51,991 bases of DNA from assembly GCA_022562085.1 (NCBI GenBank), contig JADFPY010000002.1, positions 1 to 51,991 on the forward strand, written 5' to 3'. A program made the position numbers and the translations under genes. Positions 1-51,991 of the stretch are shown piece after piece. Within the stretch, counting starts at the first letter, position 1. Every line of letters starts with the position of its first letter. Under the pieces are notes generated by a model, which saw only the letters and a program-made list of their open reading frames with translations, made no database searches and was not told the DNA's origin. This stretch comes from Candidatus Zhuqueibacterota bacterium (GTDB lineage: Bacteria; Zhuqueibacterota; Zhuqueibacteria; Oceanimicrobiales; Oceanimicrobiaceae).

Positions 1-268
1 CAGCTTCATCTGTTACTAATTCAGTTATTCTCCATTGGCAAAAAATAATTTTTCCACCAAAATACACCGCAAATCACTGAGGGTCACCGAACAAATTCTT
101 AAAAATCTTCTTCTTTTAGAATTAGAAAAATTTTGAAAATCAAGCATTCCAGGCCTATTCTCAAGCCATACAGGTTGAATTCGGTGAATCTCGGTACCCT
201 TCGGCGCTGCTCTCGCTGGAATGTCTTTTTTAACGGGTCATCCATATTTTAAGATAGAAAGGAGTGAC

Positions 269-787
269 ATGAAAATAGCATTATATATTGGTGCCGGCTT
301 AATTATTATTGTTCATCTTCTTGGACTATTCTCAGCAAGAGAAATATATACCGAAATAGAAATTAATGCTTCAGCGAATAGTGTCTGGGAAGTCTTAACG
401 ACGTTTGACGAATATCCGGACTGGAACCCCTTTATTCGAGAAATATCGGGAGAGCTATCAGAAGGTTCGCGATTAAGCGTCTCAATTCAGCCGGTTGGCG
501 GTGATCCGATGGATTTTCAACCAACCTTGATTAAAGCCGATAAGAATCACGAATTAAGATGGATAGGCCGAGTTTTGCTACGTGGGATCTTTGATGGCGA
601 ACACTATCTTATAATTGAGAAGATATCAGAAGAAAAGGTAAATCTTATTCATGGAGAAAATTTTAGCGGTGTACTGGTCCCGTTACTCTGGGGCAGCATG
701 GAATCCGGTACGAAGCAGGGATTCAAAGCCATGAATGAAGCTCTAAAGTCTAAGGTTGAGACTCCTAATCAACAGACCGCAAAATAG
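269..787 (+). CDS. SRPBCC-superfamily protein with N-terminal membrane anchor
   Basis: ORF 221..787. Preferred ATG at 269, preceded by AGGAG at 260-264. Hydrophobic N-terminus IALYIGAGLIIIVHLLGLF, then SRPBCC-like signature NSVWEVLTTFDEYPDWNPF ... LRWIGRV ... GEHYLIIE. Confidence 0.7.
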   Translation: MKIALYIGAGLIIIVHLLGLFSAREIYTEIEINASANSVWEVLTTFDEYPDWNPFIREISGELSEGSRLSVSIQPVGGDPMDFQPTLIKADKNHELRWIGRVLLRGIFDGEHYLIIEKISEEKVNLIHGENFSGVLVPLLWGSMESGTKQGFKAMNEALKSKVETPNQQTAK

Positions 788-814
788 CCTGGTCAATTTT
801 CAAAGAAGCTGACT

Positions 815-1552
815 TTGAAAAAAGATTTATTTTACACCGATGATCTCGCTTACATCCACGATGTTGGATTTGGCGAGTTTGCACTGAAGTCCGCCCCCGG
901 CTTGCTGAACATTTTGCGCCAACGAAAAATATTCGCAGGTCTGGTCGTTGACCTGGGGTGCGGGAGCGGTTTATGGGCACGGGAGCTGACTCAGGCCGGG
1001 TACGATGTTTTGGGAATCGAACAGTCGGCAGCAATGATTGAAATAGCCCGAAAGAAAACACCGAAAGCCAGATTTAAAAAGGACTCTTTTTTAAAAGCGA
1101 AGCTGCCCCTCTGTGATGCAGTAACTTCACTGGGTGAATGTTTCAATTATCTTTTTGATAAGAAAAACAGTAAGAAGGAACTGACACTCCTTTTCTGCCG
1201 CGTTTATAATGCTTTGCGCCCCGGCGGCCTGTTTATTTTTGACGTTGTCGAGCCGGGACAAATAACCGGTTCTACGCCAAACATGAGACATTCACAAGGG
1301 CAGGACTGGGCTATTCTCCTGCAAGTTAATGAAGATCCTAAAATCAACACTTTGACCCGGAAAATGACTATCTTCCGCAAGGCCGGCAAACTTTACAGAC
1401 GGAGTGAAGAGACGCATCGGTTGCAGCTTTACAAAGGGTCTGAAATAGCCGCAATCCTACGCCGTATTGGATTTCATGTAAGGGTTATTCGCGGCTATGG
1501 GAAGCTCCGGTTTAGAAAAGCTCATGTTGGTTTTATAGCCCGCAAGCCTTAA
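815..1552 (+). CDS. class I SAM-dependent methyltransferase
   Basis: TTG start at 815; there is no nearby in-frame ATG. Motif I VVDLGCGSGLWARELTQAGYDVLGIE and post-I/II motifs LRPGGLFIFD. Confidence 0.8.
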   Translation: MKKDLFYTDDLAYIHDVGFGEFALKSAPGLLNILRQRKIFAGLVVDLGCGSGLWARELTQAGYDVLGIEQSAAMIEIARKKTPKARFKKDSFLKAKLPLCDAVTSLGECFNYLFDKKNSKKELTLLFCRVYNALRPGGLFIFDVVEPGQITGSTPNMRHSQGQDWAILLQVNEDPKINTLTRKMTIFRKAGKLYRRSEETHRLQLYKGSEIAAILRRIGFHVRVIRGYGKLRFRKAHVGFIARKP

Positions 1553-1558
1553 AACACC

Positions 1559-2434
1559 ATGCAAAACTTAGAAGATTGGTACAGTTCAGGTGAACGGATC
1601 AACGTTGTGCCCGCACAAAAGGGAGGGAGTGAAGGCTTCAACATTTTTTGCAAGGTCGAGGGCAAAGGCCCGTGGTTGACGTTTCTGCACGGCTTTCCGA
1701 CCTGCTCATGGGATTGGGCAAAACTTATCCCTGAATTAAGAAATCAGCAAAAATTACTGCTGTTCGACTTCCTCGGCTTCGGAGATTCCGACAAACCGAC
1801 ACGGCACAAGTACTCCATTTTCGAGCAAGCCGATATTACAGAGGTTCTCTGGCAGCATTTCAATGTCGATGAGACCATTTTGGTTGCTCACGATTATGGC
1901 GACACAGTGGCTCTCGAGCTTTTAAGCCGTCAGGAGGATGGGCAGCTTTCAACAAAAATCAGTCGAGTCGTTATGCTCAATGGCGGCATCTACGTCGATT
2001 ATCAACGACCGCTTCTGATTCAAAGGTTGCTATGTAAACCTATACTGGGTTTTTTAATTTCACAAGTTCTCACCCAGAGCACCTTCAAAAAACGCTTTGC
2101 ATCTATTTTCTCAAAGTCCAATCCGATCTTGGATTCAGAGCTTGAGCAGTACTGGCAGGTCGTCAGCCTGGGAGGCGGAGTAAAAATCACTCACCGAATC
2201 ATCCGATATCTATCGGAGCGGCGAAAATATAAAACGCGCTGGGAAAACAGTCTGGAGAATTCAAAAACCCCGATTCGGTTCATCTGGGGGTTAGAGGATC
2301 CGGTTTCGGGGAGATCAATTTCGGAACAAATCAAGCGACGCCTTCCAGGCGCTGACTTGATGGAAATTGAAGGAGTGGGGCACTATCCGCAGTTGGAAGT
2401 ACCTGATGTGGTTCGAGAAGCGATAAGCGAATAG
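1559..2434 (+). CDS. alpha/beta-fold hydrolase
   Basis: HG motif LTFLHGFPTCSWDW, nucleophile-elbow position AHDYGD, C-terminal GVGHYPQLE catalytic-His region. The length (291 aa) is typical. Confidence 0.8.
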   Translation: MQNLEDWYSSGERINVVPAQKGGSEGFNIFCKVEGKGPWLTFLHGFPTCSWDWAKLIPELRNQQKLLLFDFLGFGDSDKPTRHKYSIFEQADITEVLWQHFNVDETILVAHDYGDTVALELLSRQEDGQLSTKISRVVMLNGGIYVDYQRPLLIQRLLCKPILGFLISQVLTQSTFKKRFASIFSKSNPILDSELEQYWQVVSLGGGVKITHRIIRYLSERRKYKTRWENSLENSKTPIRFIWGLEDPVSGRSISEQIKRRLPGADLMEIEGVGHYPQLEVPDVVREAISE

Positions 2435-2477
2435 CGCATTAATCGCTCTTCGCCGTTTCGCTCTTCGAAAAAAATGC

Positions 2478-4043
2478 TCAATGTCCCTGGTCGTTCGTCA
2501 TTGGCGGCTCAGGCTTTGGCAGCGGCTTGCGTGGCAGCTTTGCATCCCGCATGGCGGTGTGATAAACAAACGAGGCCATGATCACCGAAGCCTGCATCAA
2601 GTCGCTTTTGAGCGCGTGATCGTAGACATCCATGTTTGTGTGGTGTGTGCGAGTACTGTAGTCGATTTGATCTTGGATGAATTGAAAGCCCGGCAATCCG
2701 ACCGCGTCAAACGCAAGATGGTCTGTTCCCCCGGTATCCCTGATGGTCAAAGTAGAGGCGCCTAAATCATTAAACGGTTTTAAGAAAGTTTCAAAAACGG
2801 GGCGAATGGCATCGTTTCCCTGCAGATAGACGCCCCTGATTTTTCCGGTTCCGTTATCCAAATTAAAGTAGCCCGAGAAATTTTTATGAGCTGACTTTAA
2901 CTTCATGGTTTTTCGGTCGCCAAAGTGTTTAGCAACATAACCCCGCGAGCCGTGCAGCCCTTGTTCCTCACCGCCCCAAAGTCCAACCCGGATGGTCCGG
3001 CGCGGTTTAACACCGATTGCTTTCAAAATACGGACTGCTTCCAGGGCAACCGCACACCCGGATGCATTGTCGGTTGAGCCCGTACCGGAATGCCAGGAGT
3101 CAAGGTGACCGCCAAGCATGACAACCTGATCTTTCAGCTTTTTATCGGTGCCGGCAATTTCACCGACAACGTTGTACCCCATTGAATCGTCTTCAAAGAA
3201 CTCGCTTTTGACATTGATCTCAAGCTTCACCGGAATATCGTGTTCGAGCAGCCTGGCAATTCGTGAGTAGTGTTCTATTGAAACCGTGAGTGCCGGTACG
3301 GCACTCTCCTCACCCATTTTATAGGAACCCCCGCTACCAACTCGGATGGTGCCATGCTCTCTTTGGCTGCCATCCAGCACAACGGCTACTTGCTCTTTTT
3401 TGAAAAACTTACTAATCTTGTTTCTCAGCGCTCGCCGGTGACGAAACTCCGCCCGTCTCGCCGACCGAGATGGTCTGGCGCCAGGTTCCGGGGCCTCTAC
3501 TAACTTTGCTAAATCCTCTTCGCTGCGACGTTTAGCATCAGCTTTAAAATGAGTTTCAGCCTCCCGACTCGGCTTCTGCATGACAATCGCACCCTTCAGC
3601 GTCCCTTTATATTTTTCAAAATCTTCCTCAGATTTGATGTCAACCAGAACCGGCTGGCCGGAAATCGTGCCGTCGGTTCCGGGTGTCCAGGCTTTCGGGT
3701 AAGCGATAAGATTGACATACTGCGGTTCAAGCATTTCGATTGAATATCGTTCGACCGCCCAGCCGCGCCCAAAGCCGCCCCAGGACTCCAATTTGGCGTT
3801 GACCAGACCCCACTCAGTCATTTTATCCACGCACCATTGGCTGGCCGCCTGGTAATTCGGGGAGTTGGTCAAGCGCGGTCCGTGAACATCTGTCAGGTAA
3901 AACATGGTTTCCATGACTTGCGAGTTCTTGAACCCTTCAGCTTTGATTTTGGAAACCATGGTCCAGTCGATTGGCTCCTGTGCGTTCGCGGTAAAAGTGA
4001 CAGCGAAGAGAAGCAGTAAACAAATAACAGAGTACTTTTTCAT
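2478..4043 (-). CDS. secreted M28-family metallo-aminopeptidase
   Basis: Signal peptide MKKYSVICLLLLFAVTFTANAQ. M28 metal-ligand motifs GGHLDSW, TDNASGCAV, WGGEEQGLHGS, FNLDNGTG, GGTDHLAF. Confidence 0.85.
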   Translation of the reverse strand: MKKYSVICLLLLFAVTFTANAQEPIDWTMVSKIKAEGFKNSQVMETMFYLTDVHGPRLTNSPNYQAASQWCVDKMTEWGLVNAKLESWGGFGRGWAVERYSIEMLEPQYVNLIAYPKAWTPGTDGTISGQPVLVDIKSEEDFEKYKGTLKGAIVMQKPSREAETHFKADAKRRSEEDLAKLVEAPEPGARPSRSARRAEFRHRRALRNKISKFFKKEQVAVVLDGSQREHGTIRVGSGGSYKMGEESAVPALTVSIEHYSRIARLLEHDIPVKLEINVKSEFFEDDSMGYNVVGEIAGTDKKLKDQVVMLGGHLDSWHSGTGSTDNASGCAVALEAVRILKAIGVKPRRTIRVGLWGGEEQGLHGSRGYVAKHFGDRKTMKLKSAHKNFSGYFNLDNGTGKIRGVYLQGNDAIRPVFETFLKPFNDLGASTLTIRDTGGTDHLAFDAVGLPGFQFIQDQIDYSTRTHHTNMDVYDHALKSDLMQASVIMASFVYHTAMRDAKLPRKPLPKPEPPMTNDQGH

Positions 4044-4143
4044 TGTAACCTTCCAGTCTTATATGAGTTTTGTAAACGAAATGAGCGTAAATATAAAAAT
4101 CAAATGGTTTAGATACAATATATTTTTAAGATTTCTTAAAAAT
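3983..4143. repeat. Copy A of a ~160-bp imperfect direct repeat (5' end of the M28 gene plus its upstream region)
   Basis: Aligns by eye with 39096..39257, in the same orientation. There is an identical 24-mer TGACAGCGAAGAGAAGCAGTAAAC at 3998-4021 and 39113-39136. Shared blocks are CTTTTTCATTGT, AATGAGC, AATATAAAAA, AAATGGTTT(A/G)GATACAA and TTTTTAAGATTTCTTA. Overall roughly four-fifths identical, with a few short indels. Confidence 0.85.
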
Positions 4144-4412
4144 TGGTAGTAGAGGAGAGGGCTGGCAGCCAGCGGCAACCCGAAAATGGATATAGCGGTT
4201 ACGGAAGTGTCTTTCCTGCCCGCACTGGTTTTTGACGGTTGAGAAGGTTGCTGAGTCGGAAGATTATAAGAAGTGGATTGAGGGTGAGAGATAAAGATCA
4301 ATTCTGATTCATTTTTTTAACGCAGAAATGAGTTGCCGGCGGTGCATGTTGACCAATGTTGGAAAAGGCAAATAAGTCTGCATGAGAACGAAGCTTCGTC
4401 AGAGTCGCACTA

Positions 4413-5432
4413 TTAGCCGGTCTGCTCCAGTGTATTGTTATTTTCTCCCTTTTCTGCAGGTGGGCCAATCAAAAAAGAAATTGTTTTTGACAATCCCTTC
4501 CGTAATGGAGTGGGAGACCAGTTTAGTTCCTGCTGGGCTTTCTTACTTTGAGGACGTGCCTTCCATTGCATAAAATGCAATTGTCCTTTGGGGATCAAGG
4601 GCGGTTTGTTAATAATTCCAGCCAACCATTCTCCCAAATTGGAAATCATTTTTACGACAGGTAGAGGCATCACGGGAGGCACTTTTTTGTTGATACCCAG
4701 TTCTTCCAGAATAATTTGAGTCAGTTGAGGTAAGTCATAGTAAGATTCACACAAAATATACCGACTTCCTACTTCTGCTTTTTGTTCAGCAAGTACATGT
4801 CCTTCTCCAACGTCGGGAGCATAAACCACGGGATAACCTCCAGGCAAAAGGACAGGAACTTCCCGCTTATATAATTTTAAAATGAAGTCATTTGTTCCAG
4901 GAGAATCCGTAGGGCCAGGTCCGTAAAGTCCAGAGGGATGTAGAAAGAGGGCGGGCAATCCTTTTTCTAAAGCAGCGACAACTCGTTGATCCGCAAGCTG
5001 TTTGGAACGCGCATAATAGGTTCCCTTCGGTTGAGAATCAATAATGCTTTCATCATATTCCTGACCTGTCCCTGCGGCAAACACATCAATGGTGCTTGTA
5101 TAGATGAATCGTTTTATCTTCTGCTCCAAAGCAACATCGATCATGTTTTGAGTTCCTTCGACATTCACACGTTGGAAAATATCAGGATCTTTCATCCATT
5201 GTTCGGGAAAACCCGCAACATGATAAACAATAGAACAACCTTTCATGGCTTTTACTAAGGAATCTTTATCGGTGATGTCCCCTTGGACCAACCTACATTC
5301 TTCCGGTAAAAGTCTTTTCCCTTTCTCAGTGGAACGAACCAAAGCTTTCACTCTTCGATTTCGCTTCAAAAGGGCATCAACAACATTATAGCCCACAAGG
5401 CCTGTAGCGCCGGTCACTAATGTTGTCTCCAT
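4413..5432 (-). CDS. NAD(P)-dependent epimerase/dehydratase (extended SDR, dihydroflavonol-reductase-like)
   Basis: N-terminal Rossmann motif VTGATGLVGYNVV. YxxxK region YARSKQLAD. 339 aa. Confidence 0.85.
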   Translation of the reverse strand: METTLVTGATGLVGYNVVDALLKRNRRVKALVRSTEKGKRLLPEECRLVQGDITDKDSLVKAMKGCSIVYHVAGFPEQWMKDPDIFQRVNVEGTQNMIDVALEQKIKRFIYTSTIDVFAAGTGQEYDESIIDSQPKGTYYARSKQLADQRVVAALEKGLPALFLHPSGLYGPGPTDSPGTNDFILKLYKREVPVLLPGGYPVVYAPDVGEGHVLAEQKAEVGSRYILCESYYDLPQLTQIILEELGINKKVPPVMPLPVVKMISNLGEWLAGIINKPPLIPKGQLHFMQWKARPQSKKAQQELNWSPTPLRKGLSKTISFLIGPPAEKGENNNTLEQTG

Positions 5433-5699
5433 AATTTACCCTACTCTTTTGATAAATTGCCTGACCAAGCTACTTTATGGATGATTTGAAAATAACGGAT
5501 TGCAGTTCAGCCGTAGCGGAGTCGTCAGCAATGAAGCTGCAGGACAAAAATAACCTTGCCAATTCAGTTTATGCATAACGCGCAGGTCTCGCACACTGCT
5601 CCTGTAAATGTTGTGCCAGAATTCAAGCATTTTCGGCTCTCGTTCGAGCGACTGCTCTCGTCAGTCCATTATCAGGTAGCGTGGCAGATACCGGCCATT

Positions 5700-7142
5700 C
5701 TACTCTTGAGAATTAGAAGGCAGAAGTTCATCCAGAAGCGCCCGATACGCCACGATCAACCTATGGTAAGTCAGGGCATTTTGTGCATAAGTCAACTTCG
5801 CGTTCTGCTCATTGTCCTGGCTCTGAATCACAAAAGTCAGTTCGCCCCGTCCCTGGTTGTATAGCTTTAGTTCCTCCTCTGTCCTCTCTTTTGCGGATTG
5901 AATCTGTTCCTGGTTGAGTGTTAAAACTCGCTCCAATTCTGTGATTTGGATGTAAATGTTGGTCACAGCAGACTCGAGGTCCAGAGAAATTTCATGCAAC
6001 TGTTCCTGAATTTGTTTTAGTTGGAGATCCGTTTTTGCAACCTGAGATTTTGCCGTACGATTCTGTAGAGGAACCCGAAATTGCAACCCGACCACCCAAT
6101 CGGGTTTGTCTAATACAAATGATTTCCCCAGTGCGGTATCAATGCTTTTTGTGTTAAACTGTGCCACCAATGACAGATCGGGCTTCAGAGTCTCTTCGAA
6201 GCCCTTCCGACTATAGCCAATTTGCTGCACCCGGAAATCGATGGCTTTGATGAGCCGGGAGTTTTCCTTTACTTGTCCAGTCGCTGTCTCAAGAGACGGA
6301 AGTTCGATAACACCATAGAGATCAAACTCTGGCTCTGCGGTGTTGAGCTCGCTGGACTGCGACAATACGGCCAACTCGGCCCGTACGGCCTTCAGTTGAG
6401 ACTCAACCAAAACCAGGTTCTGTTTCGAAATGCGGACAGCATCCTCTGCTCGAATGACATCTACTTGATCGACAAGGTTTGCCGCCCTCTTTCTTTCCGT
6501 CCTGGCTAGCTCTTCCTCACTGAGTTTCGAGCGCTCGGTTACTATCTTTATTTGCTCCATGAAAAAAACCCAGTCGAGAAATTTTCCAGCCAAAGTAGCC
6601 AAGAAATCTTCCTGATTTTCAAGAGCTACGACTTCTGAAAAATCTATGTCGAATTGCTTCAGCTCAAATTGGAATTTGTCCAAAAAGCCGTTCCTGTTTT
6701 TCAGCAACGGGTGGCTATAGGTCAGTGCGAATTGATTTTGATAAAACGCGTCCGGAACTTCAAAAACAGGACGGATATCCAAATACGCGCGACCCGAGGT
6801 GAATGAGACCGTCAATCGGCCACCTGTTTTCCAGAATAGTCTTTCAACCCCACCATTTATCGTCACAGCATCGGTTCTTTCGGGTCCTGCAAAGGCGATG
6901 GCAGGAGTTTCTCGCGAAAGATTCACTGAGGAAAACACGTTCCAGTCCTGCGTTCCTAAATTACTATTCTGCTCTTCTCGTTCGATTTGGGCGGTTAGTT
7001 TTTCCTTCTCAAAAATGGGATGCTTTTGCTGCAATTGATCAAGGAATGTTTCTAAGGTGATCGTCTGCGCGCCTGCTCTAGAGGCAAGGCTGATGCCCCA
7101 TAGGGCCGGCAATAATAATATCAATCTCTTAAGTATCATCAT
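5700..7142 (-). CDS. TolC-family outer-membrane efflux protein
   Basis: ORF 5700..7241. Preferred start is the ATG-ATG at 7142/7139, preceded by AGGAGG, giving signal peptide MMILKRLILLLPALWGISLASRAGAQ. Two-repeat coiled-coil/barrel pattern with LTLNQEQIQSAKE and LLDELL, typical of outer-membrane factors. Confidence 0.8.
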   Translation of the reverse strand: MMILKRLILLLPALWGISLASRAGAQTITLETFLDQLQQKHPIFEKEKLTAQIEREEQNSNLGTQDWNVFSSVNLSRETPAIAFAGPERTDAVTINGGVERLFWKTGGRLTVSFTSGRAYLDIRPVFEVPDAFYQNQFALTYSHPLLKNRNGFLDKFQFELKQFDIDFSEVVALENQEDFLATLAGKFLDWVFFMEQIKIVTERSKLSEEELARTERKRAANLVDQVDVIRAEDAVRISKQNLVLVESQLKAVRAELAVLSQSSELNTAEPEFDLYGVIELPSLETATGQVKENSRLIKAIDFRVQQIGYSRKGFEETLKPDLSLVAQFNTKSIDTALGKSFVLDKPDWVVGLQFRVPLQNRTAKSQVAKTDLQLKQIQEQLHEISLDLESAVTNIYIQITELERVLTLNQEQIQSAKERTEEELKLYNQGRGELTFVIQSQDNEQNAKLTYAQNALTYHRLIVAYRALLDELLPSNSQE

Positions 7143-7525
7143 ACATCCTCCTATATAGTAAGAGCACGGAGAGTGAAGAGCGGCACGATTGCTTGCCCGC
7201 TCTACTCTATACGCTTTACGCCCTTTCCGGTTAACCTCCAAACACGAAACCCGCCCTAAAGAATATTCGACTATCTATCACAAGTTATACCCACAGGAAA
7301 ATTTCCTTACCCGCTTTTCACCCATCTAAGTACATTGAAACTCTCATGCCACAATATAGGTTATCGTGCATTAACACACAGGGTTCAGCCTGCCCAAAGT
7401 CGACCTGCGCTTCTTCGCCTGGAGCGGTGTGAATGCGCGCACTATCCCAACGGCTAGTGAAACCGGCCCCGCTCCGTGCGGACCCGCATGTGGGGAGGCG
7501 GGGAAAGAACCGCCGCCAGCTTTTT

Positions 7526-7870
7526 TTAATAAAAGGAGTCACCGCAAGCGTAACCTTCGACGATCTTGCCGTCCGCAATGCGATCGATGTGCACTGCTGT
7601 GATAATCTTTCGACTATCCTGGTTTATGCAAGTGACCTGGTAATGTATAACCACTTTGTCTCCTTCCGCAATCATATCCAACTGGCTGAATTCTAGTTGG
7701 CTAAAAGCGGCGCGAAAATCTTTCATGACTTTTCTTAATCCGTCGCGATTCTTCCAGGCGTTGGCTGTAGTAAAGCCATCCGCCACGTATTCATCCAAAC
7801 GTTCCACATCACCCGTGATCATTTCTTCAAAAAAACGCCGCACCAGAGATTTGTTCTGCTCTATCGACAT
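7526..7870 (-). CDS. SnoaL-like / ester-cyclase family protein (NTF2 fold)
   Basis: ORF 7526..7897. Preferred ATG at 7870 with GGAGG at 7876-7880. N-terminus MSIEQNKSLVRRFFEEMITGDVERLDEYVADGF and C-terminus IADGKIVE are typical of ester cyclases. Confidence 0.7.
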   Translation of the reverse strand: MSIEQNKSLVRRFFEEMITGDVERLDEYVADGFTTANAWKNRDGLRKVMKDFRAAFSQLEFSQLDMIAEGDKVVIHYQVTCINQDSRKIITAVHIDRIADGKIVEGYACGDSFY

Positions 7871-7886
7871 TGCTACCTCCTTTCGT

Positions 7887-7896
7887 ATGTCCAGCA
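7887..7896. repeat. Left copy of the 10-bp target-site duplication ATGTCCAGCA
   Basis: An identical 10-mer occurs at 9544-9553, immediately outside the two IS termini. Confidence 0.85.
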
Positions 7897-9543
7897 TAGA
7901 CTTCTGTATGGGTTAATAACCTATTGTAAATAAAAGGCTTGAATTAGTAATTATTCCTTGCATTTCCTCCAAGATATCACTATATTTAACTTGTTTATTA
8001 TCAAAGGATTACTATTCGAAATCGGAGGCATATTTTGGACAATTTTCAAACTTCACTTTTCTATAGCTTACAAACCTTCATCGAATCTTCACCGCTTTAC
8101 AGAAAGTATTTTTATCTGTTTCAGGCGTTGGATTTATCTGACCTGCCAGACAGAAATTGGGGTGTCGGCTGCACCGGCTATTCTCGCAGAGCTATGCTGA
8201 GAGCACTCATCGTAAAGACTCTTGAAGGTATTGTCTCGATTCCTCGTCTGGTTGAATATCTCCAGAATCATCCGGTCATCGCTGAAATGTGCGGCTTCAA
8301 CATGATGAAAAAACTGCCGGATGAAAGCCAATTTTATCGCTTCTTGAAGCACATCAATAATTCTGTATTAGAGAAAATTCATCATAAGATTAACAAAACC
8401 CTCATCGAGCAGGGTGTCATCTCCATGGATACCTTTATTCTCGATTCTAAGCCCATTATGGCTGCCAGCAAAGACAATAACTTCAAAAATCCGAACCGAA
8501 ACACCACAAATAAAAAAAAGCCTAAAAGAAATCCCACCGCTACTCTGAGTTATTATTCATATCAAGAAATCAGTGGCAAAAAACACTTCATCTTCTTTTG
8601 GGGATACCGAACCCATGTCATTGTCTCAAAAGAAGGTATCCCACTCATTGAACTGACCTTGCCCAACAACCAGACCGATGCCAAAGTCGCCAAAAAGCTC
8701 ATCAACAAACTCAAAAAAGTTTACGGCTTCAAGAAAAAATCTATCTTCATAGCTGATGCCGCTTATGATGAAAAGGATATGTACAATTTCATTGTCGAGC
8801 AACTCAAATGTCAAGCCTTTATCCCTATCAATCCCAGAAACACACAACCCGAAAAAACCTTCGGCACAAAAGGACTGCCTTTATGTGAGGCCAACTTAGA
8901 AATGAAATCCAATGGCAGATTCAGGGAAGCCAAAAGAGAACGCATCAAGTTTAGATGCCCGTTAAAAACCGATAAAAAATTTGCACAAAAGTATCCGCAG
9001 GGCTGTCCGGTTAACCACCCGCGTTTCTTTGAAGGAAAACAATACGGTTGTACCAAATATTTGGACATTACCAATGATGCCAGAGCAAAAATCCCCAGAG
9101 ACAGCGCCTTCTTTAAAGAAACCTATAAATTACGCACCGAAGTCGAACGATACTTCTCCAGACTGGGCAATCGCGAAATTGAACAAACTACCTATTACAA
9201 AAGCAAAGCCATCAAAAACCAGATGACCCTTGCACATATGTCTCTATCACTAGTGGCTTATGCAGCGGCCATCCTCATGGAAAATCCCCATAAAATCAGA
9301 TGCTTCAGGACTTTTGCACAGCAGCCGCTCGCTTTTAAAAAAGCTGCATAGACCTCATAATTATCAAAGAACATCTACTAACTTTACTCCGGGTGGAGGA
9401 CTCACCCTTGACTAATCTAAGCTGATTATCTCCTGAAAATCCCAATCCTTACCCACACTGTTGTTACTCTCTATTCGCTATCTCAACCAGTTATTCGCAT
9501 CTCTCAATCTAATGCTTCTCTCCCCCTATTTTGCAGAAGTCTA
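7897..9543 (+). mobile_element. Intact insertion sequence (1647 bp), DDE transposase of the IS4/IS5 superfamily (IS5/IS1182-like, DUF772-type N-terminus)
   Basis: The termini TAGACTTCTG (7897-7906) and CAGAAGTCTA (9534-9543) are perfect 10-bp inverted repeats. They are flanked by the 10-bp direct repeat ATGTCCAGCA. There is a single transposase ORF inside. Confidence 0.85.
8035..9351 (+). CDS. DDE transposase (DDE_Tnp_1-like)
   Basis: TTG start at 8035 with GGAGG at 8024-8028. N-terminal DUF772-like YSRRAMLRALIVKTLEGIVSIPRLVEYL. Candidate catalytic residues are in FILDSKPI and FIADAAYD, plus the Y-x2-R-x3-E signature YKLRTEVERYFSRL. Confidence 0.85.
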   Translation: MDNFQTSLFYSLQTFIESSPLYRKYFYLFQALDLSDLPDRNWGVGCTGYSRRAMLRALIVKTLEGIVSIPRLVEYLQNHPVIAEMCGFNMMKKLPDESQFYRFLKHINNSVLEKIHHKINKTLIEQGVISMDTFILDSKPIMAASKDNNFKNPNRNTTNKKKPKRNPTATLSYYSYQEISGKKHFIFFWGYRTHVIVSKEGIPLIELTLPNNQTDAKVAKKLINKLKKVYGFKKKSIFIADAAYDEKDMYNFIVEQLKCQAFIPINPRNTQPEKTFGTKGLPLCEANLEMKSNGRFREAKRERIKFRCPLKTDKKFAQKYPQGCPVNHPRFFEGKQYGCTKYLDITNDARAKIPRDSAFFKETYKLRTEVERYFSRLGNREIEQTTYYKSKAIKNQMTLAHMSLSLVAYAAAILMENPHKIRCFRTFAQQPLAFKKAA

Positions 9544-9553
9544 ATGTCCAGCA
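9544..9553. repeat. Right copy of the 10-bp target-site duplication ATGTCCAGCA
   Basis: Identical to 7887-7896 and directly abuts the right IS terminus. Confidence 0.85.
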
Positions 9554-9621
9554 ATATGTGATTCTAATATTTACATACAAATTGAGCTACTCTCAACCTT
9601 AATGTCAACAGATTTTAATGT

Positions 9622-12600
9622 TCAAAACAGGAATTTCTTCTTCTTGGCCGCTTGCTTCTGTGCCCCATATTTTTCGAGCACAAATTCTTGAAATAAGCTT
9701 GAGAAAATCAGCGACTGTTCATCTTGCACTTTTATGTACCCTGCCTTGACTAACCTGCTTAATATATACTCTTGCGACTTATGAAGTCTCTTGCCGTGGG
9801 ACAGGCACAAGAAGACTTCGCGCTGATCCTCGTCGCAAATATCCCAAATCTGCTGGAAGTGTACTTTGGCTTCGTCCAGGAACTCCTCGCGCACTTTATC
9901 AAGAATGGCCTCATCGATATTCTCACCGGAGGAGACGTATTCGAAAAGGATTGCGCAGGCGATTTGAATAAAAAATGGATAGTATCCGGCAACATCGATA
10001 ATAAAAGGAGCATAAGGTTTGAGAGGGCCACCGCAAGCGCTGGAAGGCGTACTAATCAACTCTATCGCCTCGTTTTCACGGAGCTGCGACAAAGTGATAT
10101 TGGAAAATATATTAAAAAAAGGCGAGTAAGAAATTTCACTGCTGTGGCAGAGATCCTGAAGATTTTTCCCTGACGAGACAATATAGGCGATGTTGAAATT
10201 GTTGGCGATCGATCTGAAAAAGGAGAAGAATTCCATGTCGAAATTTGGATTTTTGGTCACAACCTCAAATTCATCAAATATCATGATGATCTTTAAACCA
10301 TTTTGATCCAGGGCGGAAACGAGTTTCTTGAAATCCTGGTAGTCCGGTTGCAAATTGGAATCCAAATCCAAATCCTTTTTGCATTCGCGCAATAATGACT
10401 TAATGATAAATTCGAGAAATTGCGGGATATCGATTTGTTGTTTTTCCTGAAAATCTATAAAGATGAATAAGTAGTCGTTGACATGTCGCAGGTATTTCGT
10501 GCGGTTCTCCGGATGATAAATGTAATGGAGGAGAGATGATTTTCCAATTCGACGTTCTCCAACGATAGAAATCGACTGCGGCCGTGATGCTCCGATGCGC
10601 GCACAAATCTTCTTGACTTCGCTCTTGCGGCCGTAGAAGTCATCAATATTCCGAATCATGACGCGATTCAAATAGGGATTCTTGAGCTCTATCGTAGGCG
10701 ATTCTTCCAGGGCTCGTTCTGACACGCCTGGCTGAGACGTATCGGGAGTGTCCTGCGCAACCAGCTCTGTCTTACGTTCTGGAAAATCAAGCGCAGCTAA
10801 ATCGGCGACTTCGTTTGAATCGATTTCTTCTTTGCCCTGCCTTTCATCCCTAATCAAAGAGGATTCCGGGAAAGCCTTAATCTGCTGATAACGGCCCGGC
10901 ATCAGTCTGGCCTTGACACTTTTAAGCAAGCTGTCAAGATCGTATCCTACCACATACAAACAAGGCACGAGAACCAGAGTAAGTGGCGTTGAAAAAAGCA
11001 GGCCGTAACCCAACGCTAGCGCCATGGGAGACATGTAAGCATCCTGGCCTCCTAGCCCGTACACCAGGGGGACAAGGCCGGCAACTGTCGTGAGTGTTGT
11101 CATGATGATAGCGCGCAACCGGTCTGCGGTCCCTTCTGCCACGATCTTCCTGATTCCCTCGTTAGGTTTGTCCTTACGGAGTTGATTTACATGACTAACC
11201 AGCACGAGCGAATCGTTGACTACAACACCTACAAGGCCGACCGCACCCAATATGCCGAGAAAACTGAACGGTTCACCATGCAGGACAAATGCCCAAATAA
11301 CCCCGATAATGCCAAATGGCACCGCCACGAGAACCATGAACGGCATGGTCATGGAGTTGAAGAGAAGAACCAGCAAGAAATAGATGCCGATGATTGCAAT
11401 CCCGAATGTGAGCAAAAGGCCCGCAAGCGATTCCTGCTGTTCCTGCGCCTTGCCGCCGATGACTAGCTGCAGGCCCGGGTATTCCTTGTCCAAATTGAAA
11501 TGAGCCAGGACTTGTTGAGCAGCCGCGAGAGCGGTGGTTTCCTGTTGAAAAAGGTCCGCTGAAACAGTTATTGAACGTTCACCTTCATAATGCCGAAACT
11601 CTGCCGGGCCGGGCACGATATTAAGGCGGGTTACGTCCTTCAACGGAATCAGTCGTCCCTGGCGATTCGGGACGGTAAGTCTCCTTAAATATGACAAACT
11701 CTTCCGCGCCTTTTCCTGCAGAACGACCCGAAAATTAACGTCTTCTTCGCCGTAGCGAATACTTGTGACAACCTCTCCGTCATAGGCAATACGCACGGTT
11801 TGCGCAATGTCAGCGGCCGTTAAACCCAGCCGGGCCAGTTTGTCGTAGTTGGGTTTAATATCCACCTGCTTCTTGCCTACCTTATCATCGCGCTGGACAT
11901 CCTTGACGCCTGGTATGGTCTGAAGAAACGCGTAAACGGAATCCGCCAAGGTTTTTCGCAAAGCATCGTCCGAGCCAACGATGCGTACTACAACAGGCTT
12001 GCCAACGCGGGGTCCGCCCACCTCTATGCGGAAGGAGGTCGTGCGAAAAACATCCAGGTCGTCGATCTGGCGCCGCAGACCCTCTACGATCTCATCCGCT
12101 GTCCTCTCCCGCTCGGAGAAGGGGGTGAGGTTAACGTAAATAAATGCGTAGTTTTCGCTTACAATATCTACCGAATCGCCATAGCGACCGAGACGCGTTA
12201 CGAATGAAGCCAGATCGACTTTAGGTAAATCGGACAGCATCTCTTCAACTTTTTTCGTCTGGTCAGAAGTAGCTTGTAAGGATGTGCCGGTCGGCAACTC
12301 CAAAGTAATAAAAAATTGCTCCGCACCTTTGGTTGGGAAAAGAACAAAATGCATCACATTTTTAGCATACCATAGTGAGCCGGCGAGGAGCACAATGGCG
12401 AGTAAAACGAGAAGGTATCGCCATCGCAGCAAATGAAACGAGATGCGCTCGAACGAATTCCGCACCGGGTCAAACCAGCTCCGGCCGGTTGAACGCCCTG
12501 ATTTGGCTTTGAGTTTTTGCATTCCTGGAACCAAATGAGCCGGCAGCGCAATCACTATTTCTCCGAGCGAGATGAGTAACGCCAGACTAACCGTCAAGGG

Positions 12601-13986
12601 AATGACGTAGATGAATTTTCCCATCAACCCCGGCATAAAAAACATGGGCGCAAAAGCCAGGAAAGTGGTCAGAATCGTCGTTAGCACCGGGCGAAAAACT
12701 TCATTAATTCCATTAACAGCTGCGTCCAGAGGAGAGTCCCCCAGCTCCCAGCGACGATAAATATTCTCAGATATGATAATGCCATCGTCCACGATAATAC
12801 CAAGGACAAGAATCATGGCGCTCAAGGTTATCCCATCCAGATAGGTGCCGAAAACGGGCAGCAGAAAGATGACGCCGAGCATAGCTACCGGGATGCCAAG
12901 CGCCACCCAAAAAGCAGTGCGAAGGTCTAGGAAAAACGCCAGCATCAGCACAACTAAGAGCAGACCGATAATGCCGTTTGAAAGCACAATATCGAACTTG
13001 CTGCGCACATATTTTGACACATCGCTGGAGTATAAGATTTCGACCTCATCGAGCAGATTTTTTCTTTCGACCTCAATAAGATCTTTGATGGCGTCAACGG
13101 TTCGGATAACGTCGGCCCCCTCACTCTTAAGCACCACAAATGAAATGACAGCTTTTCTGTCCATCCGTGACATAATTCTCTCTTCTTCAAAGTCGTCCTT
13201 GATAATGGCCAGATCTTTGACTTTTACGTTTGGGCCTTCAAATGTGCTGCGAACGATGACATTTCCCACTTCCAGTGGGTTGCTGAATTCGCTCAGCATG
13301 ACGATATTTTTTTCATCGGTGTACGATTCTATCGAGCCGCCGCGAGCGCTCATCGTTCGTGCCCGGATGGCCATAATGATTTCGCGCAATGGCAGCTGAT
13401 AGCGATTCATCAAAGCAGGAGAAACTTCAATTTTGATTTCGCGAGCGCGATAACCATATCGCTTTACCCGCGCCACACCCTTGATGTTTTTCAGTTTTTT
13501 CTCAAAAAGACGCGCGTGCTCGCGGAGTGCTGGATAAGGAAGGTTGCCGGAGAGTCCGACCTCAATGATGGGAAAAATGGAAGTCTTTAGCTCGGTGATC
13601 AACGGTGCTTCGGTTACTTCCGGGGGCAAGTCTGACACGCGGGCAACCGCCTCTCGGATCTCATCTACAACCTCATTCAGATCCTGCACATTGGGCTCGA
13701 TAGTGACTTCCATGAATGAGCTATTCTCCATCGAGATCGATGTCACTTCCTTGACATCGGTGACACTCTTTAACTCTTCCTCAATCTTGTTGGTAACGTT
13801 GAGCTCCACTTCCTCAGCTGAGGCCCCGGGATAATAGGTGGTAATAAACAGTCGGCCGAAATCGACGGCGGGGTATTGATCACGGTTAATGAACGTTAAG
13901 GTTGCCAGTCCAAAGATGATGACGCCGCCGGTAAAAAGATTCGCCACAATATGTCGTTCAATGAAGAATCTAAAGAGGGATTCCAT
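9622..13986 (-). CDS. Efflux RND permease (AcrB/HAE-type, ~1030 aa) fused through an acidic linker to a C-terminal Arch_ATPase/STAND-like P-loop ATPase module (352 aa)
   Basis: Uninterrupted 1454-aa ORF. The N-terminus MESLFRFFIERHIVANLF..., the two large loop regions and the TM bundles are typical of RND permeases, ending near LVPCLYVVGYDL. The linker is ...DERQGKEEIDSNEVADLAALDFPERK... The module follows: NPYLNRVMIRNIDDFYGRKSEV, Walker A GERRIGKS (nt 10537-10560), Walker B IIMIFDEFE, and a winged-helix-like C-terminus. Confidence 0.85.
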   Translation of the reverse strand: MESLFRFFIERHIVANLFTGGVIIFGLATLTFINRDQYPAVDFGRLFITTYYPGASAEEVELNVTNKIEEELKSVTDVKEVTSISMENSSFMEVTIEPNVQDLNEVVDEIREAVARVSDLPPEVTEAPLITELKTSIFPIIEVGLSGNLPYPALREHARLFEKKLKNIKGVARVKRYGYRAREIKIEVSPALMNRYQLPLREIIMAIRARTMSARGGSIESYTDEKNIVMLSEFSNPLEVGNVIVRSTFEGPNVKVKDLAIIKDDFEEERIMSRMDRKAVISFVVLKSEGADVIRTVDAIKDLIEVERKNLLDEVEILYSSDVSKYVRSKFDIVLSNGIIGLLLVVLMLAFFLDLRTAFWVALGIPVAMLGVIFLLPVFGTYLDGITLSAMILVLGIIVDDGIIISENIYRRWELGDSPLDAAVNGINEVFRPVLTTILTTFLAFAPMFFMPGLMGKFIYVIPLTVSLALLISLGEIVIALPAHLVPGMQKLKAKSGRSTGRSWFDPVRNSFERISFHLLRWRYLLVLLAIVLLAGSLWYAKNVMHFVLFPTKGAEQFFITLELPTGTSLQATSDQTKKVEEMLSDLPKVDLASFVTRLGRYGDSVDIVSENYAFIYVNLTPFSERERTADEIVEGLRRQIDDLDVFRTTSFRIEVGGPRVGKPVVVRIVGSDDALRKTLADSVYAFLQTIPGVKDVQRDDKVGKKQVDIKPNYDKLARLGLTAADIAQTVRIAYDGEVVTSIRYGEEDVNFRVVLQEKARKSLSYLRRLTVPNRQGRLIPLKDVTRLNIVPGPAEFRHYEGERSITVSADLFQQETTALAAAQQVLAHFNLDKEYPGLQLVIGGKAQEQQESLAGLLLTFGIAIIGIYFLLVLLFNSMTMPFMVLVAVPFGIIGVIWAFVLHGEPFSFLGILGAVGLVGVVVNDSLVLVSHVNQLRKDKPNEGIRKIVAEGTADRLRAIIMTTLTTVAGLVPLVYGLGGQDAYMSPMALALGYGLLFSTPLTLVLVPCLYVVGYDLDSLLKSVKARLMPGRYQQIKAFPESSLIRDERQGKEEIDSNEVADLAALDFPERKTELVAQDTPDTSQPGVSERALEESPTIELKNPYLNRVMIRNIDDFYGRKSEVKKICARIGASRPQSISIVGERRIGKSSLLHYIYHPENRTKYLRHVNDYLFIFIDFQEKQQIDIPQFLEFIIKSLLRECKKDLDLDSNLQPDYQDFKKLVSALDQNGLKIIMIFDEFEVVTKNPNFDMEFFSFFRSIANNFNIAYIVSSGKNLQDLCHSSEISYSPFFNIFSNITLSQLRENEAIELISTPSSACGGPLKPYAPFIIDVAGYYPFFIQIACAILFEYVSSGENIDEAILDKVREEFLDEAKVHFQQIWDICDEDQREVFLCLSHGKRLHKSQEYILSRLVKAGYIKVQDEQSLIFSSLFQEFVLEKYGAQKQAAKKKKFLF
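9625..10680 (-). other. ATPase module copy 1 (domain of the RND fusion protein)
   Basis: 352 aa from NPYLNRV to KKKKFLF. It aligns collinearly with the 352-aa module at 24928-25983, at roughly 60 percent identity counted by eye. Confidence 0.8.
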
Positions 13987-14220
13987 CTATTCGTGTTCTC
14001 CTATCCAGAAAACCGTGATCGTGCAACTGAAGGTTGGTCTGGGTGCAGGTAAAGGAGGATTCGCTCACTCCTTTGATTTCGAAGACTCAACTGTTGGTCA
14101 CGTTGCAATTCTTGAATCCGTGGCCCGACTCAGTAGTCAGCCGGAAGGGTCTGGTACCAGCATTTTCGAGATGCGGGCAGACCTTTAGGAAAAATCAGAG
14201 GCATAGTAGCCAGAATTATC

Positions 14221-16038
14221 TCAAGTAGCTGTTTTTTTGATCACCACAGGATCTTCGATGAAATGAGTCTGGACATCCATTACGGGTTCAAACCAGGACT
14301 CCCCGGCCTCAGCTTCCTTGACGAAACGCCATTTTTTACAGACCTTTCTTACGCCTACCGGGTAAACGGTTAGATCCCCTTTCTTGTTAAAATGCAATCG
14401 CAGGAAATTTTTATAATCTGCGATGCTGAGTGAGGAAAACCCTGTATCACTATGAAAACGCAAGAGGAGGTTTGCAACCAACAGGTAGATTCCCATGACG
14501 AAGCCACCAAGCAACCCGCCGACAACAAACATTTCCGCGCCGAAGAGGAGCACGTGTGCCGGGTTACCGATCGTCATCTGCCAGATCGTAAGATTGAGAT
14601 AAGCAAACAGCCAAATCAGTCCCATATTCAGCGCCACATGGGTTAAGCCATGTAGACAACCGAAACTGAATTTCAAAAAAGCTCTTTTTGCATCACAAAA
14701 AGCTACCATGCCAAAAACCAGCACCAGGAGCAATACCATGTTCAAGGGGCTAACAATGAGCACTGAATAAAAGGTGCGGATGACTTCTCCAATCTCCCCT
14801 GGTCTGGGAGTAAGCTGCATCAATTTCTGCATGAGTGACACCTCATAAATGCTACTACTGCTCTGGAATATCCATGCAGACAACAAGTAGTAACTACCGA
14901 GGAATCGTGATAAACGCCAGTTTTTGAAAGAGAACAGCAGGTTTCGGAAGGCTAACCAGCGCGAGGTTGCAGGGCTGGGGAAAATGGCGCGGCGTGAGTA
15001 TTTCACTTTGAATTCGCCTTCATCTAGTTCCAGAGCATCAGGAATGCGATGGGGCGGGTGTAAAAAAGCGCCACCGCCACCGGCGATGATTTTCTGTCGT
15101 GTGCCACTTTCGTCCTGATGGCGGCAGTAGAGATGCTGATCGCCAGTCAGGTTCAGGCCAAGGATACCGCCGTGCTTGCGAATCACATTTCGTTCAAAGT
15201 AGGCTATGTTATGGTACGCGTCGGGACTCTTGGTGACGGTATAAATCCAACTTGGCTCCGCGGTACACAAAATAATTCGATCATTCCGTTTCATCTGTTT
15301 CTTTGCGATGTCTACGAAGTAGTTGAGCTGGGGCTTGTCAATGTACGCGTCGAGCTGCGTATCGACACCCCACAGCCACCAATTGTGCGGGAGTTTGATG
15401 GCAAAGTAACTACGAGATTGCTGAGTCTGCCAACCGCCGATCCAGCGTTTTTGACAGAAGAGACGTGTAAAACTGGTCAAACCGTCGTACCAATCATGGT
15501 TGCCGGGAATGGCATACAGGTGCGGTGCTTGTTCGTATATGACCCAGGGCAGAGCAGATTGATAAGGACCCACAGTGCGATCGCTGTAAGCCTCGCGCCC
15601 CGGTGTGGGATAGACTTCATCTCCACCCATGATCAGAAAGCGCCCCCTTTGCGTTTCAACTTGTTTGCCGTTGTGGTTGAAGACGAGCCGGGCCTTGGAC
15701 AGCAGTTTTGCAATCGTATAGGTCGAGTTCCAGCCGTCGCCAATATCCGCAACATAGTCAAACCAAAGTTCTTTTTCTGTACTGTAATCGTGCAGATCGG
15801 GTCGGTCCAAAGATCCCTGGATTTCACGCTTATCGGCGTACGCACCAAAGATAATCGAGAGCAGAGCCCGAATGGCTGTAATAATCAATTGCATCGGGTC
15901 AAACCAGCCAACCATCGGTTTGCGCGCAAAACCCAGATCCTTCTTTTTTTGCGATTTTGGTCGTTGGCCACCCACAAACGGGCTGGGACCGACAGACGCA
16001 AAGGCTCTCTTCAATTCTGATCGGAGCGGTCGCTCCAT
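14221..16038 (-). CDS. Calcineurin-like metallophosphoesterase with a C-terminal polytopic membrane domain
   Basis: Metallophosphoesterase motifs ADIGDGWN, GGDEVYP and IPGNHDWYDG. The C-terminal third has about 5-6 hydrophobic helices (LLVLVFGMVAF, LIWLFAYLNLTIW, FVVGGLLGGFVMGIYLLVANLLL). Confidence 0.75.
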   Translation of the reverse strand: MERPLRSELKRAFASVGPSPFVGGQRPKSQKKKDLGFARKPMVGWFDPMQLIITAIRALLSIIFGAYADKREIQGSLDRPDLHDYSTEKELWFDYVADIGDGWNSTYTIAKLLSKARLVFNHNGKQVETQRGRFLIMGGDEVYPTPGREAYSDRTVGPYQSALPWVIYEQAPHLYAIPGNHDWYDGLTSFTRLFCQKRWIGGWQTQQSRSYFAIKLPHNWWLWGVDTQLDAYIDKPQLNYFVDIAKKQMKRNDRIILCTAEPSWIYTVTKSPDAYHNIAYFERNVIRKHGGILGLNLTGDQHLYCRHQDESGTRQKIIAGGGGAFLHPPHRIPDALELDEGEFKVKYSRRAIFPSPATSRWLAFRNLLFSFKNWRLSRFLGSYYLLSAWIFQSSSSIYEVSLMQKLMQLTPRPGEIGEVIRTFYSVLIVSPLNMVLLLVLVFGMVAFCDAKRAFLKFSFGCLHGLTHVALNMGLIWLFAYLNLTIWQMTIGNPAHVLLFGAEMFVVGGLLGGFVMGIYLLVANLLLRFHSDTGFSSLSIADYKNFLRLHFNKKGDLTVYPVGVRKVCKKWRFVKEAEAGESWFEPVMDVQTHFIEDPVVIKKTAT

Positions 16039-16364
16039 AACATCGCCTCTTAGGTTAATTAATTATGGGCTTAAACCACTACCATTGCGATGGCTCTCTC
16101 AAAAAGGATGTCCCGTTCAGGAATTATTTAAATTACGTACCTCCCTAACGCGGACAAACCGCAAATCTCAAAAAACAAACTACAAATAAAACTCAAATAC
16201 CAAATTCCAATAAAACCATAACTTTCAGTGATTTTGTTTGAAAATTTGAAAATTGGATTTTGGAAATTACTTGTTATTTGTGATTTCAAATTCTGCCAAA
16301 AAATGGCAGAAAATTACTTGTCAGTTACTAAAAGGTACCCTTGAGATCGATCAAGAGGTATGTA

Positions 16365-16585
16365 ATGAGTAGATTGAAAAAGTTATCACATACGCTTTAC
16401 AAATGCAAGTTTTATATGGCATTTTGTCCGAAATATATCGTTCTCGGAAACTTCAAAGGTGATTATCACTGAATATGCGCGTCAGCTATTGTGTTGCTCG
16501 TAGTTAGTATCCCACAGCCTTGACCAGGAGGTCAATCATGGAATCCAACAATATGAGTGCTCATGTCTTCCTATTTATGCGGTAG
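16365..16585 (+). pseudogene. Decayed N-terminal remnant of an IS200/IS605-family Y1 (HUH) transposase tnpA
   Basis: Three frame-shifted pieces. MSRLKKLSHTLYKCKFYMAFCPKY (16365-16472) resembles the IS200 TnpA N-terminus (..LaHT.w.CKYHIVF.PKY..). TEYARQLLC lies at 16468-16503. IMESNNMSAHVFLFMR (to 16585) resembles ..E...aDHIHML.. Both His-containing motifs are degraded. An 8-bp-stem hairpin TTCTGCCA-AAAAA-TGGCAGAA at 16291-16311 lies upstream. The remnant is truncated where the 3' end of the next gene begins. Confidence 0.45.
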
Positions 16586-18220
16586 TCCGATCCCATATCT
16601 TCCTGGCGAGATAACGTGATGCGGATCGAGGGCCTGCTTGATTTTGTTTGCCAGCTTTTGAAATTCCGGCGTGCAGTTTAATATTTCGTCATAGTAAGCT
16701 ACGGTGGTCCGGTATTGCTGATAACCTTGCTCAAGAAGAACTGTGGCCAGCTCCTTGCGTAGAGCTTGCGCTCGTTTCGCTTCATCTGCGTTGGTTTTGT
16801 CGTAGAAGATAGCTTGCAACGTTAATGCGCAACGCGGGTTAATCATGACAAATGTACAGGCAAAATCGAATCCATGTTTGTGAAAGATCTCAGTGCACAA
16901 CTCCTTCAATTTATCTATTTCACTTCCAGTCAATGGCACGATGCAGGAAAACCAGACGAACCCCGTACCATCGCGCGCCGGGTCTAAATTCTCCGTGGGG
17001 GCAGGTGTCTGGGATTTGAAGTAAGCAATTCTCAAAACATATTCTCCCGGGATACCTTTGAAAATGGGATAAACTTGCGGAAGTCCCTCAATTTTTTCGA
17101 GGGAAGCACTGGTCACTGACCTGAGAATGGAGTTGATCATCGGGAAATCCTTATACCTTCTCCAGAAACGGGTTATTTTCCCGACAATCTTCAGCTTGGC
17201 ATCATCCAAAAGATCGAACCGGCCGTACGGCTTCAGATGCTGTTTGAGAAGCTTAAGCTGTAACCGAACTTGCTTGCGGGTTCCATAGATGCCACCTGAG
17301 AGTAACCATGGCGATATGAGGTACTTCTCCCTGACCGAGGCCATTTCTTTTGCAGAGAGGTAGGTTTGCCCATCTGCCAACCGGTCGTAGGGATAGGGCT
17401 GCATGGCGGACAGAAAAAGTACATCATTTGTGAGGTGAACATTGCTTAGAAGGATTCGATTTAAGGACAAGCGGCGCAGTGTGTCTATCACTGCCGGCAG
17501 ATATTCCTCTTTTTCCAAATCAAGCAAAAACATGACGAACTTTTCGGGCTCGGGCATTAGCCAAATCCCGGCTTTGGTTACAATACCAAAGTTGGCCTGG
17601 GCGAACAGGCCCTCAATATACGGCCCGGTGCCCCATTTGTACACATTCGCAGTTCGCGAGTTTTCGGGTCCCCCTCCCGTGCGCAAAATCTCGCCTGACG
17701 GAAGAACGACTTCCATGCCGCACAGTTGACCAAAGTGATCCCAGTAAGGTGTATAACCAACGCCACGTTCCATGGCATTGCCAACGACACTTCCTTCGGG
17801 AGTTGCATCTGTGCAGTCGGTCCAGAGTTTGATATTGTTATGATCCAGATGCTCCCGGAGTTTCTTCTGGGTAACTCCAGGCTCGATTACGGCATAGGCC
17901 AATTCCTCGTTCACCTCGACGACACGATTCATGCGATCCAGCATCAAGATCACAGCCCCGGCCTCGAGCCCCATACTTGCACCATAACTCCAGTTCTTGC
18001 CTTTGCTGAATGGCCATATTGGGAATTTGTATCGGTTGGCCAGTTTCACAATCTGTGCAACTTCTTCGGTAGTGGCCGGGAAAACTACCGCCGCCGGTAT
18101 TTTTAACCATTCGCTTGTATCTGTAGAATACTTCTTGACATCTTCCGCGTCCGTAAGAACATGGCTGGTGCCGACAATTTGTCTGATCCCTTCTAAAGCT
18201 TTCTCTTCAACTCTCGCCAT
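16571..18220 (-). CDS. FAD-binding oxidase of the PCMH/VAO family (vanillyl-alcohol oxidase / 4-alkylphenol oxidase-like)
   Basis: N-terminal FAD_binding_4-type region PAAVVFPATTEEVAQIVKLANRYKFPIWPFSKGKNWSYG. 549 aa, the size of VAO/PCMH flavoproteins. Confidence 0.8.
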   Translation of the reverse strand: MARVEEKALEGIRQIVGTSHVLTDAEDVKKYSTDTSEWLKIPAAVVFPATTEEVAQIVKLANRYKFPIWPFSKGKNWSYGASMGLEAGAVILMLDRMNRVVEVNEELAYAVIEPGVTQKKLREHLDHNNIKLWTDCTDATPEGSVVGNAMERGVGYTPYWDHFGQLCGMEVVLPSGEILRTGGGPENSRTANVYKWGTGPYIEGLFAQANFGIVTKAGIWLMPEPEKFVMFLLDLEKEEYLPAVIDTLRRLSLNRILLSNVHLTNDVLFLSAMQPYPYDRLADGQTYLSAKEMASVREKYLISPWLLSGGIYGTRKQVRLQLKLLKQHLKPYGRFDLLDDAKLKIVGKITRFWRRYKDFPMINSILRSVTSASLEKIEGLPQVYPIFKGIPGEYVLRIAYFKSQTPAPTENLDPARDGTGFVWFSCIVPLTGSEIDKLKELCTEIFHKHGFDFACTFVMINPRCALTLQAIFYDKTNADEAKRAQALRKELATVLLEQGYQQYRTTVAYYDEILNCTPEFQKLANKIKQALDPHHVISPGRYGIGLPHK

Positions 18221-18292
18221 TTAGCTTCTCCAAAGTGAATATCCGCCCTTGTCTTCGTAGATAGTTCCATGTGGCAGGCTCGCTGAATTTAA

Positions 18293-19900
18293 CTACGAGA
18301 CCTGGCCATCCGGAAACAGAGACTGCCGGAGTTCCTGGGTAGCGCTGCTGGCAGTGTTGGCGTTGAAGACCGCAAAAACATAGCGATCTGGCCTAAGAAC
18401 CACAAGATTCACCTGGAATCTATCGAACCAGGCTGCGAGCTTGCTCTCCAGGTCAGCCACGACTGCAAGGCCATCTTCAGGCCCTGGCTGTTCCGTTGCC
18501 CCGATGATCCGGACAAACCTGGTCGACAGGTTCTCCCAAAAAGCTTGCGACTCTGTAGTTATCACGCAGCGAGGATCAACCTCCAGGCCGAGAACAGCGA
18601 AGCCGTGGCCCAGCACCTCATCCAGCAGAACGCTCTCCTCATCTGTCGTGCGCACTTTTGGTTGAATGAATAGTTTGCCCCGGGCCGCACGTGATTGTTG
18701 CTGGCGGTCGCTAGCAACCAAACCACCACGAAAGCTTGCCTCTGGCCTGAATTCTCCACTTCTTACCTTGCGGCCAATGGTAGGTACAAACTTGAGAAGA
18801 CGGAAGAATAGGTTGCGAATCCAGGCAACAGTTCGGCTCTCGGTTTGTAAAATACGACCGAAATTAACTGACATTCTGGTCATTCTCTGAACGTGAGGTT
18901 TTCGTTCGATTTGGTAGGACTGCAGGATCGCGGGGTCGGCATGACCACGAAGAACGAGCGCCATCTTCCAACTCAAATTACTAACATCGCGAATCCCTGA
19001 GTTCATGCCGGTGCCACCAAACGGTGGCGTGAGGTGTGCCGCATCGCCGGCCAGGAAAACCCGCCCAGCAGTCCACTTGTCTGCGATACGGGCATGGTAG
19101 ATGTACACGGACTTGCGGATCAGCTCCACATCTCCTAAATCCACCCAGGGAGCTAACAGCGCTCTGACCGTTTCGAGCTGTTCCATTTGCTCCTGGGTTT
19201 CCCCAGTCTTGAGCATGAACTGCCAGCGATGATGGTTGAACGCCATCGGATAGGTAACAACCGGACGCTTCGGATCACAGATGAATTGGAGATTTGACGG
19301 ATACTTAGATGGATCATCAATCTTGACATCGACAACAAGCCATTGCTGGAAGGTCTTTCCAATCAACTCCGCACCTATCTGATGACGCACAATGCTACGA
19401 CCTCCATCACATCCCAGCAGGTACTTTGCTCTGACCTCGTAAACTTTATCGGTACCATGGTCTCGCACGACGACGGTAACTCCTTCGCCAGAGTCAGAAA
19501 ATGACTCTGCTTCGTTTCCCAGTCGAACTTCAACACAGGGAAATCGGTCAACGCCTTCGCGCAGCGTTTTTTCGATAAATGGCTGATAGAGGAGTATGAA
19601 CACATGGAACCCGTAGCCGAAATCGGTGCTACGTACTTCCAGGAATGGTTTGCCAACACCATCCAGAAACTGTAAAAGATTCTGGGGCAGCAGTTTGGGC
19701 ATGAGCAGATCTGACAAATGGATCGACTGCCAAATGCGCATCGATTCATCATCGCAAGTTCCTGCACGCGGCAACCGGTAAACGGCATCATCACGTTCGA
19801 GCACCAGGGTGCGGATGCCAAGTTGGCCAAACAAGTTTGCAGCCGTCGTGCCAACGGGGCCATACCCCGCGAGGATAATGTCATAGTCCGGGGTCGTCAT
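18293..19900 (-). CDS. FAD-dependent aromatic-ring monooxygenase (PheA/TfdB/MhpA-like)
   Basis: ORF 18293..19945. Preferred ATG at 19900 with GGGAGGA 8 nt upstream. GxGxxG motif DIILAGYGPVGTTAANL. DG and GD motifs GCDGGRSIVR and LAGDAAHLTPPFGGTGMNSGIRD. Confidence 0.8.
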   Translation of the reverse strand: MTTPDYDIILAGYGPVGTTAANLFGQLGIRTLVLERDDAVYRLPRAGTCDDESMRIWQSIHLSDLLMPKLLPQNLLQFLDGVGKPFLEVRSTDFGYGFHVFILLYQPFIEKTLREGVDRFPCVEVRLGNEAESFSDSGEGVTVVVRDHGTDKVYEVRAKYLLGCDGGRSIVRHQIGAELIGKTFQQWLVVDVKIDDPSKYPSNLQFICDPKRPVVTYPMAFNHHRWQFMLKTGETQEQMEQLETVRALLAPWVDLGDVELIRKSVYIYHARIADKWTAGRVFLAGDAAHLTPPFGGTGMNSGIRDVSNLSWKMALVLRGHADPAILQSYQIERKPHVQRMTRMSVNFGRILQTESRTVAWIRNLFFRLLKFVPTIGRKVRSGEFRPEASFRGGLVASDRQQQSRAARGKLFIQPKVRTTDEESVLLDEVLGHGFAVLGLEVDPRCVITTESQAFWENLSTRFVRIIGATEQPGPEDGLAVVADLESKLAAWFDRFQVNLVVLRPDRYVFAVFNANTASSATQELRQSLFPDGQVS

Positions 19901-19922
19901 ACTGAATGTCCTCCCTTCTTCA

Positions 19923-21494
19923 TTATGAATCTTTGTAACTTTCAACCACGGCTTCCGCCGTCTGCTCCGAGATAGCGGAAATGGTCATGCAGGGGTGAAA
20001 CCCCAGTGATGAGGGAATCATGGACCCATCAGCGACGTATAAGCCGGGGTAGCCATGTACTTCTCCCGCGGAGGAAACAACACCCTCTTCGGGTGAATCA
20101 GAGAGATTGCATCCGCCGAGTGGGTGCACGGTGAGAATTCGTTTAAAGATGGTCCAGGTGACCAGTGGGGCAAATGTTCCGCCATAAATATCGCTTACTT
20201 CCTGCATACTTGCAATCATCTTCTCCACCAACTCGTGGTTCTCACGAGCATAATTCCACGTAATATCGAGATTTCCCTTTTTCAACCGGATCTGACCGTT
20301 GGCATTATCCCGTCCAATCGCAAAAAGGTTGGTCATTCTGGCAGGATCACCAGCGTTGGGCATAGACGCTTTACCCGGTTTACTCAACAGTCCTTTCTTA
20401 AATGCCCAAATGAGAATGGACGCCATCTTATGCCACAGTATCGGCGACAGAAAACGCAGCCAACCGTGGTTGGGCTGGCCCATAGCAGCCAAAACTTTCA
20501 TCACCGGTTGACTGAAGCTAGGCGCGGCCATGGTGAACTGAGGCGCCTCGTCAAAATAGCGCATCACGGAAGTGACATCCGGCCCTTTCCATGGTTCGAG
20601 GTCGATCTCACTATTCTGAATGGACCCAAGAAAATCACCATTTCCTGAGAAACCGCTGCCCAGTTTTGCACTAAGCTTGGGCAGGGTTCTGAATACATCA
20701 CGACTCTGGAGTAGAATCTTGTTGGTTCCTAGAGTACCCGCTGAGAGAACCGTACGTGAGGCATCAACACTGCCCGCTTTATCGGTTCCCACGTCTTTAT
20801 AATGCACGCGATAGCCCGATTGCAAAGGCTCAATATGCATGACGTTGATGCCGGTTTGGATGCGAGCGCCCAACTGCTCGGCCTTCGCAAGATAGGTTAG
20901 ATCCAGCGAGTTTTTTGCTCCGTACTGACATCCAAATTCGCACTCCGCTACCATGCGGCAAGCCTCCCGGTCTGGCCCGCCAGGCTCTTGCCAACTCACT
21001 GCCTGGTCTGGATCGAAAACATCTCGATTTAGCTTCTTAGCTGCTTGTCGAAAGATGTCGCGTTTCGGCAATGAGACGTCTGCCGGCACCGGTGCGATGC
21101 CCAGCATATCTGCGACCTTATCGTAGTATGGATCAAGACTCGCGCGGTTAATTAAGCGCGGCCATTTGGGATCTTCAAACACCACAGCGTCCGGTCGGAT
21201 ATGGATATTGGCGTAAATCAAAGATCCACCGCCAACGCCGCTTGCAACAATGGTTCCTATGCCGGAGAAAAAGTCCAATTCATACAAGCCCCGAAAATCC
21301 GATTGTTTCGGGTAACGCCAAAACAAGCTCTTGACATCGGTGACGTCTCTGGGGAATTCGCCGGGTTTGTAGCGTTTGCCGCGCTCCAAAACCAGCACGG
21401 ATTTGCCGGCCTCCGCCAAACGTAAAGCATTTATGGAACCACCGAATCCAGAACCGATGACGACTGCATCGTACTGATGTGGAGAATTATTCAT
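19923..21494 (-). CDS. GMC-family oxidoreductase (cholesterol-oxidase-like)
   Basis: DAVVIGSGFGGSINALRLAEAGKSVLVLERG at the N-terminus. C-terminal VHPLGGC and GLYVADGSMIPSSLGFHPCMTISAISE. The ATG overlaps the upstream stop (ATGA at 21491-21494). Confidence 0.85.
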   Translation of the reverse strand: MNNSPHQYDAVVIGSGFGGSINALRLAEAGKSVLVLERGKRYKPGEFPRDVTDVKSLFWRYPKQSDFRGLYELDFFSGIGTIVASGVGGGSLIYANIHIRPDAVVFEDPKWPRLINRASLDPYYDKVADMLGIAPVPADVSLPKRDIFRQAAKKLNRDVFDPDQAVSWQEPGGPDREACRMVAECEFGCQYGAKNSLDLTYLAKAEQLGARIQTGINVMHIEPLQSGYRVHYKDVGTDKAGSVDASRTVLSAGTLGTNKILLQSRDVFRTLPKLSAKLGSGFSGNGDFLGSIQNSEIDLEPWKGPDVTSVMRYFDEAPQFTMAAPSFSQPVMKVLAAMGQPNHGWLRFLSPILWHKMASILIWAFKKGLLSKPGKASMPNAGDPARMTNLFAIGRDNANGQIRLKKGNLDITWNYARENHELVEKMIASMQEVSDIYGGTFAPLVTWTIFKRILTVHPLGGCNLSDSPEEGVVSSAGEVHGYPGLYVADGSMIPSSLGFHPCMTISAISEQTAEAVVESYKDS

Positions 21495-24400
21495 GATTTT
21501 GTTTCTTCCAGTTGATTTAAGATGTGGGGATAAACATCGCGCACGGCATTCTTGCCATAAATGCAGTCGATGTGCCCATAATCCGGAATCACGAAACGCT
21601 TGTAAAGATCTGCTCCATTCTGGTCACGCAACAGGTTGTAGGTGATTTCGGTGCTCTCGGGCAAGTAGCATTCGTTTTCCTCACCCGAAATGAAAGTAAT
21701 CGGTATCGCCATGCGCTCAAGATGGGGCAGATAACTATCCTCTCCTTGAAGATTGACCAGGTGCCCTTTACGAGACATAAGCGCGAGGTGTTCGAAGGAA
21801 GTAATATTGGCCACTCCAAACAACTCATGCAAGTTGTCATGTGTCAGGCGGTTTAACTGGTCGTGCTCATATAGCTGACCGTACAGGAAAGCGATGCGGT
21901 GGCAAACCGGATTGTTGCAGCGCTCTTCTTTTTGGATCGGATAAAATTTCAGAGCTTCGTTAAACAACTTGTCCGGCCACTTAGCGTCTTTGGCCGTATA
22001 AGCGTTGAGTGATTTTATCCCCATTTTAGCCAGGAAGCTAGGTGTATGTAGACCGGTCTTCATCCTTGATAGGAAGGGCAGCTTCATGTGGGTAGACACT
22101 TGCGAACAGACCGCCGCGCGGACCCCTTGCAGCCAGCCGCCAAGCATGGACATAGACCAGGTTGTCGATCCGTAGCAATGAACCACCATCTGTACACTTT
22201 TCGCAGCAGTGATCTCAAGAACGGCATCGACTGCCCTGGGGTAGTCGTACTTGGCTATCACGTCCCCGCTGAATTGTGCATGCGCAGCTGGGAGCTCAAT
22301 ACTGGCGCGATAATCCAGCAGCCAAACGTCATATTCATGGGCGAAGAGATACTCAACCAGATTCGTGTCGTAAGTATCCATCGAGAAAATACGACTGGAC
22401 ACACCCAATCCGTGTGAAAGTATGACCGGGCCTTTTGAGCCCCCCTGGTAACGAGTCAGACGAAGCGTTACCTGATCCTGGGTCTTGATATCGAAGACCT
22501 CGGGTGCAGAGGCACGCAACGGACGTTTTTTACGGGGGGCAGCATCTGGATTGAAATAATTCTGCCCGGCGAAGATACCACCGAAAGTGTCAAAAAGCCT
22601 CCCGGCAAAAAATGTCCCAAATTGCGCATTGTACTTCAAACACTGCGCCAAACTGCTGGTGTTGGTCACCTTAAGCGTTCGCATCTGCTTCATAAAATCC
22701 ATCGCCCTGATCTTCAGCACACCCTTGCCGAACACCGGACCTCCTTCATTTTCGCCCTCATAGATTGTGATATAGAGCGTCGTAGTATCGCTCCAAAGAT
22801 CAAAACCTGGGTCATCTCGAATCTCTTTGAACCCCTTCAGATAATAATCCTGACCCTCTTGCGAACTCAATTTCATATCATAACGCATCAGGCGAGTTTC
22901 GATCTCGTCGGGATGTTCGGTCAGGAGATTAAAAACACCCTCAGTCACCGTTAAGGCTGCTGTAGAAAGGGCAGGAGCGCTGACAGTACCTATTAGCGTT
23001 GCCTGGTGTCTCTCATCCTGAAGCATTAGTTCAAGATCATTGGAAATGACGGTGACGGTAAACTCAAAAGTCGAGCCCTCTGTCTTACCAAGTTCAGCAG
23101 CCCTTTGATAGTCTTCCTTGATTTTGGTTGAGAAATAGCCCACCATGGTCTCGGTGAACTGAATTCCCACTTTAGATGGTAGCACGGCTTTCGGTGCTCG
23201 CGATGGCAAATCGTAATTGATTCTCCAACCGTGGTCATTGGCAATTAACGCGACATTACGTTCAGCAATTGCGGAGATCGTCAAGAGAGGATTGGTCCCT
23301 AGTGACGTCGGAATAACTGAGCCATCGAGCACGTACAAGCCTCGGTGAACCTCATCACTTTCTTTTGACGCGAATACCTGACCTTTGTGATTCACCACAC
23401 CGTCTGATGACTGTTCAGCCATAATACAACCGCCCAGGGGATGAACGGTGACCAAATTATGACCTAATAGTTTTGTCCATGTCGGATTTGGCACATACGT
23501 TCCCCCCAGCGCTTCTGTCGCCTTGATAAGACGCTTCTTTGCTTTTATGAAAATCTCGTCCTTACCGATCCCCGGCCAGGTAATGCGCAATCTGTCATCT
23601 TGAAGCGTCATGACTCCTCCACAACCATCATGGCACATAACAAGATAAGTTTGTGTATTATTGACCGCGCCACGGTAGGCACTTCCCAGGAAAACACTTT
23701 CCAATTCTCGTTTTTTCTCACCGAGGAAGTCTAACAACCCTTCATCGGTATCTTCACCAATGAATTTGCTGGCAGTTGAAAACAGCAGGGGTAAAATCGC
23801 CGACATTGCTCCAGGAATCGTGCCGTCTTCAATACACATGCCTTCTTTATAATCTTCACTGCTTTTGCGCGTATCGATGATGCTGGTAATACAAGGCCCA
23901 ACGGGGTTATCAGCATCTGGAGTACGATTTCCCCAGCCGATGCCGTTTATCTTTTCATCATTATTATAAGCGAAAGCGATCATATCACCATTTCCACTAA
24001 AATGCTTGCCAAGCATATCCGACGCGGTTAACCCGTTTTGTTTTGAACGCAGTAAAATTTCCGTACTACCCAGCGTCCCGGCTGCCAGGATAACGATGTC
24101 TGCCCGGACGAACAAAGTGGAAGCATCGAATTTTTCCCGTCCCATGCCGGTTGCCTTGAAATGCACGACCCATTTGCCCGCTTGCTTCTCTAGGTAGCGA
24201 ATATTCACTTCCGTAAAAATATCAGCACCATGGTTCCTGGCGTCGGGCAGGTAGTTCATCTGCACCGTATTCTTAGCAGTGTGGTTACAACCAGAGGTAC
24301 AATCGCCACACAAAATGCAAGGAGATTGTTCCACTCCGACATGATTCAGGCCGTCCTTGTTTTCCTCGAATGTAACTGCAATGGGAGTTCGATAAAAATC

Positions 24401-24913
24401 CTCTTTCATATACTTTGCAGATTTTTCGTGCGCGGAGAGTTTTTTCAAAGACGGCAACTTGTCTGGATACGGTACGGGTTTCAACATTTCCCGGGCTCGC
24501 TTGAAACCGGCCGCCACGCCGTCGTTGAGGTCCTGCACCAGCGCTTTTGGCCACGCCGGATTTTGAAAGACCCGGGGGTCAGCCTCGATAGCAACATTCG
24601 CGTTAATCAAGGAGGTACCACCAAGGCCACAACCTACCAAGACATTTATGTCATCATTGGTATGGAAGTCGAAAAGATTCGTTTCAGAGCCAGAGTGGCC
24701 TTTTGGTGTATCGTACTGCGAGTTTGCAGCGGCTTCAGGTAGGGTACTGGGAAAATCGCCTGGAAAGAACTCTTTTCCTCGTTCCAATACACAGACCTGC
24801 TGCCCAGCCCTGGCAAGACGCGATGCGGCGATCCCGCCGCCATAGCCGGATCCGATCACCACAACTGTGTAATGATTCTTGATGTTTTCGATGGGTAGAG
24901 ATAGACGTGACAT
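21491..24913 (-). CDS. Fusion protein: GMC oxidoreductase (cholesterol-oxidase-like) + ~250-aa middle region + C-terminal alpha/beta-hydrolase-fold domain
   Basis: ORF 21491..24928 opens with TTG. Preferred ATG at 24913 with a GAGGA that overlaps the upstream stop codon. The GMC part has VVVIGSGYGGGIAASRLARAGQQVCVLERG, VHPLGGC and GLYVLDGSVIPTSLGTNPLLTISAIAE. The C-terminal part has GPVILSHGLGVSSRIF, the candidate nucleophile region VVHCYGSTTW and the His region IPDYGHIDCIYG. Confidence 0.8.
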   Translation of the reverse strand: MSRLSLPIENIKNHYTVVVIGSGYGGGIAASRLARAGQQVCVLERGKEFFPGDFPSTLPEAAANSQYDTPKGHSGSETNLFDFHTNDDINVLVGCGLGGTSLINANVAIEADPRVFQNPAWPKALVQDLNDGVAAGFKRAREMLKPVPYPDKLPSLKKLSAHEKSAKYMKEDFYRTPIAVTFEENKDGLNHVGVEQSPCILCGDCTSGCNHTAKNTVQMNYLPDARNHGADIFTEVNIRYLEKQAGKWVVHFKATGMGREKFDASTLFVRADIVILAAGTLGSTEILLRSKQNGLTASDMLGKHFSGNGDMIAFAYNNDEKINGIGWGNRTPDADNPVGPCITSIIDTRKSSEDYKEGMCIEDGTIPGAMSAILPLLFSTASKFIGEDTDEGLLDFLGEKKRELESVFLGSAYRGAVNNTQTYLVMCHDGCGGVMTLQDDRLRITWPGIGKDEIFIKAKKRLIKATEALGGTYVPNPTWTKLLGHNLVTVHPLGGCIMAEQSSDGVVNHKGQVFASKESDEVHRGLYVLDGSVIPTSLGTNPLLTISAIAERNVALIANDHGWRINYDLPSRAPKAVLPSKVGIQFTETMVGYFSTKIKEDYQRAAELGKTEGSTFEFTVTVISNDLELMLQDERHQATLIGTVSAPALSTAALTVTEGVFNLLTEHPDEIETRLMRYDMKLSSQEGQDYYLKGFKEIRDDPGFDLWSDTTTLYITIYEGENEGGPVFGKGVLKIRAMDFMKQMRTLKVTNTSSLAQCLKYNAQFGTFFAGRLFDTFGGIFAGQNYFNPDAAPRKKRPLRASAPEVFDIKTQDQVTLRLTRYQGGSKGPVILSHGLGVSSRIFSMDTYDTNLVEYLFAHEYDVWLLDYRASIELPAAHAQFSGDVIAKYDYPRAVDAVLEITAAKSVQMVVHCYGSTTWSMSMLGGWLQGVRAAVCSQVSTHMKLPFLSRMKTGLHTPSFLAKMGIKSLNAYTAKDAKWPDKLFNEALKFYPIQKEERCNNPVCHRIAFLYGQLYEHDQLNRLTHDNLHELFGVANITSFEHLALMSRKGHLVNLQGEDSYLPHLERMAIPITFISGEENECYLPESTEITYNLLRDQNGADLYKRFVIPDYGHIDCIYGKNAVRDVYPHILNQLEETKS

Positions 24914-24924
24914 GATATTGATCC

Positions 24925-27549
24925 TCAAAGATTCCAGAACAGAAATTTCTTCTTTTTCCGTGCCATTTTTGCACTATATCGCTCAAGAATGAATTCTTCG
25001 AATAGGGAAGAAAATACCAACGACTGTTTTTTATTCACTTTGGCGTAGCCCCCCTTGATTAAATTCGTCAACACATATTTTTGGGCATTAGGAACTTTTT
25101 CACGCTGGCACAGGCATAACAAAACATCGCGTTGGTCATCATCGCAGGTATCCCAAATCTGCTGGAAATGCACCCTTGCCTCGTCCAAAAACTCCTCCTT
25201 CACCCGCTCAAAAGTGGCGTCCGTGATACTTTCGTTACTTCTGACGTATTCGAACAGGACGGCACAGGCCATCTGAATAAAAAATGGATAATAGCCCGCG
25301 ATATCAAAGACGAACGGTGCATAATATTCCAGGGAGTATCCTAATTCTTGAGAGGGACCCGTTATCAATTCCAGCGCCTCTTGCTGGCTAAAGTGCGATA
25401 GGGTTGTGTTGGAGAAGATATTAAAAAACGGAGAGTCAGAAATCGCGCGACTGTGGCACAGCGTCTGGAGGTTCCTCCCCGACGAAACAACATACCCAAT
25501 GTTGTAATTGTTGGCGATGGAGCGGAGAAAGGAGTAGAACTCCGTGTCAAATTTTTGGTTTTGGGTGATGCTCTCAAATTCATCAAACAGCATAATGATA
25601 TTTAAGCCATGCTCATCATAGGCTGTTACCACCTTCTTAAAGCCCTCATAGTCGGGTTGGACATCCAGGGCCAGTCCACCTCTGGACTCATCTAAGAGAA
25701 ATGCATAAATAGATTGAAAGAATGTTGGGATGTCAATGCCACGCTTTTCCTGAAAATCGATGAAGACGAACCGGTAATCGTTGGGCCTTTGTAAATATGT
25801 CATCCGAATTTTCGGATGACATAGATAATTGAGCAGGGAGGATTTGCCGATTCTTCTCTCGCCCACAATGGAAACAGACTGGGGTCTTGACGATCCGATC
25901 CTGGAAAAAATCTTGGAAACTTCGCTTTTGCGTCCGTAGAACTCATCTATGTTTTTGATCTTGACCCGATTCATATAGGGGTTTTTGAGTCCTTTTGCGA
26001 ATCCCTTCTCTTCCCCCTCCACATCCAGCGGCGGCGTCAATGTGATTGTCGGTGGCAGGTCGCTTTTTCCCCTGTCAGATGTTTTTTCCCTGATTAATTC
26101 ATCCTCTTGCCATTGGAGTCGGTAGATATCGATTTTTTCGCTTTTGCCTTTCAATAGCTCATTGCAAACAAAAGCCAGGGCGAATTCAGAGTTATCCTTG
26201 ACTTTCTGAAAGACACTATCTGACAATAGTATTTCGTTGGCAGTCGCCCTCTGTTCGACGCGCGCAGCGACATTGACGATATCGCCGTAGACGTCGTTTT
26301 TTTCAATCATAGCCCGGCCGAAATGCAACGCGATTCGAATGGCAATTCGATCCTCCTCCGGTTGAGCCAACGTCTGTTTACGCAGCACTTTCTGCATTGC
26401 GATGCTACAACGACAGCCATTCGCTGCTTCTGTGAAATAGGCCAAAATGGCGTCGCCACTGGTTTTGATCATGTGACCGCTGTGCTGTTCGATGAGAGGG
26501 GTCATAAGGCGAGTGTAGCGGTGCAGCATGGCACGCCCGGACACATCCCCCTTTTGCTCAAAGTAGGCCACTGAGCTAACAACGTCACTGAACATAATCG
26601 TAACGTCTTTTGTGTACTTGCTCACAATGATGTCGTCTATTTTCCGCCTCTGCGATAACAAATCTCTAATGTTGTCCACTCCAGCTTTGAAGTTCGAGGG
26701 GGATTCGAGTCCCACATTTCCTCCACTGCTTGCGCCTTCGTCCATCTCAAGACGACGCTGAATCGTGTGCAGCTCCGAGATCATTTCACGCACCGTGCCG
26801 TACCGTTCCTCTCGTTTTTTCTTCAACGCTTTTTCAATAATTTTGTACAAATCATCCGGTACGTCGGGGAGAGGCTCCGGTTCTTCGTTAATAATCGAGT
26901 AGACCACCTCGACTGGGTGATTGCCACTGAAAGCAAGCCGCCCGCTCAAAAGTTCATAAAAAACAGCTCCCAATGAAAAGATGTCCGAAGCCTGGTCAAC
27001 TTCCTCCCCTCTTGCCTGCTCTGGCGACATATAATGTACCGTGCCTATTTGAGTTCCGAGTGTGGTCAGATCGCCGAGGTTCTTGAGTTTGGCCAAGCCA
27101 AAATCCACGATCTTCACCCTCACATCGCGGCCGATCATGATGTTTTCCGGCTTGATGTCTCGATGCACAATATCAGCTTCATGTGCTGTGCTGAGACCCT
27201 GGCAAACTTGCAGGATTATATCGAGGCTCTCATTCAGAGAGAATTTTTGCTTATCGATGTAATGGCGGAGGGATTCACCCTGGATATACTCCATCGATAT
27301 GTAGATTCGACCTTCGAATTCGTCGATTTCGTAGACGACGACAATATTGGGATGAGTCAACGCTGCAGCCGCTCGCGCTTCCCGTTCAAAACGTGCCTTG
27401 TTCTTGTCGTTTTCGTACAACTGCTGGAACAAAAACTTGAGCGCCACTTTACGATGAAGTTTGCTATCCTCGGCAAGATAAACCTCTCCCATGCCGCCCT
27501 GACCCAATTTCTCCAGTATTTTATAATGGGATATGGTTTTTCCGATCAT
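24925..27549 (-). CDS. Triple fusion: Hanks-type Ser/Thr protein kinase + class III adenylate/guanylate cyclase domain + Arch_ATPase/STAND-like ATPase module
   Basis: Kinase: LGQGGMGEVYLA, VALK, HRDIKPENIM, DFGLAK, YMSPEQ. Cyclase: VTIMFSDVVSS...GDAILAYF...ALHFGRAM...YGDIVNVAARVEQ. Module: NPYMNRVKIKNIDEFYGRKSEV, GERRIGKS (nt 25840-25863), IIMLFDEFE, tail KKKKFLFWNL. Confidence 0.85.
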   Translation of the reverse strand: MIGKTISHYKILEKLGQGGMGEVYLAEDSKLHRKVALKFLFQQLYENDKNKARFEREARAAAALTHPNIVVVYEIDEFEGRIYISMEYIQGESLRHYIDKQKFSLNESLDIILQVCQGLSTAHEADIVHRDIKPENIMIGRDVRVKIVDFGLAKLKNLGDLTTLGTQIGTVHYMSPEQARGEEVDQASDIFSLGAVFYELLSGRLAFSGNHPVEVVYSIINEEPEPLPDVPDDLYKIIEKALKKKREERYGTVREMISELHTIQRRLEMDEGASSGGNVGLESPSNFKAGVDNIRDLLSQRRKIDDIIVSKYTKDVTIMFSDVVSSVAYFEQKGDVSGRAMLHRYTRLMTPLIEQHSGHMIKTSGDAILAYFTEAANGCRCSIAMQKVLRKQTLAQPEEDRIAIRIALHFGRAMIEKNDVYGDIVNVAARVEQRATANEILLSDSVFQKVKDNSEFALAFVCNELLKGKSEKIDIYRLQWQEDELIREKTSDRGKSDLPPTITLTPPLDVEGEEKGFAKGLKNPYMNRVKIKNIDEFYGRKSEVSKIFSRIGSSRPQSVSIVGERRIGKSSLLNYLCHPKIRMTYLQRPNDYRFVFIDFQEKRGIDIPTFFQSIYAFLLDESRGGLALDVQPDYEGFKKVVTAYDEHGLNIIMLFDEFESITQNQKFDTEFYSFLRSIANNYNIGYVVSSGRNLQTLCHSRAISDSPFFNIFSNTTLSHFSQQEALELITGPSQELGYSLEYYAPFVFDIAGYYPFFIQMACAVLFEYVRSNESITDATFERVKEEFLDEARVHFQQIWDTCDDDQRDVLLCLCQREKVPNAQKYVLTNLIKGGYAKVNKKQSLVFSSLFEEFILERYSAKMARKKKKFLFWNL
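24928..25983 (-). other. ATPase module copy 2 (domain of the kinase-cyclase protein)
   Basis: 352 aa, collinear with copy 1 (9625-10680). Shared strings include NIDxFYGRKSEV, SRPQSxSIVGERRIGKSSLL, FIDFQEK, SPFFNIFSN, AGYYPFFIQ, VHFQQIWD and KKKKFLF. Confidence 0.8.
26110..26607 (-). other. Class III nucleotidyl cyclase (CHD) domain inside the kinase-cyclase-ATPase protein
   Basis: About aa 315-480. The metal-binding Asp positions lie in MFSDVV and SGDAIL. The transition-state region is YGDIVNVAARVE. Confidence 0.75.
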
Positions 27550-27552
27550 GAT

Positions 27553-28662
27553 CTAAGAGTCGTTTATTGCGCTTCTACTGAAACTGCCTTGCAGCTTCCT
27601 TAGCCAGCGCGAGAACCGTCCACGCTCTGGCAACCCGGTGCCGTTTATTTCTGCAACTAACTTCTTAAATACCGGTGAATATAGCTGAGGGCGATCGCCG
27701 GTCATAACAACATAATTCCGTCTGACGAGATCATCAAGGACGTATACTTTGGCTTTGTCAATTCGCTTTGACTTCATTAGGAGTTTGAAGATTTCCTTCT
27801 GGTCGTCGTTAAACGATTGCCATAAGGATTTGAAATAGCTTTCAACTTCAGCGCAAAACCTGGCCTCCCACACCCTCAGGTCAGCCGGCTCAAGGCTGGC
27901 ACGCGCCACCTTCATATCAAAAAGGATACTGCAAGCCGCTTGCAGCATAAAGGGAAAATGGCCAGCCATATTGAGGATCAGCTTGCGTTCGGAATTCACG
28001 GATAGACCGGCTCTATGAAATGGTTCCTCTATGAGCTGTATCGCTTCATCTTGTTCAAAGGGCTTCAGGGTGACATTTGTAAAAATGTTAAAGAATGGCG
28101 ATTCCTCTATATCTTTGGAAACACAGAGTTTTTGTAAATCCATAAAAGATGACGTGACAAAAGCCAGATTGAAGTTATTCGCCAATGAACGCAAGAATGA
28201 AAAAAACTCGAGCGGAAAAGTTTCGTTTTGAGTAATCAGATGAAAATCATCGAAGAACAGGATGATCTTCTTGTCTTTTTGATTCAGGTTTTCGATGATG
28301 CTCTTGAACAAATCATAACTGGGTTCGGCTTCTCTGATCTCAGTTATCACTTTGGTTTTTTGAGAAATACCGTTGCATAGAGAGATGTAGAAATTTTTAA
28401 AGGAGAGGTTCCTTTCCAACCTGATGGGCATATAAAAGTAGATATAGTCATCAGGGTTCTTAAGCCACGTTCGTCTCGTCTCTTCGAGCGCCAGATACCA
28501 CAAGAGGGAAGATTTCCCAATCTTTGGCTCACCAACGACTGAGATAGACTGCGGGCGGTCCGCGCCAATACGTGAGTAAATCTTCGTAAGCACATTGGTC
28601 CGTCCAAAGAAAAGATCGCGGTTTGTAACAGGGCTTTTGTAATCGTAAAGGTTTTGCATCAT
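27553..28662 (-). CDS. Stand-alone Arch_ATPase/STAND-like P-loop ATPase (module copy 3)
   Basis: LFFGRTNVLTKIYSRIGADRPQSISVVGEPKIGKSSLLWYL (Walker A nt 28510-28533). Walker B IILFFDDFH. SPFFNIFTN, AGHFPFMLQ, and the winged-helix-like LDDLVRRNYVVM. The ATG overlaps the upstream stop by 1 nt (TAATG). Confidence 0.8.
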   Translation of the reverse strand: MMQNLYDYKSPVTNRDLFFGRTNVLTKIYSRIGADRPQSISVVGEPKIGKSSLLWYLALEETRRTWLKNPDDYIYFYMPIRLERNLSFKNFYISLCNGISQKTKVITEIREAEPSYDLFKSIIENLNQKDKKIILFFDDFHLITQNETFPLEFFSFLRSLANNFNLAFVTSSFMDLQKLCVSKDIEESPFFNIFTNVTLKPFEQDEAIQLIEEPFHRAGLSVNSERKLILNMAGHFPFMLQAACSILFDMKVARASLEPADLRVWEARFCAEVESYFKSLWQSFNDDQKEIFKLLMKSKRIDKAKVYVLDDLVRRNYVVMTGDRPQLYSPVFKKLVAEINGTGLPERGRFSRWLRKLQGSFSRSAINDS

Positions 28663-29972
28663 TAGAAACCGAGCTGAAAACCCACCGTTGCAATAAAGTC
28701 TGATCTCAGCCCACCAGCATTGAGAGGAACTATTATATTGCCAATCAAGATAAACTCTGGCTTGGGGTTAAACTTTAGACCCAGTGAAGCATTCAGGTTA
28801 TGGTCATGAGAAAAACTGGGAATATTCGTCAACATCACTTCCCGCACGGCATTCCCGGCCGGTCGCTCTAAGGTGACGGACTTTCCGAATCGCAGCTCTT
28901 CAATTTCATCGCCGATTTCGAATTCGCCCAGGAAATCTACAGATAATGTCAGCCATGTTGCCAACTTTTGATCATAACCGACAAAAAGTTCGATTTCATC
29001 GGGATCGAGATCGTTGTTTCGGCGGTCGTAGGTCAAATTCAGGTGGGGTCCAAAATTCCCAATAATGGCCGAGGCGATCAGCATCGCCCGAAAACTTGAG
29101 TGGCCAGTGCCCAGGAAGTTTTCTTCATCGCCCGTTGCGGCACGATACTCAAGCAAGCCCGCGAGACCAAGCGTCTTCCCGCGAAGAAAGCTATACTTGG
29201 CACGAAGAGCGATATCACCGATGCCCGCATCATCATCATTTAGAGAAGTTGGCCTCAGCGATAGGATGGGGTCCGACGGGGTACCGCCGGGAAAACTATG
29301 GTTTGCCGTATCGTTGCTAACAAAGGTGAAGCTATTTATTCGAGCGATGGGATCAGCGTTTACACTGACATTGACGAACGGCACAGCAATGCTGATATCA
29401 AAATGATTCGTGATGCCCGCCGTCAGGTTGAACGAAACAATGGTCGCGTTCAAATCCAAATTCATGAAAAGATCAATGGTATCGAATTCATTGTCAGAGT
29501 CGCCAAGGCCGGGCGCTCCCACATCCTGGTGGGTAAAGGTAAAGCGAATGTCTTCAGTCTTGAGACCCCGGAGTTTAGAGAAGTTGAGAACACTTAGGTT
29601 GAGCCCCAGACTGAACCGGCCCTTGCCCAAGGTTTGCGCTCGTTCAGAAAAGATTGGGCCCATGCTCGTAGTCGTACTCACGGGCTGACCGGTACTAAAA
29701 TCGAAGGTCAAACCAGCTTCAGTAGAACCGAGTGGAAAGGAGGCGATATTTGCAGCAATGAAGCTGGCAAATGAGTTTATGGTCGCCTCGCTCAACGCCA
29801 CGTTGTCCGCCCTAAAATGGGTCCCGTGTTCCCCGGGGCCGGCGAGTTCGATCTCCAGAACTTCACCGAAGATATTACCTATTTTATCCCGTAAACTTTG
29901 GCCAACAACGGTCTGTGACGGAGCCAGCGCTACAATAAGCCACACCGCCACAACCAATCGATTTGAGTGCAT
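28662..29972 (-). CDS. Putative outer-membrane beta-barrel protein (MetA-pathway/phenol-degradation-like transporter family is a guess)
   Basis: Signal peptide MHSNRLVVAVWLIVALAPSQTVVGQ with AGGAGG upstream. Alternating hydrophobic beta-strand pattern throughout. GIGDIALRAKY motif. C-terminal ...TVGFQLGF ends in Phe, as in OMP sorting signals. Confidence 0.6.
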   Translation of the reverse strand: MHSNRLVVAVWLIVALAPSQTVVGQSLRDKIGNIFGEVLEIELAGPGEHGTHFRADNVALSEATINSFASFIAANIASFPLGSTEAGLTFDFSTGQPVSTTTSMGPIFSERAQTLGKGRFSLGLNLSVLNFSKLRGLKTEDIRFTFTHQDVGAPGLGDSDNEFDTIDLFMNLDLNATIVSFNLTAGITNHFDISIAVPFVNVSVNADPIARINSFTFVSNDTANHSFPGGTPSDPILSLRPTSLNDDDAGIGDIALRAKYSFLRGKTLGLAGLLEYRAATGDEENFLGTGHSSFRAMLIASAIIGNFGPHLNLTYDRRNNDLDPDEIELFVGYDQKLATWLTLSVDFLGEFEIGDEIEELRFGKSVTLERPAGNAVREVMLTNIPSFSHDHNLNASLGLKFNPKPEFILIGNIIVPLNAGGLRSDFIATVGFQLGF

Positions 29973-29995
29973 TTTTCTCCTCCTTTTGTTTTCGG

Positions 29996-32446
29996 TTACC
30001 CACCTCGGCTGATGTTAGAGATAAGCCAAGTAGTGCTTGCTTCAGCGAGTTGAATCTGCCATGTAAAGCGATTGTCAGAATTGACGAAGCCACTATACTT
30101 CAGGCGAACATCTACAGAAGTCGTAACGCCATTTTCGCGAAAGGTAAATTTCTCGATCGACAATTGGGCTTCAATATTATCCACGGTTTTGAACACCTGA
30201 GACCATTGTGTTTCCATCTTTTTAGTGAAGTTCACATAGAGACTTTTTAACGACTGAATATCCTTATTTTCCAGAGCTTGTCCATATTGGGCAATTACAG
30301 ATCGGATATTTTTTATTTGGCCTTTGCGCACGACGATACTGGCTTCATAAAATTGTTGAGCTCGTCGATAGCTCTGGACAGCCGCGGTAGCGTCCCCACT
30401 TTGCAATTGCGACTCGCCGTTCCTTTCCGCCTTTGCGGCCTGCTGATAGTCATCCAAAAATACATACTGTTCGTCAAGCTGGCCCTTTATTTTCTGGAGA
30501 CTCTTCCGAAGTGCCTCGGCTTGTGTGGCAAAGTTGGCGGAAGCCGTACGTGCTTCTGCGGCGGCAGATAAGTATAGTTGCTGGGCGTGCTGAAAATCGG
30601 TACTCGCCGTCTGAAACCGCTTTTTAGAAAAGGAGCGTCTCGCTGCTCTCTCTTTTTGCCTGGCGGCGTTAAAAGACTTTTCCGCAAGCGCGGCCGCGGA
30701 AACCTTTTCTGCTGCCGTTTTGGCACTGCTCATCCTATTCCGCCAGCTTATTGCCTGGCTTTGAGCAGCGGCCGTTCGACTCCTGGCATCCTCTCCCGCT
30801 TTAACACGGGCCTGCTCGATTGCTTCCTCTTTTTCAGCGCGATCGACCGATTCTTCGAATTTTTCTTTGGCGCGCTGGAACAAATCTATTGCACTGGTAT
30901 AATCAAGCTGATCAAAAACTGTAAGCCCTTGTTGTTTCAACTGCAAACCGGAGTCAAAGGATGCTTCGGCATACTTGGAAGCATTTTTCTGAACGGCTTG
31001 CTCCTCGGCGATCTCCATGGCTTCTCGCGCTTTCCCTGCCGACTCCAGATCGTTCAATTCAGCCGGAGGTTCTGCGGTCTTGATTTCGGACGGTGGTATG
31101 ATAGTTTGAAACCGCTCCTTTAGCTCCGGCAGAAACCGCGTTATCAGGATACCGAACAAAGTGGCAACCACGACGACTACCGGCCATTTTCTCCGTCTCC
31201 TTTTCGTCGGGCCACGACTTGTCTGGCTTGGAATACCTTGGTCGGTACTGACTTCCACTGGCGCCCTTTTCTCTTCGGTTAGGTCAGACCCGACATCTTT
31301 GATAACGCTCCAGATCGAGTGATCACGTTTTATCCACCCTCTAAAGAGATCCATCTTGAAACTGTAGCCGTCGTCAGTCTTATTGACAAACTGACTGTGG
31401 AACAGACTTTCCAGAGTCGTGTTGATGGCTTGTACACTTGCATTAATACCGAGCTCGCGTTTTTTGCATCGTTTTTCGATCTGCTTGGCTTCTACGGAGG
31501 TATTCTCATCTTTCAGCAATTCCGCCATAAGAGAAAGAACGAGTTTCTTATTATTGGACAGGCTGTTCCAGAAGTAGATCATCTGAGGGAGAGGGTTTTC
31601 CATGATTTCATCAGCGATCACTTTCAAATCTTGCTTGTCGACGTGATTTTTTTCCTTGTCATTCAAATGATCAACAATGTTCTGACAAACCACCTGGGTA
31701 TAAAATGGCTGTCCGGCAGTGAGCCGGCGGATGGCGTCAAGGGCATCATCTTCATAGCTCACATAGTCCGGAACTGGCTCCGTAATCAATCGCAGCGTAT
31801 CTCGCTCAGAGAGAAAACTGACATTACGATAGAGGGACTTGGGAAGCATGATCGACCAGTATTTGCTTTCCCGGTCATCTAACCGCGTCGAGCCGGTCAA
31901 AATATAAGAGACTTTGCGTTCGCTCTCCAGGATGCCGGCCAAGAAAGGGACCAAATTTGCGCTTAGACTGCCTTCATCGATTTTCGATTCGATCAACTCG
32001 TACTCATCAATCAGAAAGAGTATCTTCTTATCCGGATTGAGCGTTTGCACATCATCGAGTAGCTTGTCGAATACTTTGTAGGGATTTTCCTTTTGGGACA
32101 GGAAATCATAGTCGTTAAGATCGATCTTGTCATCCTGCAGACATTTGACGGTTTCCTTGGCGACTTTTTCGAAAAACTCCGCGTCATTTTTTAGACCGGC
32201 CATGGTTTGCATGTCCACCAGAATGGGAAGAAAGCTCGTCCCCAATTCTCCATTTAAGATTTGAAACAAAATAGAAGTTTTTCCGCTTCGCCGTTCCCCA
32301 CAGAATACGATGACAAAACTCTGATCCCCCGCCTCGAGTTTGCGTTTTACAAAATCAAAGTCGTCAGCTCGGCCATAGAACATCTCTCTGGATTTAATAG
32401 GGTTGCCGACAATGTACGGATTGGGAATGGGCTTGAATTCAGACAT
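29996..32446 (-). CDS. Arch_ATPase/STAND-like ATPase (module copy 4) + single TM helix + three helical Ala/Gln-rich repeats + C-terminal NTF2/SnoaL-like domain
   Basis: ORF 29996..32578; preferred ATG at 32446 (MSEFKPIPNPYIVGNPI...). FYGRADDF, GERRSGKT (nt 32276-32299), Walker B ILFLIDEYE, AGQPFYTQ. TM helix RRRRKWPVVVVVATLFGILITRFL (about nt 31130-31190). Repeats have the form A..A...F..A...(Y/F)..A...F..A. The C-terminus IAQYGQALENKDIQSLKSLY...WLISNI is NTF2-like. Confidence 0.75.
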   Translation of the reverse strand: MSEFKPIPNPYIVGNPIKSREMFYGRADDFDFVKRKLEAGDQSFVIVFCGERRSGKTSILFQILNGELGTSFLPILVDMQTMAGLKNDAEFFEKVAKETVKCLQDDKIDLNDYDFLSQKENPYKVFDKLLDDVQTLNPDKKILFLIDEYELIESKIDEGSLSANLVPFLAGILESERKVSYILTGSTRLDDRESKYWSIMLPKSLYRNVSFLSERDTLRLITEPVPDYVSYEDDALDAIRRLTAGQPFYTQVVCQNIVDHLNDKEKNHVDKQDLKVIADEIMENPLPQMIYFWNSLSNNKKLVLSLMAELLKDENTSVEAKQIEKRCKKRELGINASVQAINTTLESLFHSQFVNKTDDGYSFKMDLFRGWIKRDHSIWSVIKDVGSDLTEEKRAPVEVSTDQGIPSQTSRGPTKRRRRKWPVVVVVATLFGILITRFLPELKERFQTIIPPSEIKTAEPPAELNDLESAGKAREAMEIAEEQAVQKNASKYAEASFDSGLQLKQQGLTVFDQLDYTSAIDLFQRAKEKFEESVDRAEKEEAIEQARVKAGEDARSRTAAAQSQAISWRNRMSSAKTAAEKVSAAALAEKSFNAARQKERAARRSFSKKRFQTASTDFQHAQQLYLSAAAEARTASANFATQAEALRKSLQKIKGQLDEQYVFLDDYQQAAKAERNGESQLQSGDATAAVQSYRRAQQFYEASIVVRKGQIKNIRSVIAQYGQALENKDIQSLKSLYVNFTKKMETQWSQVFKTVDNIEAQLSIEKFTFRENGVTTSVDVRLKYSGFVNSDNRFTWQIQLAEASTTWLISNISRGG

Positions 32447-32747
32447 AGAGTGTTCTTGTAGAAGGTTCACAAAGAAGCTTAAGCCGCGAGCCCAATAATG
32501 CCCGAGCTGCTGTCTTCGCTTCGGAATGAGTACTTTGTTTAGACACCAAAGACGGGTTAGGTCCTGTCGATTAAACAAACATAATTTTTCAACTTGCCAT
32601 CTCGATCACCGATGGCAAGCGGAGACCAGAAAAATATCTCAATTTAAAAGTACGAAAAGTTCAACATCATGTCAATAAAAATATAGGTTTTCTAAGGCAT
32701 GGGGACTAAGTAAGTAGCACAACATTTCTTACAGAGAATCTGGGAAA

Positions 32748-33475
32748 CTAATGAGCTTGACAGCTTATTACCTTTGCCCCCTGTTTAATACTAAAACAGA
32801 ATCCTAGCCACAACCCATGGTGAGACAGGCTGATATCAATTTCAGTCTGTTTATTATCCAATAATAGAAAAGGCGGTTGCGGCCTACGTGCTTTAGAAGG
32901 ACGAATAATTTGCAGCCGCGATGGCGCAACTTTTAGTTCTTTTGCTACTAATTTCTTGCAATGAAAGCGTACCAGAGCCGATTCCGCATGATGGATTGAA
33001 ACGAGTTCTTCTTTTGTAAAATGTTCCGACCAACTGTTCGGATTTTGCCAATCCTTTAACTCAGAATGCGTTACCTGATGCACCTTTTCGCTCAATAAAT
33101 AGTTTGGCAGCTCACTGGTATTTGCATGCGCGCCAACGGCATGAATGTAATTTATATTGGTAGCTAATTCTATTTGAAATTGCCGCGCATCATAAACAAC
33201 TTCAAATTTAGACTTTGATTTCGAAATTTTTTGTATGAAAAGACCGGAGGCCTGGTTATTTTTGAAATGATTTTGTAGGCAGTTTCTTTGGCTGCCCAGA
33301 ACATCCAGAGGGTTAAATCAGGATTTTCTGAGAGCGAAATAGCGGATTTTTCTTCACGGCTGAAAACTCTTTCAACAAAGCGGGCACTATAAAATTTACC
33401 TGTGATGCCCGCTTCGTTTAAATCAACAATATCATTGCCTAACAGTAGCAAAATAAGCCTGTTCCATGAGTCCAA
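32748..33475 (-). pseudogene. 4'-phosphopantetheinyl transferase superfamily gene interrupted by a frameshift in an A6 run
   Basis: The upstream frame (33170..33475) carries LGNDIVDL and WAAKETAYKI. The downstream frame is open from 33317 to 32748. It carries KFEVVYDARQF...NYIHAVGAH, FTKEEL, and IDISLSHHGLW. The two frames can be joined by 1 nt at the run T6/A6 at 33227-33232. Confidence 0.6.
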
Positions 33476-34181
33476 GCTTGCTTATTATTTGGATGGCGAC
33501 ATCCCTTGTAGCGCGTAAACCAGAGTACCTGCTCCGGGGTCTTATGAGTTCCATATCGACATAGAAACGTGCGCCTCGAGGCGGAATGCTGCTGTATTCT
33601 TCTTGATTATGGCCACGTAAATACACACACAAGACATTGCAATCTGTAAACTTATTTACTAATCTACCAACACCGTAAGTGAGACTACCCAAATCAATTC
33701 TACCGGTTCTACTTCTACTGCCTTCGGGAAAGACAGTTATTGTATGGCCTTTTTTGAGAAGGTAGATTACTTTATCGAGAGATTTTTTTACGGCGCTTCT
33801 GCTACCACCTCGATCAATTGGAACACAACTACCGAGATAGCATAAAATCCGTAAAATAAAATTTTGATGGATGTTAGCCCGCTCTGGTAAATTCCATGAG
33901 AAAATTTTAAAAGAGCGCATATAGGAAAATATTGAAGCCAGACTCCAGTTCAAGATAACCGAATCTATTTTTGTAAGGTGATTTGAACACACAATTATTG
34001 GACCTTCCACGCTTCGCTTAAGTTGTTTATAATGTCTACGAATTTCACGCAATTGTTGAACTTTATATCTGCAAACGAAACGCATGAAAGCAATGTAAAA
34101 CGTACCCCAAAACGGAAAGGTGATCCAGCCAACAAGGTACTGAATTTTCAAAGCAAACTTTTCTTTGAACTTCAAGTCCAT
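33432..34181 (-). CDS. Lysophospholipid (1-acyl-sn-glycerol-3-phosphate-type) acyltransferase, PlsC/LPLAT family
   Basis: HX4D motif CSNHLTKIDS. Motif III VFPEGSRSRTG. N-terminal hydrophobic anchor. Confidence 0.8.
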   Translation of the reverse strand: MDLKFKEKFALKIQYLVGWITFPFWGTFYIAFMRFVCRYKVQQLREIRRHYKQLKRSVEGPIIVCSNHLTKIDSVILNWSLASIFSYMRSFKIFSWNLPERANIHQNFILRILCYLGSCVPIDRGGSRSAVKKSLDKVIYLLKKGHTITVFPEGSRSRTGRIDLGSLTYGVGRLVNKFTDCNVLCVYLRGHNQEEYSSIPPRGARFYVDMELIRPRSRYSGLRATRDVAIQIISKLGLMEQAYFATVRQ

Positions 34182-34197
34182 AACACAAACTCACTAC

Positions 34198-34443
34198 TCA
34201 TATTTTAGCCAAAATCAAATTCACACCATCTCCAACAGTGGTTACGTTGTCTGCATCATCATCGTCAACTTCAATGTCAAATACATCTTCAAAATCAAGT
34301 ACAATGTCTACCAGTCTGGCAGAATTTATTTTTAACTCATCTAAAATTGACGTCTCCATTGAAATGTTTTCCATTTTAATTTCAGCTTTACTATATTTGC
34401 TCAAAATATCGACGATTTTTTTAAAGACTTCATCTTTAGTCAT
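34198..34443 (-). CDS. Acyl carrier protein
   Basis: 81 aa and acidic. The phosphopantetheine Ser context LDELKINSARLVDIVLDFEDVFDIEV corresponds to the DSL-helix II motif. Confidence 0.75.
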   Translation of the reverse strand: MTKDEVFKKIVDILSKYSKAEIKMENISMETSILDELKINSARLVDIVLDFEDVFDIEVDDDDADNVTTVGDGVNLILAKI

Positions 34444-34494
34444 TTTTAAAATCTCCTTAAGGATGTTTAAATATCTTTTTGTTTTTTTTATTGT

Positions 34495-35772
34495 TTACGC
34501 TTGCCATTTTTTGAACAAAACACAGGCATTAACATCGCCAAAGCCGAAGCTGGCCTTTGCCTGAATTTTCAGTTCCGGCGTTTCTCTGGTTTGCTGGACG
34601 ATGCTGTCGGAATATGGCAATAATTCTGCATGCAAATCTTCACAATTAACCGACCCATGAACAAAGCCTTTGTACACCTGAAGTACACATGCTATGGATT
34701 CCAAACCACCTGCCGCGCCCAGGCAATGGCCGAGCAGCGATTTGGTAGCATTTATAAGTGGGAAATTCCGTTCAGCTCTGCCCAATGCTTTTGCCCAGTT
34801 TTTAATTTCATGCGGATCGGCAAATGTGGCTGTTAAATGCCCGTTGATAGCGTCTACCTGGCTGCCTTCGATCCCGGCATCAATCAGGGCATTCTGAACA
34901 CATCGCTGAACACCGACTGGGTTTGGAGCAGTCATACTGCCGCCCATTCTGTGGCCGCCACAATTGATAGCTCCACCAATGATTTCAGCATAAATTTCTG
35001 CGCCGCGTTCCAGGGCGCTGTCCAAACTTTCAATCATTAAAATTCCGGCGCCGGCGCCTGGAATAAACCCAGCGGCACTTGCACTCATGGGACGGGATGC
35101 TTTAACAGGTTCTTCGTTGCGCGTCCGGGTTAAGACCCGCATAGCATCAAACCCGGCCCAGATATAGGGTGAAGCGCCTTCCGCTCCACCTGCTAACATG
35201 CGTCGAGCCCGACCATGCCGGATTCTGTACATCGCATCGAGAATGGCCTCCGTACCGGTACTGCAGGCACAGCTATTGGTTGTTACTTGATTTCCCAATC
35301 CCAGCAGGCCGCCTATTTTTGCGGAGACGCCGCTTGCCATCACTTGTTCAACAGCGGTGCTGCCAAGGCGTCGACTTTTACCAGCATCTGTTAAGGGAAT
35401 AAGTTTGTCACCTATTGTATCCATCCCCCCAATTCCGGTACCGATGATGGCGCCGGCATCCCAATCCACTTGCTCCGAATCATCTTCAGGCACCTCAAGA
35501 CCAGCATCTTGCCAAGCGTCGATTGCTGAAATTGCTGCATACTTAATGCTTGAATTCATTGCCAGTAGTTGTTCCTCGGTGAAATAACGCGAACAAATAT
35601 CATCAAGTTTCTGCGGAACCCCTGCTACTTGGCAGCCAAATTTTAATTCTTCAAGCTCTGGGATAAACCTGATACCGGATTCACCTTTTTTCAATGCTGT
35701 TTCAAACGCTTCAATACCGTGACCGTTCGGCGCAATAACTCCAAGCCCTGTAACGACAACTCTATTTTTCAT
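34495..35772 (-). CDS. Beta-ketoacyl-ACP synthase I/II (FabB/FabF-like)
   Basis: ORF 34495..35811. Preferred ATG at 35772 (MKNRVVVTGLGVIAPNG) forms an ATGA overlap with the upstream stop. Active-site Cys in TTNSCACSTG. His motifs NGHLTAT and LLGHCLGAAG. Confidence 0.85.
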   Translation of the reverse strand: MKNRVVVTGLGVIAPNGHGIEAFETALKKGESGIRFIPELEELKFGCQVAGVPQKLDDICSRYFTEEQLLAMNSSIKYAAISAIDAWQDAGLEVPEDDSEQVDWDAGAIIGTGIGGMDTIGDKLIPLTDAGKSRRLGSTAVEQVMASGVSAKIGGLLGLGNQVTTNSCACSTGTEAILDAMYRIRHGRARRMLAGGAEGASPYIWAGFDAMRVLTRTRNEEPVKASRPMSASAAGFIPGAGAGILMIESLDSALERGAEIYAEIIGGAINCGGHRMGGSMTAPNPVGVQRCVQNALIDAGIEGSQVDAINGHLTATFADPHEIKNWAKALGRAERNFPLINATKSLLGHCLGAAGGLESIACVLQVYKGFVHGSVNCEDLHAELLPYSDSIVQQTRETPELKIQAKASFGFGDVNACVLFKKWQA

Positions 35773-36227
35773 CTTTGTCTGACCCCCATTCCCGCGATTG
35801 TGCCGCTGCAAACGACCTTGCCATTGTTCAAAGTAATTTCAGCCTCAACCTTGAGTTTTAAACGGCGAAAATATATCTGCTTAGCGCGAATTACAACTCT
35901 ATCTCCCGGCCGTACCAGACCGGTGAATTCAACTTCGGCTTCTGTGAAGAAAGTAAGAGTTTTTTGAATTTCGTCGCGCGTCATTTGTTTAGAAGCCAAA
36001 TAAATTCCATACGCCACAACCCCGGTTTGCGCCATTGTTTCAAGTAGGATCACCCCCGGTGTGACGGGATTGCCTGGGAAATGGCCGGCGTAAAATGTCT
36101 CGTCCGGTTTGAACTTATACGACGAAACAATGCCGTCGTCACTTAATTCAATTATATCGTCGATGAACCGGAATGGTGGCTGCTGTGGCACTAATTCCAA
36201 TATATCTTCTTTGGTAAAATGATTCAT
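35769..36227 (-). CDS. fabZ: 3-hydroxyacyl-ACP dehydratase, FabZ-like hotdog fold
   Basis: PPFRFIDDI and FYAGHFPGNPVTPGVILLETMAQTG are FabZ signatures. 152 aa. Confidence 0.8.
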   Translation of the reverse strand: MNHFTKEDILELVPQQPPFRFIDDIIELSDDGIVSSYKFKPDETFYAGHFPGNPVTPGVILLETMAQTGVVAYGIYLASKQMTRDEIQKTLTFFTEAEVEFTGLVRPGDRVVIRAKQIYFRRLKLKVEAEITLNNGKVVCSGTIAGMGVRQR

Positions 36228-36324
36228 GACTATTTAATTCATCATAGAAATTGAATTTCTTAATTGAAAACTTTGAAAGATACAAATTCTAATAAAAATA
36301 TCAAATGATTTATTAAAATAAACG

Positions 36325-36918
36325 CTAAGATTTTCTTCTCATAATTCCGCCTAAAGAGTTTTTTGATTTATATGGATAATCTGTATAAGCGATTCCGGTA
36401 AAAATACCAACTTTTGCATCTTTAATAGAATAAATGTGTTCATCATCTACAAAGACGTTGCCGCTACCTATCACAAGCGACGTGTGCCCTCCCTGCAGAA
36501 CTGTGTATCTTCTAACATTAATTTCAAAGCGCACCCGTGAATTATGCGGCCGGATCTGGCCGTCAAAATTAACTTCCTTGCACCCCAGAGCGCGGCCATT
36601 ACCTTCGCTGCCACAACAGACACAATAAAACCCCAGCAATTGCCAAACCGCATCCATCCCCAGGCAACCTGGCTGCACCGGATCGCCGTTGAAGTGGCAC
36701 TGAAAAAACCACTCATCGAGATGAACATCTTTTTCTGCGATCATGCTACCCTTGTTCCCACGCTTCTCTATTTCAAGCACGCGGTCAACCATTAAAAAAG
36801 GCGGGGCCGGCAACCTGGAGAATTCTGCCGGAGAATCTTCAACCAATTTGCCATAAGCAAATGCGATCAGCTCTTCTTTTGTAAAATGAGTTCTTTCGAG
36901 GAATTCTTTATATTTCAT
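36325..36918 (-). CDS. fabA: FabA-type 3-hydroxyacyl-ACP dehydratase / trans-2-cis-3 isomerase
   Basis: LPAPPFLMVDRV and FFQCHFNGDPVQPGCLGMDAVWQLLGFY match the FabA-specific active-site region. Confidence 0.75.
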   Translation of the reverse strand: MKYKEFLERTHFTKEELIAFAYGKLVEDSPAEFSRLPAPPFLMVDRVLEIEKRGNKGSMIAEKDVHLDEWFFQCHFNGDPVQPGCLGMDAVWQLLGFYCVCCGSEGNGRALGCKEVNFDGQIRPHNSRVRFEINVRRYTVLQGGHTSLVIGSGNVFVDDEHIYSIKDAKVGIFTGIAYTDYPYKSKNSLGGIMRRKS

Positions 36919-36999
36919 TTTGAAGAAATGCTTTTGTTAAAAAATAGTAGTCCTCAATGCTGGTTTCAAGATACTGGATTTTTGTTGAAACCTCAAACA

Positions 37000-37977
37000 T
37001 CATAAAAATTCAATCGCCATGCTTGCCCAGGTCAATCCTGCGCCAACAACAATTAGGGCAAGCCTGTCTCCTTCTTTGAATTTATGCCAGTTTTGACTCA
37101 GGACGGTTGGCGCACCGGCCGCACCGGTATTGCCAAATTCATCCACATTAAAAAAGTGTTTGTTCTGAGGGATTTCGCATCTACTGCATACGGATTGCAG
37201 CATACACAAATTTGCCTGGTGTCCAATAAAATGAGGGCGTGCTTCCCGATATATTTCACCAATTTCCCTATAACATTTCGCTGTGCGTTTTATGGCAAAT
37301 GTCTGAACAGTTACGCCATCCTGTTTAAAATAACCCATCCTGGGAATGGTCACTTTGTCCCATCCTTGAGGACTTGAAGTCATACTGTGAAAATCAACTT
37401 TAGCTTTTGCAGGCACTTTTGTAGAAACCACGGCAGCACTCGTCCCATCTCCCCACAAAACAGCCGTATTGCGATCGGTGTAATCGATTGAGCGTGTATT
37501 ATTTTCCGGGGAAATCAATAAAATAAATTCCGGTGTTGCTTCCGGATTCATCATCGAAAGAAAATGTATTTGAGAACCGAAACTTGAACATGCAGAATTC
37601 AGATCAAAAGCATTGACTTCGATACCCAATTCCGCGGCAATCGTACAGGCCTCGGCAGGCGTAAGCGTTTCCGGAGAGCATCCGCCAGCGATAACCAGGC
37701 CGATCTGTTCTTTTTCAAGGCCGGCATTTTTAAGAGCCCTTTCACCAGCCAACTTTCCTGTAATTGCATTGCTGTAATCCGACGCTTCACTCGCTGCACG
37801 TGGATCGCGATTTCGGGTTTCTTTTATATAATCAAGCGACAGAACTGTGCGCCGGGTGCGAATGCCGACCCGCTCCATGATCCACTCATTGCTAGTTGCG
37901 ATATCCAACTCTTCTAAAAATTTATTGTCTATCACATTGTCTGGGTGAAAATGCCCGAGTCCATGTATGTAAATCAT
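37000..37977 (-). CDS. Beta-ketoacyl-ACP synthase III family (FabH/DarB-like)
   Basis: Catalytic Cys in DLNSACSSFGSQ, His in FIGHQANL, Asn in FGNTGAAGAP. 325 aa. Confidence 0.8.
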   Translation of the reverse strand: MIYIHGLGHFHPDNVIDNKFLEELDIATSNEWIMERVGIRTRRTVLSLDYIKETRNRDPRAASEASDYSNAITGKLAGERALKNAGLEKEQIGLVIAGGCSPETLTPAEACTIAAELGIEVNAFDLNSACSSFGSQIHFLSMMNPEATPEFILLISPENNTRSIDYTDRNTAVLWGDGTSAAVVSTKVPAKAKVDFHSMTSSPQGWDKVTIPRMGYFKQDGVTVQTFAIKRTAKCYREIGEIYREARPHFIGHQANLCMLQSVCSRCEIPQNKHFFNVDEFGNTGAAGAPTVLSQNWHKFKEGDRLALIVVGAGLTWASMAIEFL

Positions 37978-38045
37978 AATTATTGTCCTTTTTGCAGCTA
38001 AATAACAAAAAATTGAGATTCAAAACAAAGGCTCTTAACTAAAAA

Positions 38046-38993
38046 TCATCCACTAATATGCTCTCCACCGTCTACCCGAATGATATTGCCGTTGGCCCAG
38101 GCTGCTTCGTCCAAACACATCAGGTAAATGAAATTTGCCACGTCTTCAGGAGTGGTCATCCTATTAAAAGGATTGCACAGTTTCGCGGTTGCTTTCAGGT
38201 GAGTATTACCAGGGATTAAACGTAAAGCAGGAGTGTCTGTCACCCCTGCCTGAATAATATTGGCGCGTATGCCATAAGGCGCATATTCAACTGCAATAGA
38301 GCGGGCAATCGACTCCAGCACAACTTTGGCGGCGGAAACAGCAGCGTAGCCTCGCCAGGCAATTTCATTGCCCTCACTAGTAAGTCCCAGTACTCGCGCG
38401 TCCGCAGCAAACATCTTGCGCTTAAAAACTTCTTGTACCCAGGTTACCAAGCTGCTGCCCATGCTGTAAATTGTAAGCGCAAAGTCCTCATCCTTTAAAA
38501 GCTCCTCGTTATTGTACTTTGCGGGTGAAGCCACACCAAGCAGGTTTTCTTCGCCCTGGTCAAAGAGTCTATCAAAAGTTGATTGCAGAGAATCTTTCGA
38601 GACGCCCAGCTCCTGACTCAGTTTATTTAAGGATTGTTCATGTTTTTTGTGTTTTTCAGGATGCTCTTGAGAGAGGAGTTTCAGATTTCCATAAGCAATT
38701 GAGTGTAAAAGCATCCGAACCCGGCCGTCTGCGCCAAGGCTAGCTTGCAAACCATCCAAAGTTTCCTGAACGCCTTCCGGAGATAGCGCGTTGACATTGT
38801 ATGTCAAAACTTGTACACCCGTATCTCGAATTTCCTGGTATTCCAGTTCGAGACGTTTCATCGCGCCTCTGCGATCGCGGTGCACAATACAAATGTTCAT
38901 GCCATGCAGGCTTAACTTTTTAGCTGTCGCTAATCCGAATCCACTTGAACCACCTAAAATGAGCGCCCAATAGTCGGGGTCAAACCTCATCAA
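38046..38993 (-). CDS. SDR-family reductase with insertion (candidate keto- or enoyl-ACP reductase)
   Basis: Rossmann motif LILGGSSGFGLATAKKL. Catalytic YAAVSAAKVVLES. IRANIIQAGVTDTPA. There is a ~60-aa insert relative to classical SDRs. Confidence 0.7.
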   Translation of the reverse strand: MMRFDPDYWALILGGSSGFGLATAKKLSLHGMNICIVHRDRRGAMKRLELEYQEIRDTGVQVLTYNVNALSPEGVQETLDGLQASLGADGRVRMLLHSIAYGNLKLLSQEHPEKHKKHEQSLNKLSQELGVSKDSLQSTFDRLFDQGEENLLGVASPAKYNNEELLKDEDFALTIYSMGSSLVTWVQEVFKRKMFAADARVLGLTSEGNEIAWRGYAAVSAAKVVLESIARSIAVEYAPYGIRANIIQAGVTDTPALRLIPGNTHLKATAKLCNPFNRMTTPEDVANFIYLMCLDEAAWANGNIIRVDGGEHISG

Positions 38994-39095
38994 ATCTATC
39001 CTTTATCAAATGAAAGTAAATTGAACCGTAAATAAATTCTGTCAAGTCCAGATTTTTGTGTAAATTCCAACTTACGCAAAAAGTTTTTGTTCATA

Positions 39096-39257
39096 GGCAG
39101 TTACGGGAAAATTGACAGCGAAGAGAAGCAGTAAACCAATAACGACGTTTCTTTTTCATTGTGACCTTCCTCTTTAAGTTGAGAATCGGAATGAGCATGA
39201 ATATAAAAACTAAATGGTTTGGATACAAATATTATTTTTAAGATTTCTTAGAATTTT
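39096..39257. repeat. Copy B of the ~160-bp direct repeat: degenerate promoter plus signal-peptide remnant of an M28-like gene
   Basis: On the minus strand it reads ATG(39159-39157) AAA AAG AAA CGT CGT TAT TGG TTT ACT GCT TCT CTT CGC TGT CAA... This is the M28 signal-peptide coding sequence with a 1-nt indel and an early stop. The upstream blocks are shared with 4044-4143. Confidence 0.8.
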
Positions 39258-39463
39258 TCTAATCTGTCATAATAGTTTCACAAATTTTGCGACTCTGTTT
39301 TACAAATTCACACAAGTTTTTTTGAACCGCTGAAGTGTTCACTCAGGAGCATCTCCTAATAAAAACTTGTTTGTCAATTTCATTATTCATTTTCATTTTT
39401 GACTTTTCTTTTTATATTTAAGTATAAAGTTTGGTATTTTTAACTTCAACCAAGAGGGATTCC

Positions 39464-39940
39464 ATGCTTGATAGACTTTATTTTTTCATACTGATTTTTT
39501 CAGTGATATTTTTTCAGAATAGCGGACACCGGGCATTTGCCCAAACACCAGAGAATTGTGAGCAAGAGCTTCGGCAAGCGACAGACCTATTTCGTTCGGC
39601 AAAATACGACTCAGCACTTTCTTTGCTCAATCTTTGTTTGCTGCAAAGGCAGCCGGTGCAGTTAGAAAAAGCCGAAGCTTATAAACTTTTGGGCAAAGTT
39701 AAAGTTGCTTTGGACGACGCCACTGGTGCAAAAGCGGCTTTCCTTGAAATGTTGTCATTGCAGCCCTTCATGGAGCTTGACTCAAAGCAAGAAACACCTG
39801 AGACCGTCAAGATTTTCAATGAAGTAAGGATTGAATTTTTGACTGCCAACCCAACGACGAAAGGCTCAAAAAACTGGCCCTGGATCGCCGTTTCAGGAGC
39901 TGTGGTTTTTACAGTTGCAGCCTTGCTCTTTTTAAAATAG
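39464..39940 (+). CDS. Hypothetical exported TPR-like protein with C-terminal membrane anchor
   Basis: ORF 39431..39940; preferred ATG at 39464. Signal-like LYFFILIFSVIFFQNSGHRAFAQ. TPR-like AEAYKLLGKVKVALDDATGAKAAFLEMLSLQP. C-terminal helix WIAVSGAVVFTVAALLFL. Confidence 0.5.
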   Translation: MLDRLYFFILIFSVIFFQNSGHRAFAQTPENCEQELRQATDLFRSAKYDSALSLLNLCLLQRQPVQLEKAEAYKLLGKVKVALDDATGAKAAFLEMLSLQPFMELDSKQETPETVKIFNEVRIEFLTANPTTKGSKNWPWIAVSGAVVFTVAALLFLK

Positions 39941-39946
39941 CAGCGA

Positions 39947-39987
39947 AGACCTTGCAGGTTTCAAAAACCTGCAAGGTCTATACTTTT
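39947..39987 (+). terminator. Rho-independent terminator
   Basis: Perfect 14-bp stem AGACCTTGCAGGTT (39947-39960) / AACCTGCAAGGTCT (39966-39979) with loop TCAAA, followed by ATACTTTT. It lies directly after the stop codon of the preceding gene. Confidence 0.7.
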
Positions 39988-40006
39988 AACGAATAAATCT
40001 AAAAAA

Positions 40007-41932
40007 ATGACCGCAAAAAATCCCTTCATAGCCGGAAACTGGGTGCGGGGGAAAAACTTTTTCGGCCGGCAAAAACTCATCAGCGAAATTCTGGAAGGCC
40101 GCCGGCATTATCTCTGGGTTGCGGGAACACGCAGAGTTGGCAAGACCTCTTTGTTGAAGCAACTCGAGTACTTGATCCTGCAAGGTGAGTCTTCGGACAA
40201 ATATGTCTCTCTTTTTTGGGATATGCAGGGGAGTCGTGACCTGAACGGCTTAAAAGAGTCATTGTTGGAAAGCGTTGAGGACGCGGAGCCGCAATTTTCT
40301 CAGCTTGGCGTCGATGTCAGCCGGCTTGAGGAACAAGATTTATTTGGTATTCTGAGAACGCTGAAGCGGGCAGTCAAGGATGCTAATTCAAACTTAATGC
40401 TTCTCTGCGACGAAGTTGAGGAGCTCATCAATATCGAAAAAAACAATCCGGAGATTCTGCCAAAATTACGACGGTTCTTTCAGCGTGGTGACAATATTTA
40501 TACAGTCCTTACTTCAACCAGGCGCTTGGGGATTCTTGAACAAACATCCATTCCGGACACGTCTCCCTTTTTGCACGGGTTCGTGCCGCCAATTTATTTG
40601 CCTCGTTTTGAACATGAAGATTCAGCTGCCTTAATCGGTCAGTGGAATTTTTCCGGGGACATTGTCGAAGAAATCATCGAAAAAACCGCTCATCACCCCT
40701 ATCTGATTCAACTGCTTTGTACTCGCTTGATCGATTCAAACGATATCAGGAAAGTGATTGCCGAAATCAGCCAGGACGATATGATAAGCCACTTTTTCTC
40801 AGTGGATTTTCGAACACTGGAAAGCAGCGAAAAGGAAATACTCCTGTGTTTGCTTCAAAATAAAAAATTAACTTTAGGCAAGCTGCAAAGTCTTTGCGGC
40901 GAGTCGTCCGAAAAGCTTATTACGCAACTTTACCAACTCATGCAGCTCGGGTTTATAAAACAAACAGACCGCTATTACAGCATTTCAAATTACTTCTTTG
41001 GGCAGTGGCTTGAAAGAGAAAAGCAAAAACTTTATTCAGATTCAACTTTGAAACGAGCTGAAACACTTCCTGATTCTGATCCATCACTCACACCTGCCGC
41101 GGGATTGCCGGAAATCGGAGATAGTTTGGCTCAGCATAAAATTTTAGGAAAGCTGGGTTCCGGAGGCATGGGCGTCGTCTTTAAAGGCCGCGATCTGAAA
41201 CTCAACCGGCTCGTGGCCCTAAAAATTCTGTCACCGGATTTAATGAATGACTTAGAATTAAGGCAGAGATTCATTATTGAAGCTCAGGCGGCGTCGGCGA
41301 TGAACCATCAAAACATTTGTACAATTTATCAAACCGGTGAGGATGCGGGACTCAGCTTTATTTCGATGGAATATATCGACGGGCATAATTTGCGGGACTG
41401 GAGTCAAATCCATCGGGACATTCCGGGCAAATTGAATATCGCAATTCAAACCGGTAAAGGCTTTATTCACGCTCATTCTAAAGGTATCGTCCACCGGGAT
41501 ATTAAACCGGAGAATATCATGGTTACAAAAGAGGGGGTCGCAAAAATCACCGACTTCGGATTGGCCAAGACTCTCACGCCGGTCGACCCACACTTGACCA
41601 AATCCGGGACCACCCTGGGAACGCTGAGCTACATGTCGCCTGAACAAGCCAGCGGTTTAGACACGGATCATCGCGCGGACATCTTTTCTTTTGGAATCGT
41701 GCTTTATGAGTTATTTTCCGGGCAGCTGCCATTCTCAGGAAAATTTGAGCTCAGTGTTTTGTATTCCATTTTAAACGAAGATCCCGTGCCGATTTGTAAA
41801 GTCAATTCCGAGCTGCCTGAGGCGTTGGATAAAATTATATGGAAAGCGTTGCAGAAGGACAAAGCGAAACGGTATGAATCGATGAGTGAGTTGGTGGGTG
41901 AGTTGGAGCTGCTTTTGGAGAAAGGCCGCTGA
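40007..41932 (+). CDS. Arch_ATPase/STAND-like ATPase (module copy 5) fused to a C-terminal Hanks-type Ser/Thr protein kinase
   Basis: NPFIAGNWVRGKNFFGRQKL, GTRRVGKT (nt 40124-40147), Walker B LMLLCDEVE, AHHPYLIQ, and the winged-helix-like LYQLMQLGFIKQ. Kinase from about nt 41135: LGSGGMGVVFKG, VALK, HRDIKPENIM, DFGLAK, YMSPEQ. Confidence 0.85.
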   Translation: MTAKNPFIAGNWVRGKNFFGRQKLISEILEGRRHYLWVAGTRRVGKTSLLKQLEYLILQGESSDKYVSLFWDMQGSRDLNGLKESLLESVEDAEPQFSQLGVDVSRLEEQDLFGILRTLKRAVKDANSNLMLLCDEVEELINIEKNNPEILPKLRRFFQRGDNIYTVLTSTRRLGILEQTSIPDTSPFLHGFVPPIYLPRFEHEDSAALIGQWNFSGDIVEEIIEKTAHHPYLIQLLCTRLIDSNDIRKVIAEISQDDMISHFFSVDFRTLESSEKEILLCLLQNKKLTLGKLQSLCGESSEKLITQLYQLMQLGFIKQTDRYYSISNYFFGQWLEREKQKLYSDSTLKRAETLPDSDPSLTPAAGLPEIGDSLAQHKILGKLGSGGMGVVFKGRDLKLNRLVALKILSPDLMNDLELRQRFIIEAQAASAMNHQNICTIYQTGEDAGLSFISMEYIDGHNLRDWSQIHRDIPGKLNIAIQTGKGFIHAHSKGIVHRDIKPENIMVTKEGVAKITDFGLAKTLTPVDPHLTKSGTTLGTLSYMSPEQASGLDTDHRADIFSFGIVLYELFSGQLPFSGKFELSVLYSILNEDPVPICKVNSELPEALDKIIWKALQKDKAKRYESMSELVGELELLLEKGR

Positions 41933-41957
41933 CTTTTTTGATTGCTGTGAATGATTT

Positions 41958-42401
41958 TTACTTATCCAGCCACTGAAGGGCATCTCCCACACAAATCTCT
42001 CCATCATCCAAAACCTCCGCATAAGCGCCGCCGCCCCAGTTATCCCACATCACATTTTTTAAACCCGGGCACGCCTCATCCATGCGCTCGCACGGCTTGG
42101 TTTCACCGGCGATTCGCAGCCGACAGGTACCGACTTGCAGAACTCGCCCTCGCGAATTAACAAGTGGCAGGCCGCTTACCAATAAATTAGCCCGCCGGGC
42201 CGAAGGTTCGACTGAGGCGCTAAGCTTTTCCATGTGACGCTGCCATACTTCCTCCTCGATAAGCGTGACCTGGCGTTTGCCGCCCTGGTTGGCATTATCT
42301 GCCAGACCTCTTCCGGCGACAAGAGAGGCGCAATTTTTTTTGTCCATTGGACCGAGCTTAAAACGCTTGATCCAGATGGCTTCGAGTTTGCCTTGACTCA
42401 T
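41958..42401 (-). CDS. MOSC domain-containing protein
   Basis: 147 aa. ...GLADNANQGGKRQVTLIEEEVW..., ARRANLLVSGL, and RLRIAGETKPCERMD with the conserved Cys. Confidence 0.8.
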   Translation of the reverse strand: MSQGKLEAIWIKRFKLGPMDKKNCASLVAGRGLADNANQGGKRQVTLIEEEVWQRHMEKLSASVEPSARRANLLVSGLPLVNSRGRVLQVGTCRLRIAGETKPCERMDEACPGLKNVMWDNWGGGAYAEVLDDGEICVGDALQWLDK

Positions 42402-42655
42402 AAAATGAATAAAAGAGAATGAATTTTGAAATGCAAGTAGATTGTAAATAAATTACTAATAAGTCAACTTAGTCAACTTTTTAAAAACACATTATGGAAT
42501 TTGAACTTAAAAAACAAATTTTTATCAGCATCAAGTCCTTAATTCGCACGAGTTTCAAACAAAGGAACAAATTTGCATTCTTTTAAATTAATTCATGAAT
42601 TCTTGAAACATTCTTGTCTAAACCTGTGGAAAGTTTTAAATTCGTAAACTTTGTA

Positions 42656-42684
42656 TTGCAAAGTACTCTTTAATTTCGTATATT
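42656..42684 (+). promoter_or_regulatory. Candidate sigma70-type promoter for the ABC operon
   Basis: TTGCAA (42656-42661), a 17-nt spacer, then TATATT (42679-42684), about 190 nt upstream of the ABC ATPase ATG. This is a pattern match only. Confidence 0.3.
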
Positions 42685-42876
42685 CTGAGTCAAAAAGTGA
42701 AAAAGATTCGTATTTTTTAATCAAGAACCTCTAATGCAAGGTTGTCTAGGAATAAAGAGGAGCCTCTCGTATTTTCTGAAAGGTTTGCATACCGTTTGGC
42801 GAATCCTTATATTTTTTGCAACATTTCTTTAACTAATCCTGTCTTTCTCTTAGCAATTAAAAAGCTCATTCCCTTT

Positions 42877-43785
42877 ATGCAAATAGATATCCGCAATCTT
42901 TATAAAACCTATCCGGGTGGGGTCACTGCTCTGCAAGATGTCACCCTGGATATTTCTATAGGAATGTTTGGGCTGCTGGGCCCAAACGGGGCCGGCAAAA
43001 GTACCCTGATGAAGGTTCTAGCAACCCTTGAGAGTCCGACCTCCGGCGATGTTTTTATAAATGGTAAAAATATTCACGACCAACGGAAACAGGTTCGGCA
43101 ATCACTCGGCTATTTACCGCAGGAATTTGGGGTTTATCCCCAACTCACCGGTGCGGAATTTTTAACTTACGTGGCAAAACTGCACAATCTTTCGGGTAAG
43201 AACTTAAGGAAAAGTGTAGAGGAGGCGTTAGTGAATGTCAGGCTTTACGAAGTTCGTGACCGGAAAGCAAAGACCTACTCCGGCGGCATGCTGCGGCGTT
43301 TAGGAATCGCACAAGCATTAATTAGCGATCCGAAGATTCTCATTGTTGACGAACCCACCGTAGGTCTTGATCCGGAGGAACGGATTCGCTTTCGGAACCT
43401 CCTTACTGAAATCAGCCACAATAAAATAATCATTCTCAGCACACATATCGTGGCGGATATTTCAAGCACTTGTAATGATTTGGCTTTGCTTTCGCATGGA
43501 AAAGTAGTCTTCCGTGGTTTGCCGCAGGAGATCATTTCCAAAGCCTCCGGCAAAGTCTGGCAAGTTGAGTGCGAAGAAAGCGACTTTAAGAAGATTGCCG
43601 ACCGCATGCAGATTATTTCATCGATATCCAGGGAGCGGCATTTGCGGTTGCGCGTCGTCGGAGATTCGGTTGCCGGATTTGACATGAAGCCAGTGCCGCC
43701 AAATCTCGAAGATGCTTATATGTATTTTATGGAGACTGAGGCGGGTGAACATGTGGAGGAAGAGGTTGAGGAGGTGGAAAATTGA
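42877..43785 (+). CDS. ABC transporter ATP-binding protein (ABC-2/CcmA-like)
   Basis: ORF 42742..43785; preferred ATG at 42877 (MQIDIRNLYKTYPGG). Walker A GPNGAGKST, signature YSGGMLRRLGIA, Walker B ILIVDEPT. Confidence 0.85.
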   Translation: MQIDIRNLYKTYPGGVTALQDVTLDISIGMFGLLGPNGAGKSTLMKVLATLESPTSGDVFINGKNIHDQRKQVRQSLGYLPQEFGVYPQLTGAEFLTYVAKLHNLSGKNLRKSVEEALVNVRLYEVRDRKAKTYSGGMLRRLGIAQALISDPKILIVDEPTVGLDPEERIRFRNLLTEISHNKIIILSTHIVADISSTCNDLALLSHGKVVFRGLPQEIISKASGKVWQVECEESDFKKIADRMQIISSISRERHLRLRVVGDSVAGFDMKPVPPNLEDAYMYFMETEAGEHVEEEVEEVEN

Positions 43786-43811
43786 GTAAAGTTTTTTAGA
43801 TAGGATAGCGA

Positions 43812-44180
43812 ATGACGCAGCATTTTAATCGTATCACGGAAAAAGCCAGACGAAAACAGCTACGAAATAATCCAACTGAGGCGGAGCAAAAACTTTGGCA
43901 ATATTTGAAAGAGAAACAAGTTTCCGGTGTTAAATTTAGAAGACAGTACAGTGTTGATGCTTATATTCTTGATTTTTATTCTCCAAGCCTGAAGTTAGCT
44001 ATTGAAGTTGACGGACCCTCACACCTTACTTCCCGAGGAATTGAGCATGATGAAAATAGAACGACACATATTGAAGGGTTCGGTATCCGGATTTTGAGAT
44101 TCACGAATGATGATGTTTACGAAAATATTGAAGGCGTAATTTTTAGAATCAATGAAGTAGTTCAAGAAATAGGAATTTAG
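43812..44180 (+). CDS. DUF559 endonuclease-like protein (Vsr/restriction-endonuclease-like fold)
   Basis: RKQLRNNPTEAEQKLWQYLK...FRRQYSVDAYILDFYSPSLKLAIEVDGPSH...RILRFTNDDV is the canonical DUF559 pattern. Confidence 0.8.
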   Translation: MTQHFNRITEKARRKQLRNNPTEAEQKLWQYLKEKQVSGVKFRRQYSVDAYILDFYSPSLKLAIEVDGPSHLTSRGIEHDENRTTHIEGFGIRILRFTNDDVYENIEGVIFRINEVVQEIGI

Positions 44181-44192
44181 GAGAAATATCGG

Positions 44193-44240
44193 ACCTCCCC
44201 CTTGCGCCCTCCTTATTTAAGGAGGGCGCAAGGGGGAGGT
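44193..44240. other. Perfect 22-bp GC-rich hairpin with 4-nt loop
   Basis: ACCTCCCCCTTGCGCCCTCCTT (44193-44214), loop ATTT, AAGGAGGGCGCAAGGGGGAGGT (44219-44240). No U-tract follows. It sits 13 nt after the DUF559 stop and 17 nt before the next ATG. Confidence 0.9.
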
Positions 44241-44256
44241 TGATCGTTAATCGCAT

Positions 44257-47200
44257 ATGCTAACTTCAATCAAATACATTCTCACCATTGCTGAAGTCGA
44301 ACGGAAGATGCTCTACCGCAAGGCCAAGTTTTGGGTGCTCGGCGGCGGCGGCTTGATCGGTATCGTCTTTTTCATGGTGATGCTGACTGTCTTCTCCATT
44401 GTCGGAGAAGGCATCCCGGGCGAGTTTTTGCTTGAGGGAACGGATGCTTATCTGGCCCTTTACTTTTTCAGCTATGCTCAGGCGATAGTCATCGCTTTTG
44501 TTGCCGGAGATTTTCGCAAGTCGGAAGAAAAAGCCCGTCTCGATCAAGTCATGCTCTCGCGGCCCATGACCACGGCAAATTGGGTGCTGGGCAAATATTT
44601 TGGCGTCGTCAGCGGCGTTTTGTATCTCAATTTATTCTTGATCATCATCGCCGTGATTGGCCGAACGCTCAAAGTTATTTTTACCGGCACCAGTTTCAAT
44701 ATCTTACCTTTTCTTGAATACTTTGCTATTGCAACCCTGCCCTCCATTCTATTTATGACGGCGTTGGTTTTCTTTATCGTCAGTGTGTTTCGGGCGCAGT
44801 CGGTGGCCATGATTGTTTCTTTGGGTTACTGGGTTTCGATCCTGGCATATTTTCGCCACAATTTTTTGGGACTCTTTGACTATGGGGCTTTTTTCGCGCC
44901 GATTTTTTCCAGCGATTTTATCGGTTTTGGAAATATTGAAGGGGTGCTTTTGCAGCGTCTGTTCTTTGTCCTGCTGGCGTTTTCTCTCATCGGGTTTTCA
45001 ATACTGCTCTATCCGCGACTCTGGCAATCTCGTTTTTCAAAATATTTGTCAACAGCTTGTGCCGTGCTTTTTCTGTTTGCCGCCGGAGGTGTCGGCTATT
45101 TAATTTTCGAAAAACAGCAAACCACTCTGGCAACCCGCAATGCCGATTTTGACTTTCATAAAAGCTGGATTTCAAAACCGATTTGCAAAGTCAAACATTA
45201 TGATTTGGACATCCGGTTTGGGAATGAGGAAACGCCGCTTGATGTTTCTGCAAAATTGTTTTTGACGAACCCTAATGACGAGGCGCTGCAGGAAGTCATT
45301 TTTGCGCTTAATGGCCAACTTACGGTTTCGCAGGTCAGCAAATTAAATGGTGACCCCATTCCATTTAAACACGAACAGCATCTATTGATCTTGGATTTGG
45401 CAAACTCTCCTCTTATGCCCAATTCTATAGATTCCATTCAAATTTCATATTCAGGGCAAATCGATGCAGATGGTTTCATGTTGGATCGTTTACCCAAAAG
45501 CAAAGGCCGAATTGACAAAAGCGACGGTCCCTGGGTTCAGCCCAATGAGTCGGCCTGGCTCAGTGAGGATTTTGCAGTCCTGCCGGCGCAATGCGGCTGG
45601 TATCCCCTTCCGGGCGCCGCTGCCGGTTATGATTTTTCAGCGCCGCGACCGCTAAATTTTGCCACTGCAGACATTCGGGTCAAAACCGCACAAGGTCTAA
45701 GTGTGATTTCTCAGGGCCGGAAAACCGAGGAGAAAATCGATGAGGATACAAAGCTCAGCCGCTTTTCAATAACCAAAGCGGTACCCGGGTTGTCACTGAA
45801 CATTGGCGATTATAAACGACTGACTCACAAATTTAAACAGACCGAAGTTGAGTTGTACGTTCATCAAAAACACTTGCTGGATTACGACCTTTTTGCTGAC
45901 GTCGCCGACACGTGTTATGAAGTCGTCGAAAGCATCCTCGATATTTTTGAACAGGTGAGCGGTCTGCCGTATCCTTACGATAAACTGGCGATTGTCGAGG
46001 TGCCGCTGCAAATGCAGGTTTACACATCACGATTCGGGTTGAACAACGTGATGCTGCAGCCGGAGATTATTATGCTTGGCGAGGTCATAGTTGCCCAGAA
46101 TCGTTTCAAGAAAGAAATTGAGGACGAAACCAAAGATGCGCGCAAAGATGGCCGCGACGATTCCCCGCAGCGTATCAAAAGAGAGGTTTTTATTGAAATT
46201 GTACTGGACACATTTTTTTCAGACGACTGGCGCAGGTCCGGGAGTCTGAGCTCTCCCTTAAAAAATTATTTGCATTTCCAGGTAGATATCACCAATCCGG
46301 TTTTATCAAGAGCTCTCGAGCTGCAACTCTATGAAGAGAGTGAGCGCCGGGTCAACGACTTGTTCTATCCCGACCGCTGGGATGCGGCGCTCAGCAGTAA
46401 CGATCGCATGCGCCAGAATGAGGGGGGGTGGAGAAACCGCCATCGCTACGGGATTGAGGTTGATTCTTTAATTACAACACTCACGAAGACTCCGCTAACG
46501 GAGATTCTTCCTGTGGAGGATGGCAAGTTATATAGCCTCTGTGTGGACTTCAAAGCGCCGCCTATTTTGCAAATGTTGAGTAAGCGGGTTGGTGAGAAGA
46601 ATTACACCAGAGCCTTAAGCAGCTTAGTTGAGAAGTATCGCTATAAACAAGTAGATACTGCTGATTTCCTAAAAGTCATCCAATCGGAGTCGAATGAAAA
46701 CATCGAGGATTTTTTTGATGAGTGGTTCAATCAGGCAACGTTTCCGGGATATCGCCTGACGCAGGCCACGGCTGAGAAACTTGATACGGGAAAATTGAAC
46801 ATTATTTACCAGGTCAGCGTGCGGGTGCAAAACGGTGAGAAAGGTGATGGCTTTGTCCGGATTGTATGCAAAACAAAAAACGATAAGATCTGGCGCAATC
46901 TGCGATTGGGGAGTTACGAGGAAAAAGTGATCCAATTTCCCGTAAACGAGGAACCGAGACAGATCGAAGTGATTCCTTATTTTTCCCGCAACCGCGGCCA
47001 GATTGTGAAACAGATTTCAATTTCAAACCGTATCAAGCGCCAAACGCCGGTCGATACATCGTTTACGGTAACTTCAATCAACGACTCTTTAGTGTTTGTT
47101 ATCGATGATCAGGACGACGGATTTTTTACGCCCATCTCAGCAGAGGCGAAGTACTTGCGCCCTCCTTCCAGAGGTTCAAGTTGGTGGGAGAATACCAACC

Positions 47201-47553
47201 GCTACGCCTTCGGTAAGTATTATTTTGGCTGGCGCATAAAGAGCGCCGGCGACGGTTCTTATCCGGCGAGGTGGGAAGCGGCGGTGCCAAAGGACGGTGA
47301 CTATGAGCTGAGTTTCTATTTTCGCGCCGAAAAAAGTTGGTATGCACGCTACAAGAGTCAGACTTATTATTTGAACGTAACCAGCTCAGAAGGGACTTTT
47401 CCTATAGAAATTCAACCGCATGAGACAGCAGACGGCTGGGTACATCTGGGTAGATTCAATTTCAAAAAAGATAAACCCGCGATTGTTCAATTAGAAGATG
47501 AAGGCAGCGGCTATTTGATCGCAGATGCGATTCGGTGGGAGTTTGTTGAGTAG
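44257..47553 (+). CDS. Fusion: ABC-2-type permease (polytopic, ~300 aa) + M1-aminopeptidase-like region lacking HEXXH + C-terminal golvesin-C-terminal-like domain
   Basis: The N-terminal third is hydrophobic with 6 or more helices. VKHYDLDIRFGNEETPLDVSAKLFLTNPNDEALQEVIFALNGQLTVSQV fits the M1 N-terminal beta-domain pattern. I found no GAMEN or HEXXH motif in the translation. The C-terminus ...GDYELSFYF...DGWVHLGRFNFKKDKPAIVQLEDEGSGYLIADAIRWEF resembles golvesin C-terminal-like domains. Confidence 0.7.
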   Translation: MLTSIKYILTIAEVERKMLYRKAKFWVLGGGGLIGIVFFMVMLTVFSIVGEGIPGEFLLEGTDAYLALYFFSYAQAIVIAFVAGDFRKSEEKARLDQVMLSRPMTTANWVLGKYFGVVSGVLYLNLFLIIIAVIGRTLKVIFTGTSFNILPFLEYFAIATLPSILFMTALVFFIVSVFRAQSVAMIVSLGYWVSILAYFRHNFLGLFDYGAFFAPIFSSDFIGFGNIEGVLLQRLFFVLLAFSLIGFSILLYPRLWQSRFSKYLSTACAVLFLFAAGGVGYLIFEKQQTTLATRNADFDFHKSWISKPICKVKHYDLDIRFGNEETPLDVSAKLFLTNPNDEALQEVIFALNGQLTVSQVSKLNGDPIPFKHEQHLLILDLANSPLMPNSIDSIQISYSGQIDADGFMLDRLPKSKGRIDKSDGPWVQPNESAWLSEDFAVLPAQCGWYPLPGAAAGYDFSAPRPLNFATADIRVKTAQGLSVISQGRKTEEKIDEDTKLSRFSITKAVPGLSLNIGDYKRLTHKFKQTEVELYVHQKHLLDYDLFADVADTCYEVVESILDIFEQVSGLPYPYDKLAIVEVPLQMQVYTSRFGLNNVMLQPEIIMLGEVIVAQNRFKKEIEDETKDARKDGRDDSPQRIKREVFIEIVLDTFFSDDWRRSGSLSSPLKNYLHFQVDITNPVLSRALELQLYEESERRVNDLFYPDRWDAALSSNDRMRQNEGGWRNRHRYGIEVDSLITTLTKTPLTEILPVEDGKLYSLCVDFKAPPILQMLSKRVGEKNYTRALSSLVEKYRYKQVDTADFLKVIQSESNENIEDFFDEWFNQATFPGYRLTQATAEKLDTGKLNIIYQVSVRVQNGEKGDGFVRIVCKTKNDKIWRNLRLGSYEEKVIQFPVNEEPRQIEVIPYFSRNRGQIVKQISISNRIKRQTPVDTSFTVTSINDSLVFVIDDQDDGFFTPISAEAKYLRPPSRGSSWWENTNRYAFGKYYFGWRIKSAGDGSYPARWEAAVPKDGDYELSFYFRAEKSWYARYKSQTYYLNVTSSEGTFPIEIQPHETADGWVHLGRFNFKKDKPAIVQLEDEGSGYLIADAIRWEFVE

Positions 47554-47566
47554 TTCGAAGAGCGTA

Positions 47567-47602
47567 GAGCGAGAAGCGATGAGCGCTCTACGCTTCTCGC
47601 TC
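47567..47602 (+). terminator. Candidate terminator hairpin after the permease-fusion gene
   Basis: GAGCGAGAAGCG (47567-47578) pairs with CGCTTCTCGCTC (47591-47602). An alternative pairing is CGTAGAGCG (47563-47571) with CGCTCTACG (47584-47592). The T-rich GGTTTTTT lies about 15 nt further downstream. Confidence 0.45.
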
Positions 47603-47643
47603 CTCGTTTGTAAAAGGTTTTTTAATTTAAATATGAGAACAAA

Positions 47644-49155
47644 ATGATTAAAATATTTTCTTTTGCTTTCTTGCTTTGTTTGATTTTCTCGGCTGTCTCA
47701 TTCAGCCAAATCCCAAAAATTCTTAACCTTGAAGAGAGCATCAACATTGCTTTAAACCAAAGCTTTGATGCCGCCCGGATCGAGCAATCGCTTATTAATG
47801 CGCAAATGAGTCTGCAAGCTGCCCAATCAAGCTTGAAAAGTAACAGCGAACTTTTTTTGAACAGTTTTCCCAATTTTCAAGATAATGAAAGGCGAACCGC
47901 GCAAACCGGCGGCACCTTTAGTTTCGATAGGCAACGGTTTTTGGAATTTCAAGCGGATTGGTTTATAAACCAGCCGATTCGGTTTACGGATGGCGTTTTC
48001 TCTCTGGTTGGGTCTTTTCAGAGATTCCAACAATTCGGCACCTTTGAACGAGTTGGCTTCGATCAAAACGGCATGCCGCTCTTAACCAGCGTCGAAGATC
48101 CAACAGATTACGCGCCACAACTGAGACTGCAATTCCGGCAGCCCCTCTTTACCCTAAATCGATTAAACACAAATTTCACTAAGTCCGAGTTAAATTTGGA
48201 GCGCACGCAATATTCGTATACCCGCAATCAGCTTGATTTGATTTTCAATGTCACTTCAAATTTTTACAATTTATTTAAAGCTCAGCAGCAATTGGAAATA
48301 GACCAAAAGCAAGTTGCGCAATCTCAGGAAGCCTTTCGAATTGCGAATCTAAAACAGCAGGCAGGACTTTTGCCCGAGGTTGAGGTTTTGCGACTCGAAA
48401 TTGATTTGGCGAACGCACGAAATAGAGCATCGACAAGTGAAGCAACAATGAAATCGACTGAAGATTTTTTTAAAGTTCTCATTGGCTTGCCGATTGAAGA
48501 CAGAATCGAAACCACCACACAACTTTCCTATGACCCGATAGAGGTTACTTTAGAGAAAGCGCTGTCCGAGGCCTTGAGCCGGCGCACAGAGTTGCGAACT
48601 GACGAAATCGACATCGAACTCAGCGCGATTAATGTCAAGGAAGTGGATTCTGCGCGGGAAATTAAAGGCCAATTAAATATGAGCTACGGCATTTTCAATC
48701 GCGATGAAGAATTTTCAAATGCGTTCAAAAACTTTAGTCAGGATCGGAGTGTGGTTTTGGGTCTGACCATTCCGCTATGGGATTGGAGTAAAAACAGATA
48801 TGAAGTGGAATCGGCAAAAGCCTCGCTTGAGAACAATCGCCTTGCCCAAAAGAATCGTATTGAAACGATCAAACAGGAAATTCGAAAGGGTGTACGCGAT
48901 CTGCAATCCGCCCAGCAGCGCGTGGATATCACCAAACGCAGTGAAGTGCTGGCCGAAAAAAGCTATCGAATCAGCTTGCTGAAATTTGAAAACGGCGACT
49001 TAAGCTCACAGGACCTGGCTCTTGAGCAAAACCGTCAGACTGAAGCTCTCACCAATTCTCTAAACGCAATCATTGATTATAAAAACGCACTGTCCGATTT
49101 GCGCCGAAAGACGCTGTGGGATTTTGAGAAAAATGCGCCGGTTGAAATAGAGTAA
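47644..49155 (+). CDS. TolC-family outer-membrane efflux protein
   Basis: Signal peptide MIKIFSFAFLLCLIFSAVSFSQ. Duplicated OEP repeat pattern (ALNQSFDAARIEQSL..., AEKSYRISLLKFENGDLSSQDL...). Confidence 0.85.
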   Translation: MIKIFSFAFLLCLIFSAVSFSQIPKILNLEESINIALNQSFDAARIEQSLINAQMSLQAAQSSLKSNSELFLNSFPNFQDNERRTAQTGGTFSFDRQRFLEFQADWFINQPIRFTDGVFSLVGSFQRFQQFGTFERVGFDQNGMPLLTSVEDPTDYAPQLRLQFRQPLFTLNRLNTNFTKSELNLERTQYSYTRNQLDLIFNVTSNFYNLFKAQQQLEIDQKQVAQSQEAFRIANLKQQAGLLPEVEVLRLEIDLANARNRASTSEATMKSTEDFFKVLIGLPIEDRIETTTQLSYDPIEVTLEKALSEALSRRTELRTDEIDIELSAINVKEVDSAREIKGQLNMSYGIFNRDEEFSNAFKNFSQDRSVVLGLTIPLWDWSKNRYEVESAKASLENNRLAQKNRIETIKQEIRKGVRDLQSAQQRVDITKRSEVLAEKSYRISLLKFENGDLSSQDLALEQNRQTEALTNSLNAIIDYKNALSDLRRKTLWDFEKNAPVEIE

Positions 49156-49202
49156 AGTGTTTAAGTTTTAAAGTGTTTAATGTGTTACAATTTTAACACC
49201 CG

Positions 49203-49250
49203 AATACTTGAACACTTGAACACTTGAACACTTGAACACACAAACACTTA
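49203..49250. repeat. Six tandem 8-bp units AATACTTG-AACACTTG-AACACTTG-AACACTTG-AACACACA-AACACTTA
   Basis: Read directly from the sequence. The three central units are perfect. It is preceded by two copies of AAAGTGTTTAA (49154-49164 and 49170-49180) and by the palindrome GTGTTA-N6-TAACAC. Confidence 0.9.
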
Positions 49251-49267
49251 AAACCATGGGAGTTAGG

Positions 49268-50326
49268 ATGAAAAACTTTAAACAAAATATCAAATTTTTA
49301 TTAGCTGTTGTATCCTTCTTAGGGCTTGCCTGCAACGGCGGAGACGACAAATCCGCGGCGGATTTAACCGTGCCCGTTGTCGTCGAAAAAATCAAACGCG
49401 GGCCCATTGCGAAGTTTATTTCAACGACCGGCACCCTTCGCAGCATTAAGGAGGAGGCCGTGATTGCGGAAGTACAAGGAGTTTTAAATCTTGCCAAAAC
49501 CAACGGTACAGTTTTGCATGCCGGGACAAAAGTCGAAAAAGATCGTCTGCTGGCAGAAATAGACAATCAAGAATATGTTTTGGAGGTCAGAGTTGAGTCC
49601 CAAAAGTTGGCGATGCAGAATGCCGACCGCGAGTTGAAAAAACAGGAAGCTTTATTCAAAGAGGGAGGCGTGACTGAAAAAGAATTAGAGGTGGCCCGTA
49701 AATCCGCCCTCGATGCTCGCTTGAATTATGAAGCCGCCGAACTCAAAGCAGACAAACTCAAACTCCGGGCGCCGATTTCGGGTTTTATCACCAACCTGCA
49801 AGCCAATTTTGACGGCATTCAAGTTCAGCGCGGATTTCAGCTTTGCAAGATCATGGATTACACCACGACTTTTGTGCAAGTTAATCTGCCGAATTCCGAT
49901 CTAGGTCAAATTCAAGCCGGCCAGAAAGTCAATGTCACAAATTATGCCCTGGAAGGAGAGGCTTTTGAGGGGTGGATTACCGCAGTCGGTCCAACGATTA
50001 ACGCTCAAACCCGCACTTTTACGGCGACCGTGCAGATTGAAAATCCAAAGCTGCGCCTGCGCCCGGGGATGTTTGTTAAAGCCGACATCATCATCGATGA
50101 TCACCCGGATGCGGTCATCATCCCGAAAAGCGCCTTGCAAACCCGCGAAGGTTTACCGATAACTTTTGTTGTCGAAGGCGTGAGCGCCCATCTGCGTGAA
50201 GTCGTTACCGGTATCGAGACCAAAGAAGAAATCGAAATTCTCGAGGGGCTCGCGGAAGGGGAGCGGCTGGTGGTGAAGGGTCACGAAATGCTGCGGGATA
50301 AATCTAAGGTGCGGGTAACCAAATAA
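49268..50326 (+). CDS. Efflux RND periplasmic adaptor (membrane fusion protein), lipoprotein
   Basis: ORF 49232..50326 begins inside the tandem repeat. Preferred ATG at 49268 (MKNFKQNIKFLLAVVSFLGLAC; lipobox LGLAC). HlyD/MFP pattern: coiled-coil LEVRVESQKLAMQNADRELKKQEALFKEG, LRAPISGFIT, and a beta-barrel/MPD region. Confidence 0.85.
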   Translation: MKNFKQNIKFLLAVVSFLGLACNGGDDKSAADLTVPVVVEKIKRGPIAKFISTTGTLRSIKEEAVIAEVQGVLNLAKTNGTVLHAGTKVEKDRLLAEIDNQEYVLEVRVESQKLAMQNADRELKKQEALFKEGGVTEKELEVARKSALDARLNYEAAELKADKLKLRAPISGFITNLQANFDGIQVQRGFQLCKIMDYTTTFVQVNLPNSDLGQIQAGQKVNVTNYALEGEAFEGWITAVGPTINAQTRTFTATVQIENPKLRLRPGMFVKADIIIDDHPDAVIIPKSALQTREGLPITFVVEGVSAHLREVVTGIETKEEIEILEGLAEGERLVVKGHEMLRDKSKVRVTK

Positions 50327-50586
50327 GAATTTCAACACAAAGAGCACAAAAACTATAACCACGGATTCGCACGGCTAAAATACGGATTTTAGAGTGGAGC
50401 TTTAAAATTTTACTTTTTTTTACTTACACATTTCTACAAACTCAAATGGCGTATCATGATTTTTTTTTAAACGTATTTTATCCGAGTCAATCAGTGTAAA
50501 TCTGTGGCTGAATAAAATATTTGGCTACAGCCGAAGGCAGCACCGGGCTTCTTTGTGTCCTTTCTGTTTAGTTATGAGAGTAAAAA

Positions 50587-51991
50587 ATGAATCTACCTAA
50601 ATTCTCGGTCCGCTATCCGGTTACAGTTGCCATGCTCATGCTCACCATCGGCATTCTTGGCTTCATCTCTTTCAATCGCCTGGGTACAGACTTACTGCCC
50701 TCTATATACAATCCGCGTATCGTAGTGGAGCTGAAGTCAGGCGAACGTTCACCGCAGGATATGGAGCAGCGGTTTGCCCGCAATCTCGAAGGCGCTCTCG
50801 GCACGGTAAGCAACGTGGTTGAAGTCCGGTCAGTGTGCAGCATTGGGCGTATTTTAGTCACCGCCACGTTTAGCTGGGGCACGGATATGGACTTTGCCCT
50901 TCTCGATATTCAAAAGAAGGTCGCAAGTTTCGAGTCCGATCCGGAGGTGAGTAGTCTGACAGTTGCCCGCTACGACCCGCAGGAGGAGCCGATTCTGACT
51001 TACGCGCTGACTTCAAACACGCAAGACGGTCATGACTCGGATGAAATCCGCCGGGTTGCCGAAAACCTTGTGAAGCGCAATCTCGAACGTCTCGAAGGTG
51101 TGGCCCGGGTGCGAGTTTACGGCGGCATCAAACTGGAAGTCCGGGTTGAGCTAAACGAGTATCTTTTGCAGGCTTATAATTTAACGCCCGGCGATATCAG
51201 TAACAAAATCAAACAGTCAAACGCCAATGCTTCCGGTGGAAAATTAGTTCAGCAGAATAAAGCCTACATCATTAAAGGAATCGGTCAGTTTGCGGATATC
51301 GGCGAAGTTCAAAGAACCGTCGTTGGTTACAAACAGAGCACAAACGGCAGTGCCGGGGACTCGACGGCAGCGGGGCAGCAGCAATTCGGAAATGTTTATA
51401 CGCCGGACAAAGTGCCGATTTTCTTATCCGACGTTGCAAGAGTGGCGTACGCGCCTGAGGAACGCACCGACATCGTACTTTTGAACGGCCGGGAAAGTGT
51501 CGGACTTTATATTTATAAAGAATCCAAAGATAACACGGTCCGGGTTGCACAACAAGTTCAGGAAGAAATTACTCGAATGGGAAACGAGTTGGCCAATCTC
51601 GATTTCTCACTTATTTATAGTCAAGCCTCTTTTATTGAAAGTGCGGTGGGCGAGGTAAAAACCACTGCCGTGATTGGTATTATTCTGGCCGTGTTGATTT
51701 TGTATGCTTTCCTGCGAAATCTTGGCGCAACCGTGATTGTAGGTCTGGCAATTCCGATTTCCGTTCTGGCCACTTTCAGCCTGATGTATTTCCAAAACAT
51801 AACCCTGAATATCATGACCCTGGGCGGACTGGCCCTGGGAGCAGGCATGCTGGTCGATAACGCCATTGTGGTTATCGAAAATATTTTTCGCAGGCGGCAA
51901 TTGGGCGAAGCTGCTGACGAAGCTGCGGTGAAAGGTGCGTCCGAAGTTGGCGTCGCAATTGTGGCTTCAACTTTGACCACGATTATCGTCT
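50587..51991 (+). CDS. Efflux RND permease, 5' partial (continues beyond the window)
   Basis: ATG at 50587. My own translation reads MNLPKFSVRYPVTVAMLMLTIGILGFISFNRLGTDLLPSIYNPRIVVE... The frame stays open to the window end. It is not in the ORF track because there is no stop codon. Confidence 0.85.
   Translation, partial: MNLPKFSVRYPVTVAMLMLTIGILGFISFNRLGTDLLPSIYNPRIVVELKSGERSPQDMEQRFARNLEGALGTVSNVVEVRSVCSIGRILVTATFSWGTDMDFALLDIQKKVASFESDPEVSSLTVARYDPQEEPILTYALTSNTQDGHDSDEIRRVAENLVKRNLERLEGVARVRVYGGIKLEVRVELNEYLLQAYNLTPGDISNKIKQSNANASGGKLVQQNKAYIIKGIGQFADIGEVQRTVVGYKQSTNGSAGDSTAAGQQQFGNVYTPDKVPIFLSDVARVAYAPEERTDIVLLNGRESVGLYIYKESKDNTVRVAQQVQEEITRMGNELANLDFSLIYSQASFIESAVGEVKTTAVIGIILAVLILYAFLRNLGATVIVGLAIPISVLATFSLMYFQNITLNIMTLGGLALGAGMLVDNAIVVIENIFRRRQLGEAADEAAVKGASEVGVAIVASTLTTIIV

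Follow-up and report, generated by a model that had tools for sequence, protein, structure and literature searches.

A conserved D-OMP-C-B gene cassette with related STAND-type NTPase modules in a Caldithrix-like bacterium and its proposed role in envelope signalling

The window, i.e. the complete stretch of 51,991 nucleotides analysed here, belongs to a Caldithrix-like bacterium and contains five homologous, collinear copies of an NTPase module of about 340 residues, all located within intact open reading frames. The corresponding proteins are designated A to E; their features and those of adjoining genes are compiled in Table 1. For D, the ATG at position 32446 is the probable start codon, because homologues align from residue 45-48 of the longer open reading frame.

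Table 1. Coordinates and predicted layout of the genes under study (layout in residues unless stated otherwise).
Feature	Position (nt)	Strand	Length	Layout or location
A	9622..13986	-	1454 aa	RND permease 5-1013; acidic linker of ~100 aa; nSTAND2 module ~1096-1454 (nt 9622-10698)
Four flavoprotein oxidoreductase genes	16571..24928	-		Directly downstream of B
B	24925..27549	-	874 aa	Hanks-type Ser/Thr kinase 9-252; class III cyclase 310-476; nSTAND2 module ~516-874
C	27553..28662	-	369 aa	Stand-alone nSTAND2 module; GEPKIGKS, DDFH
OMP, outer-membrane beta-barrel-like protein	28662..29972	-	436 aa	Signal peptide; second gene of the cassette
D	29996-32578 (ORF); 29996..32446 (likely true start)	-	816 aa	N-terminal module; residues 1-385 cytoplasmic (AAA+ core, lid, winged helix); disordered linker; TM helix 421-438; ~375 aa outside the membrane
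Small membrane protein	39431..39940	+	169 aa	66 bp upstream of E
E	40007..41932	+		NTPase module of third subfamily 1-345; Hanks-type kinase 379-624

An earlier note on this DNA had described a portable P-loop module, of AAA+/STAND type and with a winged-helix-like end, that occurs five times. The placement in intact reading frames, pairwise BLASTP and a collinear five-way alignment substantiate this occurrence, and every motif listed at that time is present in the alignment: NP[YF]..F[FY]GR, the Walker A motif (GERRIGKS twice, GEPKIGKS, GERRSGKT, GTRRVGKT), the Walker B motif (DEFE twice, DDFH, DEYE, DEVE), the G-x-x-P-type motif (AGYYPFFIQ twice, AGHFPFMLQ, AGQPFYTQ, AHHPYLIQ), and the L..L...[GN][YF] pattern at the module ends. 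All five copies retain GK[ST] of Walker A and D[DE] of Walker B, and neither varies across the family alignments. Over approximately 300-360 residues, BLASTP yielded 64% identity between the modules of A and B (8e-173), about 36% between A or B and C (1e-83), and 18-26% between D or E and all other copies (5e-6 to 5e-16). Judged by these alignments, the similarity is far beyond chance, and the relatedness has three tiers instead of forming one uniform family.

With the Pfam model nSTAND2 (PF20702; threshold 24 bits), scores of 156.8, 166.7, and 123.7 bits were obtained for A, B, and C, respectively; D and E are below the threshold, and D has no nSTAND2 match at all. According to these profiles, A, B, and C are nSTAND2 modules, and D and E represent two sister subfamilies. 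The three subfamilies align with one another in profile-profile comparisons (hhalign) with probabilities of 98.5-99.7% over 321-323 columns (E versus nSTAND2: 99.7%, 323 columns). In a neighbour-joining tree of the modules, calculated without support values, the A module nests beside that of B, and the C-type modules form a clade of their own. The assignment to PF01637 made in the earlier note captures a real but distant link: only C passes the threshold (34.1 versus 33.2 bits). The PF01637 ATPases 2qen and 2fna are the nearest structures, and the best Pfam model is nSTAND2. AAA_16 scores are sub-threshold for the module copies.

In the confident AF2 model of C (pLDDT 89.7, pTM 0.85), an AAA+ core is joined to a helical lid and a winged helix. 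Foldseek matched it over the whole module to 2qen (3e-12) and 2fna (9e-12), with TM values of about 0.55-0.6, followed by ORC/Cdc6. The N-terminal module of D adopts the same fold in its model and is most similar to ORC/Cdc6. In searches of the PDB by sequence profile, 2fna was the sole match to the module (6e-8). All five copies lack the repeat sensor found at the C-terminus of classical STAND proteins. The module as modelled is a bare STAND-type NOD. The family has already been named in the literature (nSTAND2, PMC8195603), so that the module as such is not novel; it is experimentally unstudied. In public data, it is combined with kinases, class III cyclases, PP2C phosphatases, ECF-sigma region 4, and varied transmembrane or periplasmic domains, which bears out the proposal that it was shuffled onto many signalling outputs.

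D, OMP, C, and B constitute a conserved, tightly packed four-gene cassette with gaps of 23, -1, and 3 bp. The order D-OMP-(C)-B is kept at the loci L002, L003, L004, L005, and L010, and the flanks differ among five Calditrichota lineages: the window, L002/L003 (close relatives with shared flanks, counted as one), L004, L005, and L010. The gene for C is missing from L002/L003 and L005 and is thus not essential. A Spirochaetales counterpart contains a D-type protein with PEGA domain, a 305-aa protein, an nSTAND2 protein, and then a cyclase-nSTAND2 protein. In other metagenomic lineages, D-type genes are accompanied by kinase-nSTAND2 proteins and TonB-dependent-receptor-like barrels. A gene for an nSTAND2-effector protein was found at most two genes from the D-type gene in all five look-ups having enough flank. 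The cassette looks uncharacterised and is apparently undescribed. The earlier note had regarded all five copies as parts of one system. This does not hold: the neighbourhood survey retrieved the cassette in the five lineages, but A and E are not co-inherited with it. The further idea of the note, a relay of one cue to several outputs, is hypothetical.

D possesses a single TM helix, which is preceded by KRRRRK and conforms to the positive-inside rule. Pfam detected AAA_14 (33.5 bits, above threshold) and a sub-threshold ATPase_2. In the AF2 model (pLDDT 82.6), the part outside the membrane is built from long hairpins of helices, followed at the C-terminus by an alpha+beta domain with helices and four long strands (742-814). 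The label NTF2-like given to this domain in the earlier note fits the model, although the corresponding Pfam matches are sub-threshold. Among 905 homologues, the N-terminal 385 or so residues are kept and the outside domains vary (PEGA, FGE-sulfatase, Reg_prop, TPR, NTF2-like). The family alignment shows both Walker motifs and several Arg residues to be invariant. In a D-type protein with inverted domain order (L007), the TM helix still leaves the NTPase in the cytoplasm. As predicted from their sequences, D-type proteins always combine a periplasmic domain, a TM helix, and a cytoplasmic NTPase.

OMP has a hydrophobic N-terminus and matches Phenol_MetA_deg (34.1 versus 22 bits). Orthologues with 45-52% identity occupy the same position in L002, L003, L004, L005, and L010, and L011 and L015 contain a TonB-dependent-receptor-like barrel instead; the role of OMP is guessed from gene position only. 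In C, the Arg that B-type modules carry after sensor 1 is missing, and a basic amphipathic helix forms the C-terminal end. The C-type orthologues of L004, L010, and L009 share these features. B matches Pkinase (183 bits) and Guanylate_cyc (60 bits) and has orthologues in L002-L005 and L010. Its cyclase aligns to the adenylyl cyclase Ma1120 (4wp8, 7e-21) and keeps the metal-binding Asp and the K..GD and N..R residues. B-type modules and A carry basic-aromatic C-terminal tails, which read KKKKFLFWNL in B and KKKKFLF in A.

A (ACR_tran, 585 bits) is a fusion to a pump of the drug-efflux type; its reading frame is also intact in Caldithrix sp. N075bin58, an independent MAG (1451 aa, 97% identity), where the upstream genes are the same. 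No match combining both halves in one protein was found among 1.84e9 representatives; the fusion is apparently undescribed and looks unique so far. As suggested by its position beside the B module in the tree, the A module is a recent, lineage-specific duplicate of B's, grafted onto the cytoplasmic C-terminus of the RND pump. E (Pkinase, 163 bits; ATPase_2, AAA_22, and nSTAND1 all sub-threshold) is a separate kinase fusion, independent of the others, and its module belongs to another subfamily. Its homologues are mostly stand-alone proteins of about 346 aa, some being fused to ECF-sigma region 4 or a kinase, and are located in other, unrelated contexts. The 169-aa protein encoded upstream of E has an N-terminal hydrophobic segment, a TPR-like helical part (TPR matches sub-threshold), and a C-terminal TM helix according to hydropathy; it is a possible partner of E.

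The module resembles MalT, M. tuberculosis PknK, and Rv0386, in which an NBD, a helical domain, and a winged helix are joined to a kinase or class III cyclase. Rv0386 is a mycobacterial cyclase-ATPase-TPR-LuxR protein. These proteins are single polypeptides that include an arm and a TPR/SUPR sensor at the C-terminus, whereas here the NOD is bare and the presumed sensor resides on a membrane protein of its own. Its sequence places the module in the nSTAND2/PF01637-like branch and, with AAA_16 scores below threshold, not in the MalT/AAA_16 branch. In the archaeal PF01637 ATPases PAB2304 (2qen) and SSO1545 (2fna) and in ORC/Cdc6, AAA+ core, lid, and winged helix follow one another as they do here, at 16-18% identity. 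However, PAB2304 and SSO1545 stand alone, ORC/Cdc6 bind DNA, and signalling-domain fusions or a membrane-anchored paralogue do not occur. The three-compartment layout of cell-surface signalling by FecA-FecR-FecI is also similar (outer-membrane barrel, single-pass inner-membrane protein with periplasmic domain, cytoplasmic output), and fusions of E-type modules to ECF-sigma region 4 even occur. The analogy concerns the layout alone: the sequences are unrelated, and anti-sigma proteolysis operates there as opposed to the NTPase oligomerisation proposed here.

These data are compatible with a split STAND pathway encoded by the cassette. It is also conceivable, albeit somewhat unlikely, that no multi-protein system exists, that the module is an expanded self-association or regulatory domain by which each copy controls its own fusion through homo-oligomerisation, and that the clustering results from tandem duplication and chance. 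The module does occur alone or with many partners; nSTAND2 genes without a D-type neighbour (L016, L020, L021) indicate that it is able to work alone. The local duplication that gave rise to A and the unrelated contexts of the E subfamily agree with this view. MalT, PknK, and other classical STANDs are switches that consist of one chain and homo-oligomerise; inducer- and ATP-dependent multimerisation is expected for them (PMC4381067). Yet the D-OMP-(C)-B order, kept in five lineages with different flanks and found again in Spirochaetales, would be difficult to account for if the genes were not functionally coupled. Moreover, C lacks any output domain, and A, B, C, and E lack a sensor domain of their own, so that their input must come from elsewhere.

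nSTAND2 was first described within predicted counter-invader systems (PMC8195603), an observation that speaks against the pathway. In the two-gene operon of Kaur, Iyer, Burroughs, and Aravind (2021, PMC8195603), both proteins contain a novel STAND NTPase. A, B, and C match this family with 124-167 bits, adjoining genes encode related NTPase modules, and a hetero-multimer has been proposed. The cassette might accordingly be a conflict or abortive-infection system that detects a phage or competitor molecule by its sensor NTPase and uses kinase and cyclase as growth-arrest effector or second-messenger alarm, which we consider quite unlikely. Its context varies among related genomes as for mobile defence genes, and STANDs plus FGE/CLec sensors, some of them periplasmic, have been proposed to sense antigens in conflict systems; the antiviral STANDs Avs and bNACHT and the DGR-diversified STAND-CLec proteins likewise combine STAND-type NTPases with variable sensors, and FGE/CLec domains occur in some D-type relatives. 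PADLOC matched the kinase domains alone (PD-T4-6, mad6), which reflects generic Hanks-kinase similarity, and the NTPase modules gave no Avs or defence STAND match beyond weak PDC-S27/TnsC scores. In the described system, one partner has eroded NTP-binding motifs and is fused to GT4 or HEPN effectors; here, Walker A and B are kept throughout, the outputs are kinase, cyclase, and RND pump, and the cassette lacks a toxic effector (nuclease, TIR, HEPN, GT4, protease). An outer-membrane protein and a third NTPase, which spans the membrane, also belong to the unit, and D and E miss the PF20702 threshold. The flanks examined consist of housekeeping genes, without defence islands, restriction, CRISPR, or other defence genes. 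A periplasm-facing sensor and an outer-membrane barrel suit envelope sensing better than cytoplasmic sensing of phage proteins.

The flavoenzyme genes downstream of B encode, in this order, GMC plus alpha/beta-hydrolase, GMC, FAD_binding_3, and FAD_binding_4 proteins (Pfam). The first three overlap with B and one another by 4-23 bp (4 bp with B), and synteny with B is kept in a close relative (L001, L008). Beside the cassettes of L002-L005 and L010 they are absent; their linkage to B is lineage-specific and outside the conserved cassette. Small hydrophobic molecules are common ligands of NTF2-like folds. A lineage-specific regulon for aromatic or hydrophobic compounds, in which OMP imports or senses a phenolic, the NTF2-like pocket of D binds it, B signals induction of the co-transcribed oxidases, and the RND-nSTAND2 protein exports the compound, would fit this fold, the Phenol_MetA_deg match, and the conserved one-strand series of two GMC, aromatic-ring-hydroxylase-type FAD_binding_3, VAO-type FAD_binding_4, metallophosphoesterase, and A genes, but is very improbable, as oxidoreductases and pump are unlinked to the cassette in all other genomes examined, the Pfam assignments are generic, and gaps of 532 and 234 bp precede the metallophosphoesterase gene and A.

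For the split STAND pathway, in which co-assembly of the membrane receptor D with C and B activates the kinase and cyclase of B, we see about an even chance. STANDs work by inducer-dependent multimerisation (PMC4381067). The variable periplasmic domain of D would sense an envelope or extracellular cue, probably fed to it by the outer-membrane barrel, whereupon the cytoplasmic NTPase would bind NTP and nucleate a membrane-proximal hetero-oligomer, in which C would act as adaptor or cap and B as effector. We infer this co-assembly solely from gene linkage and shared ancestry; the basic-aromatic tails of B-types and A and the basic amphipathic helix of C-types suggest a location near the membrane. 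Class III cyclases work as dimers. Clustering of B would pair its cyclase domains into the dimer needed for catalysis, for which B seems competent given its alignment to Ma1120 and its conserved catalytic residues, and would place the kinase domains next to one another for trans-autophosphorylation. As outputs, a cyclic nucleotide (probably cAMP) would be made and Ser/Thr residues would be phosphorylated. The module of A may dock the pump to the D/C/B hub or put it under the same nucleotide switch. The cassette probably relays an envelope signal to a kinase and cyclase.

All five segments described in the earlier note were found where it had placed them, within intact ORFs of the window, and the motifs it had quoted are all present, in the same order, in a five-way alignment: NP[YF]..F[FY]GR, variants of Walker A, hhhhD[DE], P[FY]xxQ..C and an L..L...[GN][YF] end. 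They belong to an RND-pump fusion (A), a kinase-cyclase fusion (B), a stand-alone copy (C), a membrane-anchored receptor-type NTPase (D) and a module-kinase fusion (E). Pairwise BLASTP over 300–360 residues yielded three tiers of identity. A and B are 64% identical (E-value 8e-173), C shares about 36% with A or B (1e-83), and D and E share 18–26% with every other copy (5e-6 to 5e-16). The similarity of the five segments is far beyond chance. In a Pfam search, A, B and C scored 156.8, 166.7 and 123.7 bits for nSTAND2 (PF20702), above the gathering threshold of 24 bits; D and E gave no nSTAND2 match at an E-value of 0.01 or less, their kinship being visible at the profile-profile level only. D exceeds the Pfam threshold for AAA_14 only, and the matches of E to ATPase_2, AAA_22 and nSTAND1 are all sub-threshold. 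The former assignment of the module to PF01637 (ATPase_2, threshold 33.2 bits) holds marginally for C (34.1 bits), and the nearest structures belong to this family; A (24.0), B (21.2), D (24.2) and E (26.6) remain below the threshold. In NCBIfam, no module was matched except C, by MalT and sub-threshold. Separate family alignments were built for each of the three module types. In profile-profile comparisons, these types align end to end over 321–323 columns with probabilities of 98.5–99.7%, and are therefore three subfamilies of one module.

The AlphaFold model of C (pLDDT 89.7, pTM 0.85) comprises a P-loop alpha/beta core, a helical lid and a winged helix. Foldseek, applied to this model, ranked the archaeal PF01637 ATPases 2qen (3e-12) and 2fna (9e-12) first in the PDB, followed by ORC/Cdc6; the sole PDB match by sequence profile was 2fna. 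The same three elements are predicted for residues 1–385 of D (AF2 model). As judged from these models, the module is the tripartite NOD fold that defines STAND NTPases, which consists of an NBD, a helical domain and a winged helix (PMC4381067). The module lacks the arm and the repeat sensor that usually come after a STAND NOD: A, B and C stop 10–30 residues past the winged helix, E runs on into its kinase, and only D has a domain beyond the NOD, located across the membrane. A sensor domain of the kind that marks STAND proteins (TPR, WD40, LRR etc.), C-terminal to the NOD and in the same chain, was found in none of the five copies. None of the three family alignments shows variation in Walker A GK[ST] or Walker B D[DE], and every copy can therefore probably bind NTP.

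Module-containing proteins and neighbouring features of the window
Feature	Position	Strand	Description
OEP gene	5700-7241		downstream of A, with the IS in between
IS	7897-9577		transposase at 8035-9351 (DDE_Tnp_1, DUF772); 45 bp downstream of the A stop
A	9622-13986	-	1454 aa, intact ORF
Phosphoesterase-like protein	14221-16038		between the oxidoreductase genes and A; 605 aa; weak calcineurin-like phosphoesterase match; several C-terminal TM helices; 98.7% conserved in the close relative
Flavoprotein oxidoreductase genes	16571-24928	-	four genes 3' of B: 1145-aa GMC + alpha/beta-hydrolase fusion, GMC, FAD_binding_3 (aromatic-hydroxylase type), FAD_binding_4 (VAO type)
B	24925-27549	-	874 aa, intact ORF
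C	27553-28662	-	369 aa, intact ORF
OMP	28662-29972		outer-membrane beta-barrel-like protein, Phenol_MetA_deg
D	29996-32578	-	intact ORF; likely true start ATG at 32446
Fatty-acid-synthase-like cluster	33432-38993	-	between D and E: acyltransferase, KAS I/II, two FabA/FabZ-like dehydratases, KAS III, enoyl-reductase-like SDR
Small protein	39431-39940		169 aa; hydrophobic N-terminus, TPR-like helical part, C-terminal TM helix
E	40007-41932	+	641 aa, intact ORF
Tripartite efflux operon	47644-51991		OEP, HlyD-type membrane-fusion protein, RND permease running off the window end

D, an outer-membrane beta-barrel-like protein (OMP), C and B form a cassette with spacings of 23, -1 and 3 bp, with C next to B and D two genes upstream. 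Their orthologues, with C being optional, occur in constant order in five Calditrichota lineages (the window, L002/L003, L004, L005 and L010), and the genes flanking the cassette differ among them. These comparisons cover about 20 kb per locus; the L010 cassette sits on a 4.73-Mb contig. The five architectures do not constitute one conserved set; only D, OMP, optionally C, and B recur together. The window region is 94–98% identical at the DNA level to two contigs of the MAG Caldithrix sp. N075bin58 (L001), and further relatives are Calditrichia and Calditrichota MAGs. A scan for promoters and terminators (13900–33500) yielded sites no more numerous than in shuffled sequence and is therefore silent on operon boundaries. 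B and the first three flavoprotein genes are joined by overlaps of 4–23 bp; the arrangement suggests that the flavoprotein genes and the cassette are on one transcript, in this lineage only, and the coupling to B hints at a local link to the handling of hydrophobic or aromatic compounds. After the flavoprotein genes and gaps follow a metallophosphoesterase gene and then A. On the other side of D, the fatty-acid-synthase-like cluster may serve the synthesis of a specialised lipid or a polyene.

The linkage extends to other phyla. D-type NTPases are a large family (905 matches), and in each of the five D-type neighbourhoods whose flanks were long enough, an nSTAND2-effector gene lies at most two genes away. 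L010 has the complete cassette; L011/L012 has a TonB-dependent-receptor-like barrel, a kinase-nSTAND2 and a D-PEGA gene; L014 has a D-type protein followed by an nSTAND2-kinase; L015 has a kinase-nSTAND2, a stand-alone ATPase, a D-FGE gene and a TonB-dependent receptor. In L022 (Spirochaetales), D-PEGA, a 305-aa protein, a stand-alone nSTAND2 and a cyclase-nSTAND2 follow each other in the order of the window.

The longest ORF of D begins at a TTG located 44 codons 5' of the ATG at 32446 (window 32447–32578). All homologues align from residue 45–48, so the ATG is the likely start and the mechanical ORF call probably over-extends D. The protein has one TM helix with a KRRRRK stretch just before it; the NTPase is therefore cytoplasmic. 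The approximately 375 residues outside the membrane are modelled as long helical hairpins plus a C-terminal alpha+beta domain. Foldseek matches of the whole D model are dominated by the NTPase, and up to a Pfam E-value of 10 the NTF2-like C-terminus gave sub-threshold matches to NTF2_YvbJ, DUF4829 and TPR only. Across phyla, the NTPase of about 385 residues is approximately 50% identical and the part past the TM helix is variable, comprising helical/NTF2-like, PEGA, FGE-sulfatase, Reg_prop/Y_Y_Y, CarboxypepD_reg/Big or TPR domains. In a D-like protein from a Gemmatimonadales MAG (L007, 932–3646) the domain order is inverted: a signal peptide and periplasmic helical repeats come before the TM helix, and the NTPase is C-terminal. 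What stays invariant is therefore an outside domain linked through a TM helix to an NTPase in the cytoplasm. The second long gene after this D-like gene encodes a kinase-nSTAND2 without cyclase.

B combines a Hanks-type kinase, a class III cyclase and the module. Its cyclase domain (residues 310–476) scores 60.1 bits for PF00211 (threshold 21.9) and aligns to the Ma1120 adenylyl cyclase (4wp8, 7e-21) with FSD, K..GD and N..AAR kept; the metal-binding Asp and the transition-state Asn/Arg of class III nucleotidyl cyclases are thus retained. The B orthologue of L005, a Calditrichia MAG (7448–11059; 1203 aa), has two kinase domains before the cyclase and the module, and a separate 507-aa kinase just upstream of the D gene of this locus is 47% identical to the kinase domain of E. 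C-type orthologues consistently have a Walker A without the RR pair and a Walker B reading DDF[HN], versus DEFE in B-types, and lack the Arg after the sensor-1 strand (SSGRNLQ in B-types). A basic-aromatic tail (KKKKFLFWNL, KKKKFLF, KKKRRFWPF) closes every B-type module as well as A, and a basic amphipathic helix closes C-types, as compared for window positions 24925–24960 (B), 9622–9650 (A) and 27553–27620 (C) and for the orthologues from L002, L004 and L010. These ends may be membrane-targeting sequences. In D, the corresponding position behind the module is occupied by the TM helix. Given the tails, the amphipathic helix and the position of the TM helix, the module C-termini of A to D plausibly lie close to the membrane.

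In A, residues 5–1013 match ACR_tran with 585 bits (positions 2–1019 of 1021; Pfam), and an acidic linker of about 100 residues connects the permease to the module. Since the C-termini of RND permeases are cytoplasmic, the topology of A is coherent. In a neighbour-joining tree of the modules, calculated without support values, the A modules of the window and of L001 are sister to the B module of the window, inside the Calditrichota B clade. Together with the B-type signatures of A (GERRIGKSS, DEFE and the KKKKFLF tail), this position indicates that the module of A is a recent duplicate of that of B. An independent MAG also has the intact fusion ORF (1451 aa, 97% identical, same upstream genes), with an in-frame length change of three residues; an artefact of assembly or a frameshift is thereby ruled out. 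With residues 800–1454 as query, an exhaustive HMMER search of 1.84 billion representative proteins yielded no protein matching both halves; the RND matches end at about 1020–1070 residues. No RND fusion was present among the best 120 module homologues, and an exact-sequence look-up gave no database record identical to A. Since no protein with both halves was found, the A-type fusion appears to be restricted to the lineage of the window. An RND permease is usually partnered by a membrane-fusion protein plus an outer-membrane factor. In the window, an OEP gene lies downstream of A and no membrane-fusion gene is adjacent. The IS next to A is absent from L001, where the sequence corresponding to 9578 is joined directly to 7896. 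The ends of the IS were set by this comparison because an inverted-repeat search gave a weak 22-nt pair only. By contrast, a classical tripartite efflux operon, whose permease gene runs past the window end, is located at the far end of the window.

In E, the module precedes a Hanks-type kinase. Its subfamily comprises mostly stand-alone proteins of about 346 residues, and some members carry a fused ECF-sigma region 4 or kinase. In both contexts examined, which are from other phyla (L017/L018, 5554–9041; L019, 1027–5234), the E-type gene directly follows that of an 808–864-aa AAA_16/ATPase_2 (+ TPR) protein; in L019, where ECF-sigma region 4 is joined to the E-type module, a kinase comes next. 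Paired NTPase genes therefore recur in the E subfamily as well. The only gene noted before E in the window, 66 bp upstream, encodes the small protein, which could be a membrane partner of E.

Starting from the observed fold, motifs and linkage of the genes, we infer the following as the most likely mechanism. D would be a receptor that detects an envelope cue through its periplasmic domain, and the outer-membrane barrel possibly supplies this cue. At the membrane, the cytoplasmic NOD of D would nucleate hetero-oligomerisation with C and B in an NTP-dependent manner. The clustering of B would switch on the cyclase, because class III active sites are formed across a dimer, and would permit trans-autophosphorylation of the kinase. 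A may tie the RND pump to the same D/C/B hub. The logic of STAND proteins, whose multimerisation depends on an inducer and ATP (PMC4381067), would in this way be distributed over several chains. We tentatively consider it possible that D as single-pass receptor, C as adaptor and B as effector signal only via NTP-driven hetero-oligomerisation of their bare NODs at the inner membrane, with the OMP providing input and the pump wired in through its effector-type NOD. Such a split STAND would be a mode of bacterial transmembrane signalling not recognised before.

The converse of the D-type linkage fails, as nSTAND2 genes without a D-type neighbour exist at L016, L020 and L021. These orphan genes, as well as A and E, fit a reading in which the modules homo-oligomerise independently and form no system; it leaves the conserved order of D, OMP, C and B unexplained and we regard it as doubtful. 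The cassette might also be a defence or conflict system, as suggested by the origin of the name nSTAND2 and by STAND-CLec precedents. The nSTAND2 family was described computationally, and as in its predicted counter-invader operon, C and B are adjacent genes each encoding a STAND module (PMC8195603). [quoted passage not shown] Toxic effectors are absent, the NTP motifs are intact in all partners, the flanks are housekeeping genes, and PADLOC returned no match to a model of antiviral STAND proteins (Avs etc.): strong PADLOC-DB matches were restricted to the kinase domains (generic kinase models), and the NTPase modules gave weak PDC-S27/TnsC matches for A (E-value ~1e-6 to 1e-7) and none for C and D. 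A defence role is thus distinctly unlikely. A TniB/TnsC-like transposition ATPase was rejected, given sub-threshold scores, no transposition genes in the cassette, and a nearby IS that is recent and unrelated.

Known STAND/AAA+ switches, namely MalT, PknK, NLRs and Avs, are single-chain sensors, and fusions of kinases to STAND modules (PknK) or of cyclases to ATPases (cf. Rv0386) are of known kinds. The proposal of a portable switch made in the earlier note is therefore correct but not new, the family being already in Pfam and in the literature (PMC8195603). No experimental study of the family came up when the literature was searched for nSTAND2 and terms related to it. Three elements appear to be undescribed: a cassette pairing a transmembrane receptor-type NTPase and an OMP with nSTAND2-effector fusions, bare NODs as the sole element common to the partners, and the RND-NOD fusion. 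No other RND pump with a cytoplasmic NTPase switch occurred in any search made; A, if functional, would suggest that an efflux pump is controlled at the protein level in a nucleotide- or signal-dependent manner. The split arrangement of D, C and B can be tested directly, because the cassette has four genes only and clear readouts (cAMP, phosphorylation). If true, it would represent a new wiring principle from the envelope to the cytoplasm, beside two-component systems, ECF/anti-sigma pairs and Hanks-kinase receptors, and would provide a function for thousands of metagenomic "AAA ATPase" fusions from Calditrichota, Poribacteria, Acidobacteriota, Spirochaetota and others.

Follow-up and report, generated by a model that had tools for sequence, protein, structure and literature searches.

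In Mycobacterium tuberculosis, PknK and the cyclase-ATPase proteins of the Rv0386 type join an N-terminal signaling enzyme to a STAND/AAA_16-type NTPase, followed by C-terminal TPR or HTH sensor/output regions. The NTPase in such kinase or cyclase fusions is thought to control the enzyme by oligomerization. We know of no kinase- or cyclase-STAND protein that is fused to a transporter. The nSTAND2 family occurs in two-gene operons, in which the two STAND proteins are predicted to form a toroidal hetero-multimer; one partner has eroded NTP-binding motifs and bears the GT4 or HEPN effectors (Kaur, Burroughs, Iyer, and Aravind 2021, PMC8195603). Among RND transporters, MmpL3 has a cytosolic C-terminal domain of ~200 aa that is dispensable for transport and needed for polar localization (PMC6656915). 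MmpL7 is described as a potential PknD substrate in the passage of PMC1847690 that cites Perez 2006.

In the window, the whole stretch of 51,991 nucleotides analyzed here, an RND permease and a STAND NTPase are encoded in one protein, which is a new domain architecture. The frame at 9622-13986 on the minus strand was open throughout its 1454 codons from an ATG start. The uninterrupted three-part protein proposed in the earlier note was recovered, with profile matches to ACR_tran and nSTAND2, as follows:

9622..13986, minus strand: whole RND-nSTAND2 fusion gene, a single ORF of 1454 aa plus stop
10936..13986, minus strand: RND permease, residues 1-1017, 12-TM type with two periplasmic loops (ACR_tran)
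10687..10935, minus strand: acidic tether, residues 1018-1100 (pI 4.6, low pLDDT)
9625..10686, minus strand: nSTAND2 STAND NTPase module, residues 1101-1454 (PF20702, E 9e-46)

The fusion is genuine and is maintained by selection. Independent assemblies from ENA, JGI, Logan, and NCBI contained at least 15 full-length copies, which fell into two 90% clusters. Full-length orthologs showed 97 to 98% identity in one lineage (L002, L019, and P0001) and 74% identity in a second (P0002, L001, and L030), and the range of the fusion is a narrow, uncultured Caldithrix-related lineage. The frame was unbroken in the window, at four further loci (L001, L002, L019, and L030), and in the database copies (at least 15); where a stop codon or frameshift between the RND part and the module had been considered, the orthologs were intact and all linker indels were in frame. 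Compared with the 74% ortholog L001, at a dS of ~1, the pump had a dN/dS of 0.14 and the module one of 0.10, against 0.64 in the linker, with purifying selection on both flanks of the linker. An indel read-through or a chimeric assembly fusing two genes, for which nothing was found in its favor, was rejected because of the independent orthologs, and its probability is negligible. By sequence criteria, the pump and the module both appear functional.

The description of the first part as a complete RND permease of the 12-TM type held, since ACR_tran was matched end to end (residues 5-1013 on model positions 2-1019 of 1021, E 3e-175, Pfam). The last residue of LVPCLYVVGYDL is residue 1017. The NCBIfam RND_permease_2 score was 514.6 bits, below its subfamily cut-off of 1250 bits, and thus the pump is a divergent member; its best solved relatives are MexK, TriC, ZneA, and MdtB. 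TM4 has VDD with the Asp-Asp pair at 12781-12798 and RLR is present in TM11, while TM10 has ND at 11209-11226 in place of the Lys940-Asn of AcrB. This Asn-Asp was found in each of the 119 close relatives that were matched, nearly all of which are unfused, and on this comparison is probably a clade variant and not decay.

The acidic character noted earlier for the linker was confirmed (18 D+E versus 11 K+R), but its length was 83 aa by count and not ~75 aa. It starts as a short helical extension of TM12 and continues as ~65 disordered aa (residues 1033-1097, 10696-10890), for which AlphaFold2 gave pLDDT values of <50 and no secondary structure. Between the window and L001, the tether showed 43% identity with in-frame indels of 14, 3, and 1 aa. 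It is predicted to be flexible.

The C-terminal part matched nSTAND2 (PF20702) over residues 1133-1394 (model positions 1-272 of 279) with 156.8 bits, for which the curated cut-off is 24 bits. It was claimed as a 352-aa P-loop ATPase module with intact Walker A and B motifs; both motifs are present, GERRIGKS at residues 1143-1150 (10537-10560) and IIMIFDEFE at residues 1233-1241 (10264-10290), and the NTPase identity was upheld by PF20702, but the module is 354 aa long. The family-invariant residues were retained in all pump orthologs (21 of 21), as were at least 44 of 45 near-invariant residues. AlphaFold2 modeled the module with a pLDDT of 94.6 as a P-loop alpha/beta core, a helical lid, a winged helix, and a terminal helix. 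The top Foldseek matches of this model were 2fna, 2qen, ORC/Cdc6, and Avs4 (E 3e-10 to 1e-6), and the best structural matches included an archaeal ATPase_2 protein. The modeled fold is of the ORC/Cdc6/STAND type; where it had been asked whether the C-terminal part might not be an NTPase fold, the nSTAND2 profile and the predicted fold both indicated an NTPase. The ABC signature was absent from the module, and no ABC_tran match was found in Pfam. An ATP-driven, ABC-type transport motor was rejected on the basis of the missing ABC_tran match, the ORC/Cdc6/STAND fold, and the disordered tether, and the module is probably a nucleotide-dependent oligomerization switch rather than a motor. The fusion protein ends ~40 residues past the winged helix, and C-terminal repeats after the NTPase gave no TPR, WD40, or LRR match in Pfam. 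Relatives of the module are fused to Ser/Thr kinase, adenylate cyclase, PP2C, caspase, TIR, or EAD7 domains, and among the ~270 relatives listed none was fused to a transporter.

The genes around the fusion, including the operon in which it lies, are the following:

29996..32449, minus strand: membrane-anchored STAND-like ATPase (ATPase_2 and AAA_14 matches, ortholog alignment)
28662..29972, minus strand: outer-membrane beta-barrel-like protein, 436 aa (Phenol_MetA_deg, E 4e-8)
27553..28662, minus strand: stand-alone nSTAND2 NTPase, 369 aa (PF20702, E 1e-35)
24925..27549, minus strand: Ser/Thr kinase - class III cyclase - nSTAND2 protein, 874 aa (Pfam Pkinase, Guanylate_cyc, and nSTAND2)
21491-24928, minus strand: GMC oxidoreductase with alpha/beta-hydrolase, the first of the enzyme genes between kinase-cyclase and pump
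19923-21494, minus strand: GMC oxidoreductase, enzyme gene of the same stretch
18293-19945, minus strand: MhpA-like FAD monooxygenase, same stretch
16571-18220, minus strand: FAD_binding_4 oxidase, same stretch
14221-16038, minus strand: membrane metallophosphoesterase-like protein, same stretch
7894..9577, plus strand: IS of 1684 bp, DDE_Tnp_1/DUF772 transposase at 8035-9351
7526..7871, minus strand: SnoaL-like small protein, true start ATG 7871
5700..7142, minus strand: OEP/TolC-family outer-membrane efflux protein, 480 aa (PF02321)

The operon contains three nSTAND2 modules, each with Walker A and B kept; in the stand-alone protein, which is 37% identical to the pump module, these are GEPKIGKS and FFDDF. 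The beta-barrel-like protein has a signal peptide and a C-terminal Phe and is a constant member of a four-gene cassette. The STAND-like ATPase, which belongs to the same operon, is an 860-aa ORF with a likely start at the ATG at 32449. Its cytoplasmic NTPase precedes a single TM segment (residues ~464-486), beyond which lie a helical/TPR-like extracytoplasmic region and, at the C-terminus, a conserved domain. The five co-oriented enzyme genes span 14221..24928 on the minus strand in the same order as in L001, L030, and L027, and stop/start overlaps occur at 24925-24928, 21491-21494, and 19923-19945.

Downstream of the pump, the SnoaL gene follows directly in L001, L002, and L030. In the window, the IS sits between the pump stop codon and the SnoaL ribosome-binding site, and so between pump and OEP, and the SnoaL start in the ORF list (7897) falls within the IS end. 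The orthologous loci L002 and L019 lack this IS, and their gap from stop to ATG is ~65 nt. These results agree with the earlier placement of a TolC-family gene downstream on the same strand with an IS between. The OEP shares 44% identity along its entire length with the OEP beside the closest unfused RND, has the same position in L001 and L030, and is presumed to be the partner of the pump. As had also been reported, no HlyD-type adaptor (MFP) gene lies beside the pump in the window, the nearest being in another operon (49232-50326). The closest unfused RND relatives are likewise OEP-RND pairs without an MFP, and the absence appears to characterize this RND clade as a whole rather than the fusion in particular. 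Taken together, the end-to-end ACR_tran match, the TM4 Asp-Asp pair, the clade-wide TM10 Asn-Asp, and the orthologous downstream OEP suggest that the pump is competent and proton-driven.

The sister of the module is encoded at the operon's head. From ...GLKNPY to its C-terminus, the kinase-cyclase protein aligned with the pump over 387 aa with 60% identity (E 2e-171), which bears out the shared (E/G)LKNPY junction described previously; the two modules are 60 to 64% identical, and the kinase-cyclase orthologs showed 48 to 90% identity. In the module tree, the pump modules formed one clade (bootstrap 100%), whose sister group (bootstrap 92%) consisted of that lineage's kinase(-cyclase) modules. 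The pump module arose by duplication from the kinase(-cyclase) module of the operon, with the kinase-cyclase protein as its donor or sister. The earlier argument for domain shuffling over read-through is supported by the orthologs, selection analysis, profile matches, structure prediction, and phylogeny. Because the module was copied from a kinase of the same operon, the pump is probably wired straight into a signaling complex.

The pairing of the pump with a sister-paralog kinase in one operon is kept in both lineages. In the 74% lineage, a kinase-nSTAND2 gene precedes the same oxidoreductase-to-pump operon by 18 nt on contig L032, which overlaps L030 and L001 at 100% identity. This kinase partner is without a cyclase domain, and no stand-alone nSTAND2 was found within 405 nt upstream, thereby indicating that the composition of any complex is not fixed. 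In L027, a 90% relative, gene order is the same for the kinase-cyclase gene and the upstream portion of the operon; this contig is 40272 nt long, as is the one on which a fusion protein (P0503) is listed. Operons with multiple nSTAND2 genes recur (L015-L017, L027-L029, and L031). The four-gene STAND cassette occurs without any RND in L028, L029, and L031, which belong to other lineages, and therefore the cassette needs no pump.

Of the two roles suggested earlier, nucleotide-dependent gating or regulation of efflux and recruitment into a signaling complex, recruitment fits the evidence best. In the model that we propose, to which we give an even chance, the pump would be a proton-driven RND exporter with an nSTAND2 switch at its cytoplasmic C-terminus on a disordered tether of ~65 to 80 residues. 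The RND trimer would provide three modules as a nucleus, on which the pump modules and those of the kinase(-cyclase), in their ATP-bound state, would assemble together beneath the membrane, joined where present by the stand-alone nSTAND2 protein and by the STAND ATPase anchored in the membrane. Kinase and cyclase activity would thereby be placed on the pump, and export of a specialized lipid or pigment would be coupled to phospho- and cAMP signaling. Synthesis of the cargo would fall to the adjacent type II FAS/PKS-like genes and its tailoring to the likewise adjacent oxidoreductase genes; its identity is our guess from the gene neighbors only. The coupling could run either way, from pump state to signal or from signal to pump, for example via phosphorylation of the Ser/Thr-rich tether. 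The hetero-oligomerization, the direction of signaling, and the cargo are what we infer. The RND-free cassettes and the cyclase-less kinase partner of the 74% lineage count against the model, as do two further points: no canonical AAA+ arginine finger can be assigned in the nSTAND2 subfamily, and close paralogs may have diverged precisely to avoid cross-assembly. A more specific form, which we consider tentative and somewhat doubtful, is that the pump acts as a "transceptor," with its transport cycle or load read out via the tethered STAND switch, which would nucleate the ATP-dependent hetero-oligomer with a Ser/Thr kinase/adenylate cyclase.

The module could instead be an autonomous regulator, in which the modules of one or of neighboring RND trimers oligomerize with one another, sense the cellular ATP/ADP state or a cytoplasmic ligand, and gate or throttle the pump by allostery without the kinase. 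The trimer itself gathers three modules, the module is strongly conserved with intact Walker A and B, and stand-alone nSTAND2 proteins indicate that a module can work without a fused effector. However, allosteric force would be passed on poorly to the TM domain by a disordered tether of ~65 aa, and the operon pairing with a sister-paralog kinase in two lineages would be left unexplained; we regard this reading as unlikely. A localization or clustering domain without a signaling role is distinctly unlikely, despite the precedent of the ~200-aa cytosolic C-terminal domain of MmpL3 (PMC6656915) and the oligomerization of STAND modules. A tail of basic and aromatic residues, KKKKFLF(W), is common to several modules and might bind the membrane, but the 74% ortholog of the pump is without it, and the fully conserved NTPase motifs favor a nucleotide-switched function over a passive anchor.

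A role in conflict or defense was also considered, with the STAND proteins sensing an invader and the RND as an effector, for example membrane-depolarizing or toxin-exporting. It was in predicted counter-invader systems that nSTAND2 was defined as a family (PMC8195603), and some relatives have TIR, caspase, or EAD7 domains. However, PADLOC gave only generic kinase and weak P-loop matches: no specific defense-family match was found in PADLOC-DB, where the module had only weak P-loop matches (PDC-S27 with 27 bits, and TnsC) and the kinase proteins had generic kinase-domain matches (PD-T4-6). In addition, the pump is complete and strongly constrained with an ancestral OEP partner, and the operon genes are for lipid biosynthesis and oxidoreductases, not defense. 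This reading is very improbable.

If the transceptor reading is true, no earlier case would exist of an efflux pump hard-wired to phospho-/second-messenger signaling via shared oligomerization modules, nor of a STAND assembly on a transporter trimer. The permease resembles the HAE-1 tripartite RND pumps (AcrB and MexB, and the solved MexK, TriC, MdtB, and ZneA) in its 12-TM form with two periplasmic loops, its TM4 Asp-Asp and TM11 Arg, and its downstream OEP partner gene. It differs in ~440 extra C-terminal residues bearing the STAND NTPase and in two apparent clade traits, Asn-Asp for Lys940-Asn in TM10 and no adjoining membrane-fusion-protein gene. MmpL3 and MmpL7 (HAE-2, mycobacteria) are likewise RND lipid transporters with a cytosolic C-terminal extension for interactions or localization, not transport, and a Ser/Thr kinase link is reported for MmpL7. 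However, the MmpL proteins fall into another RND family, the extension of MmpL3 is no NTPase, and any MmpL kinase link is in trans without shared modules. The 874-aa kinase-cyclase protein of the window is of the same kind as PknK and the Rv0386-type proteins, but the nSTAND2 proteins here stop after the winged helix instead of continuing into a TPR/HTH C-terminus. Similarly, classical STAND receptors (NACHT, NB-ARC, and Avs) have a C-terminal repeat or sensor domain, whereas the fusion protein has none. With the nSTAND2 two-gene systems, the locus shares the NTPase family, several nSTAND2 genes per operon, variable fused domains, and the prediction of a hetero-multimer. In contrast to their eroded partner with GT4 or HEPN effectors, Walker A and B are retained in all three modules here, and it is to a kinase-cyclase and to an RND transporter that modules are fused.

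The pump gene (9622-13986, minus strand) is open over 1,454 codons from an ATG start. Its product matched a full-length RND permease at residues 5 to 1013 (Pfam ACR_tran, model positions 2 to 1019 of 1021, E = 3e-175) and the "novel STAND NTPase 2" family, nSTAND2, at residues 1133 to 1394 (PF20702, 156.8 bits against a cut-off of 24, E = 9e-46); an NCBIfam scan returned RND families only, within the first 1,020 residues. The permease motif LVPCLYVVGYDL ends at residue 1017 and is followed by a linker of pI 4.6 (residues 1018 to 1100) and by the module, which runs from LKNPY at 1101 through 1454 and carries Walker A (GERRIGKS, 1143 to 1150) and Walker B (IIMIFDEFE, 1233 to 1241) motifs. The earlier note had described the same three-part frame with intact Walker motifs, and the profile and motif positions bore out all of its factual statements with slight corrections of length, from about 75 to 83 residues for the linker and from 352 to 354 residues for the module. 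The protein is a member of both the RND superfamily and Pfam nSTAND2, and its novelty is the combination of the two.

The protein search returned two full-length orthologs of the fusion, P0001 (98% identity, 1,452 aa) and P0002 (74%, 1,461 aa). The remaining matches listed covered the RND part only (65 to 72% of the query) and were unfused RNDs of about 950 to 1,060 aa with 57 to 65% identity, plus P0003, an 88% identical protein truncated by the end of its contig. Scans of genomes and metagenomes contributed L002 from a Caldithrix sp. MAG (97%), L019 (98%), and a 93% identical C-terminal fragment, L026. Altogether, at least 15 full-length copies of 1,451 to 1,461 aa were found in two 90%-identity clusters of the ENA, JGI, Logan, and NCBI assemblies, publicly named only "efflux RND transporter permease subunit, partial" and "ATP-binding protein, partial." Against the 74% ortholog, dS was about 1, with synonymous divergence near saturation, and dN/dS was 0.14 for the pump, 0.10 for the module, and 0.64 for the linker, in which indels of 14, 3, and 1 residues were all in frame. 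All pump-fused modules kept 21 of 21 family-invariant positions and at least 44 of 45 near-invariant ones. The independent orthologs, the selection analysis, and the in-frame linker indels exclude a read-through, a frameshift, or a chimeric assembly, thereby confirming the view that this is an in-frame fusion and not a sequencing error: full-length copies recur at 74 to 98% identity under purifying selection on both sides of the linker.

Differences from L002 and L019 were denser in the 3' third of the pump gene (9622-11286; 7 to 16 per 300 nt, against 0 to 5 upstream). At 24 of the 43 differing sites in the module, the allele in the window agreed with its own kinase-cyclase paralog, compared with 9 for the relatives. 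This clustering may reflect recombination or gene conversion between paralogous modules.

Other RND-STAND fusions were searched for as well. With the full protein as query, P0001 and P0002 were the only full-length RND-STAND proteins among the matches listed. The best 120 module relatives listed were either stand-alone proteins or fusions in which a Ser/Thr kinase, a class III cyclase, or a SpoIIE/PP2C phosphatase lies before or after the module, and ACR_tran occurred in none of them. When residues 900 to 1454 were searched against 1.84 billion representative proteins, the best 150 matches were all 1,190 aa or shorter; the ten longest carried kinase, kinase-cyclase, kinase plus caspase, TIR, EAD7, TPR, or second STAND domains, and no transporter fusion was among them. 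Because the matches listed in the module search did not include P0001 and P0002 themselves, and because an unfused RND may be the representative of a 50%-identity cluster that also holds fusions, the absence of other RND-STAND fusions is not proven by these searches. On these searches, its distribution is limited to one narrow, uncultured lineage related to Caldithrix. A literature search for RND pumps combined with STAND or NTPase domains found no relevant paper. The nSTAND2 family itself was defined from operons of two genes, each encoding a STAND NTPase; one partner is inactive and effector bearing, and the two were predicted to assemble as a toroidal hetero-multimer (Kaur et al. 2021, PMC8195603).

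The closest solved relatives of the pump are MexK, TriC, ZneA, and MdtB. The Asp-Asp pair of TM4 is kept, and TM10 (11209-11226) carries Asn-Asp in place of Lys940-Asn of AcrB, in which Lys940 is essential. Asn-Asp was found in 119 of the 120 RND-length matches listed; since all 119 matched close relatives, nearly all of them unfused, share it, it is a clade trait, and the clade extends to Calditrichota, KSB1, WOR-3, Zixibacteria, and others. A degenerate pump was therefore rejected, given the clade-wide Asn-Asp and the low dN/dS of the permease. The missing membrane-fusion-protein (MFP) gene, which the earlier note had pointed out, is indeed not adjacent. The closest unfused relatives (64 to 65% identity; L013 and L014), however, are likewise pairs of an RND and a TolC-family outer-membrane efflux protein (OEP) with no adjacent adaptor gene, and the OEP at 5700-7142 is 44% identical to theirs over its full length, so that the lack of an MFP is inherited and not specific to the fusion. 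A separate, conventional efflux operon starts at 47644 on the plus strand (OEP, 47644-49155; HlyD-type adaptor, 49232-50326).

The module is placed in the cytoplasm because the RND C-terminus is cytoplasmic in the established AcrB topology. In an AlphaFold2 model of residues 930 to 1454, the transmembrane helices and the module were confident, and residues 1033 to 1097 had a pLDDT below 50 with no secondary structure, which in the model indicates a flexible tether. Modelled alone, the module (pLDDT 94.6) showed a five-stranded P-loop core, a helical lid, a winged helix, and a terminal helix. Its sequence gave no match in the PDB, and a fold search was needed to place it; the best structural matches were the archaeal ATPase_2 proteins 2fna and 2qen, ORC/Cdc6, and the STAND protein Avs4. 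Together with the PF20702 match, these matches indicate an NTPase fold for the C-terminal 350 or so residues. The module is a switch-type NTPase; an ABC-like motor was ruled out by the absence of an ABC profile, the ORC/Cdc6/STAND-like fold, and the disordered tether. The C-terminus of many modules in the subfamily is a basic-aromatic tail, KKKKFLF(W) (window 9625-9650 and 24928-24960; P0128, P0138, and P0241 among relatives), and the 74% pump ortholog lacks it, ending in QEHGAPK. The tail is possibly a membrane-binding motif.

Across about 33 kb of the window (5700-38993) the genes share one orientation, on the minus strand, and several junctions are stop/start overlaps. A promoter and terminator scan performed no better than on shuffled sequence. 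From high to low coordinates, the block contains the following features.

33170-38993, minus strand: type II FAS/PKS-like set (SDR, KASIII, two FabA-like, KAS, ACP, acyltransferase, PPTase)
29996-32449, minus strand: membrane-anchored STAND-like ATPase, next after the FAS/PKS-like set
Next, minus strand: outer-membrane barrel-like protein
Next, minus strand: stand-alone nSTAND2
Next, minus strand: kinase-cyclase-nSTAND2 protein
Next, minus strand: two cholesterol-oxidase-like GMC oxidoreductases, one fused to a hydrolase
Between the GMC genes and the pump, minus strand, in order: MhpA-like FAD monooxygenase, FAD_binding_4 oxidase, membrane metallophosphoesterase-like protein
Low-coordinate end, in order: pump, insertion sequence (IS), SnoaL-like gene, OEP, HpnA-like epimerase

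The IS reported earlier between the pump and the downstream OEP is present (1,684 bp, 7894-9577, DDE transposase on the plus strand); it sits 23 bp ahead of the start codon of SnoaL, splits the SnoaL and OEP genes from the pump gene, and is absent from L002 and L019. About 24 extra bases adjoin one IS end. The mechanical ORF start of SnoaL (7897) falls inside the IS end, and the conserved start is the ATG at 7871, preceded by GGAGG. The oxidoreductase-pump-SnoaL-OEP block is also found in the 74% lineage (L001 and L030). FAS/PKS-like genes accompany it in both lineages on different sides, lying downstream in the 74% lineage (L030, 18782-24386), where weak ApeI-like and ApeP-like matches hint that the cargo may be a specialised lipid, aryl-polyene-like or of another kind. 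Divergent from the large operon lies a 641-aa STAND-like ATPase with a C-terminal Ser/Thr kinase (40007-41932, plus strand). A 300-aa antisense ORF (15118-16020, plus strand) inside the metallophosphoesterase-like gene is open also in L002 (3445-4347, minus strand); it is probably a compositional by-product, as openness at 97% identity says little.

The module of the neighbouring kinase-cyclase protein shares 64% identity with the pump module, and the stand-alone nSTAND2 shares 37%. Neighbour-joining placed the pump modules in a clade (bootstrap, 100%) whose sister (92%) comprised the kinase and kinase-cyclase modules of the same lineage. Because the two are sister clades, the pump module arose by duplication from the kinase-cyclase gene or from the direct ancestor of that gene, in agreement with the domain shuffling proposed earlier, and the duplication is older than the split of the two pump lineages. 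Contig L032 of the 74% lineage shares 500 nt with the start of L030 and L001 at 100% identity and carries a kinase-nSTAND2 gene (406-2442, 678 aa) 18 nt upstream of the GMC-hydrolase gene. Its product is 79% identical to the kinase-cyclase protein in kinase and module alike and lacks the cyclase domain; no stand-alone nSTAND2 was found in the 405 nt upstream. Since L032 places the kinase gene upstream, an operon with a kinase-nSTAND2 gene at its head and an RND-nSTAND2 gene near its tail has been conserved across a dS of about 1.

The four genes from the membrane-anchored STAND-like ATPase (764 to 877 aa across loci) through the barrel-like protein (431 to 446 aa) and the stand-alone nSTAND2 (359 to 371 aa) to the kinase-cyclase-nSTAND2 protein (872 to 895 aa) form a cassette (window 24925-32578, minus strand). 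It recurs in L015 (4188-11731), L027 (478-8005), L028 (4961-12619), L029 (5066-12655), and L031 (592-8385), with 49 to 90% identity of the kinase-cyclase protein where measured, and no RND accompanies it in L028, L029, and L031. None of the papers found in the literature searches describes this cassette. The extracytoplasmic part of the membrane-anchored ATPase gave faint TPR matches only in a relaxed Pfam scan, and its C-terminal domain may be NTF2-like.

For the STAND superfamily it is established that the modules switch between oligomeric states depending on nucleotide and so activate, through induced proximity, the enzymes fused to them. An RND trimer would keep three tethered modules beneath the membrane, and ATP-dependent co-assembly of the pump and kinase modules is the most economical reading of sister-paralog modules encoded in one operon. 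Such co-assembly would dock the kinase, plus the cyclase where present, and perhaps also the stand-alone and membrane-anchored STAND proteins, onto the pump. The transport step would still be driven by protons, and information could flow either way: the load of the pump could set the signal, or the signal could act on the pump, for instance through phosphorylation of its Ser/Thr-rich tether. Judging from the gene neighbourhood only, the exported compound is probably a specialised lipid or pigment that is made and oxidised by the neighbouring products. Among the functional suggestions of the earlier note, recruitment of the pump into a signalling complex agrees best with the evidence, which includes the conserved pairing of kinase and pump in the operon.

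Set beside this pairing, a module that regulates the pump autonomously according to the ATP state of the cell seems unlikely, and a role as a localisation domain, resembling the C-terminus of MmpL3, somewhat more doubtful again. For a defence system in which the pump serves as the effector, PADLOC gave no specific match, and we regard this explanation as highly improbable.

RND pumps are central to drug resistance and the export of envelope lipids and are regarded as purely proton driven, with mainly transcriptional regulation. A conserved STAND-bearing RND that has its module in common with a kinase of its own operon would be a natural post-translational, nucleotide-switched link between efflux and signalling. 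The fusion widens the repertoire of STAND partners from soluble enzymes to a 12-TM transporter, directs attention to the conserved, envelope-associated four-gene cassette, and offers a simple experimental handle on module assembly. Its nearest functional analogies are MmpL3, whose cytosolic tail is non-enzymatic and has a role in localisation (PMC6656915), and MmpL7, for which a link to PknD is reported.

Follow-up and report, generated by a model that had tools for sequence, protein, structure and literature searches.

The eight-gene minus-strand block carried by a Caldithrix MAG, analysed here within a window of 51,991 nucleotides, probably consists of two independent units that lie head to tail in this lineage only and are likely co-transcribed by read-through: a conserved cassette interpreted as a trans-envelope signalling system of the STAND type (g1-g4, module A) and a set of flavoenzymes (g5-g8, module B). 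Module B has different evolutionary associations and merely adjoins module A in this Caldithrix lineage.

Layout of the eight-gene block

The eight open reading frames and their coordinates, as given in the initial annotation, were borne out by an ORF check, and all of its seven junctions (7/7) were reproduced exactly on re-reading of the sequence. The genes, their junctions and the adjacent features are as follows.

g1, 29996-32446, minus strand: putative receptor-type ATPase, ATG start; the ORF reaches on to a TTG at 32578
g2, 28662-29972, minus strand: ORF, predicted outer-membrane barrel
g3, 27553-28662, minus strand: ORF, stand-alone nSTAND2 NTPase
g4, 24925-27549, minus strand: ORF, kinase-cyclase-nSTAND2 protein
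g5, 21491-24913, minus strand: ORF with ATG start, GMC protein with alpha/beta-hydrolase
g6, 19923-21494, minus strand: ORF, GMC oxidoreductase
g7, 18293-19900, minus strand: ORF with ATG start, FAD aromatic hydroxylase
g8, 16571-18220, minus strand: ORF, predicted VAO/PCMH-type enzyme
Junction g1/g2, minus strand: 23 nt, contains AAGGAGGAG
Junction g2/g3, minus strand: TAATG overlap
Junction g3/g4, minus strand: 3-nt gap
Junction g4/g5, minus strand: 11 nt, TGAGGA overlapping the stop codon
Junction g5/g6, minus strand: ATGA overlap
Junction g6/g7, minus strand: 22 nt, contains GGGAGGA
Junction g7/g8, minus strand: 72 nt
32447..32747, minus strand: non-coding region 5' of g1, from the sequence and blastn of two sister strains (L005 and L008) against the window
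14221..16038, minus strand: 605-aa protein with no Pfam, NCBIfam or PDB assignment, a sub-threshold Metallophos match only
9622..13986, minus strand: AcrB-type RND permease with C-terminal nSTAND2 (Pfam ACR_tran 585 bits, nSTAND2 156.8 bits over the full model, cut-off 24)

The block was flanked on both sides by non-coding DNA (~300 nt upstream, 530 nt downstream). In the blastn comparison the synteny with L005 and L008 stopped at 32594, which places the start of the shared block roughly 150 nt 5' to the g1 ATG. The GC3 value was uniform over g1-g8 (0.52-0.56), so that the base composition shows no sign of a separate origin. Since the genes are co-directional and nearly gapless, and the 11-nt g4/g5 junction is too small for a terminator, the co-transcription of g1-g8 proposed earlier is likely to occur by read-through; judging from that junction, g5-g8 are very probably expressed together with g1-g4 in this lineage.

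Components and conservation of the g1-g4 cassette

The domain calls made previously for g1-g8 were confirmed by Pfam, and the description of g1 as a protein with transmembrane, helical-repeat and NTF2-like parts was likewise upheld by AlphaFold2 (AF2) and Foldseek, the latter for the C-terminal domain. In Pfam, g1 gave no match to nSTAND2 (PF20702) and was matched by AAA_14 and ATPase_2 only. Its model (full-length pLDDT 85.7) consisted of a cytoplasmic Cdc6/Orc1-like AAA+/STAND-like ATPase with a winged helix (aa 1-385), a single TM helix (aa 423-438) with a KRRRRK stretch at its N-terminal side, a periplasmic stalk of long helices (aa 465-726) and an NTF2-like domain at the C-terminus (aa 730-814), with Cdc6/Orc1 as the best Foldseek matches. 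Modelled alone, the C-terminal domain reached a pLDDT of 93.5 and a pTM of 0.83, and all of its 32 PDB matches at E <= 1e-3 were NTF2-like, including 3rob (TM 0.71), the NTF2 sensor domain of RsgI9, ketosteroid-isomerase-like proteins and bile-acid dehydratase. The alpha+beta cone fold of NTF2-like proteins was thus recognized from the predicted structure; at the level of sequence profiles the domain had no Pfam match, and the PDB profile search returned only DUF4440 with an E value of 0.13. The Walker motifs, GERRSGKT for A and DE for B, did not vary across 53 g1 homologues. Among paralogous receptors the cytoplasmic ATPase was 62-96% identical, whereas the extracytoplasmic part was just 28-57% identical, and more distant homologues bore PEGA, FGE-sulfatase or Reg_prop/Y_Y_Y domains in place of the NTF2-like one. 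On the basis of the predicted model, g1 is interpreted as a single-pass inner-membrane receptor-type ATPase.

The second gene encodes a predicted COG4313-type outer-membrane beta-barrel. Its match to Phenol_MetA_deg (PF13557) scored 34.1 bits (cut-off 22) and spanned model positions 24-149 of 242 only, and the protein showed an N-terminal signal-like segment and a C-terminus of ...GFQLGF, so that the HMM match, the signal peptide and the C-terminal aromatic residue expected of the COG4313/Phenol_MetA_deg family were all found; a sequence search against PDB gave no match. The gene was kept in all nine kinase-cyclase-nSTAND2 loci having flank (9/9), with products of 432-439 aa that every time ended in F. 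In other subfamilies g2 was replaced by unrelated small exported proteins, and three subfamilies each encoded, between the receptor and effector genes, an exported protein with a terminal aromatic-x-F motif. [quoted passage not shown]

As for the NTPases, g3 is a stand-alone nSTAND2 NTPase with a winged helix and no effector or sensor domain (Pfam nSTAND2 123.7 bits against a cut-off of 24, model 1-273 of 279), whose family keeps the Walker A GxxxxGK[ST] and a DDF motif, and is proposed to be an adaptor. It was homologous to g1 across ~310 aa and 36% identical to the STAND module of g4. The latter protein carried, in this order, a Ser/Thr kinase (Pkinase), a class III nucleotide cyclase (Guanylate_cyc) and a C-terminal nSTAND2 NTPase (166.7 bits over the full model; cut-off 24) ending in a conserved KKKKFLFWNL tail, an architecture shared by ~19 clusters; the motifs HRDIKPEN, DFG, FSD, KTxGD, N426, R430, GxxGKS and DE were invariant or nearly so across 17 orthologues. 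We interpret g4 as the output protein of the cassette. One ATPase fold and motif set is common to g1, g3 and g4, with both Walker A and B intact in all of them. The nSTAND2 module of the RND fusion was paralogous to the STAND module of g4 (64% identity, tail included), and the fusion may be a further client of the g1 receptor. Other relatives of the NTPase module were found fused to TIR, to caspase and to a sigma-54 activator with HTH.

The gene order g1-g2-g3-g4 recurred with 49-61% identity in five loci (L006, L007, L010, L012 and L016), and a cassette shortened to g1-g2-g4 was present in two (L011 and L014); flavoenzyme genes were found in none of these seven, where g4 was the last gene. 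With a threshold of at least 4 kb of upstream flank, and with many of the metagenomic loci being short and some perhaps representing redundant populations, the effector-nSTAND2 gene was preceded by a co-oriented g1-like receptor gene in 29 of the 30 loci with sufficient flank (kinase-nSTAND2 18/18, kinase-cyclase-nSTAND2 5/5, cyclase-nSTAND2 3/4, unclassified 3/3). The earlier proposal of a single sensing unit made up of the barrel, the ATPase modules and the kinase/cyclase was therefore upheld, g1-g2-g3-g4 being a conserved cassette.

The flavoenzyme genes and their linkage to the cassette

The enzyme families assigned to g5-g8 at the outset proved correct. Pfam identified GMC N and C domains together with Abhydrolase in g5, which is thus a cholesterol-oxidase-like GMC protein fused to an alpha/beta-hydrolase, and GMC in g6, a cholesterol-oxidase-like oxidoreductase. 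The g5 family is widespread (~1135 aa, ~60% conserved across phyla). Both proteins resembled the GMC cholesterol oxidases in their GMC N and C domains, with the cholesterol oxidase model as the best match, and g5 differed from them in its additional region of ~580 aa with the lipase-like alpha/beta-hydrolase. As their scores with the ChoxAB model NF058674 (161.8 bits for g5, 216.5 bits for g6) were far under its cut-off of 850, they were placed in the GMC superfamily only. The product of g7 (Pfam FAD_binding_3, 239 bits) is an MhpA-like group-A FAD aromatic hydroxylase that scored 454 bits with the NCBIfam subfamily model PRK06183, against a cut-off of 390. The g8 product, with Pfam FAD_binding_4, showed strong full-length similarity to characterised members of the VAO/PCMH 4-alkylphenol oxidoreductases, its PDB matches comprising 8s7r (9.3e-90), p-cresol methylhydroxylase (PCMH) 1wve/1dii (~6e-87), and the eugenol (EUGO) and vanillyl-alcohol (VAO) oxidases (1e-67 to 1e-71), and is a predicted homologue of the VAO/PCMH-type 4-alkylphenol oxidases or dehydrogenases; a gene encoding the cytochrome subunit of a PCMH-type complex was not observed. 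The 605-aa gene probably belongs to module B too: in Nitrospira (L089) a homologue with 39% identity (11474-13159) immediately follows the g5 orthologue, and the gene was retained in L005. Taken together, module B is predicted to oxidise hydrophobic alcohols and phenols.

The initial annotation had proposed that these enzymes make or destroy the molecule sensed by the ATPase modules. Under such a reading all eight genes would form one functional operon, in which the flavoenzymes make or degrade a small hydrophobic, phenolic or sterol-like molecule that the barrel passes and the ATPases sense, the kinase and cyclase supplying the output. It is favoured by junctions that are gapless or overlapping throughout, that of 11 nt between g4 and g5 included, by the preservation of the joint arrangement in at least three strain-level relatives, and by a thematic fit of the COG4313 channel family and the NTF2-like fold, common among hydrophobic-ligand pockets, to PCMH/VAO- and cholesterol-oxidase-type enzymes. 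However, among the 40 g4-family loci whose downstream flank reached 3 kb or more, g5-g8 followed g4 in just two, both from strains with 95-97% nucleotide identity, and were absent from the remaining 38; the linkage as a whole was confined to strains identical to this degree (L001, L005 and L013), and elsewhere g4 closes the cassette. Six neighbourhoods of g5 homologues in other genomes contained no operonic STAND gene, no g7 and no g8, whereas one of them had g6 and one the 605-aa gene, so that the conserved partners of g5 are g6 and the 605-aa gene rather than STAND proteins. The g5-g6 pair with the same 4-nt overlap occurred in L004, where STAND genes were absent. Furthermore, L005, a sister strain with ~96% identity, carried a deletion of ~800 bp across g6/g7, which cuts g6 short and removes the N-terminal 194 aa of g7 while g1-g4 are intact, although in a metagenome assembly this could be an artefact. 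Because the linkage between the ATPase and flavoenzyme genes was not conserved, the outcome named beforehand as speaking against the proposal, the coupling of sensor and enzymes is unsupported, and a single functional eight-gene operon seems quite unlikely. A functional link between the two modules acquired recently in this lineage is conceivable.

Proposed signalling mechanism and alternative readings

STAND NTPases signal by oligomerising in a nucleotide-dependent manner, and dimers are the active form of class III cyclases. In the mechanism that we propose for module A, the signal would enter the periplasm via the g2 barrel, or be presented by it, and would be received by the NTF2-like domain of g1, whose periplasmic stalk and NTF2-like domain would serve as the sensor and whose cytoplasmic Cdc6/Orc1-like ATPase would serve as the transducer. 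Upon reception, the g1 ATPase would switch its nucleotide state or oligomerisation and nucleate a hetero-oligomer that g3 and g4 would enter through their paralogous NTPase modules; the induced proximity would then turn on the kinase by trans-autophosphorylation, and the cyclase through dimer formation. The outputs of g4 would be protein phosphorylation and cAMP, ATP being suggested as the cyclase substrate by the lysine of KTxGD. We infer both the g1-g3-g4 hetero-oligomer and the relay from barrel to receptor from gene order and paralogy.

Cell-surface signalling of the FecA-FecR-FecI type employs a TonB-dependent transducer, an anti-sigma factor and an ECF sigma factor. Its three tiers, an outer-membrane barrel, a single-pass periplasmic sensor and a cytoplasmic output, are like those of module A by analogy and not by homology; in place of these three components, module A has an AAA+/STAND transducer with kinase and cyclase outputs. 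The TOMM kinase/cyclase fusion (TIGR03903) and the mycobacterial cyclase-ATPase-HTH proteins combine, as g4 does, a kinase and/or class III cyclase with a STAND-type NTPase on one polypeptide. In contrast to these fusions, g4 carries nSTAND2 instead of AAA_16 plus TPR and has no C-terminal repeat sensor, the sensing being apparently left to a separate membrane protein; its score with TIGR03903 was 166.8 bits against a cut-off of 705.75 and covered the kinase-cyclase part only (residues 33-459).

The closest described arrangement is that of the nSTAND2 two-gene STAND operons, for which a counter-invader role was predicted (Kaur, Iyer, Burroughs & Aravind, eLife 2021; PMC8195603). The g2-g3-g4 core of module A is catalogued there in one line of a supplementary table, a variant that the text never discusses. 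As in those operons, related STAND NTPase and winged-helix modules, here those of g1, g3 and g4, are encoded by neighbouring genes whose products are predicted to hetero-oligomerise, but there are three or four NTPases here against two, and a membrane-anchored partner with an extracytoplasmic sensor as well as an outer-membrane protein are added. One partner of the published pair is eroded, VTPP/VSPP replacing the P-loop in the published alignment, whereas the Walker motifs of g1, g3 and g4 are intact; correspondingly, the described GT4 or HEPN effector sits on an inactive STAND, and the kinase and cyclase here sit on an NTPase that looks active in sequence. With an HMM built from eight published nSTAND2 rows g3 reached a non-significant 10 bits, and profile-profile alignment of the g3 family with the same rows by hhalign gave a probability of 80.6% (E 1.3e-5, 261 columns). 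The STAND/ATPase 'antigen sensors' that are diversified by DGRs and bear periplasmic CLec domains (Doré et al., PNAS 2024; PMC10907252) have in common with g1 the concept of an NTPase with a possibly periplasm-facing sensor, and some distant g1 homologues carry FGE-sulfatase/CLec domains. In g1 itself, a helical stalk bears an NTF2-like domain as the proposed sensor, and the window contained neither a DGR nor a reverse transcriptase nor a CLec domain.

These comparisons bear on whether module A might be an nSTAND2 anti-invader system, in which g1 is a diversifying sensor in the envelope that detects molecules from phages or competitors, the effectors, kinase and cyclase, shut the cell down or alarm it, and the flavoenzymes are bystanders. 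Besides the published counter-invader prediction and the occurrence of g2-g3-g4 in its source data, such a role is suggested by the fusion of the same NTPase module to TIR and caspase in relatives, by the far faster divergence of the extracytoplasmic parts of paralogous receptors, by the FGE-sulfatase/CLec-type domains of some g1 homologues, which are used elsewhere as antigen sensors, some of them periplasmic (PMC10907252), by a variable upstream context with a toxin-antitoxin-like pair in one sister strain, and by matches of the g4 kinase domain to the PD-T4-6 and MADS kinase models. In PADLOC-DB v2, however, g1, g2, g3, g6, g7 and g8 had no match, and g4 matched only generic kinase models (PD-T4-6 and mad6 among them, residues 1-270), reflecting general Pkinase similarity; the NCBIfam defence models all scored far under their cut-offs, the sigma-54 activator/HTH and RND pump fusions are regulatory rather than suicidal outputs, and the three NTPases are intact where the described system has an eroded partner. 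A defence role is thus unlikely on balance, and the earlier suggestion that H2O2-generating oxidases act as defence effectors found no support, PADLOC giving for g5-g8 one marginal Rossmann match only. It appears highly improbable, on the other hand, that g2 is an export channel through which the cassette controls product secretion instead of sensing an incoming signal. Its position among ATPase genes and the COG4313-related FapF, a channel through which amyloid subunits are secreted (PMC5557850), would fit such a function; against it, the cassette has no conserved gene for a secreted substrate, its output side consists of a kinase and a cyclase, and unrelated small exported proteins take the place of g2 in other subfamilies.

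The reading of g1-g4 as trans-envelope signalling allows a broader, tentative possibility, namely that the cassette represents a widespread and undescribed class of trans-envelope receptors, in which a membrane-anchored Cdc6/Orc1-like ATPase, bearing an extracytoplasmic domain that diversifies rapidly and paired with a dedicated outer-membrane partner, nucleates an NLR-like hetero-oligomer with nSTAND2 'plugs'. If this is true, interchangeable nSTAND2 modules would carry kinase, cyclase, sigma-54 activator or RND efflux pump outputs, and one receptor could drive several nearby nSTAND2-tagged clients, such as g3, g4 and the RND-nSTAND2 fusion. Signalosome logic would then be used for sensing outside the cytoplasm.

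Gene block and extent of its conservation

Eight co-directional minus-strand ORFs were located where the initial annotation had placed them, the seven junctions between them read exactly as described there, and all its domain calls were borne out by Pfam.

Table. Genes g1–g8 (minus strand, 32446 down to 16571), with Pfam assignment and junction to the next gene.
g1: receptor-type ATPase; AAA_14 / ATPase_2; 23 nt to g2, containing AAGGAGGAG
g2: outer-membrane barrel; Phenol_MetA_deg; overlaps g3, TAATG
g3: stand-alone NTPase; nSTAND2; gap of 3 nt to g4
g4: kinase-cyclase-NTPase; Pkinase + Guanylate_cyc + nSTAND2; 11 nt to g5, with TGAGGA across the stop codon
g5: GMC-hydrolase fusion; GMC + alpha/beta-hydrolase; overlaps g6, ATGA
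g6: GMC enzyme; GMC; 22 nt to g7, containing GGGAGGA
g7: FAD aromatic monooxygenase; FAD_binding_3; 72 nt to g8
g8: VAO/PCMH-type oxidase; FAD_binding_4

The block is flanked by non-coding DNA (~300 nt upstream and 530 nt downstream), and scans for tRNAs and Rfam families gave no match anywhere in the window. A consensus scan of the window gave promoter-like sites (23 versus 22.8 expected) and terminator-like sites (27 versus 20.5 ± 4.6 expected) at chance level, and was uninformative on internal promoters.

Conservation of the linkage between ATPase and flavoenzyme genes was checked from both sides, using g5 homologues and the g4 family. The window derives from a Caldithrix (Calditrichota) metagenome-assembled genome: scanning genome contigs with g5 returned solely this MAG (Caldithrix sp. 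isolate N075bin58), on a 5.4-kb contig with 99% identity to the window in amino acids and 97.4% in nucleotides. The g5 family itself (~1135 aa, roughly 60% conserved) is very widespread, with source names including Ignavibacteria, Nitrospira, Bryobacteraceae, cyanobacteria and Saprospiraceae. Among six inspected neighbourhoods of g5 homologues (59–72% identity), none carried a STAND gene in the g5 operon and none a g7-type or g8-type gene; a NACHT gene lay on the opposite strand in one (L002), and a g5–g6 pair with the same 4-nt overlap was present in another (L004, 1/6). From the g4 side, ~19 clusters of the same architecture were recovered (48–90% identity), and an identically ordered g1-g2-g3-g4 cassette was found in two related loci, L006 and L007, at 49–54% identity. 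It comprises an ATPase_2/AAA_14 protein of 764–869 aa, a Phenol_MetA_deg barrel of 439 aa, an nSTAND2 protein of ~360 aa and the kinase-cyclase-nSTAND2 protein, which is the final cassette gene in both; convergent amino-acid-metabolism genes follow in L006, and a gap and then a MarR gene in L007.

Scanning metagenomes with the alignment of the g4 family yielded 80 further loci, and when all loci were searched by tblastn with g1–g8, homologues of g5–g8 appeared solely in L001, L005 and L013, sister strains that align to the window at 96–97% nucleotide identity. They were thus present at two of the 40 g4-family loci having at least 3 kb of downstream sequence. In the L005 assembly, on which this deletion rests, the alignment omits window positions 19320–20122; 65 codons are thereby lost from the 3' end of g6 and 194 from the 5' end of g7, with g1–g4 intact. 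On this evidence the linkage belongs to a single shallow lineage, in one member of which decay has already set in. While the proposal that the barrel, the ATPases and the kinase-cyclase protein form one unit held, with the cassette recurring in L006 and L007, the flavoenzymes were not demonstrably members of that unit, and no conserved ATPase-flavoenzyme neighbourhood was recovered. Since g5 starts 11 nt after g4, g5–g8 are probably transcribed together with the cassette in the window lineage, and a small probability is therefore left for a recently acquired functional tie between the two. The block is a conserved, uncharacterised nSTAND2-type variant abutting an unrelated flavoenzyme cluster. 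All functional statements made here are computational, and many of the loci are short metagenomic contigs.

Within the flavoenzyme cluster, g8 was close to p-cresol methylhydroxylase, eugenol oxidase and vanillyl-alcohol oxidase (E 1e-87 to 1e-90), and g7 was an MhpA-type aromatic hydroxylase exceeding the PRK06183 subfamily cut-off. Both g5, which bears a lipase-like hydrolase domain, and g6 were cholesterol-oxidase-like GMC enzymes scoring far under the equivalog cut-off. Taken together, g5–g8 resemble a set of oxidative tools directed at hydrophobic alcohols and phenols. Elsewhere these genes form no conserved operon, the only recurring pairs being g5–g6 and g5 with the following gene:

14221–16038, minus strand: 605-aa protein, function unassigned, downstream of g8

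This protein had no Pfam, NCBIfam or PDB assignment. A homologue of 39% identity lies directly downstream of the g5 orthologue in Nitrospira (L089, 11474–13159), and with the exception of this g5-adjoining gene, none was found near other cassettes. The 605-aa protein may work together with the GMC-hydrolase fusion.

Putative receptor, exported partner and nSTAND2 proteins of the cassette

The g1 model, built with 53 homologues (mean pLDDT 85.7), consisted of an AAA+ ATPase with a winged helix (aa 1–385), a segment disordered save for a hydrophobic helix at 423–438 preceded by KRRRRK (aa 391–462), long helices (aa 465–726) and an alpha+beta domain (aa 730–814). In Foldseek searches, the top structural matches of the ATPase were archaeal Cdc6/Orc1, with Avs3 lower in the list. 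As the full-length search was dominated by the ATPase, the C-terminal domain was modelled separately (pLDDT 93.5, pTM 0.83), and its structural matches were solely NTF2-like, including the extracytoplasmic NTF2 domain of the anti-sigma factor RsgI9, ketosteroid-isomerase-like proteins and bile-acid dehydratases; a PDB sequence search with the profile of this domain was negative. By the positive-inside rule, the ATPase of g1 is predicted to be cytoplasmic and the stalk and NTF2-like domain periplasmic.

The g1 family comprised at least 905 matches, ~80 clusters of which were alike over the whole length. Distant relatives retained only the ATPase, with PEGA, CarboxypepD_reg, FGE-sulfatase or Reg_prop/Y_Y_Y domains after the transmembrane helix. 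When paralogous receptors from similar samples were compared (metagenome loci L039, L041, L042, L044, L045, L047, L049 and L063), the ATPase part was 62–96% identical versus 28–57% for the extracytoplasmic part, with L041 and L044 sharing 96% and 34%, respectively. This pattern points to diversification or shuffling of the putative sensor domain.

The g2 protein has a signal-like N-terminus, and it and all nine of its orthologues end in F. It matched the COG4313/Phenol_MetA_deg family, the members of which are outer-membrane channels implicated in the uptake of hydrophobic molecules (PMC4493636). A PDB sequence search with g2 was negative. Between the receptor and effector genes, every subfamily of the cassette encodes an exported protein of its own:

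9 loci: g2-barrel type
9 loci (cyclase loci): ~300 aa
9 loci (kinase loci): related to the cyclase-locus type
7 loci: ThuA-like

Outer-membrane proteins typically end in aromatic-x-F, and this C-terminus is shared by the g2 barrel and both ~300-aa families. Homology of the exported proteins of kinase-only and cyclase-only loci to g2 was considered and rejected; they are relatives of each other (hhalign 84.5%) with no detectable relation to g2.

As for the NTPases, g3 is a bare nSTAND2 protein with 36% identity to the NTPase module of g4, and the ATPase of g1 is a distant homologue of both over ~310 residues with a common N-terminal NPY...FxGR motif. All three families retain intact, conserved Walker A and B motifs. 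The kinase motifs of g4 (VAxK, HRDIKPEN, DFG and SPE) and its cyclase residues (FSD, KTxGD, Asn and Arg) are invariant or nearly so, and thus both outputs are predicted to be active. In class III cyclases the lysine of KTxGD goes with ATP as the substrate, which suggests that the g4 cyclase would use ATP.

A search of 1.84 billion cluster representatives with the nSTAND2 module of g4 matched 5180 of them at E ≤ 1e-3, of which 449 remained at E ≤ 1e-30. In close relatives the module sits at either the N- or the C-terminus, and its fusion partners are kinases, cyclases, caspases, a TIR domain and a sigma-54 activator with HTH; examples are a sigma-54 activator/HTH_8 fusion (P0390, locus L091), a TIR fusion (P0471) and kinase-caspase fusions (P0403 and P0420). 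The sigma-54 fusion adjoins, in convergent orientation, an ATPase_2 gene of 369 aa. Where the upstream flank measured at least 4 kb, a co-directional g1-like ATPase was encoded upstream in 18/18 kinase-nSTAND2, 5/5 kinase-cyclase-nSTAND2, 3/4 cyclase-nSTAND2 and 3/3 unclassified loci, and in three further cyclase loci it was located downstream instead.

Neighbouring genes in the window and related loci

On the downstream side, the following genes were identified:

9622–13986, minus strand: AcrB-type RND efflux permease with C-terminal nSTAND2, an unusual fusion, 2.6 kb downstream of g8
8035–9351, plus strand: IS with DDE_Tnp_1 transposase, between the RND-nSTAND2 gene and the next two genes
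7526–7897: SnoaL-like (NTF2-fold) ORF, 123 aa
5700–7241: outer-membrane efflux protein

The nSTAND2 part of the permease shares 64% identity with the g4 module, the conserved KKKKFLF tail included, and the fusion suggests an NTPase-gated pump, which could be another client of the g1 receptor. RND homologues were not seen near any of the 80 related cassettes. No gene for a membrane-fusion protein was seen beside the efflux genes (5700–9351 area), so the efflux operon may be disrupted.

On the upstream side, synteny with the sister strains ends at 32594, ~150 nt upstream of g1, and L008, a 95%-identical strain, has a toxin-antitoxin-like pair at the position of the following cluster:

33432–38993 and 32748–33475, minus strand: lipid-type cluster (ACP/KAS/2xFabA/KASIII/reductase/acyltransferase)

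The possibility that this cluster and g5–g8 were a single cluster split by insertion of g1–g4 was rejected because the lipid-type cluster is absent at this position in L008 and because g5 homologues elsewhere (six neighbourhoods) have no adjoining FAS-like genes. Separate origins of g1–g4 and g5–g8 could not be upheld from composition either, as GC3 is uniform across both (0.52–0.56) and the sole differing part is the lipid-type cluster (0.36–0.46). An intergenic repeat of 63 nt (87% identity), containing the hairpin TTCTGCCA-TTTTTT-GGCAGAA, is situated downstream of g8 in the window (16270–16332, one copy) and upstream of g1 in L008 (1543–1600).

Several further genes were observed. Two short ORFs at the synteny break resemble the halves of a split 4'-phosphopantetheinyl transferase, with an ACPS match for one ORF only. 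A gene at 40007–41932 (plus strand), preceded by a 169-aa ORF without family match, encodes a STAND-like ATPase (ATPase_2, AAA_22, weak nSTAND1) with a C-terminal Ser/Thr kinase, the fifth STAND-type NTPase within the 52-kb window. A DUF559 / Vsr-like endonuclease-fold gene (43812–44180, plus strand) sits between an ABC-transporter ATPase gene and that of a large M1-peptidase/Golvesin_C protein. In L006, a caspase (Peptidase_C14) + Lcl_C protein gene (3261–4781), not seen in other cassettes, lies directly upstream of the g1 orthologue.

Proposed relay and relation to known systems

Beyond the composition, order, conservation and predicted topology of the g1–g4 cassette established here, we infer a three-tier relay in which the outer-membrane protein would admit or present a signal to be received by the periplasmic NTF2-like domain of g1. 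The g1 ATPase would then shift its nucleotide state or oligomerisation and recruit g3 and g4 through their paralogous NTPase modules, and the kinase and cyclase would be switched on by induced proximity.

Two readings of the role of the cassette were weighed. The TIR and caspase relatives, the fast-evolving sensors and the variable genomic context are consistent with a defence system that senses an invader, although PADLOC found no known defence system and gave no matches for g1–g3. This blank, along with the sigma-54 activator and RND fusions and the kinase and cyclase outputs, is in line with a regulatory system sensing an environmental molecule.

Of the systems described, the one most similar is the nSTAND2 two-gene operon, a predicted mobile counter-invader system (Kaur et al., 2021; PMC8195603). 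A g2-g3-g4 neighbourhood appears in the source data of that paper, the text of which does not discuss this variant. Compared with the published alignment, the HMM score of g3 was not significant, while a profile-profile comparison was significant. One partner is eroded in the published system, but none of the NTPases of the cassette is; the cassette's effectors are neither GT4 nor HEPN, and it adds a membrane receptor and an outer-membrane partner. Also, g4 is not a member of the TOMM kinase/cyclase proteins. For DGR targets, periplasm-facing sensors on NTPase proteins were suggested earlier (PMC10907252), and in general terms the idea thus has a precedent. The main text of a 2026 Nature survey of defence-associated STANDs does not mention the g1–g4 cassette.

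For annotation, the block illustrates that near-zero intergenic spacing, even with a ribosome-binding site overlapping a stop codon, is by itself no proof of a functional operon. STAND/NLR-type NTPases are understood chiefly as cytoplasmic sensors that oligomerise upon ligand binding; the cassette combines a predicted sensing domain beyond the inner membrane with a fixed outer-membrane partner and second-messenger/phosphorylation outputs, and the RND-pump fusion hints that efflux, too, could be under the control of this switch. Confirmation of the cassette's arrangement would carry the NLR/signalosome principle over to trans-envelope signalling in bacteria, and in Calditrichota, KSB1 and related sediment phyla several thousand genes left unannotated as 'AAA ATPase' or 'protein kinase' would gain a function.

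Follow-up and report, generated by a model that had tools for sequence, protein, structure and literature searches.

Introduction

Fusions of a STAND NTPase with a cyclase or with a kinase are already known, the usual interpretation being that of immune receptors or of proteins that combine sensor, switch and effector in themselves. The mycobacterial proteins of the Rv0386, Rv1358 and Rv2488c type contain a class III cyclase, followed by an NB-ARC-like ATPase, TPRs and a LuxR helix-turn-helix. PknK contains a Hanks-type kinase, followed by a large MalT-like STAND ATPase region and repeats. In the animal receptor guanylyl cyclases, a kinase-homology domain and a helical linker precede a class III cyclase whose activity depends on the geometry of its dimer. 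The NCBIfam family TIGR03903 ("TOMM system kinase/cyclase fusion protein") is by definition encoded close to genes for a cyclodehydratase and for a TOMM precursor. Among the STAND NTPases, which are frequent immune switches, Kaur et al. (2021, eLife, PMC8195603, Fig. 6C) described a two-gene "nSTAND2" counter-invader operon and predicted that its products hetero-oligomerise.

In our study, the window (the whole stretch of 51,991 nucleotides that was analysed) was found to contain a fusion gene at 24925..27549 (minus strand, ATG start), which encodes a protein of 874 aa and is the last gene of a conserved cassette. From the N-terminus, the protein consists of a PknB-like Ser/Thr kinase, a class III cyclase and a STAND NTPase of Pfam PF20702 ("nSTAND2") with a terminal winged helix. 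We consider the chances about even that the protein is a dual-output signalling enzyme, acting within its cassette through nucleotide-dependent co-assembly at the inner membrane. Together with a cassette that contains a membrane-anchored ATPase, the kinase-cyclase-STAND protein points to an undescribed membrane signalling system, and a literature search found no published description of this nSTAND2 family.

Comparison with Described Systems

The 874-aa protein resembles the mycobacterial cyclase-STAND proteins in that a single chain contains a putative class III adenylyl cyclase, followed towards the C-terminus by a P-loop NTPase of the STAND type. The mycobacterial proteins, however, have no kinase, and their ATPase belongs to another STAND clade and is followed by TPR and LuxR domains, whereas the presumed sensor of the 874-aa protein is located on a separate membrane protein. 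PknK shows that a Hanks-type kinase can be fused to a STAND ATPase, and PknB is an RD kinase with activation-loop threonines, like the kinase of the fusion; but PknB spans the membrane and is a receptor in its own right, equipped with PASTA domains, and neither PknB nor PknK has a cyclase. The order of kinase-like domain, helix and cyclase is shared with the animal receptor guanylyl cyclases, in which a pseudokinase and the receptor are found in the same chain, whereas the 874-aa protein has a putatively active kinase and, after the cyclase, a STAND NTPase.

TIGR03903 shares the order of Hanks-type kinase and class III cyclase, and its profile aligned to residues 33-459 of the 874-aa protein with 166.8 bits against a cut-off of 705.75. 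Of the 1267 profile positions only 4-445 matched, and the 800 at the C-terminal end therefore bear no relation to nSTAND2. Neither TOMM nor cyclodehydratase genes were found among the window ORFs scanned. Membership in TIGR03903 was rejected on the score below the curated cut-off, the partial profile match and the missing TOMM neighbourhood.

The operon of Kaur et al. (PMC8195603) likewise consists of two adjacent STAND NTPase genes with winged helix-turn-helix domains, one of which carries variable effector domains. In that operon the effector-bearing copy has eroded NTP motifs and the effectors are GT4 or HEPN domains with C-terminal TPRs, whereas both copies in the cassette are intact and the fused domains are a kinase and a cyclase. 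Membership in the nSTAND2 alignment of that study was rejected, as WP_094198012.1, a sequence from that alignment, gave no Pfam match, PF20702 included, and only 5.7% hhalign probability against the module profile.

The Fusion Gene and Its Homologues

The ATG start of the 874-aa ORF is taken as correct because the homologues share the same N-terminus (MIGK...). Sixteen full-length homologues, with 49-91% identity, were aligned (alignment A1), and the catalytic residues of all three domains were found to be invariant or nearly so. The initial annotation had read a kinase, a cyclase and an ATPase, each competent at motif level, from the sequence. Pfam confirmed the three domain calls, the motifs GxGxxG, VALK, HRDIKPEN, DFG, SPE, FSD, GDA, the YGD..N.AAR region, Walker A and Walker B were all located, and the alignments showed that the essential kinase and cyclase residues were kept. 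The domain matches, the motifs and the likeness of the module were above chance level.

The kinase-cyclase-nSTAND2 architecture is not unique to the window but forms a Calditrichota family, as it was found on many independent contigs, all of them from Calditrichota. This bears on the reading in which separate genes were joined into one ORF by an error of assembly or by a frameshift, to which we give next to no probability. One locus (L006, MAG GCA_966190085.1) agrees with such a reading, where a kinase of 344 aa and a cyclase-nSTAND2 protein of 576 aa were called as two overlapping genes in different frames; this split is an exception among the fusion loci and looks like a frameshift. The unbroken fusion was present in at least 17 independent protein clusters and in about ten Calditrichota species genomes of different projects, and this recurrence effectively refutes an artefact at 24925..27549.

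Kinase Domain

The Hanks-type (PknB-like) Ser/Thr kinase domain was found at residues 9-271 (26737..27525, minus strand). Pfam Pkinase (PF00069) matched residues 9-252 with an E-value of 7e-54 and 183.3 bits against a cut-off of 31.7. The domain contained GQGGMG at residues 16-21 and VALK with K38, followed by HRDIKPEN at 129-136, DFG at 149-151 and SPE at 175-177. The residues K38, E57, H129-R130-D131, K133, N136, D149-F150-G151, S175-P176-E177, D189 and R249 were invariant in A1, and the Gly-rich loop G16-G21 was likewise invariant (17 sequences). The kinase is of the RD type, with Thr residues in the activation loop (149-177), and its top Foldseek match was PknB of M. tuberculosis (40% identity, TM 0.88). 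It is predicted to be an active Ser/Thr kinase.

Cyclase Domain

The helix leading into the cyclase (residues 294-312) and the class III catalytic domain (about 313-479) were located at 26113..26670 (minus strand), and the AlphaFold model contained the helix, followed by a confidently folded cyclase domain. Pfam Guanylate_cyc (PF00211) matched residues 310-476 with an E-value of 3e-16 and 60.1 bits against a cut-off of 21.9. The motifs were FSD with D322, KTSGDA with K362 and D366, and DVYGDIVNVAAR with D419, N426 and R430. The metal-binding D322 and D366, K362, the adenine-binding D419, the transition-state N426 and also R405 were invariant in A1, and the transition-state R430 was kept in at least 90% of the sequences. 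The closest solved cyclases were the mycobacterial Ma1120 and Rv1900c, with the adenylyl cyclase Ma1120 as the best of them (E 9e-21), and NPR1 was found among the weak PDB matches.

In the residue-by-residue alignment, K362, D419, N426 and R430 of the cyclase corresponded to K101, D157, A164 and R168 of Ma1120, where mutagenesis showed that K101 and D157 determine the ATP preference. The initial annotation had proposed inspecting the substrate-specifying residues, and the alignment to Ma1120 gave the Lys/Asp pair (K362/D419) of adenylyl cyclases and not the Glu/Cys pair. The residue set is thus of the adenylyl cyclase (ATP) type, and the domain is predicted to form cAMP. We consider it very improbable that the domain makes no cAMP, and only dimerises and regulates the kinase or yields another cyclic nucleotide. 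The Pfam score is modest (60 bits), one homologue (P0004) contains a Gln in place of the transition-state Arg, and the animal receptor guanylyl cyclases are a precedent for kinase-like and cyclase domains that can regulate each other; yet the protein has all six canonical catalytic positions as well as the phosphate-binding Arg, 15-16 of the 16 homologues conserve them, and the catalytic positions align with experimentally tested residues of Ma1120.

nSTAND2 Module and C-terminal Tail

The nSTAND2 module was found at residues 521-861 (24967..25989, minus strand). Pfam PF20702 ("Novel STAND NTPase 2") matched residues 554-810 with an E-value of 9e-49 and 166.7 bits against a cut-off of 24, and the match spanned profile positions 2-270 of 279. 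The module contained the NPYMNRV and FYGR motifs, followed by Walker A (GERRIGKS, 563-570), Walker B (LFDEFE with D656 and E657), SPFFN, GxP, a helical domain and a winged helix. Walker A G563-S570, Walker B D656-E657, the hhGRxxE-type FYGRKSE at 537-543 and the GxP residues G752..P755 were invariant or nearly so (alignments A1, A2 and A4). In the AlphaFold model of the module (pLDDT 90.8, pTM 0.86) a winged helix was located at residues 821-845, which, backed by Foldseek, bore out the initial description of a STAND-type ATPase with a wHTH-like end. Foldseek returned the archaeal ATPases 2qen and 2fna first, followed by ORC/Cdc6, and the module profile matched 2fna in the PDB with an E-value of 1e-7. 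Pfam found no repeat domain in the 874-aa protein of the kind that forms the C-terminal sensor repeats (TPR/WD40/LRR) of classical STAND proteins, and in the AlphaFold model the protein ends 14 residues past the last helix.

The C-terminal residues 862-874 (...RKKKKFLFWNL; 24928..24966, minus strand) form a basic-hydrophobic tail, which we propose as a membrane-targeting peptide. W872 was invariant in A1, the tail was low in pLDDT in both AlphaFold models, and similar tails close nearly all C-terminal nSTAND2 modules (88 loci). The string KKKKFLF is the local form of a family-wide, membrane-targeting-like basic-hydrophobic C-terminal tail. In MinD a P-loop ATPase also carries a short terminal basic-hydrophobic peptide, and the tails of some relatives in the nSTAND2 family (..GFLKRLFG or ..SLLGRLFGG) nearly match that of E. 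coli MinD (..KKGFLKRLFGG). KKKKFLFWNL, the short tail of the 874-aa protein, is more divergent and less MinD-like than these, and the ATPase fold is unrelated, MinD belonging to the deviant Walker A SIMIBI class and the module being STAND/AAA+-like. The single helix of MinD binds the membrane only after ATP-dependent dimerisation, which supplies avidity (PMC8155659).

The Four-gene Cassette

The cassette contained, in order, a single-pass membrane ATPase, an outer-membrane barrel, a solo nSTAND2 and the kinase-cyclase-nSTAND2 fusion. The four genes stayed together in relatives whose fusion protein was only 44-59% identical, although the genes on either side varied. The adjoining third nSTAND2 gene, the membrane partner ATPase, the cassette as a whole and the family-wide nature of the KKKKFLF tail had been missed in the initial annotation.

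The stand-alone nSTAND2 paralogue of 369 aa (27553..28662, minus strand) was located directly upstream of the fusion gene with a gap of 3 nt. It matched Pfam nSTAND2 with an E-value of 1e-35, contained intact Walker A (GEPKIGKS) and Walker B (FFDDF) motifs and an amphipathic basic tail, and was 34-36% identical to the fused modules. Orthologues were found at the same position in L001, L002, L003, L006, L009, L010, L012, L014 and L015, and GxxxxGK[ST] was kept in all of the solo orthologues (23/23); the solo and the fused paralogue both retain NTP-binding motifs. The outer-membrane beta-barrel protein of 436 aa (28662..29972, minus strand; Phenol_MetA_deg family, Pfam E 4e-8) contained a signal peptide and the C-terminus ...GFQLGF, and was found at this position in Calditrichota cassettes only.

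The partner ATPase (29996..32446, minus strand; Pfam ATPase_2/AAA_14) is encoded by an ORF that runs to 32578, and its true start is likely M45 because the homologues align from about ORF residue 45. It contained a cytoplasmic ATPase_2/STAND-like NTPase (Walker A GERRSGKT), one TM helix (ORF residues 464-483) after a basic stretch, and an extracytoplasmic part of about 375 aa, coiled-coil/TPR-like. Its similarity to nSTAND2 was weak (22-28% identity). From the Walker A motif, the TM helix after a basic stretch and the extracytoplasmic PEGA repeats or coiled coil, partner ATPases appear to have the topology of a receptor.

A same-strand homologue of the partner ATPase was found within a few kb of nSTAND2 fusions in 64 of the 80 species loci, from about ten phyla; the other 16 loci comprised 11 short contigs and five with ample flank. 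The solo nSTAND2 tracked the cyclase domain strictly, being present in 18 of the 27 cyclase-bearing loci and in none of the 48 kinase-only loci, and was missing from two Calditrichota loci (L011 and L013). These patterns bear on the alternative of an autonomous switch, in which the 874-aa protein, through its nSTAND2 module, would respond unaided to a ligand in the cytoplasm or to the nucleotide state and form homo-oligomers, the ATPases encoded nearby being independent paralogues and not partners. It would suit the Poribacteria nSTAND2-SpoIIE proteins, which have no nearby partner gene, as well as the five well-flanked loci without a partner ATPase and the two without a solo paralogue. We regard it as quite improbable, since the partner ATPase is syntenic across phyla on the same strand and with tight spacing, the solo nSTAND2 is confined to cyclase-bearing loci and the module is without sensor repeats.

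Family Distribution and a Possible Role in Defence

The PF20702-type family was found to contain 1,714 cluster representatives (50% identity clusters, E <= 1e-30). Among 71 long representatives, the fused outputs were a kinase in 27, a cyclase in 10, SpoIIE in three and a sigma-54 activator in three, and each nSTAND2 fusion architecture was restricted to coherent phyla. Outputs of the immune or cell-death type were also present among the 71 (TIR in six, caspase in four), and these count against co-assembly for signalling at the membrane.

The main rival to the membrane co-assembly reading is an NLR-like counter-invader or programmed-cell-death system, in which the STAND modules detect phage attack or envelope damage, and the kinase and cyclase are the effectors, either arresting the cell or producing a nucleotide alarm signal. 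STAND NTPases are often immune switches (PMC8195603), and TIR, caspase and CHAT domains occur in fusion with near relatives among the PF20702 modules. The cyclase weakly matched the Pycsar PycC models (41 bits), the kinase matched generic defence-kinase models, and a caspase gene adjoins the cassette in L003. Comparison of nine genes shared with the closest relative showed that the fusion and the partner ATPase had diverged most (90-91% against 94-99% for the rest); their faster evolution than that of their neighbours would also fit an arms race and counts against membrane signalling.

We nevertheless consider a defence role unlikely. PADLOC returned no match for the barrel, the partner ATPase or the solo nSTAND2, and the cyclase contains the purine Lys/Asp pair and scored higher against bona fide adenylyl cyclases (78 bits). 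The cassette is neighboured by metabolic genes and not by defence islands, no cNMP-activated toxin adjoins it, and the distribution is coherent by phylum. An extracytoplasmic sensor and an RND fusion also fit envelope physiology more simply. Pycsar membership itself was rejected, as the best PycC match was below the adenylyl cyclase match and the cassette contained no cNMP-binding effector.

Proposed Mechanism

In the co-assembly that we favour, the kinase and the adenylyl cyclase, both N-terminal to a minimal STAND NTPase without sensor repeats, are taken as active. The single-pass partner ATPase, with its cytoplasmic STAND-like ATPase and extracytoplasmic domain, would be the receptor, accompanied by the solo nSTAND2 and, in Calditrichota, by the outer-membrane barrel. 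A signal would be received at the envelope, and the ATP-bound STAND modules would then co-assemble at the inner face of the membrane, aided by weak C-terminal tails that may bind the membrane through avidity in a MinD-like manner. The assembly would put the cyclase domains into the head-to-tail dimer needed for class III catalysis and draw the RD-type kinase domains close for trans-phosphorylation of the activation loop, with cAMP and protein phosphorylation as the output. The interactions, the membrane binding, the mode of activation and the nature of the signal are all what we infer here. Among the points against this mechanism, the tail of the 874-aa protein itself is less MinD-like than those of some relatives, the cassette, as scanned, encodes no cAMP receptor, FHA protein or phosphatase, and promoter and terminator scans did not delimit an operon.

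On a wider and more tentative reading, which we hold possible but doubtful, such cassettes form a widespread undescribed type of transmembrane signalling, in which a STAND-like receptor recruits tail-bearing nSTAND2-enzyme fusions into an ATP-dependent hetero-oligomer at the membrane. The receptor may cross the membrane once, with a STAND-like ATPase on the cytoplasmic side and a PEGA, coiled-coil or TPR sensor on the extracytoplasmic side, and the recruited enzymes may include a kinase, an adenylyl cyclase, a PP2C phosphatase, a sigma-54 activator and even an RND pump. Such an oligomer may be a signalosome bound to the membrane, of a kind that differs from classical receptor kinases and from two-component systems. 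If so, the 874-aa protein would be the first such switch to drive cAMP synthesis and Ser/Thr phosphorylation together. Here, a repeat-less STAND module is joined to two classical signalling enzymes and tied by synteny, across about ten phyla, to a membrane-anchored paralogous ATPase. A real assembly would offer a testable model of a sensor-less STAND module driven in trans, would link envelope sensing directly to Ser/Thr phosphorylation and cAMP in phyla that have been little studied (among them Calditrichota, Spirochaetota, Gemmatimonadota and Acidobacteriota), and would reveal an unexpected means of regulating an RND efflux pump.

The RND Efflux Pump Module

A paralogous nSTAND2 module was found at residues 1102-1454 (9625..10683, minus strand) of an RND efflux permease (whole gene 9622..13986), with Pfam E-values of 3e-175 for ACR_tran and 9e-46 for nSTAND2. 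The C-terminus of RND permeases is cytoplasmic (AcrB topology), so the fused module faces the same compartment as the 874-aa protein. The identity of the two modules, counted by eye as roughly 60%, was 64% over 340 aa by BLASTP (E 7e-167). Cut from KNPY to the end, the modules were indeed equal in length, but at 353 aa and not the 352 aa first given. KKKKFLF was, as described, the exact C-terminus of the RND fusion, and in the 874-aa protein WNL comes after it.

The RND-fused module nests within the Calditrichota kinase-cyclase clade, and it is a recent duplicate of the module of the 874-aa protein. It is therefore plausible, as first suggested, that the pump and the 874-aa protein respond to the same input, and the duplicated module would join the same assembly. 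The RND-nSTAND2 fusion was also found on two independent metagenome contigs (L090 and L091), with 95% protein and 98% DNA identity.

Domain Organization of the Fusion Protein

The ORF at 24925..27549 (minus strand, ATG start) encodes a protein of 874 amino acids, which was found to contain a Pkinase domain (residues 9-252; Pfam E 7e-54), a Guanylate_cyc domain (residues 310-476; E 3e-16), and a PF20702 domain, "Novel STAND NTPase 2" or nSTAND2 (residues 554-810; E 9e-49). The initial annotation had described a kinase, a cyclase, and an ATPase in one protein. Each of the motifs it listed for the three domains was found where expected, and the reading was correct as far as it reached, the surrounding cassette having gone unseen.

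The protein was aligned to 16 full-length homologues (49-91% identity). The kinase contained invariant G16-G21, K38, E57, H129-R130-D131, K133, N136, D149-F150-G151, S175-P176-E177, D189, and R249 residues; it is an RD kinase, and the threonines of its activation loop were conserved. The top structural match of the full-length model was PknB of M. tuberculosis (40% identity, TM 0.88 for the kinase). In the cyclase, the metal-binding D322 and D366, the base-recognition residues K362 and D419, N426, and R405 were invariant, whereas R430 showed a single exception. The nearest solved relative was the Mycobacterium avium adenylyl cyclase Ma1120 (E 9e-21), where K101, D157, A164, and R168 align with K362, D419, N426, and R430, respectively. 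Mutagenesis showed that K101 and D157 of Ma1120 set the ATP preference (PMC4215837). From these residues, we predict that the domain forms an adenylyl cyclase homodimer; a cyclase that is non-catalytic or does not form cAMP is very improbable.

The STAND module contained invariant or nearly invariant NPYMNRV, FYGR, Walker A (G563-S570), Walker B (D656, E657), SPFFN, and GxP motifs. The AlphaFold model of residues 515-874 was confident (pLDDT 90.8, pTM 0.86) and comprised a P-loop core, a helical domain, a winged helix (821-845), and then a single terminal helix, with no sensor repeats in the module. Foldseek placed the archaeal ATPases 2qen and 2fna first, followed by ORC/Cdc6. The full-length model (pTM 0.37) was uninformative on inter-domain packing.

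Distribution of the Architecture

The three-domain architecture was also found in at least 17 other protein clusters and in about 10 species-level genomes, Calditrichota throughout. A Caldithrix MAG (L020) showed 89% identity over the part of the gene present there (residues 657-874), which places the origin of the window in an organism resembling Caldithrix. An assembly fusion of separate genes is not supported, given this recurrence, and its likelihood is negligible. In one MAG (L006, GCA_966190085.1), a kinase of 344 aa (7016..8050) and a cyclase-nSTAND2 protein of 576 aa (8001..9731) are called as two overlapping ORFs whose frames differ; a frameshift error is the simplest account, the other being that the fusion is genuinely split.

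The occurrence of related architectures followed phylum lines. Cyclase-nSTAND2 proteins without the kinase were found in Spirochaetota and Cloacimonadota, kinase-nSTAND2 proteins without the cyclase in Gemmatimonadota, Glassbacteria, Eisenbacteria, Latescibacterota, Krumholzibacteriota, Fibrobacterota, Acidobacteriota, and KSB1, and nSTAND2-SpoIIE proteins in Poribacteria. A search of clusters at 50% identity with the module profile gave 1,714 representatives at E <= 1e-30 and 7,780 at E <= 1e-10. Among 71 long representatives drawn from the best profile matches, the module was fused to Pkinase in 27, Guanylate_cyc in 10, TIR in six, Caspase in four, and SpoIIE and a Sigma-54 activator in three each. 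One CHAT-nSTAND2 fusion was seen apart from this count.

The Cassette and its Partner Genes

Three minus-strand genes precede the fusion gene. A solo nSTAND2 gene (27553..28662), the third copy of the module, lies 3 nt upstream and has intact Walker motifs. It is preceded by the gene of an outer-membrane barrel (28662..29972), which carries a signal peptide and ends in ...GFQLGF, and by that of a partner membrane ATPase (29996..32446). The latter contained a cytoplasmic ATPase_2/STAND-like NTPase domain, weakly similar to nSTAND2 (22-28% identity), followed by a basic run, a single TM helix, and about 375 extracytoplasmic residues, in which Pfam found nothing beyond hints of TPR and NTF2-like domains below threshold. 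None of these three partner proteins has a family in NCBIfam. The order of the four genes was conserved in Calditrichota relatives where the identity of the fusion was only 44-59% and the flanking genes changed. Promoter and terminator scans of 21000-33600 gave counts no higher than those of shuffles (19 vs 14.2 +/- 3.9 and 13 vs 13.1 +/- 3.8) and defined no operon boundaries; the operon status of the cassette rests on gene junctions of 0-23 nt and on synteny.

Of 80 loci (L009-L088), one per species, compared by tblastn, 64 had a same-strand homologue of the membrane ATPase no more than a few kb away, and 11 of the 16 loci lacking it were short contigs. Of the 27 loci with a cyclase, 18 had the solo nSTAND2, which was absent from all 48 kinase-only loci, and the barrel occurred almost exclusively in Calditrichota. 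The partners of other phyla carried extracytoplasmic PEGA repeats, or a TPR region ahead of the TM helix. An 874-aa protein acting as an autonomous switch would find a parallel in the nSTAND2 proteins of Poribacteria, which have no partner, but it conflicts with these synteny statistics and is distinctly unlikely.

The genes flanking the cassette were also compared. Tightly packed redox enzyme genes lie directly downstream of the fusion gene (16571..24928, minus strand) and encode a 1145-aa GMC oxidoreductase-alpha/beta-hydrolase fusion, a second GMC oxidoreductase, and FAD_binding_3 and FAD_binding_4 proteins. In the closest relatives, L001 and L020, these genes showed 94-99% identity, and in more distant Calditrichota they were not near the cassette. 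The GMC and FAD oxidoreductases were excluded as members of the system, because they are conserved in the closest relatives only. Upstream of the cassette, a fatty-acid-synthesis-like cluster (33432..38993, minus strand) contained acyltransferase, beta-ketoacyl synthase, FabA-like, KAS III, and enoyl-reductase-like genes. In one Calditrichota relative (L003), a caspase gene (Peptidase_C14 + Lcl_C; 3261..4781) was present immediately upstream of the cassette.

A defence or cell-death system resembling NLRs was considered for the cassette and is unlikely. It is favored by the TIR and caspase fusions within the module family, and by the sequence drift of the fusion (90% identity) and the partner ATPase (91%), which outpaces that of the other seven genes shared with L001, the closest relative (94-99%); much of the drift of the fusion falls in a disordered linker (residues ~488-520). 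However, PADLOC matched nothing beyond generic kinase models and, weakly, PycC or PDC-S27, and it gave no hit for any of the three partner proteins. Moreover, the neighborhoods are metabolic, the distribution is coherent by phylum, and the cyclase is purine-specific by its residues, with no cNMP-activated toxin adjoining.

The RND Fusion and the C-Terminal Tail

A second PF20702 module (Pfam) was found on an RND permease (9622..13986, minus strand). The module had earlier been proposed to be common to both proteins, and the two copies share 64% identity over 340 aa. By identity and in a neighbor-joining tree, the RND module sits within the Calditrichota kinase-cyclase clade, with 69% identity to one homologous protein (P0004), 64% to the paralogue in its own genome, and 53-58% to more distant Calditrichota; on this sequence evidence, it is therefore a recent duplicate. 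The RND-nSTAND2 fusion is real, as it was found on two metagenome contigs (L090 and L091; 95% protein and 98% DNA identity), where it ends in ...KKKRFLF. No other such fusion was present in 88 loci or in the best 120 database matches; since these two contigs hold the sole other examples, the fusion is lineage-specific.

About 45 nt past the stop codon of the RND-nSTAND2 gene, an IS of 1.68 kb (7897..9577) is inserted, with a DDE_Tnp_1/DUF772 transposase ORF (8035..9351, plus strand). The idea that the IS had cut the RND tail short was excluded, as L090 has no IS and still ends in ...KKKRFLF. Both contigs are devoid of the IS; their identity was 98% on the side of the insertion where the RND gene lies and 89% on the other, and a 123-aa SnoaL-like ORF (window 7526..7897) directly follows their RND gene. 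No membrane-fusion (HlyD-type) gene adjoins the RND-nSTAND2 gene. An OEP outer-membrane factor was found at 5700..7241 (minus strand) and a separate OEP and HlyD pair at 47644..50326 (plus strand).

The string KKKKFLF, noted in the initial annotation, is present in both modules: the RND protein ends on it, and in the 874-aa protein WNL comes next. At the C-termini of the homologues, a stretch of basic residues gives way to hydrophobic and aromatic ones, and W872 is invariant in the 16-homologue alignment. Tails of this kind also close the solo paralogues and, in other phyla, almost every C-terminal module; examples among relatives are ..GGFLKRLFG, ..SLLKRLFG, ..SLLGRLFGGGKK, and ..LLQRLFGKKN, and MinD of E. 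coli ends in ..KKGFLKRLFGG. The MinD tail is an amphipathic membrane-targeting helix, a single copy of which is too weak until ATP-dependent dimerization provides avidity (PMC8155659). Because the tails of relatives resemble this helix, we read the family tail as a probable membrane-targeting peptide and not as a sign of shared input. The tail of the 874-aa protein diverges more from MinD than those of some relatives, and we infer that it may likewise target the membrane.

Comparison with Known Systems and Proposed Mechanism

In how it works, the 874-aa protein resembles the cyclase-STAND proteins of mycobacteria and also PknK, a kinase-STAND protein. It is a member of neither group, because its STAND clade differs and the TPR/LuxR regions are absent. 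Against TIGR03903, a curated kinase/cyclase fusion family of NCBIfam, it scored 166.8 bits (cut-off 705.75), over the kinase-cyclase part only. The two-gene nSTAND2 operon of Kaur et al. (2021; PMC8195603) has paired STAND genes in common with the cassette, but membership in that system fails on sequence, motif erosion, and effectors. A sequence taken from the nSTAND2 alignment of that study had no match to PF20702 or the module profile, and none in Pfam at E <= 1; the Pfam nSTAND2 and the supplementary nSTAND2.aln of Kaur et al. seem to be different sets. A literature search found nothing relevant on the three-domain architecture, PEGA with STAND, or TIGR03903. The 874-aa protein is a STAND-controlled signalling enzyme of a known type in a new form. 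Of greater interest is its conserved pairing with what is inferred to be a membrane-anchored STAND-like receptor.

Class III cyclases require a dimer for activity, PknB-type RD Hanks kinases are activated by dimerization and trans-phosphorylation of the activation loop, and STAND modules are oligomerization switches driven by nucleotide. The most economical model, whose chances as a whole we put at about even, is one of co-assembly. The role of sensor would fall to the membrane ATPase and its extracytoplasmic domain, the module of the 874-aa protein having no sensor of its own. At the inner membrane, the STAND-type domain of this partner would assemble with those of the solo paralogue and the fusion, assisted by the weak tails, and both the kinase and the cyclase would be activated through proximity. 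The RND pump's module would also enter this complex, where it could serve as a regulated output or report on the state of the pump.

A fifth STAND-type signalling protein, of 641 aa, was found in the window (40007..41932, plus strand). Its N-terminus contained an ATPase_2/nSTAND1-like NTPase (21-25% identity to the nSTAND2 modules and the partner ATPase) and its C-terminus a Pkinase with 46% identity to the kinase of the 874-aa protein. The gene is preceded by one for a 169-aa TPR-like protein (39431..39940, plus strand) with a hydrophobic segment at each end. The 641-aa protein suggests a lineage-specific expansion of STAND-kinase signalling.
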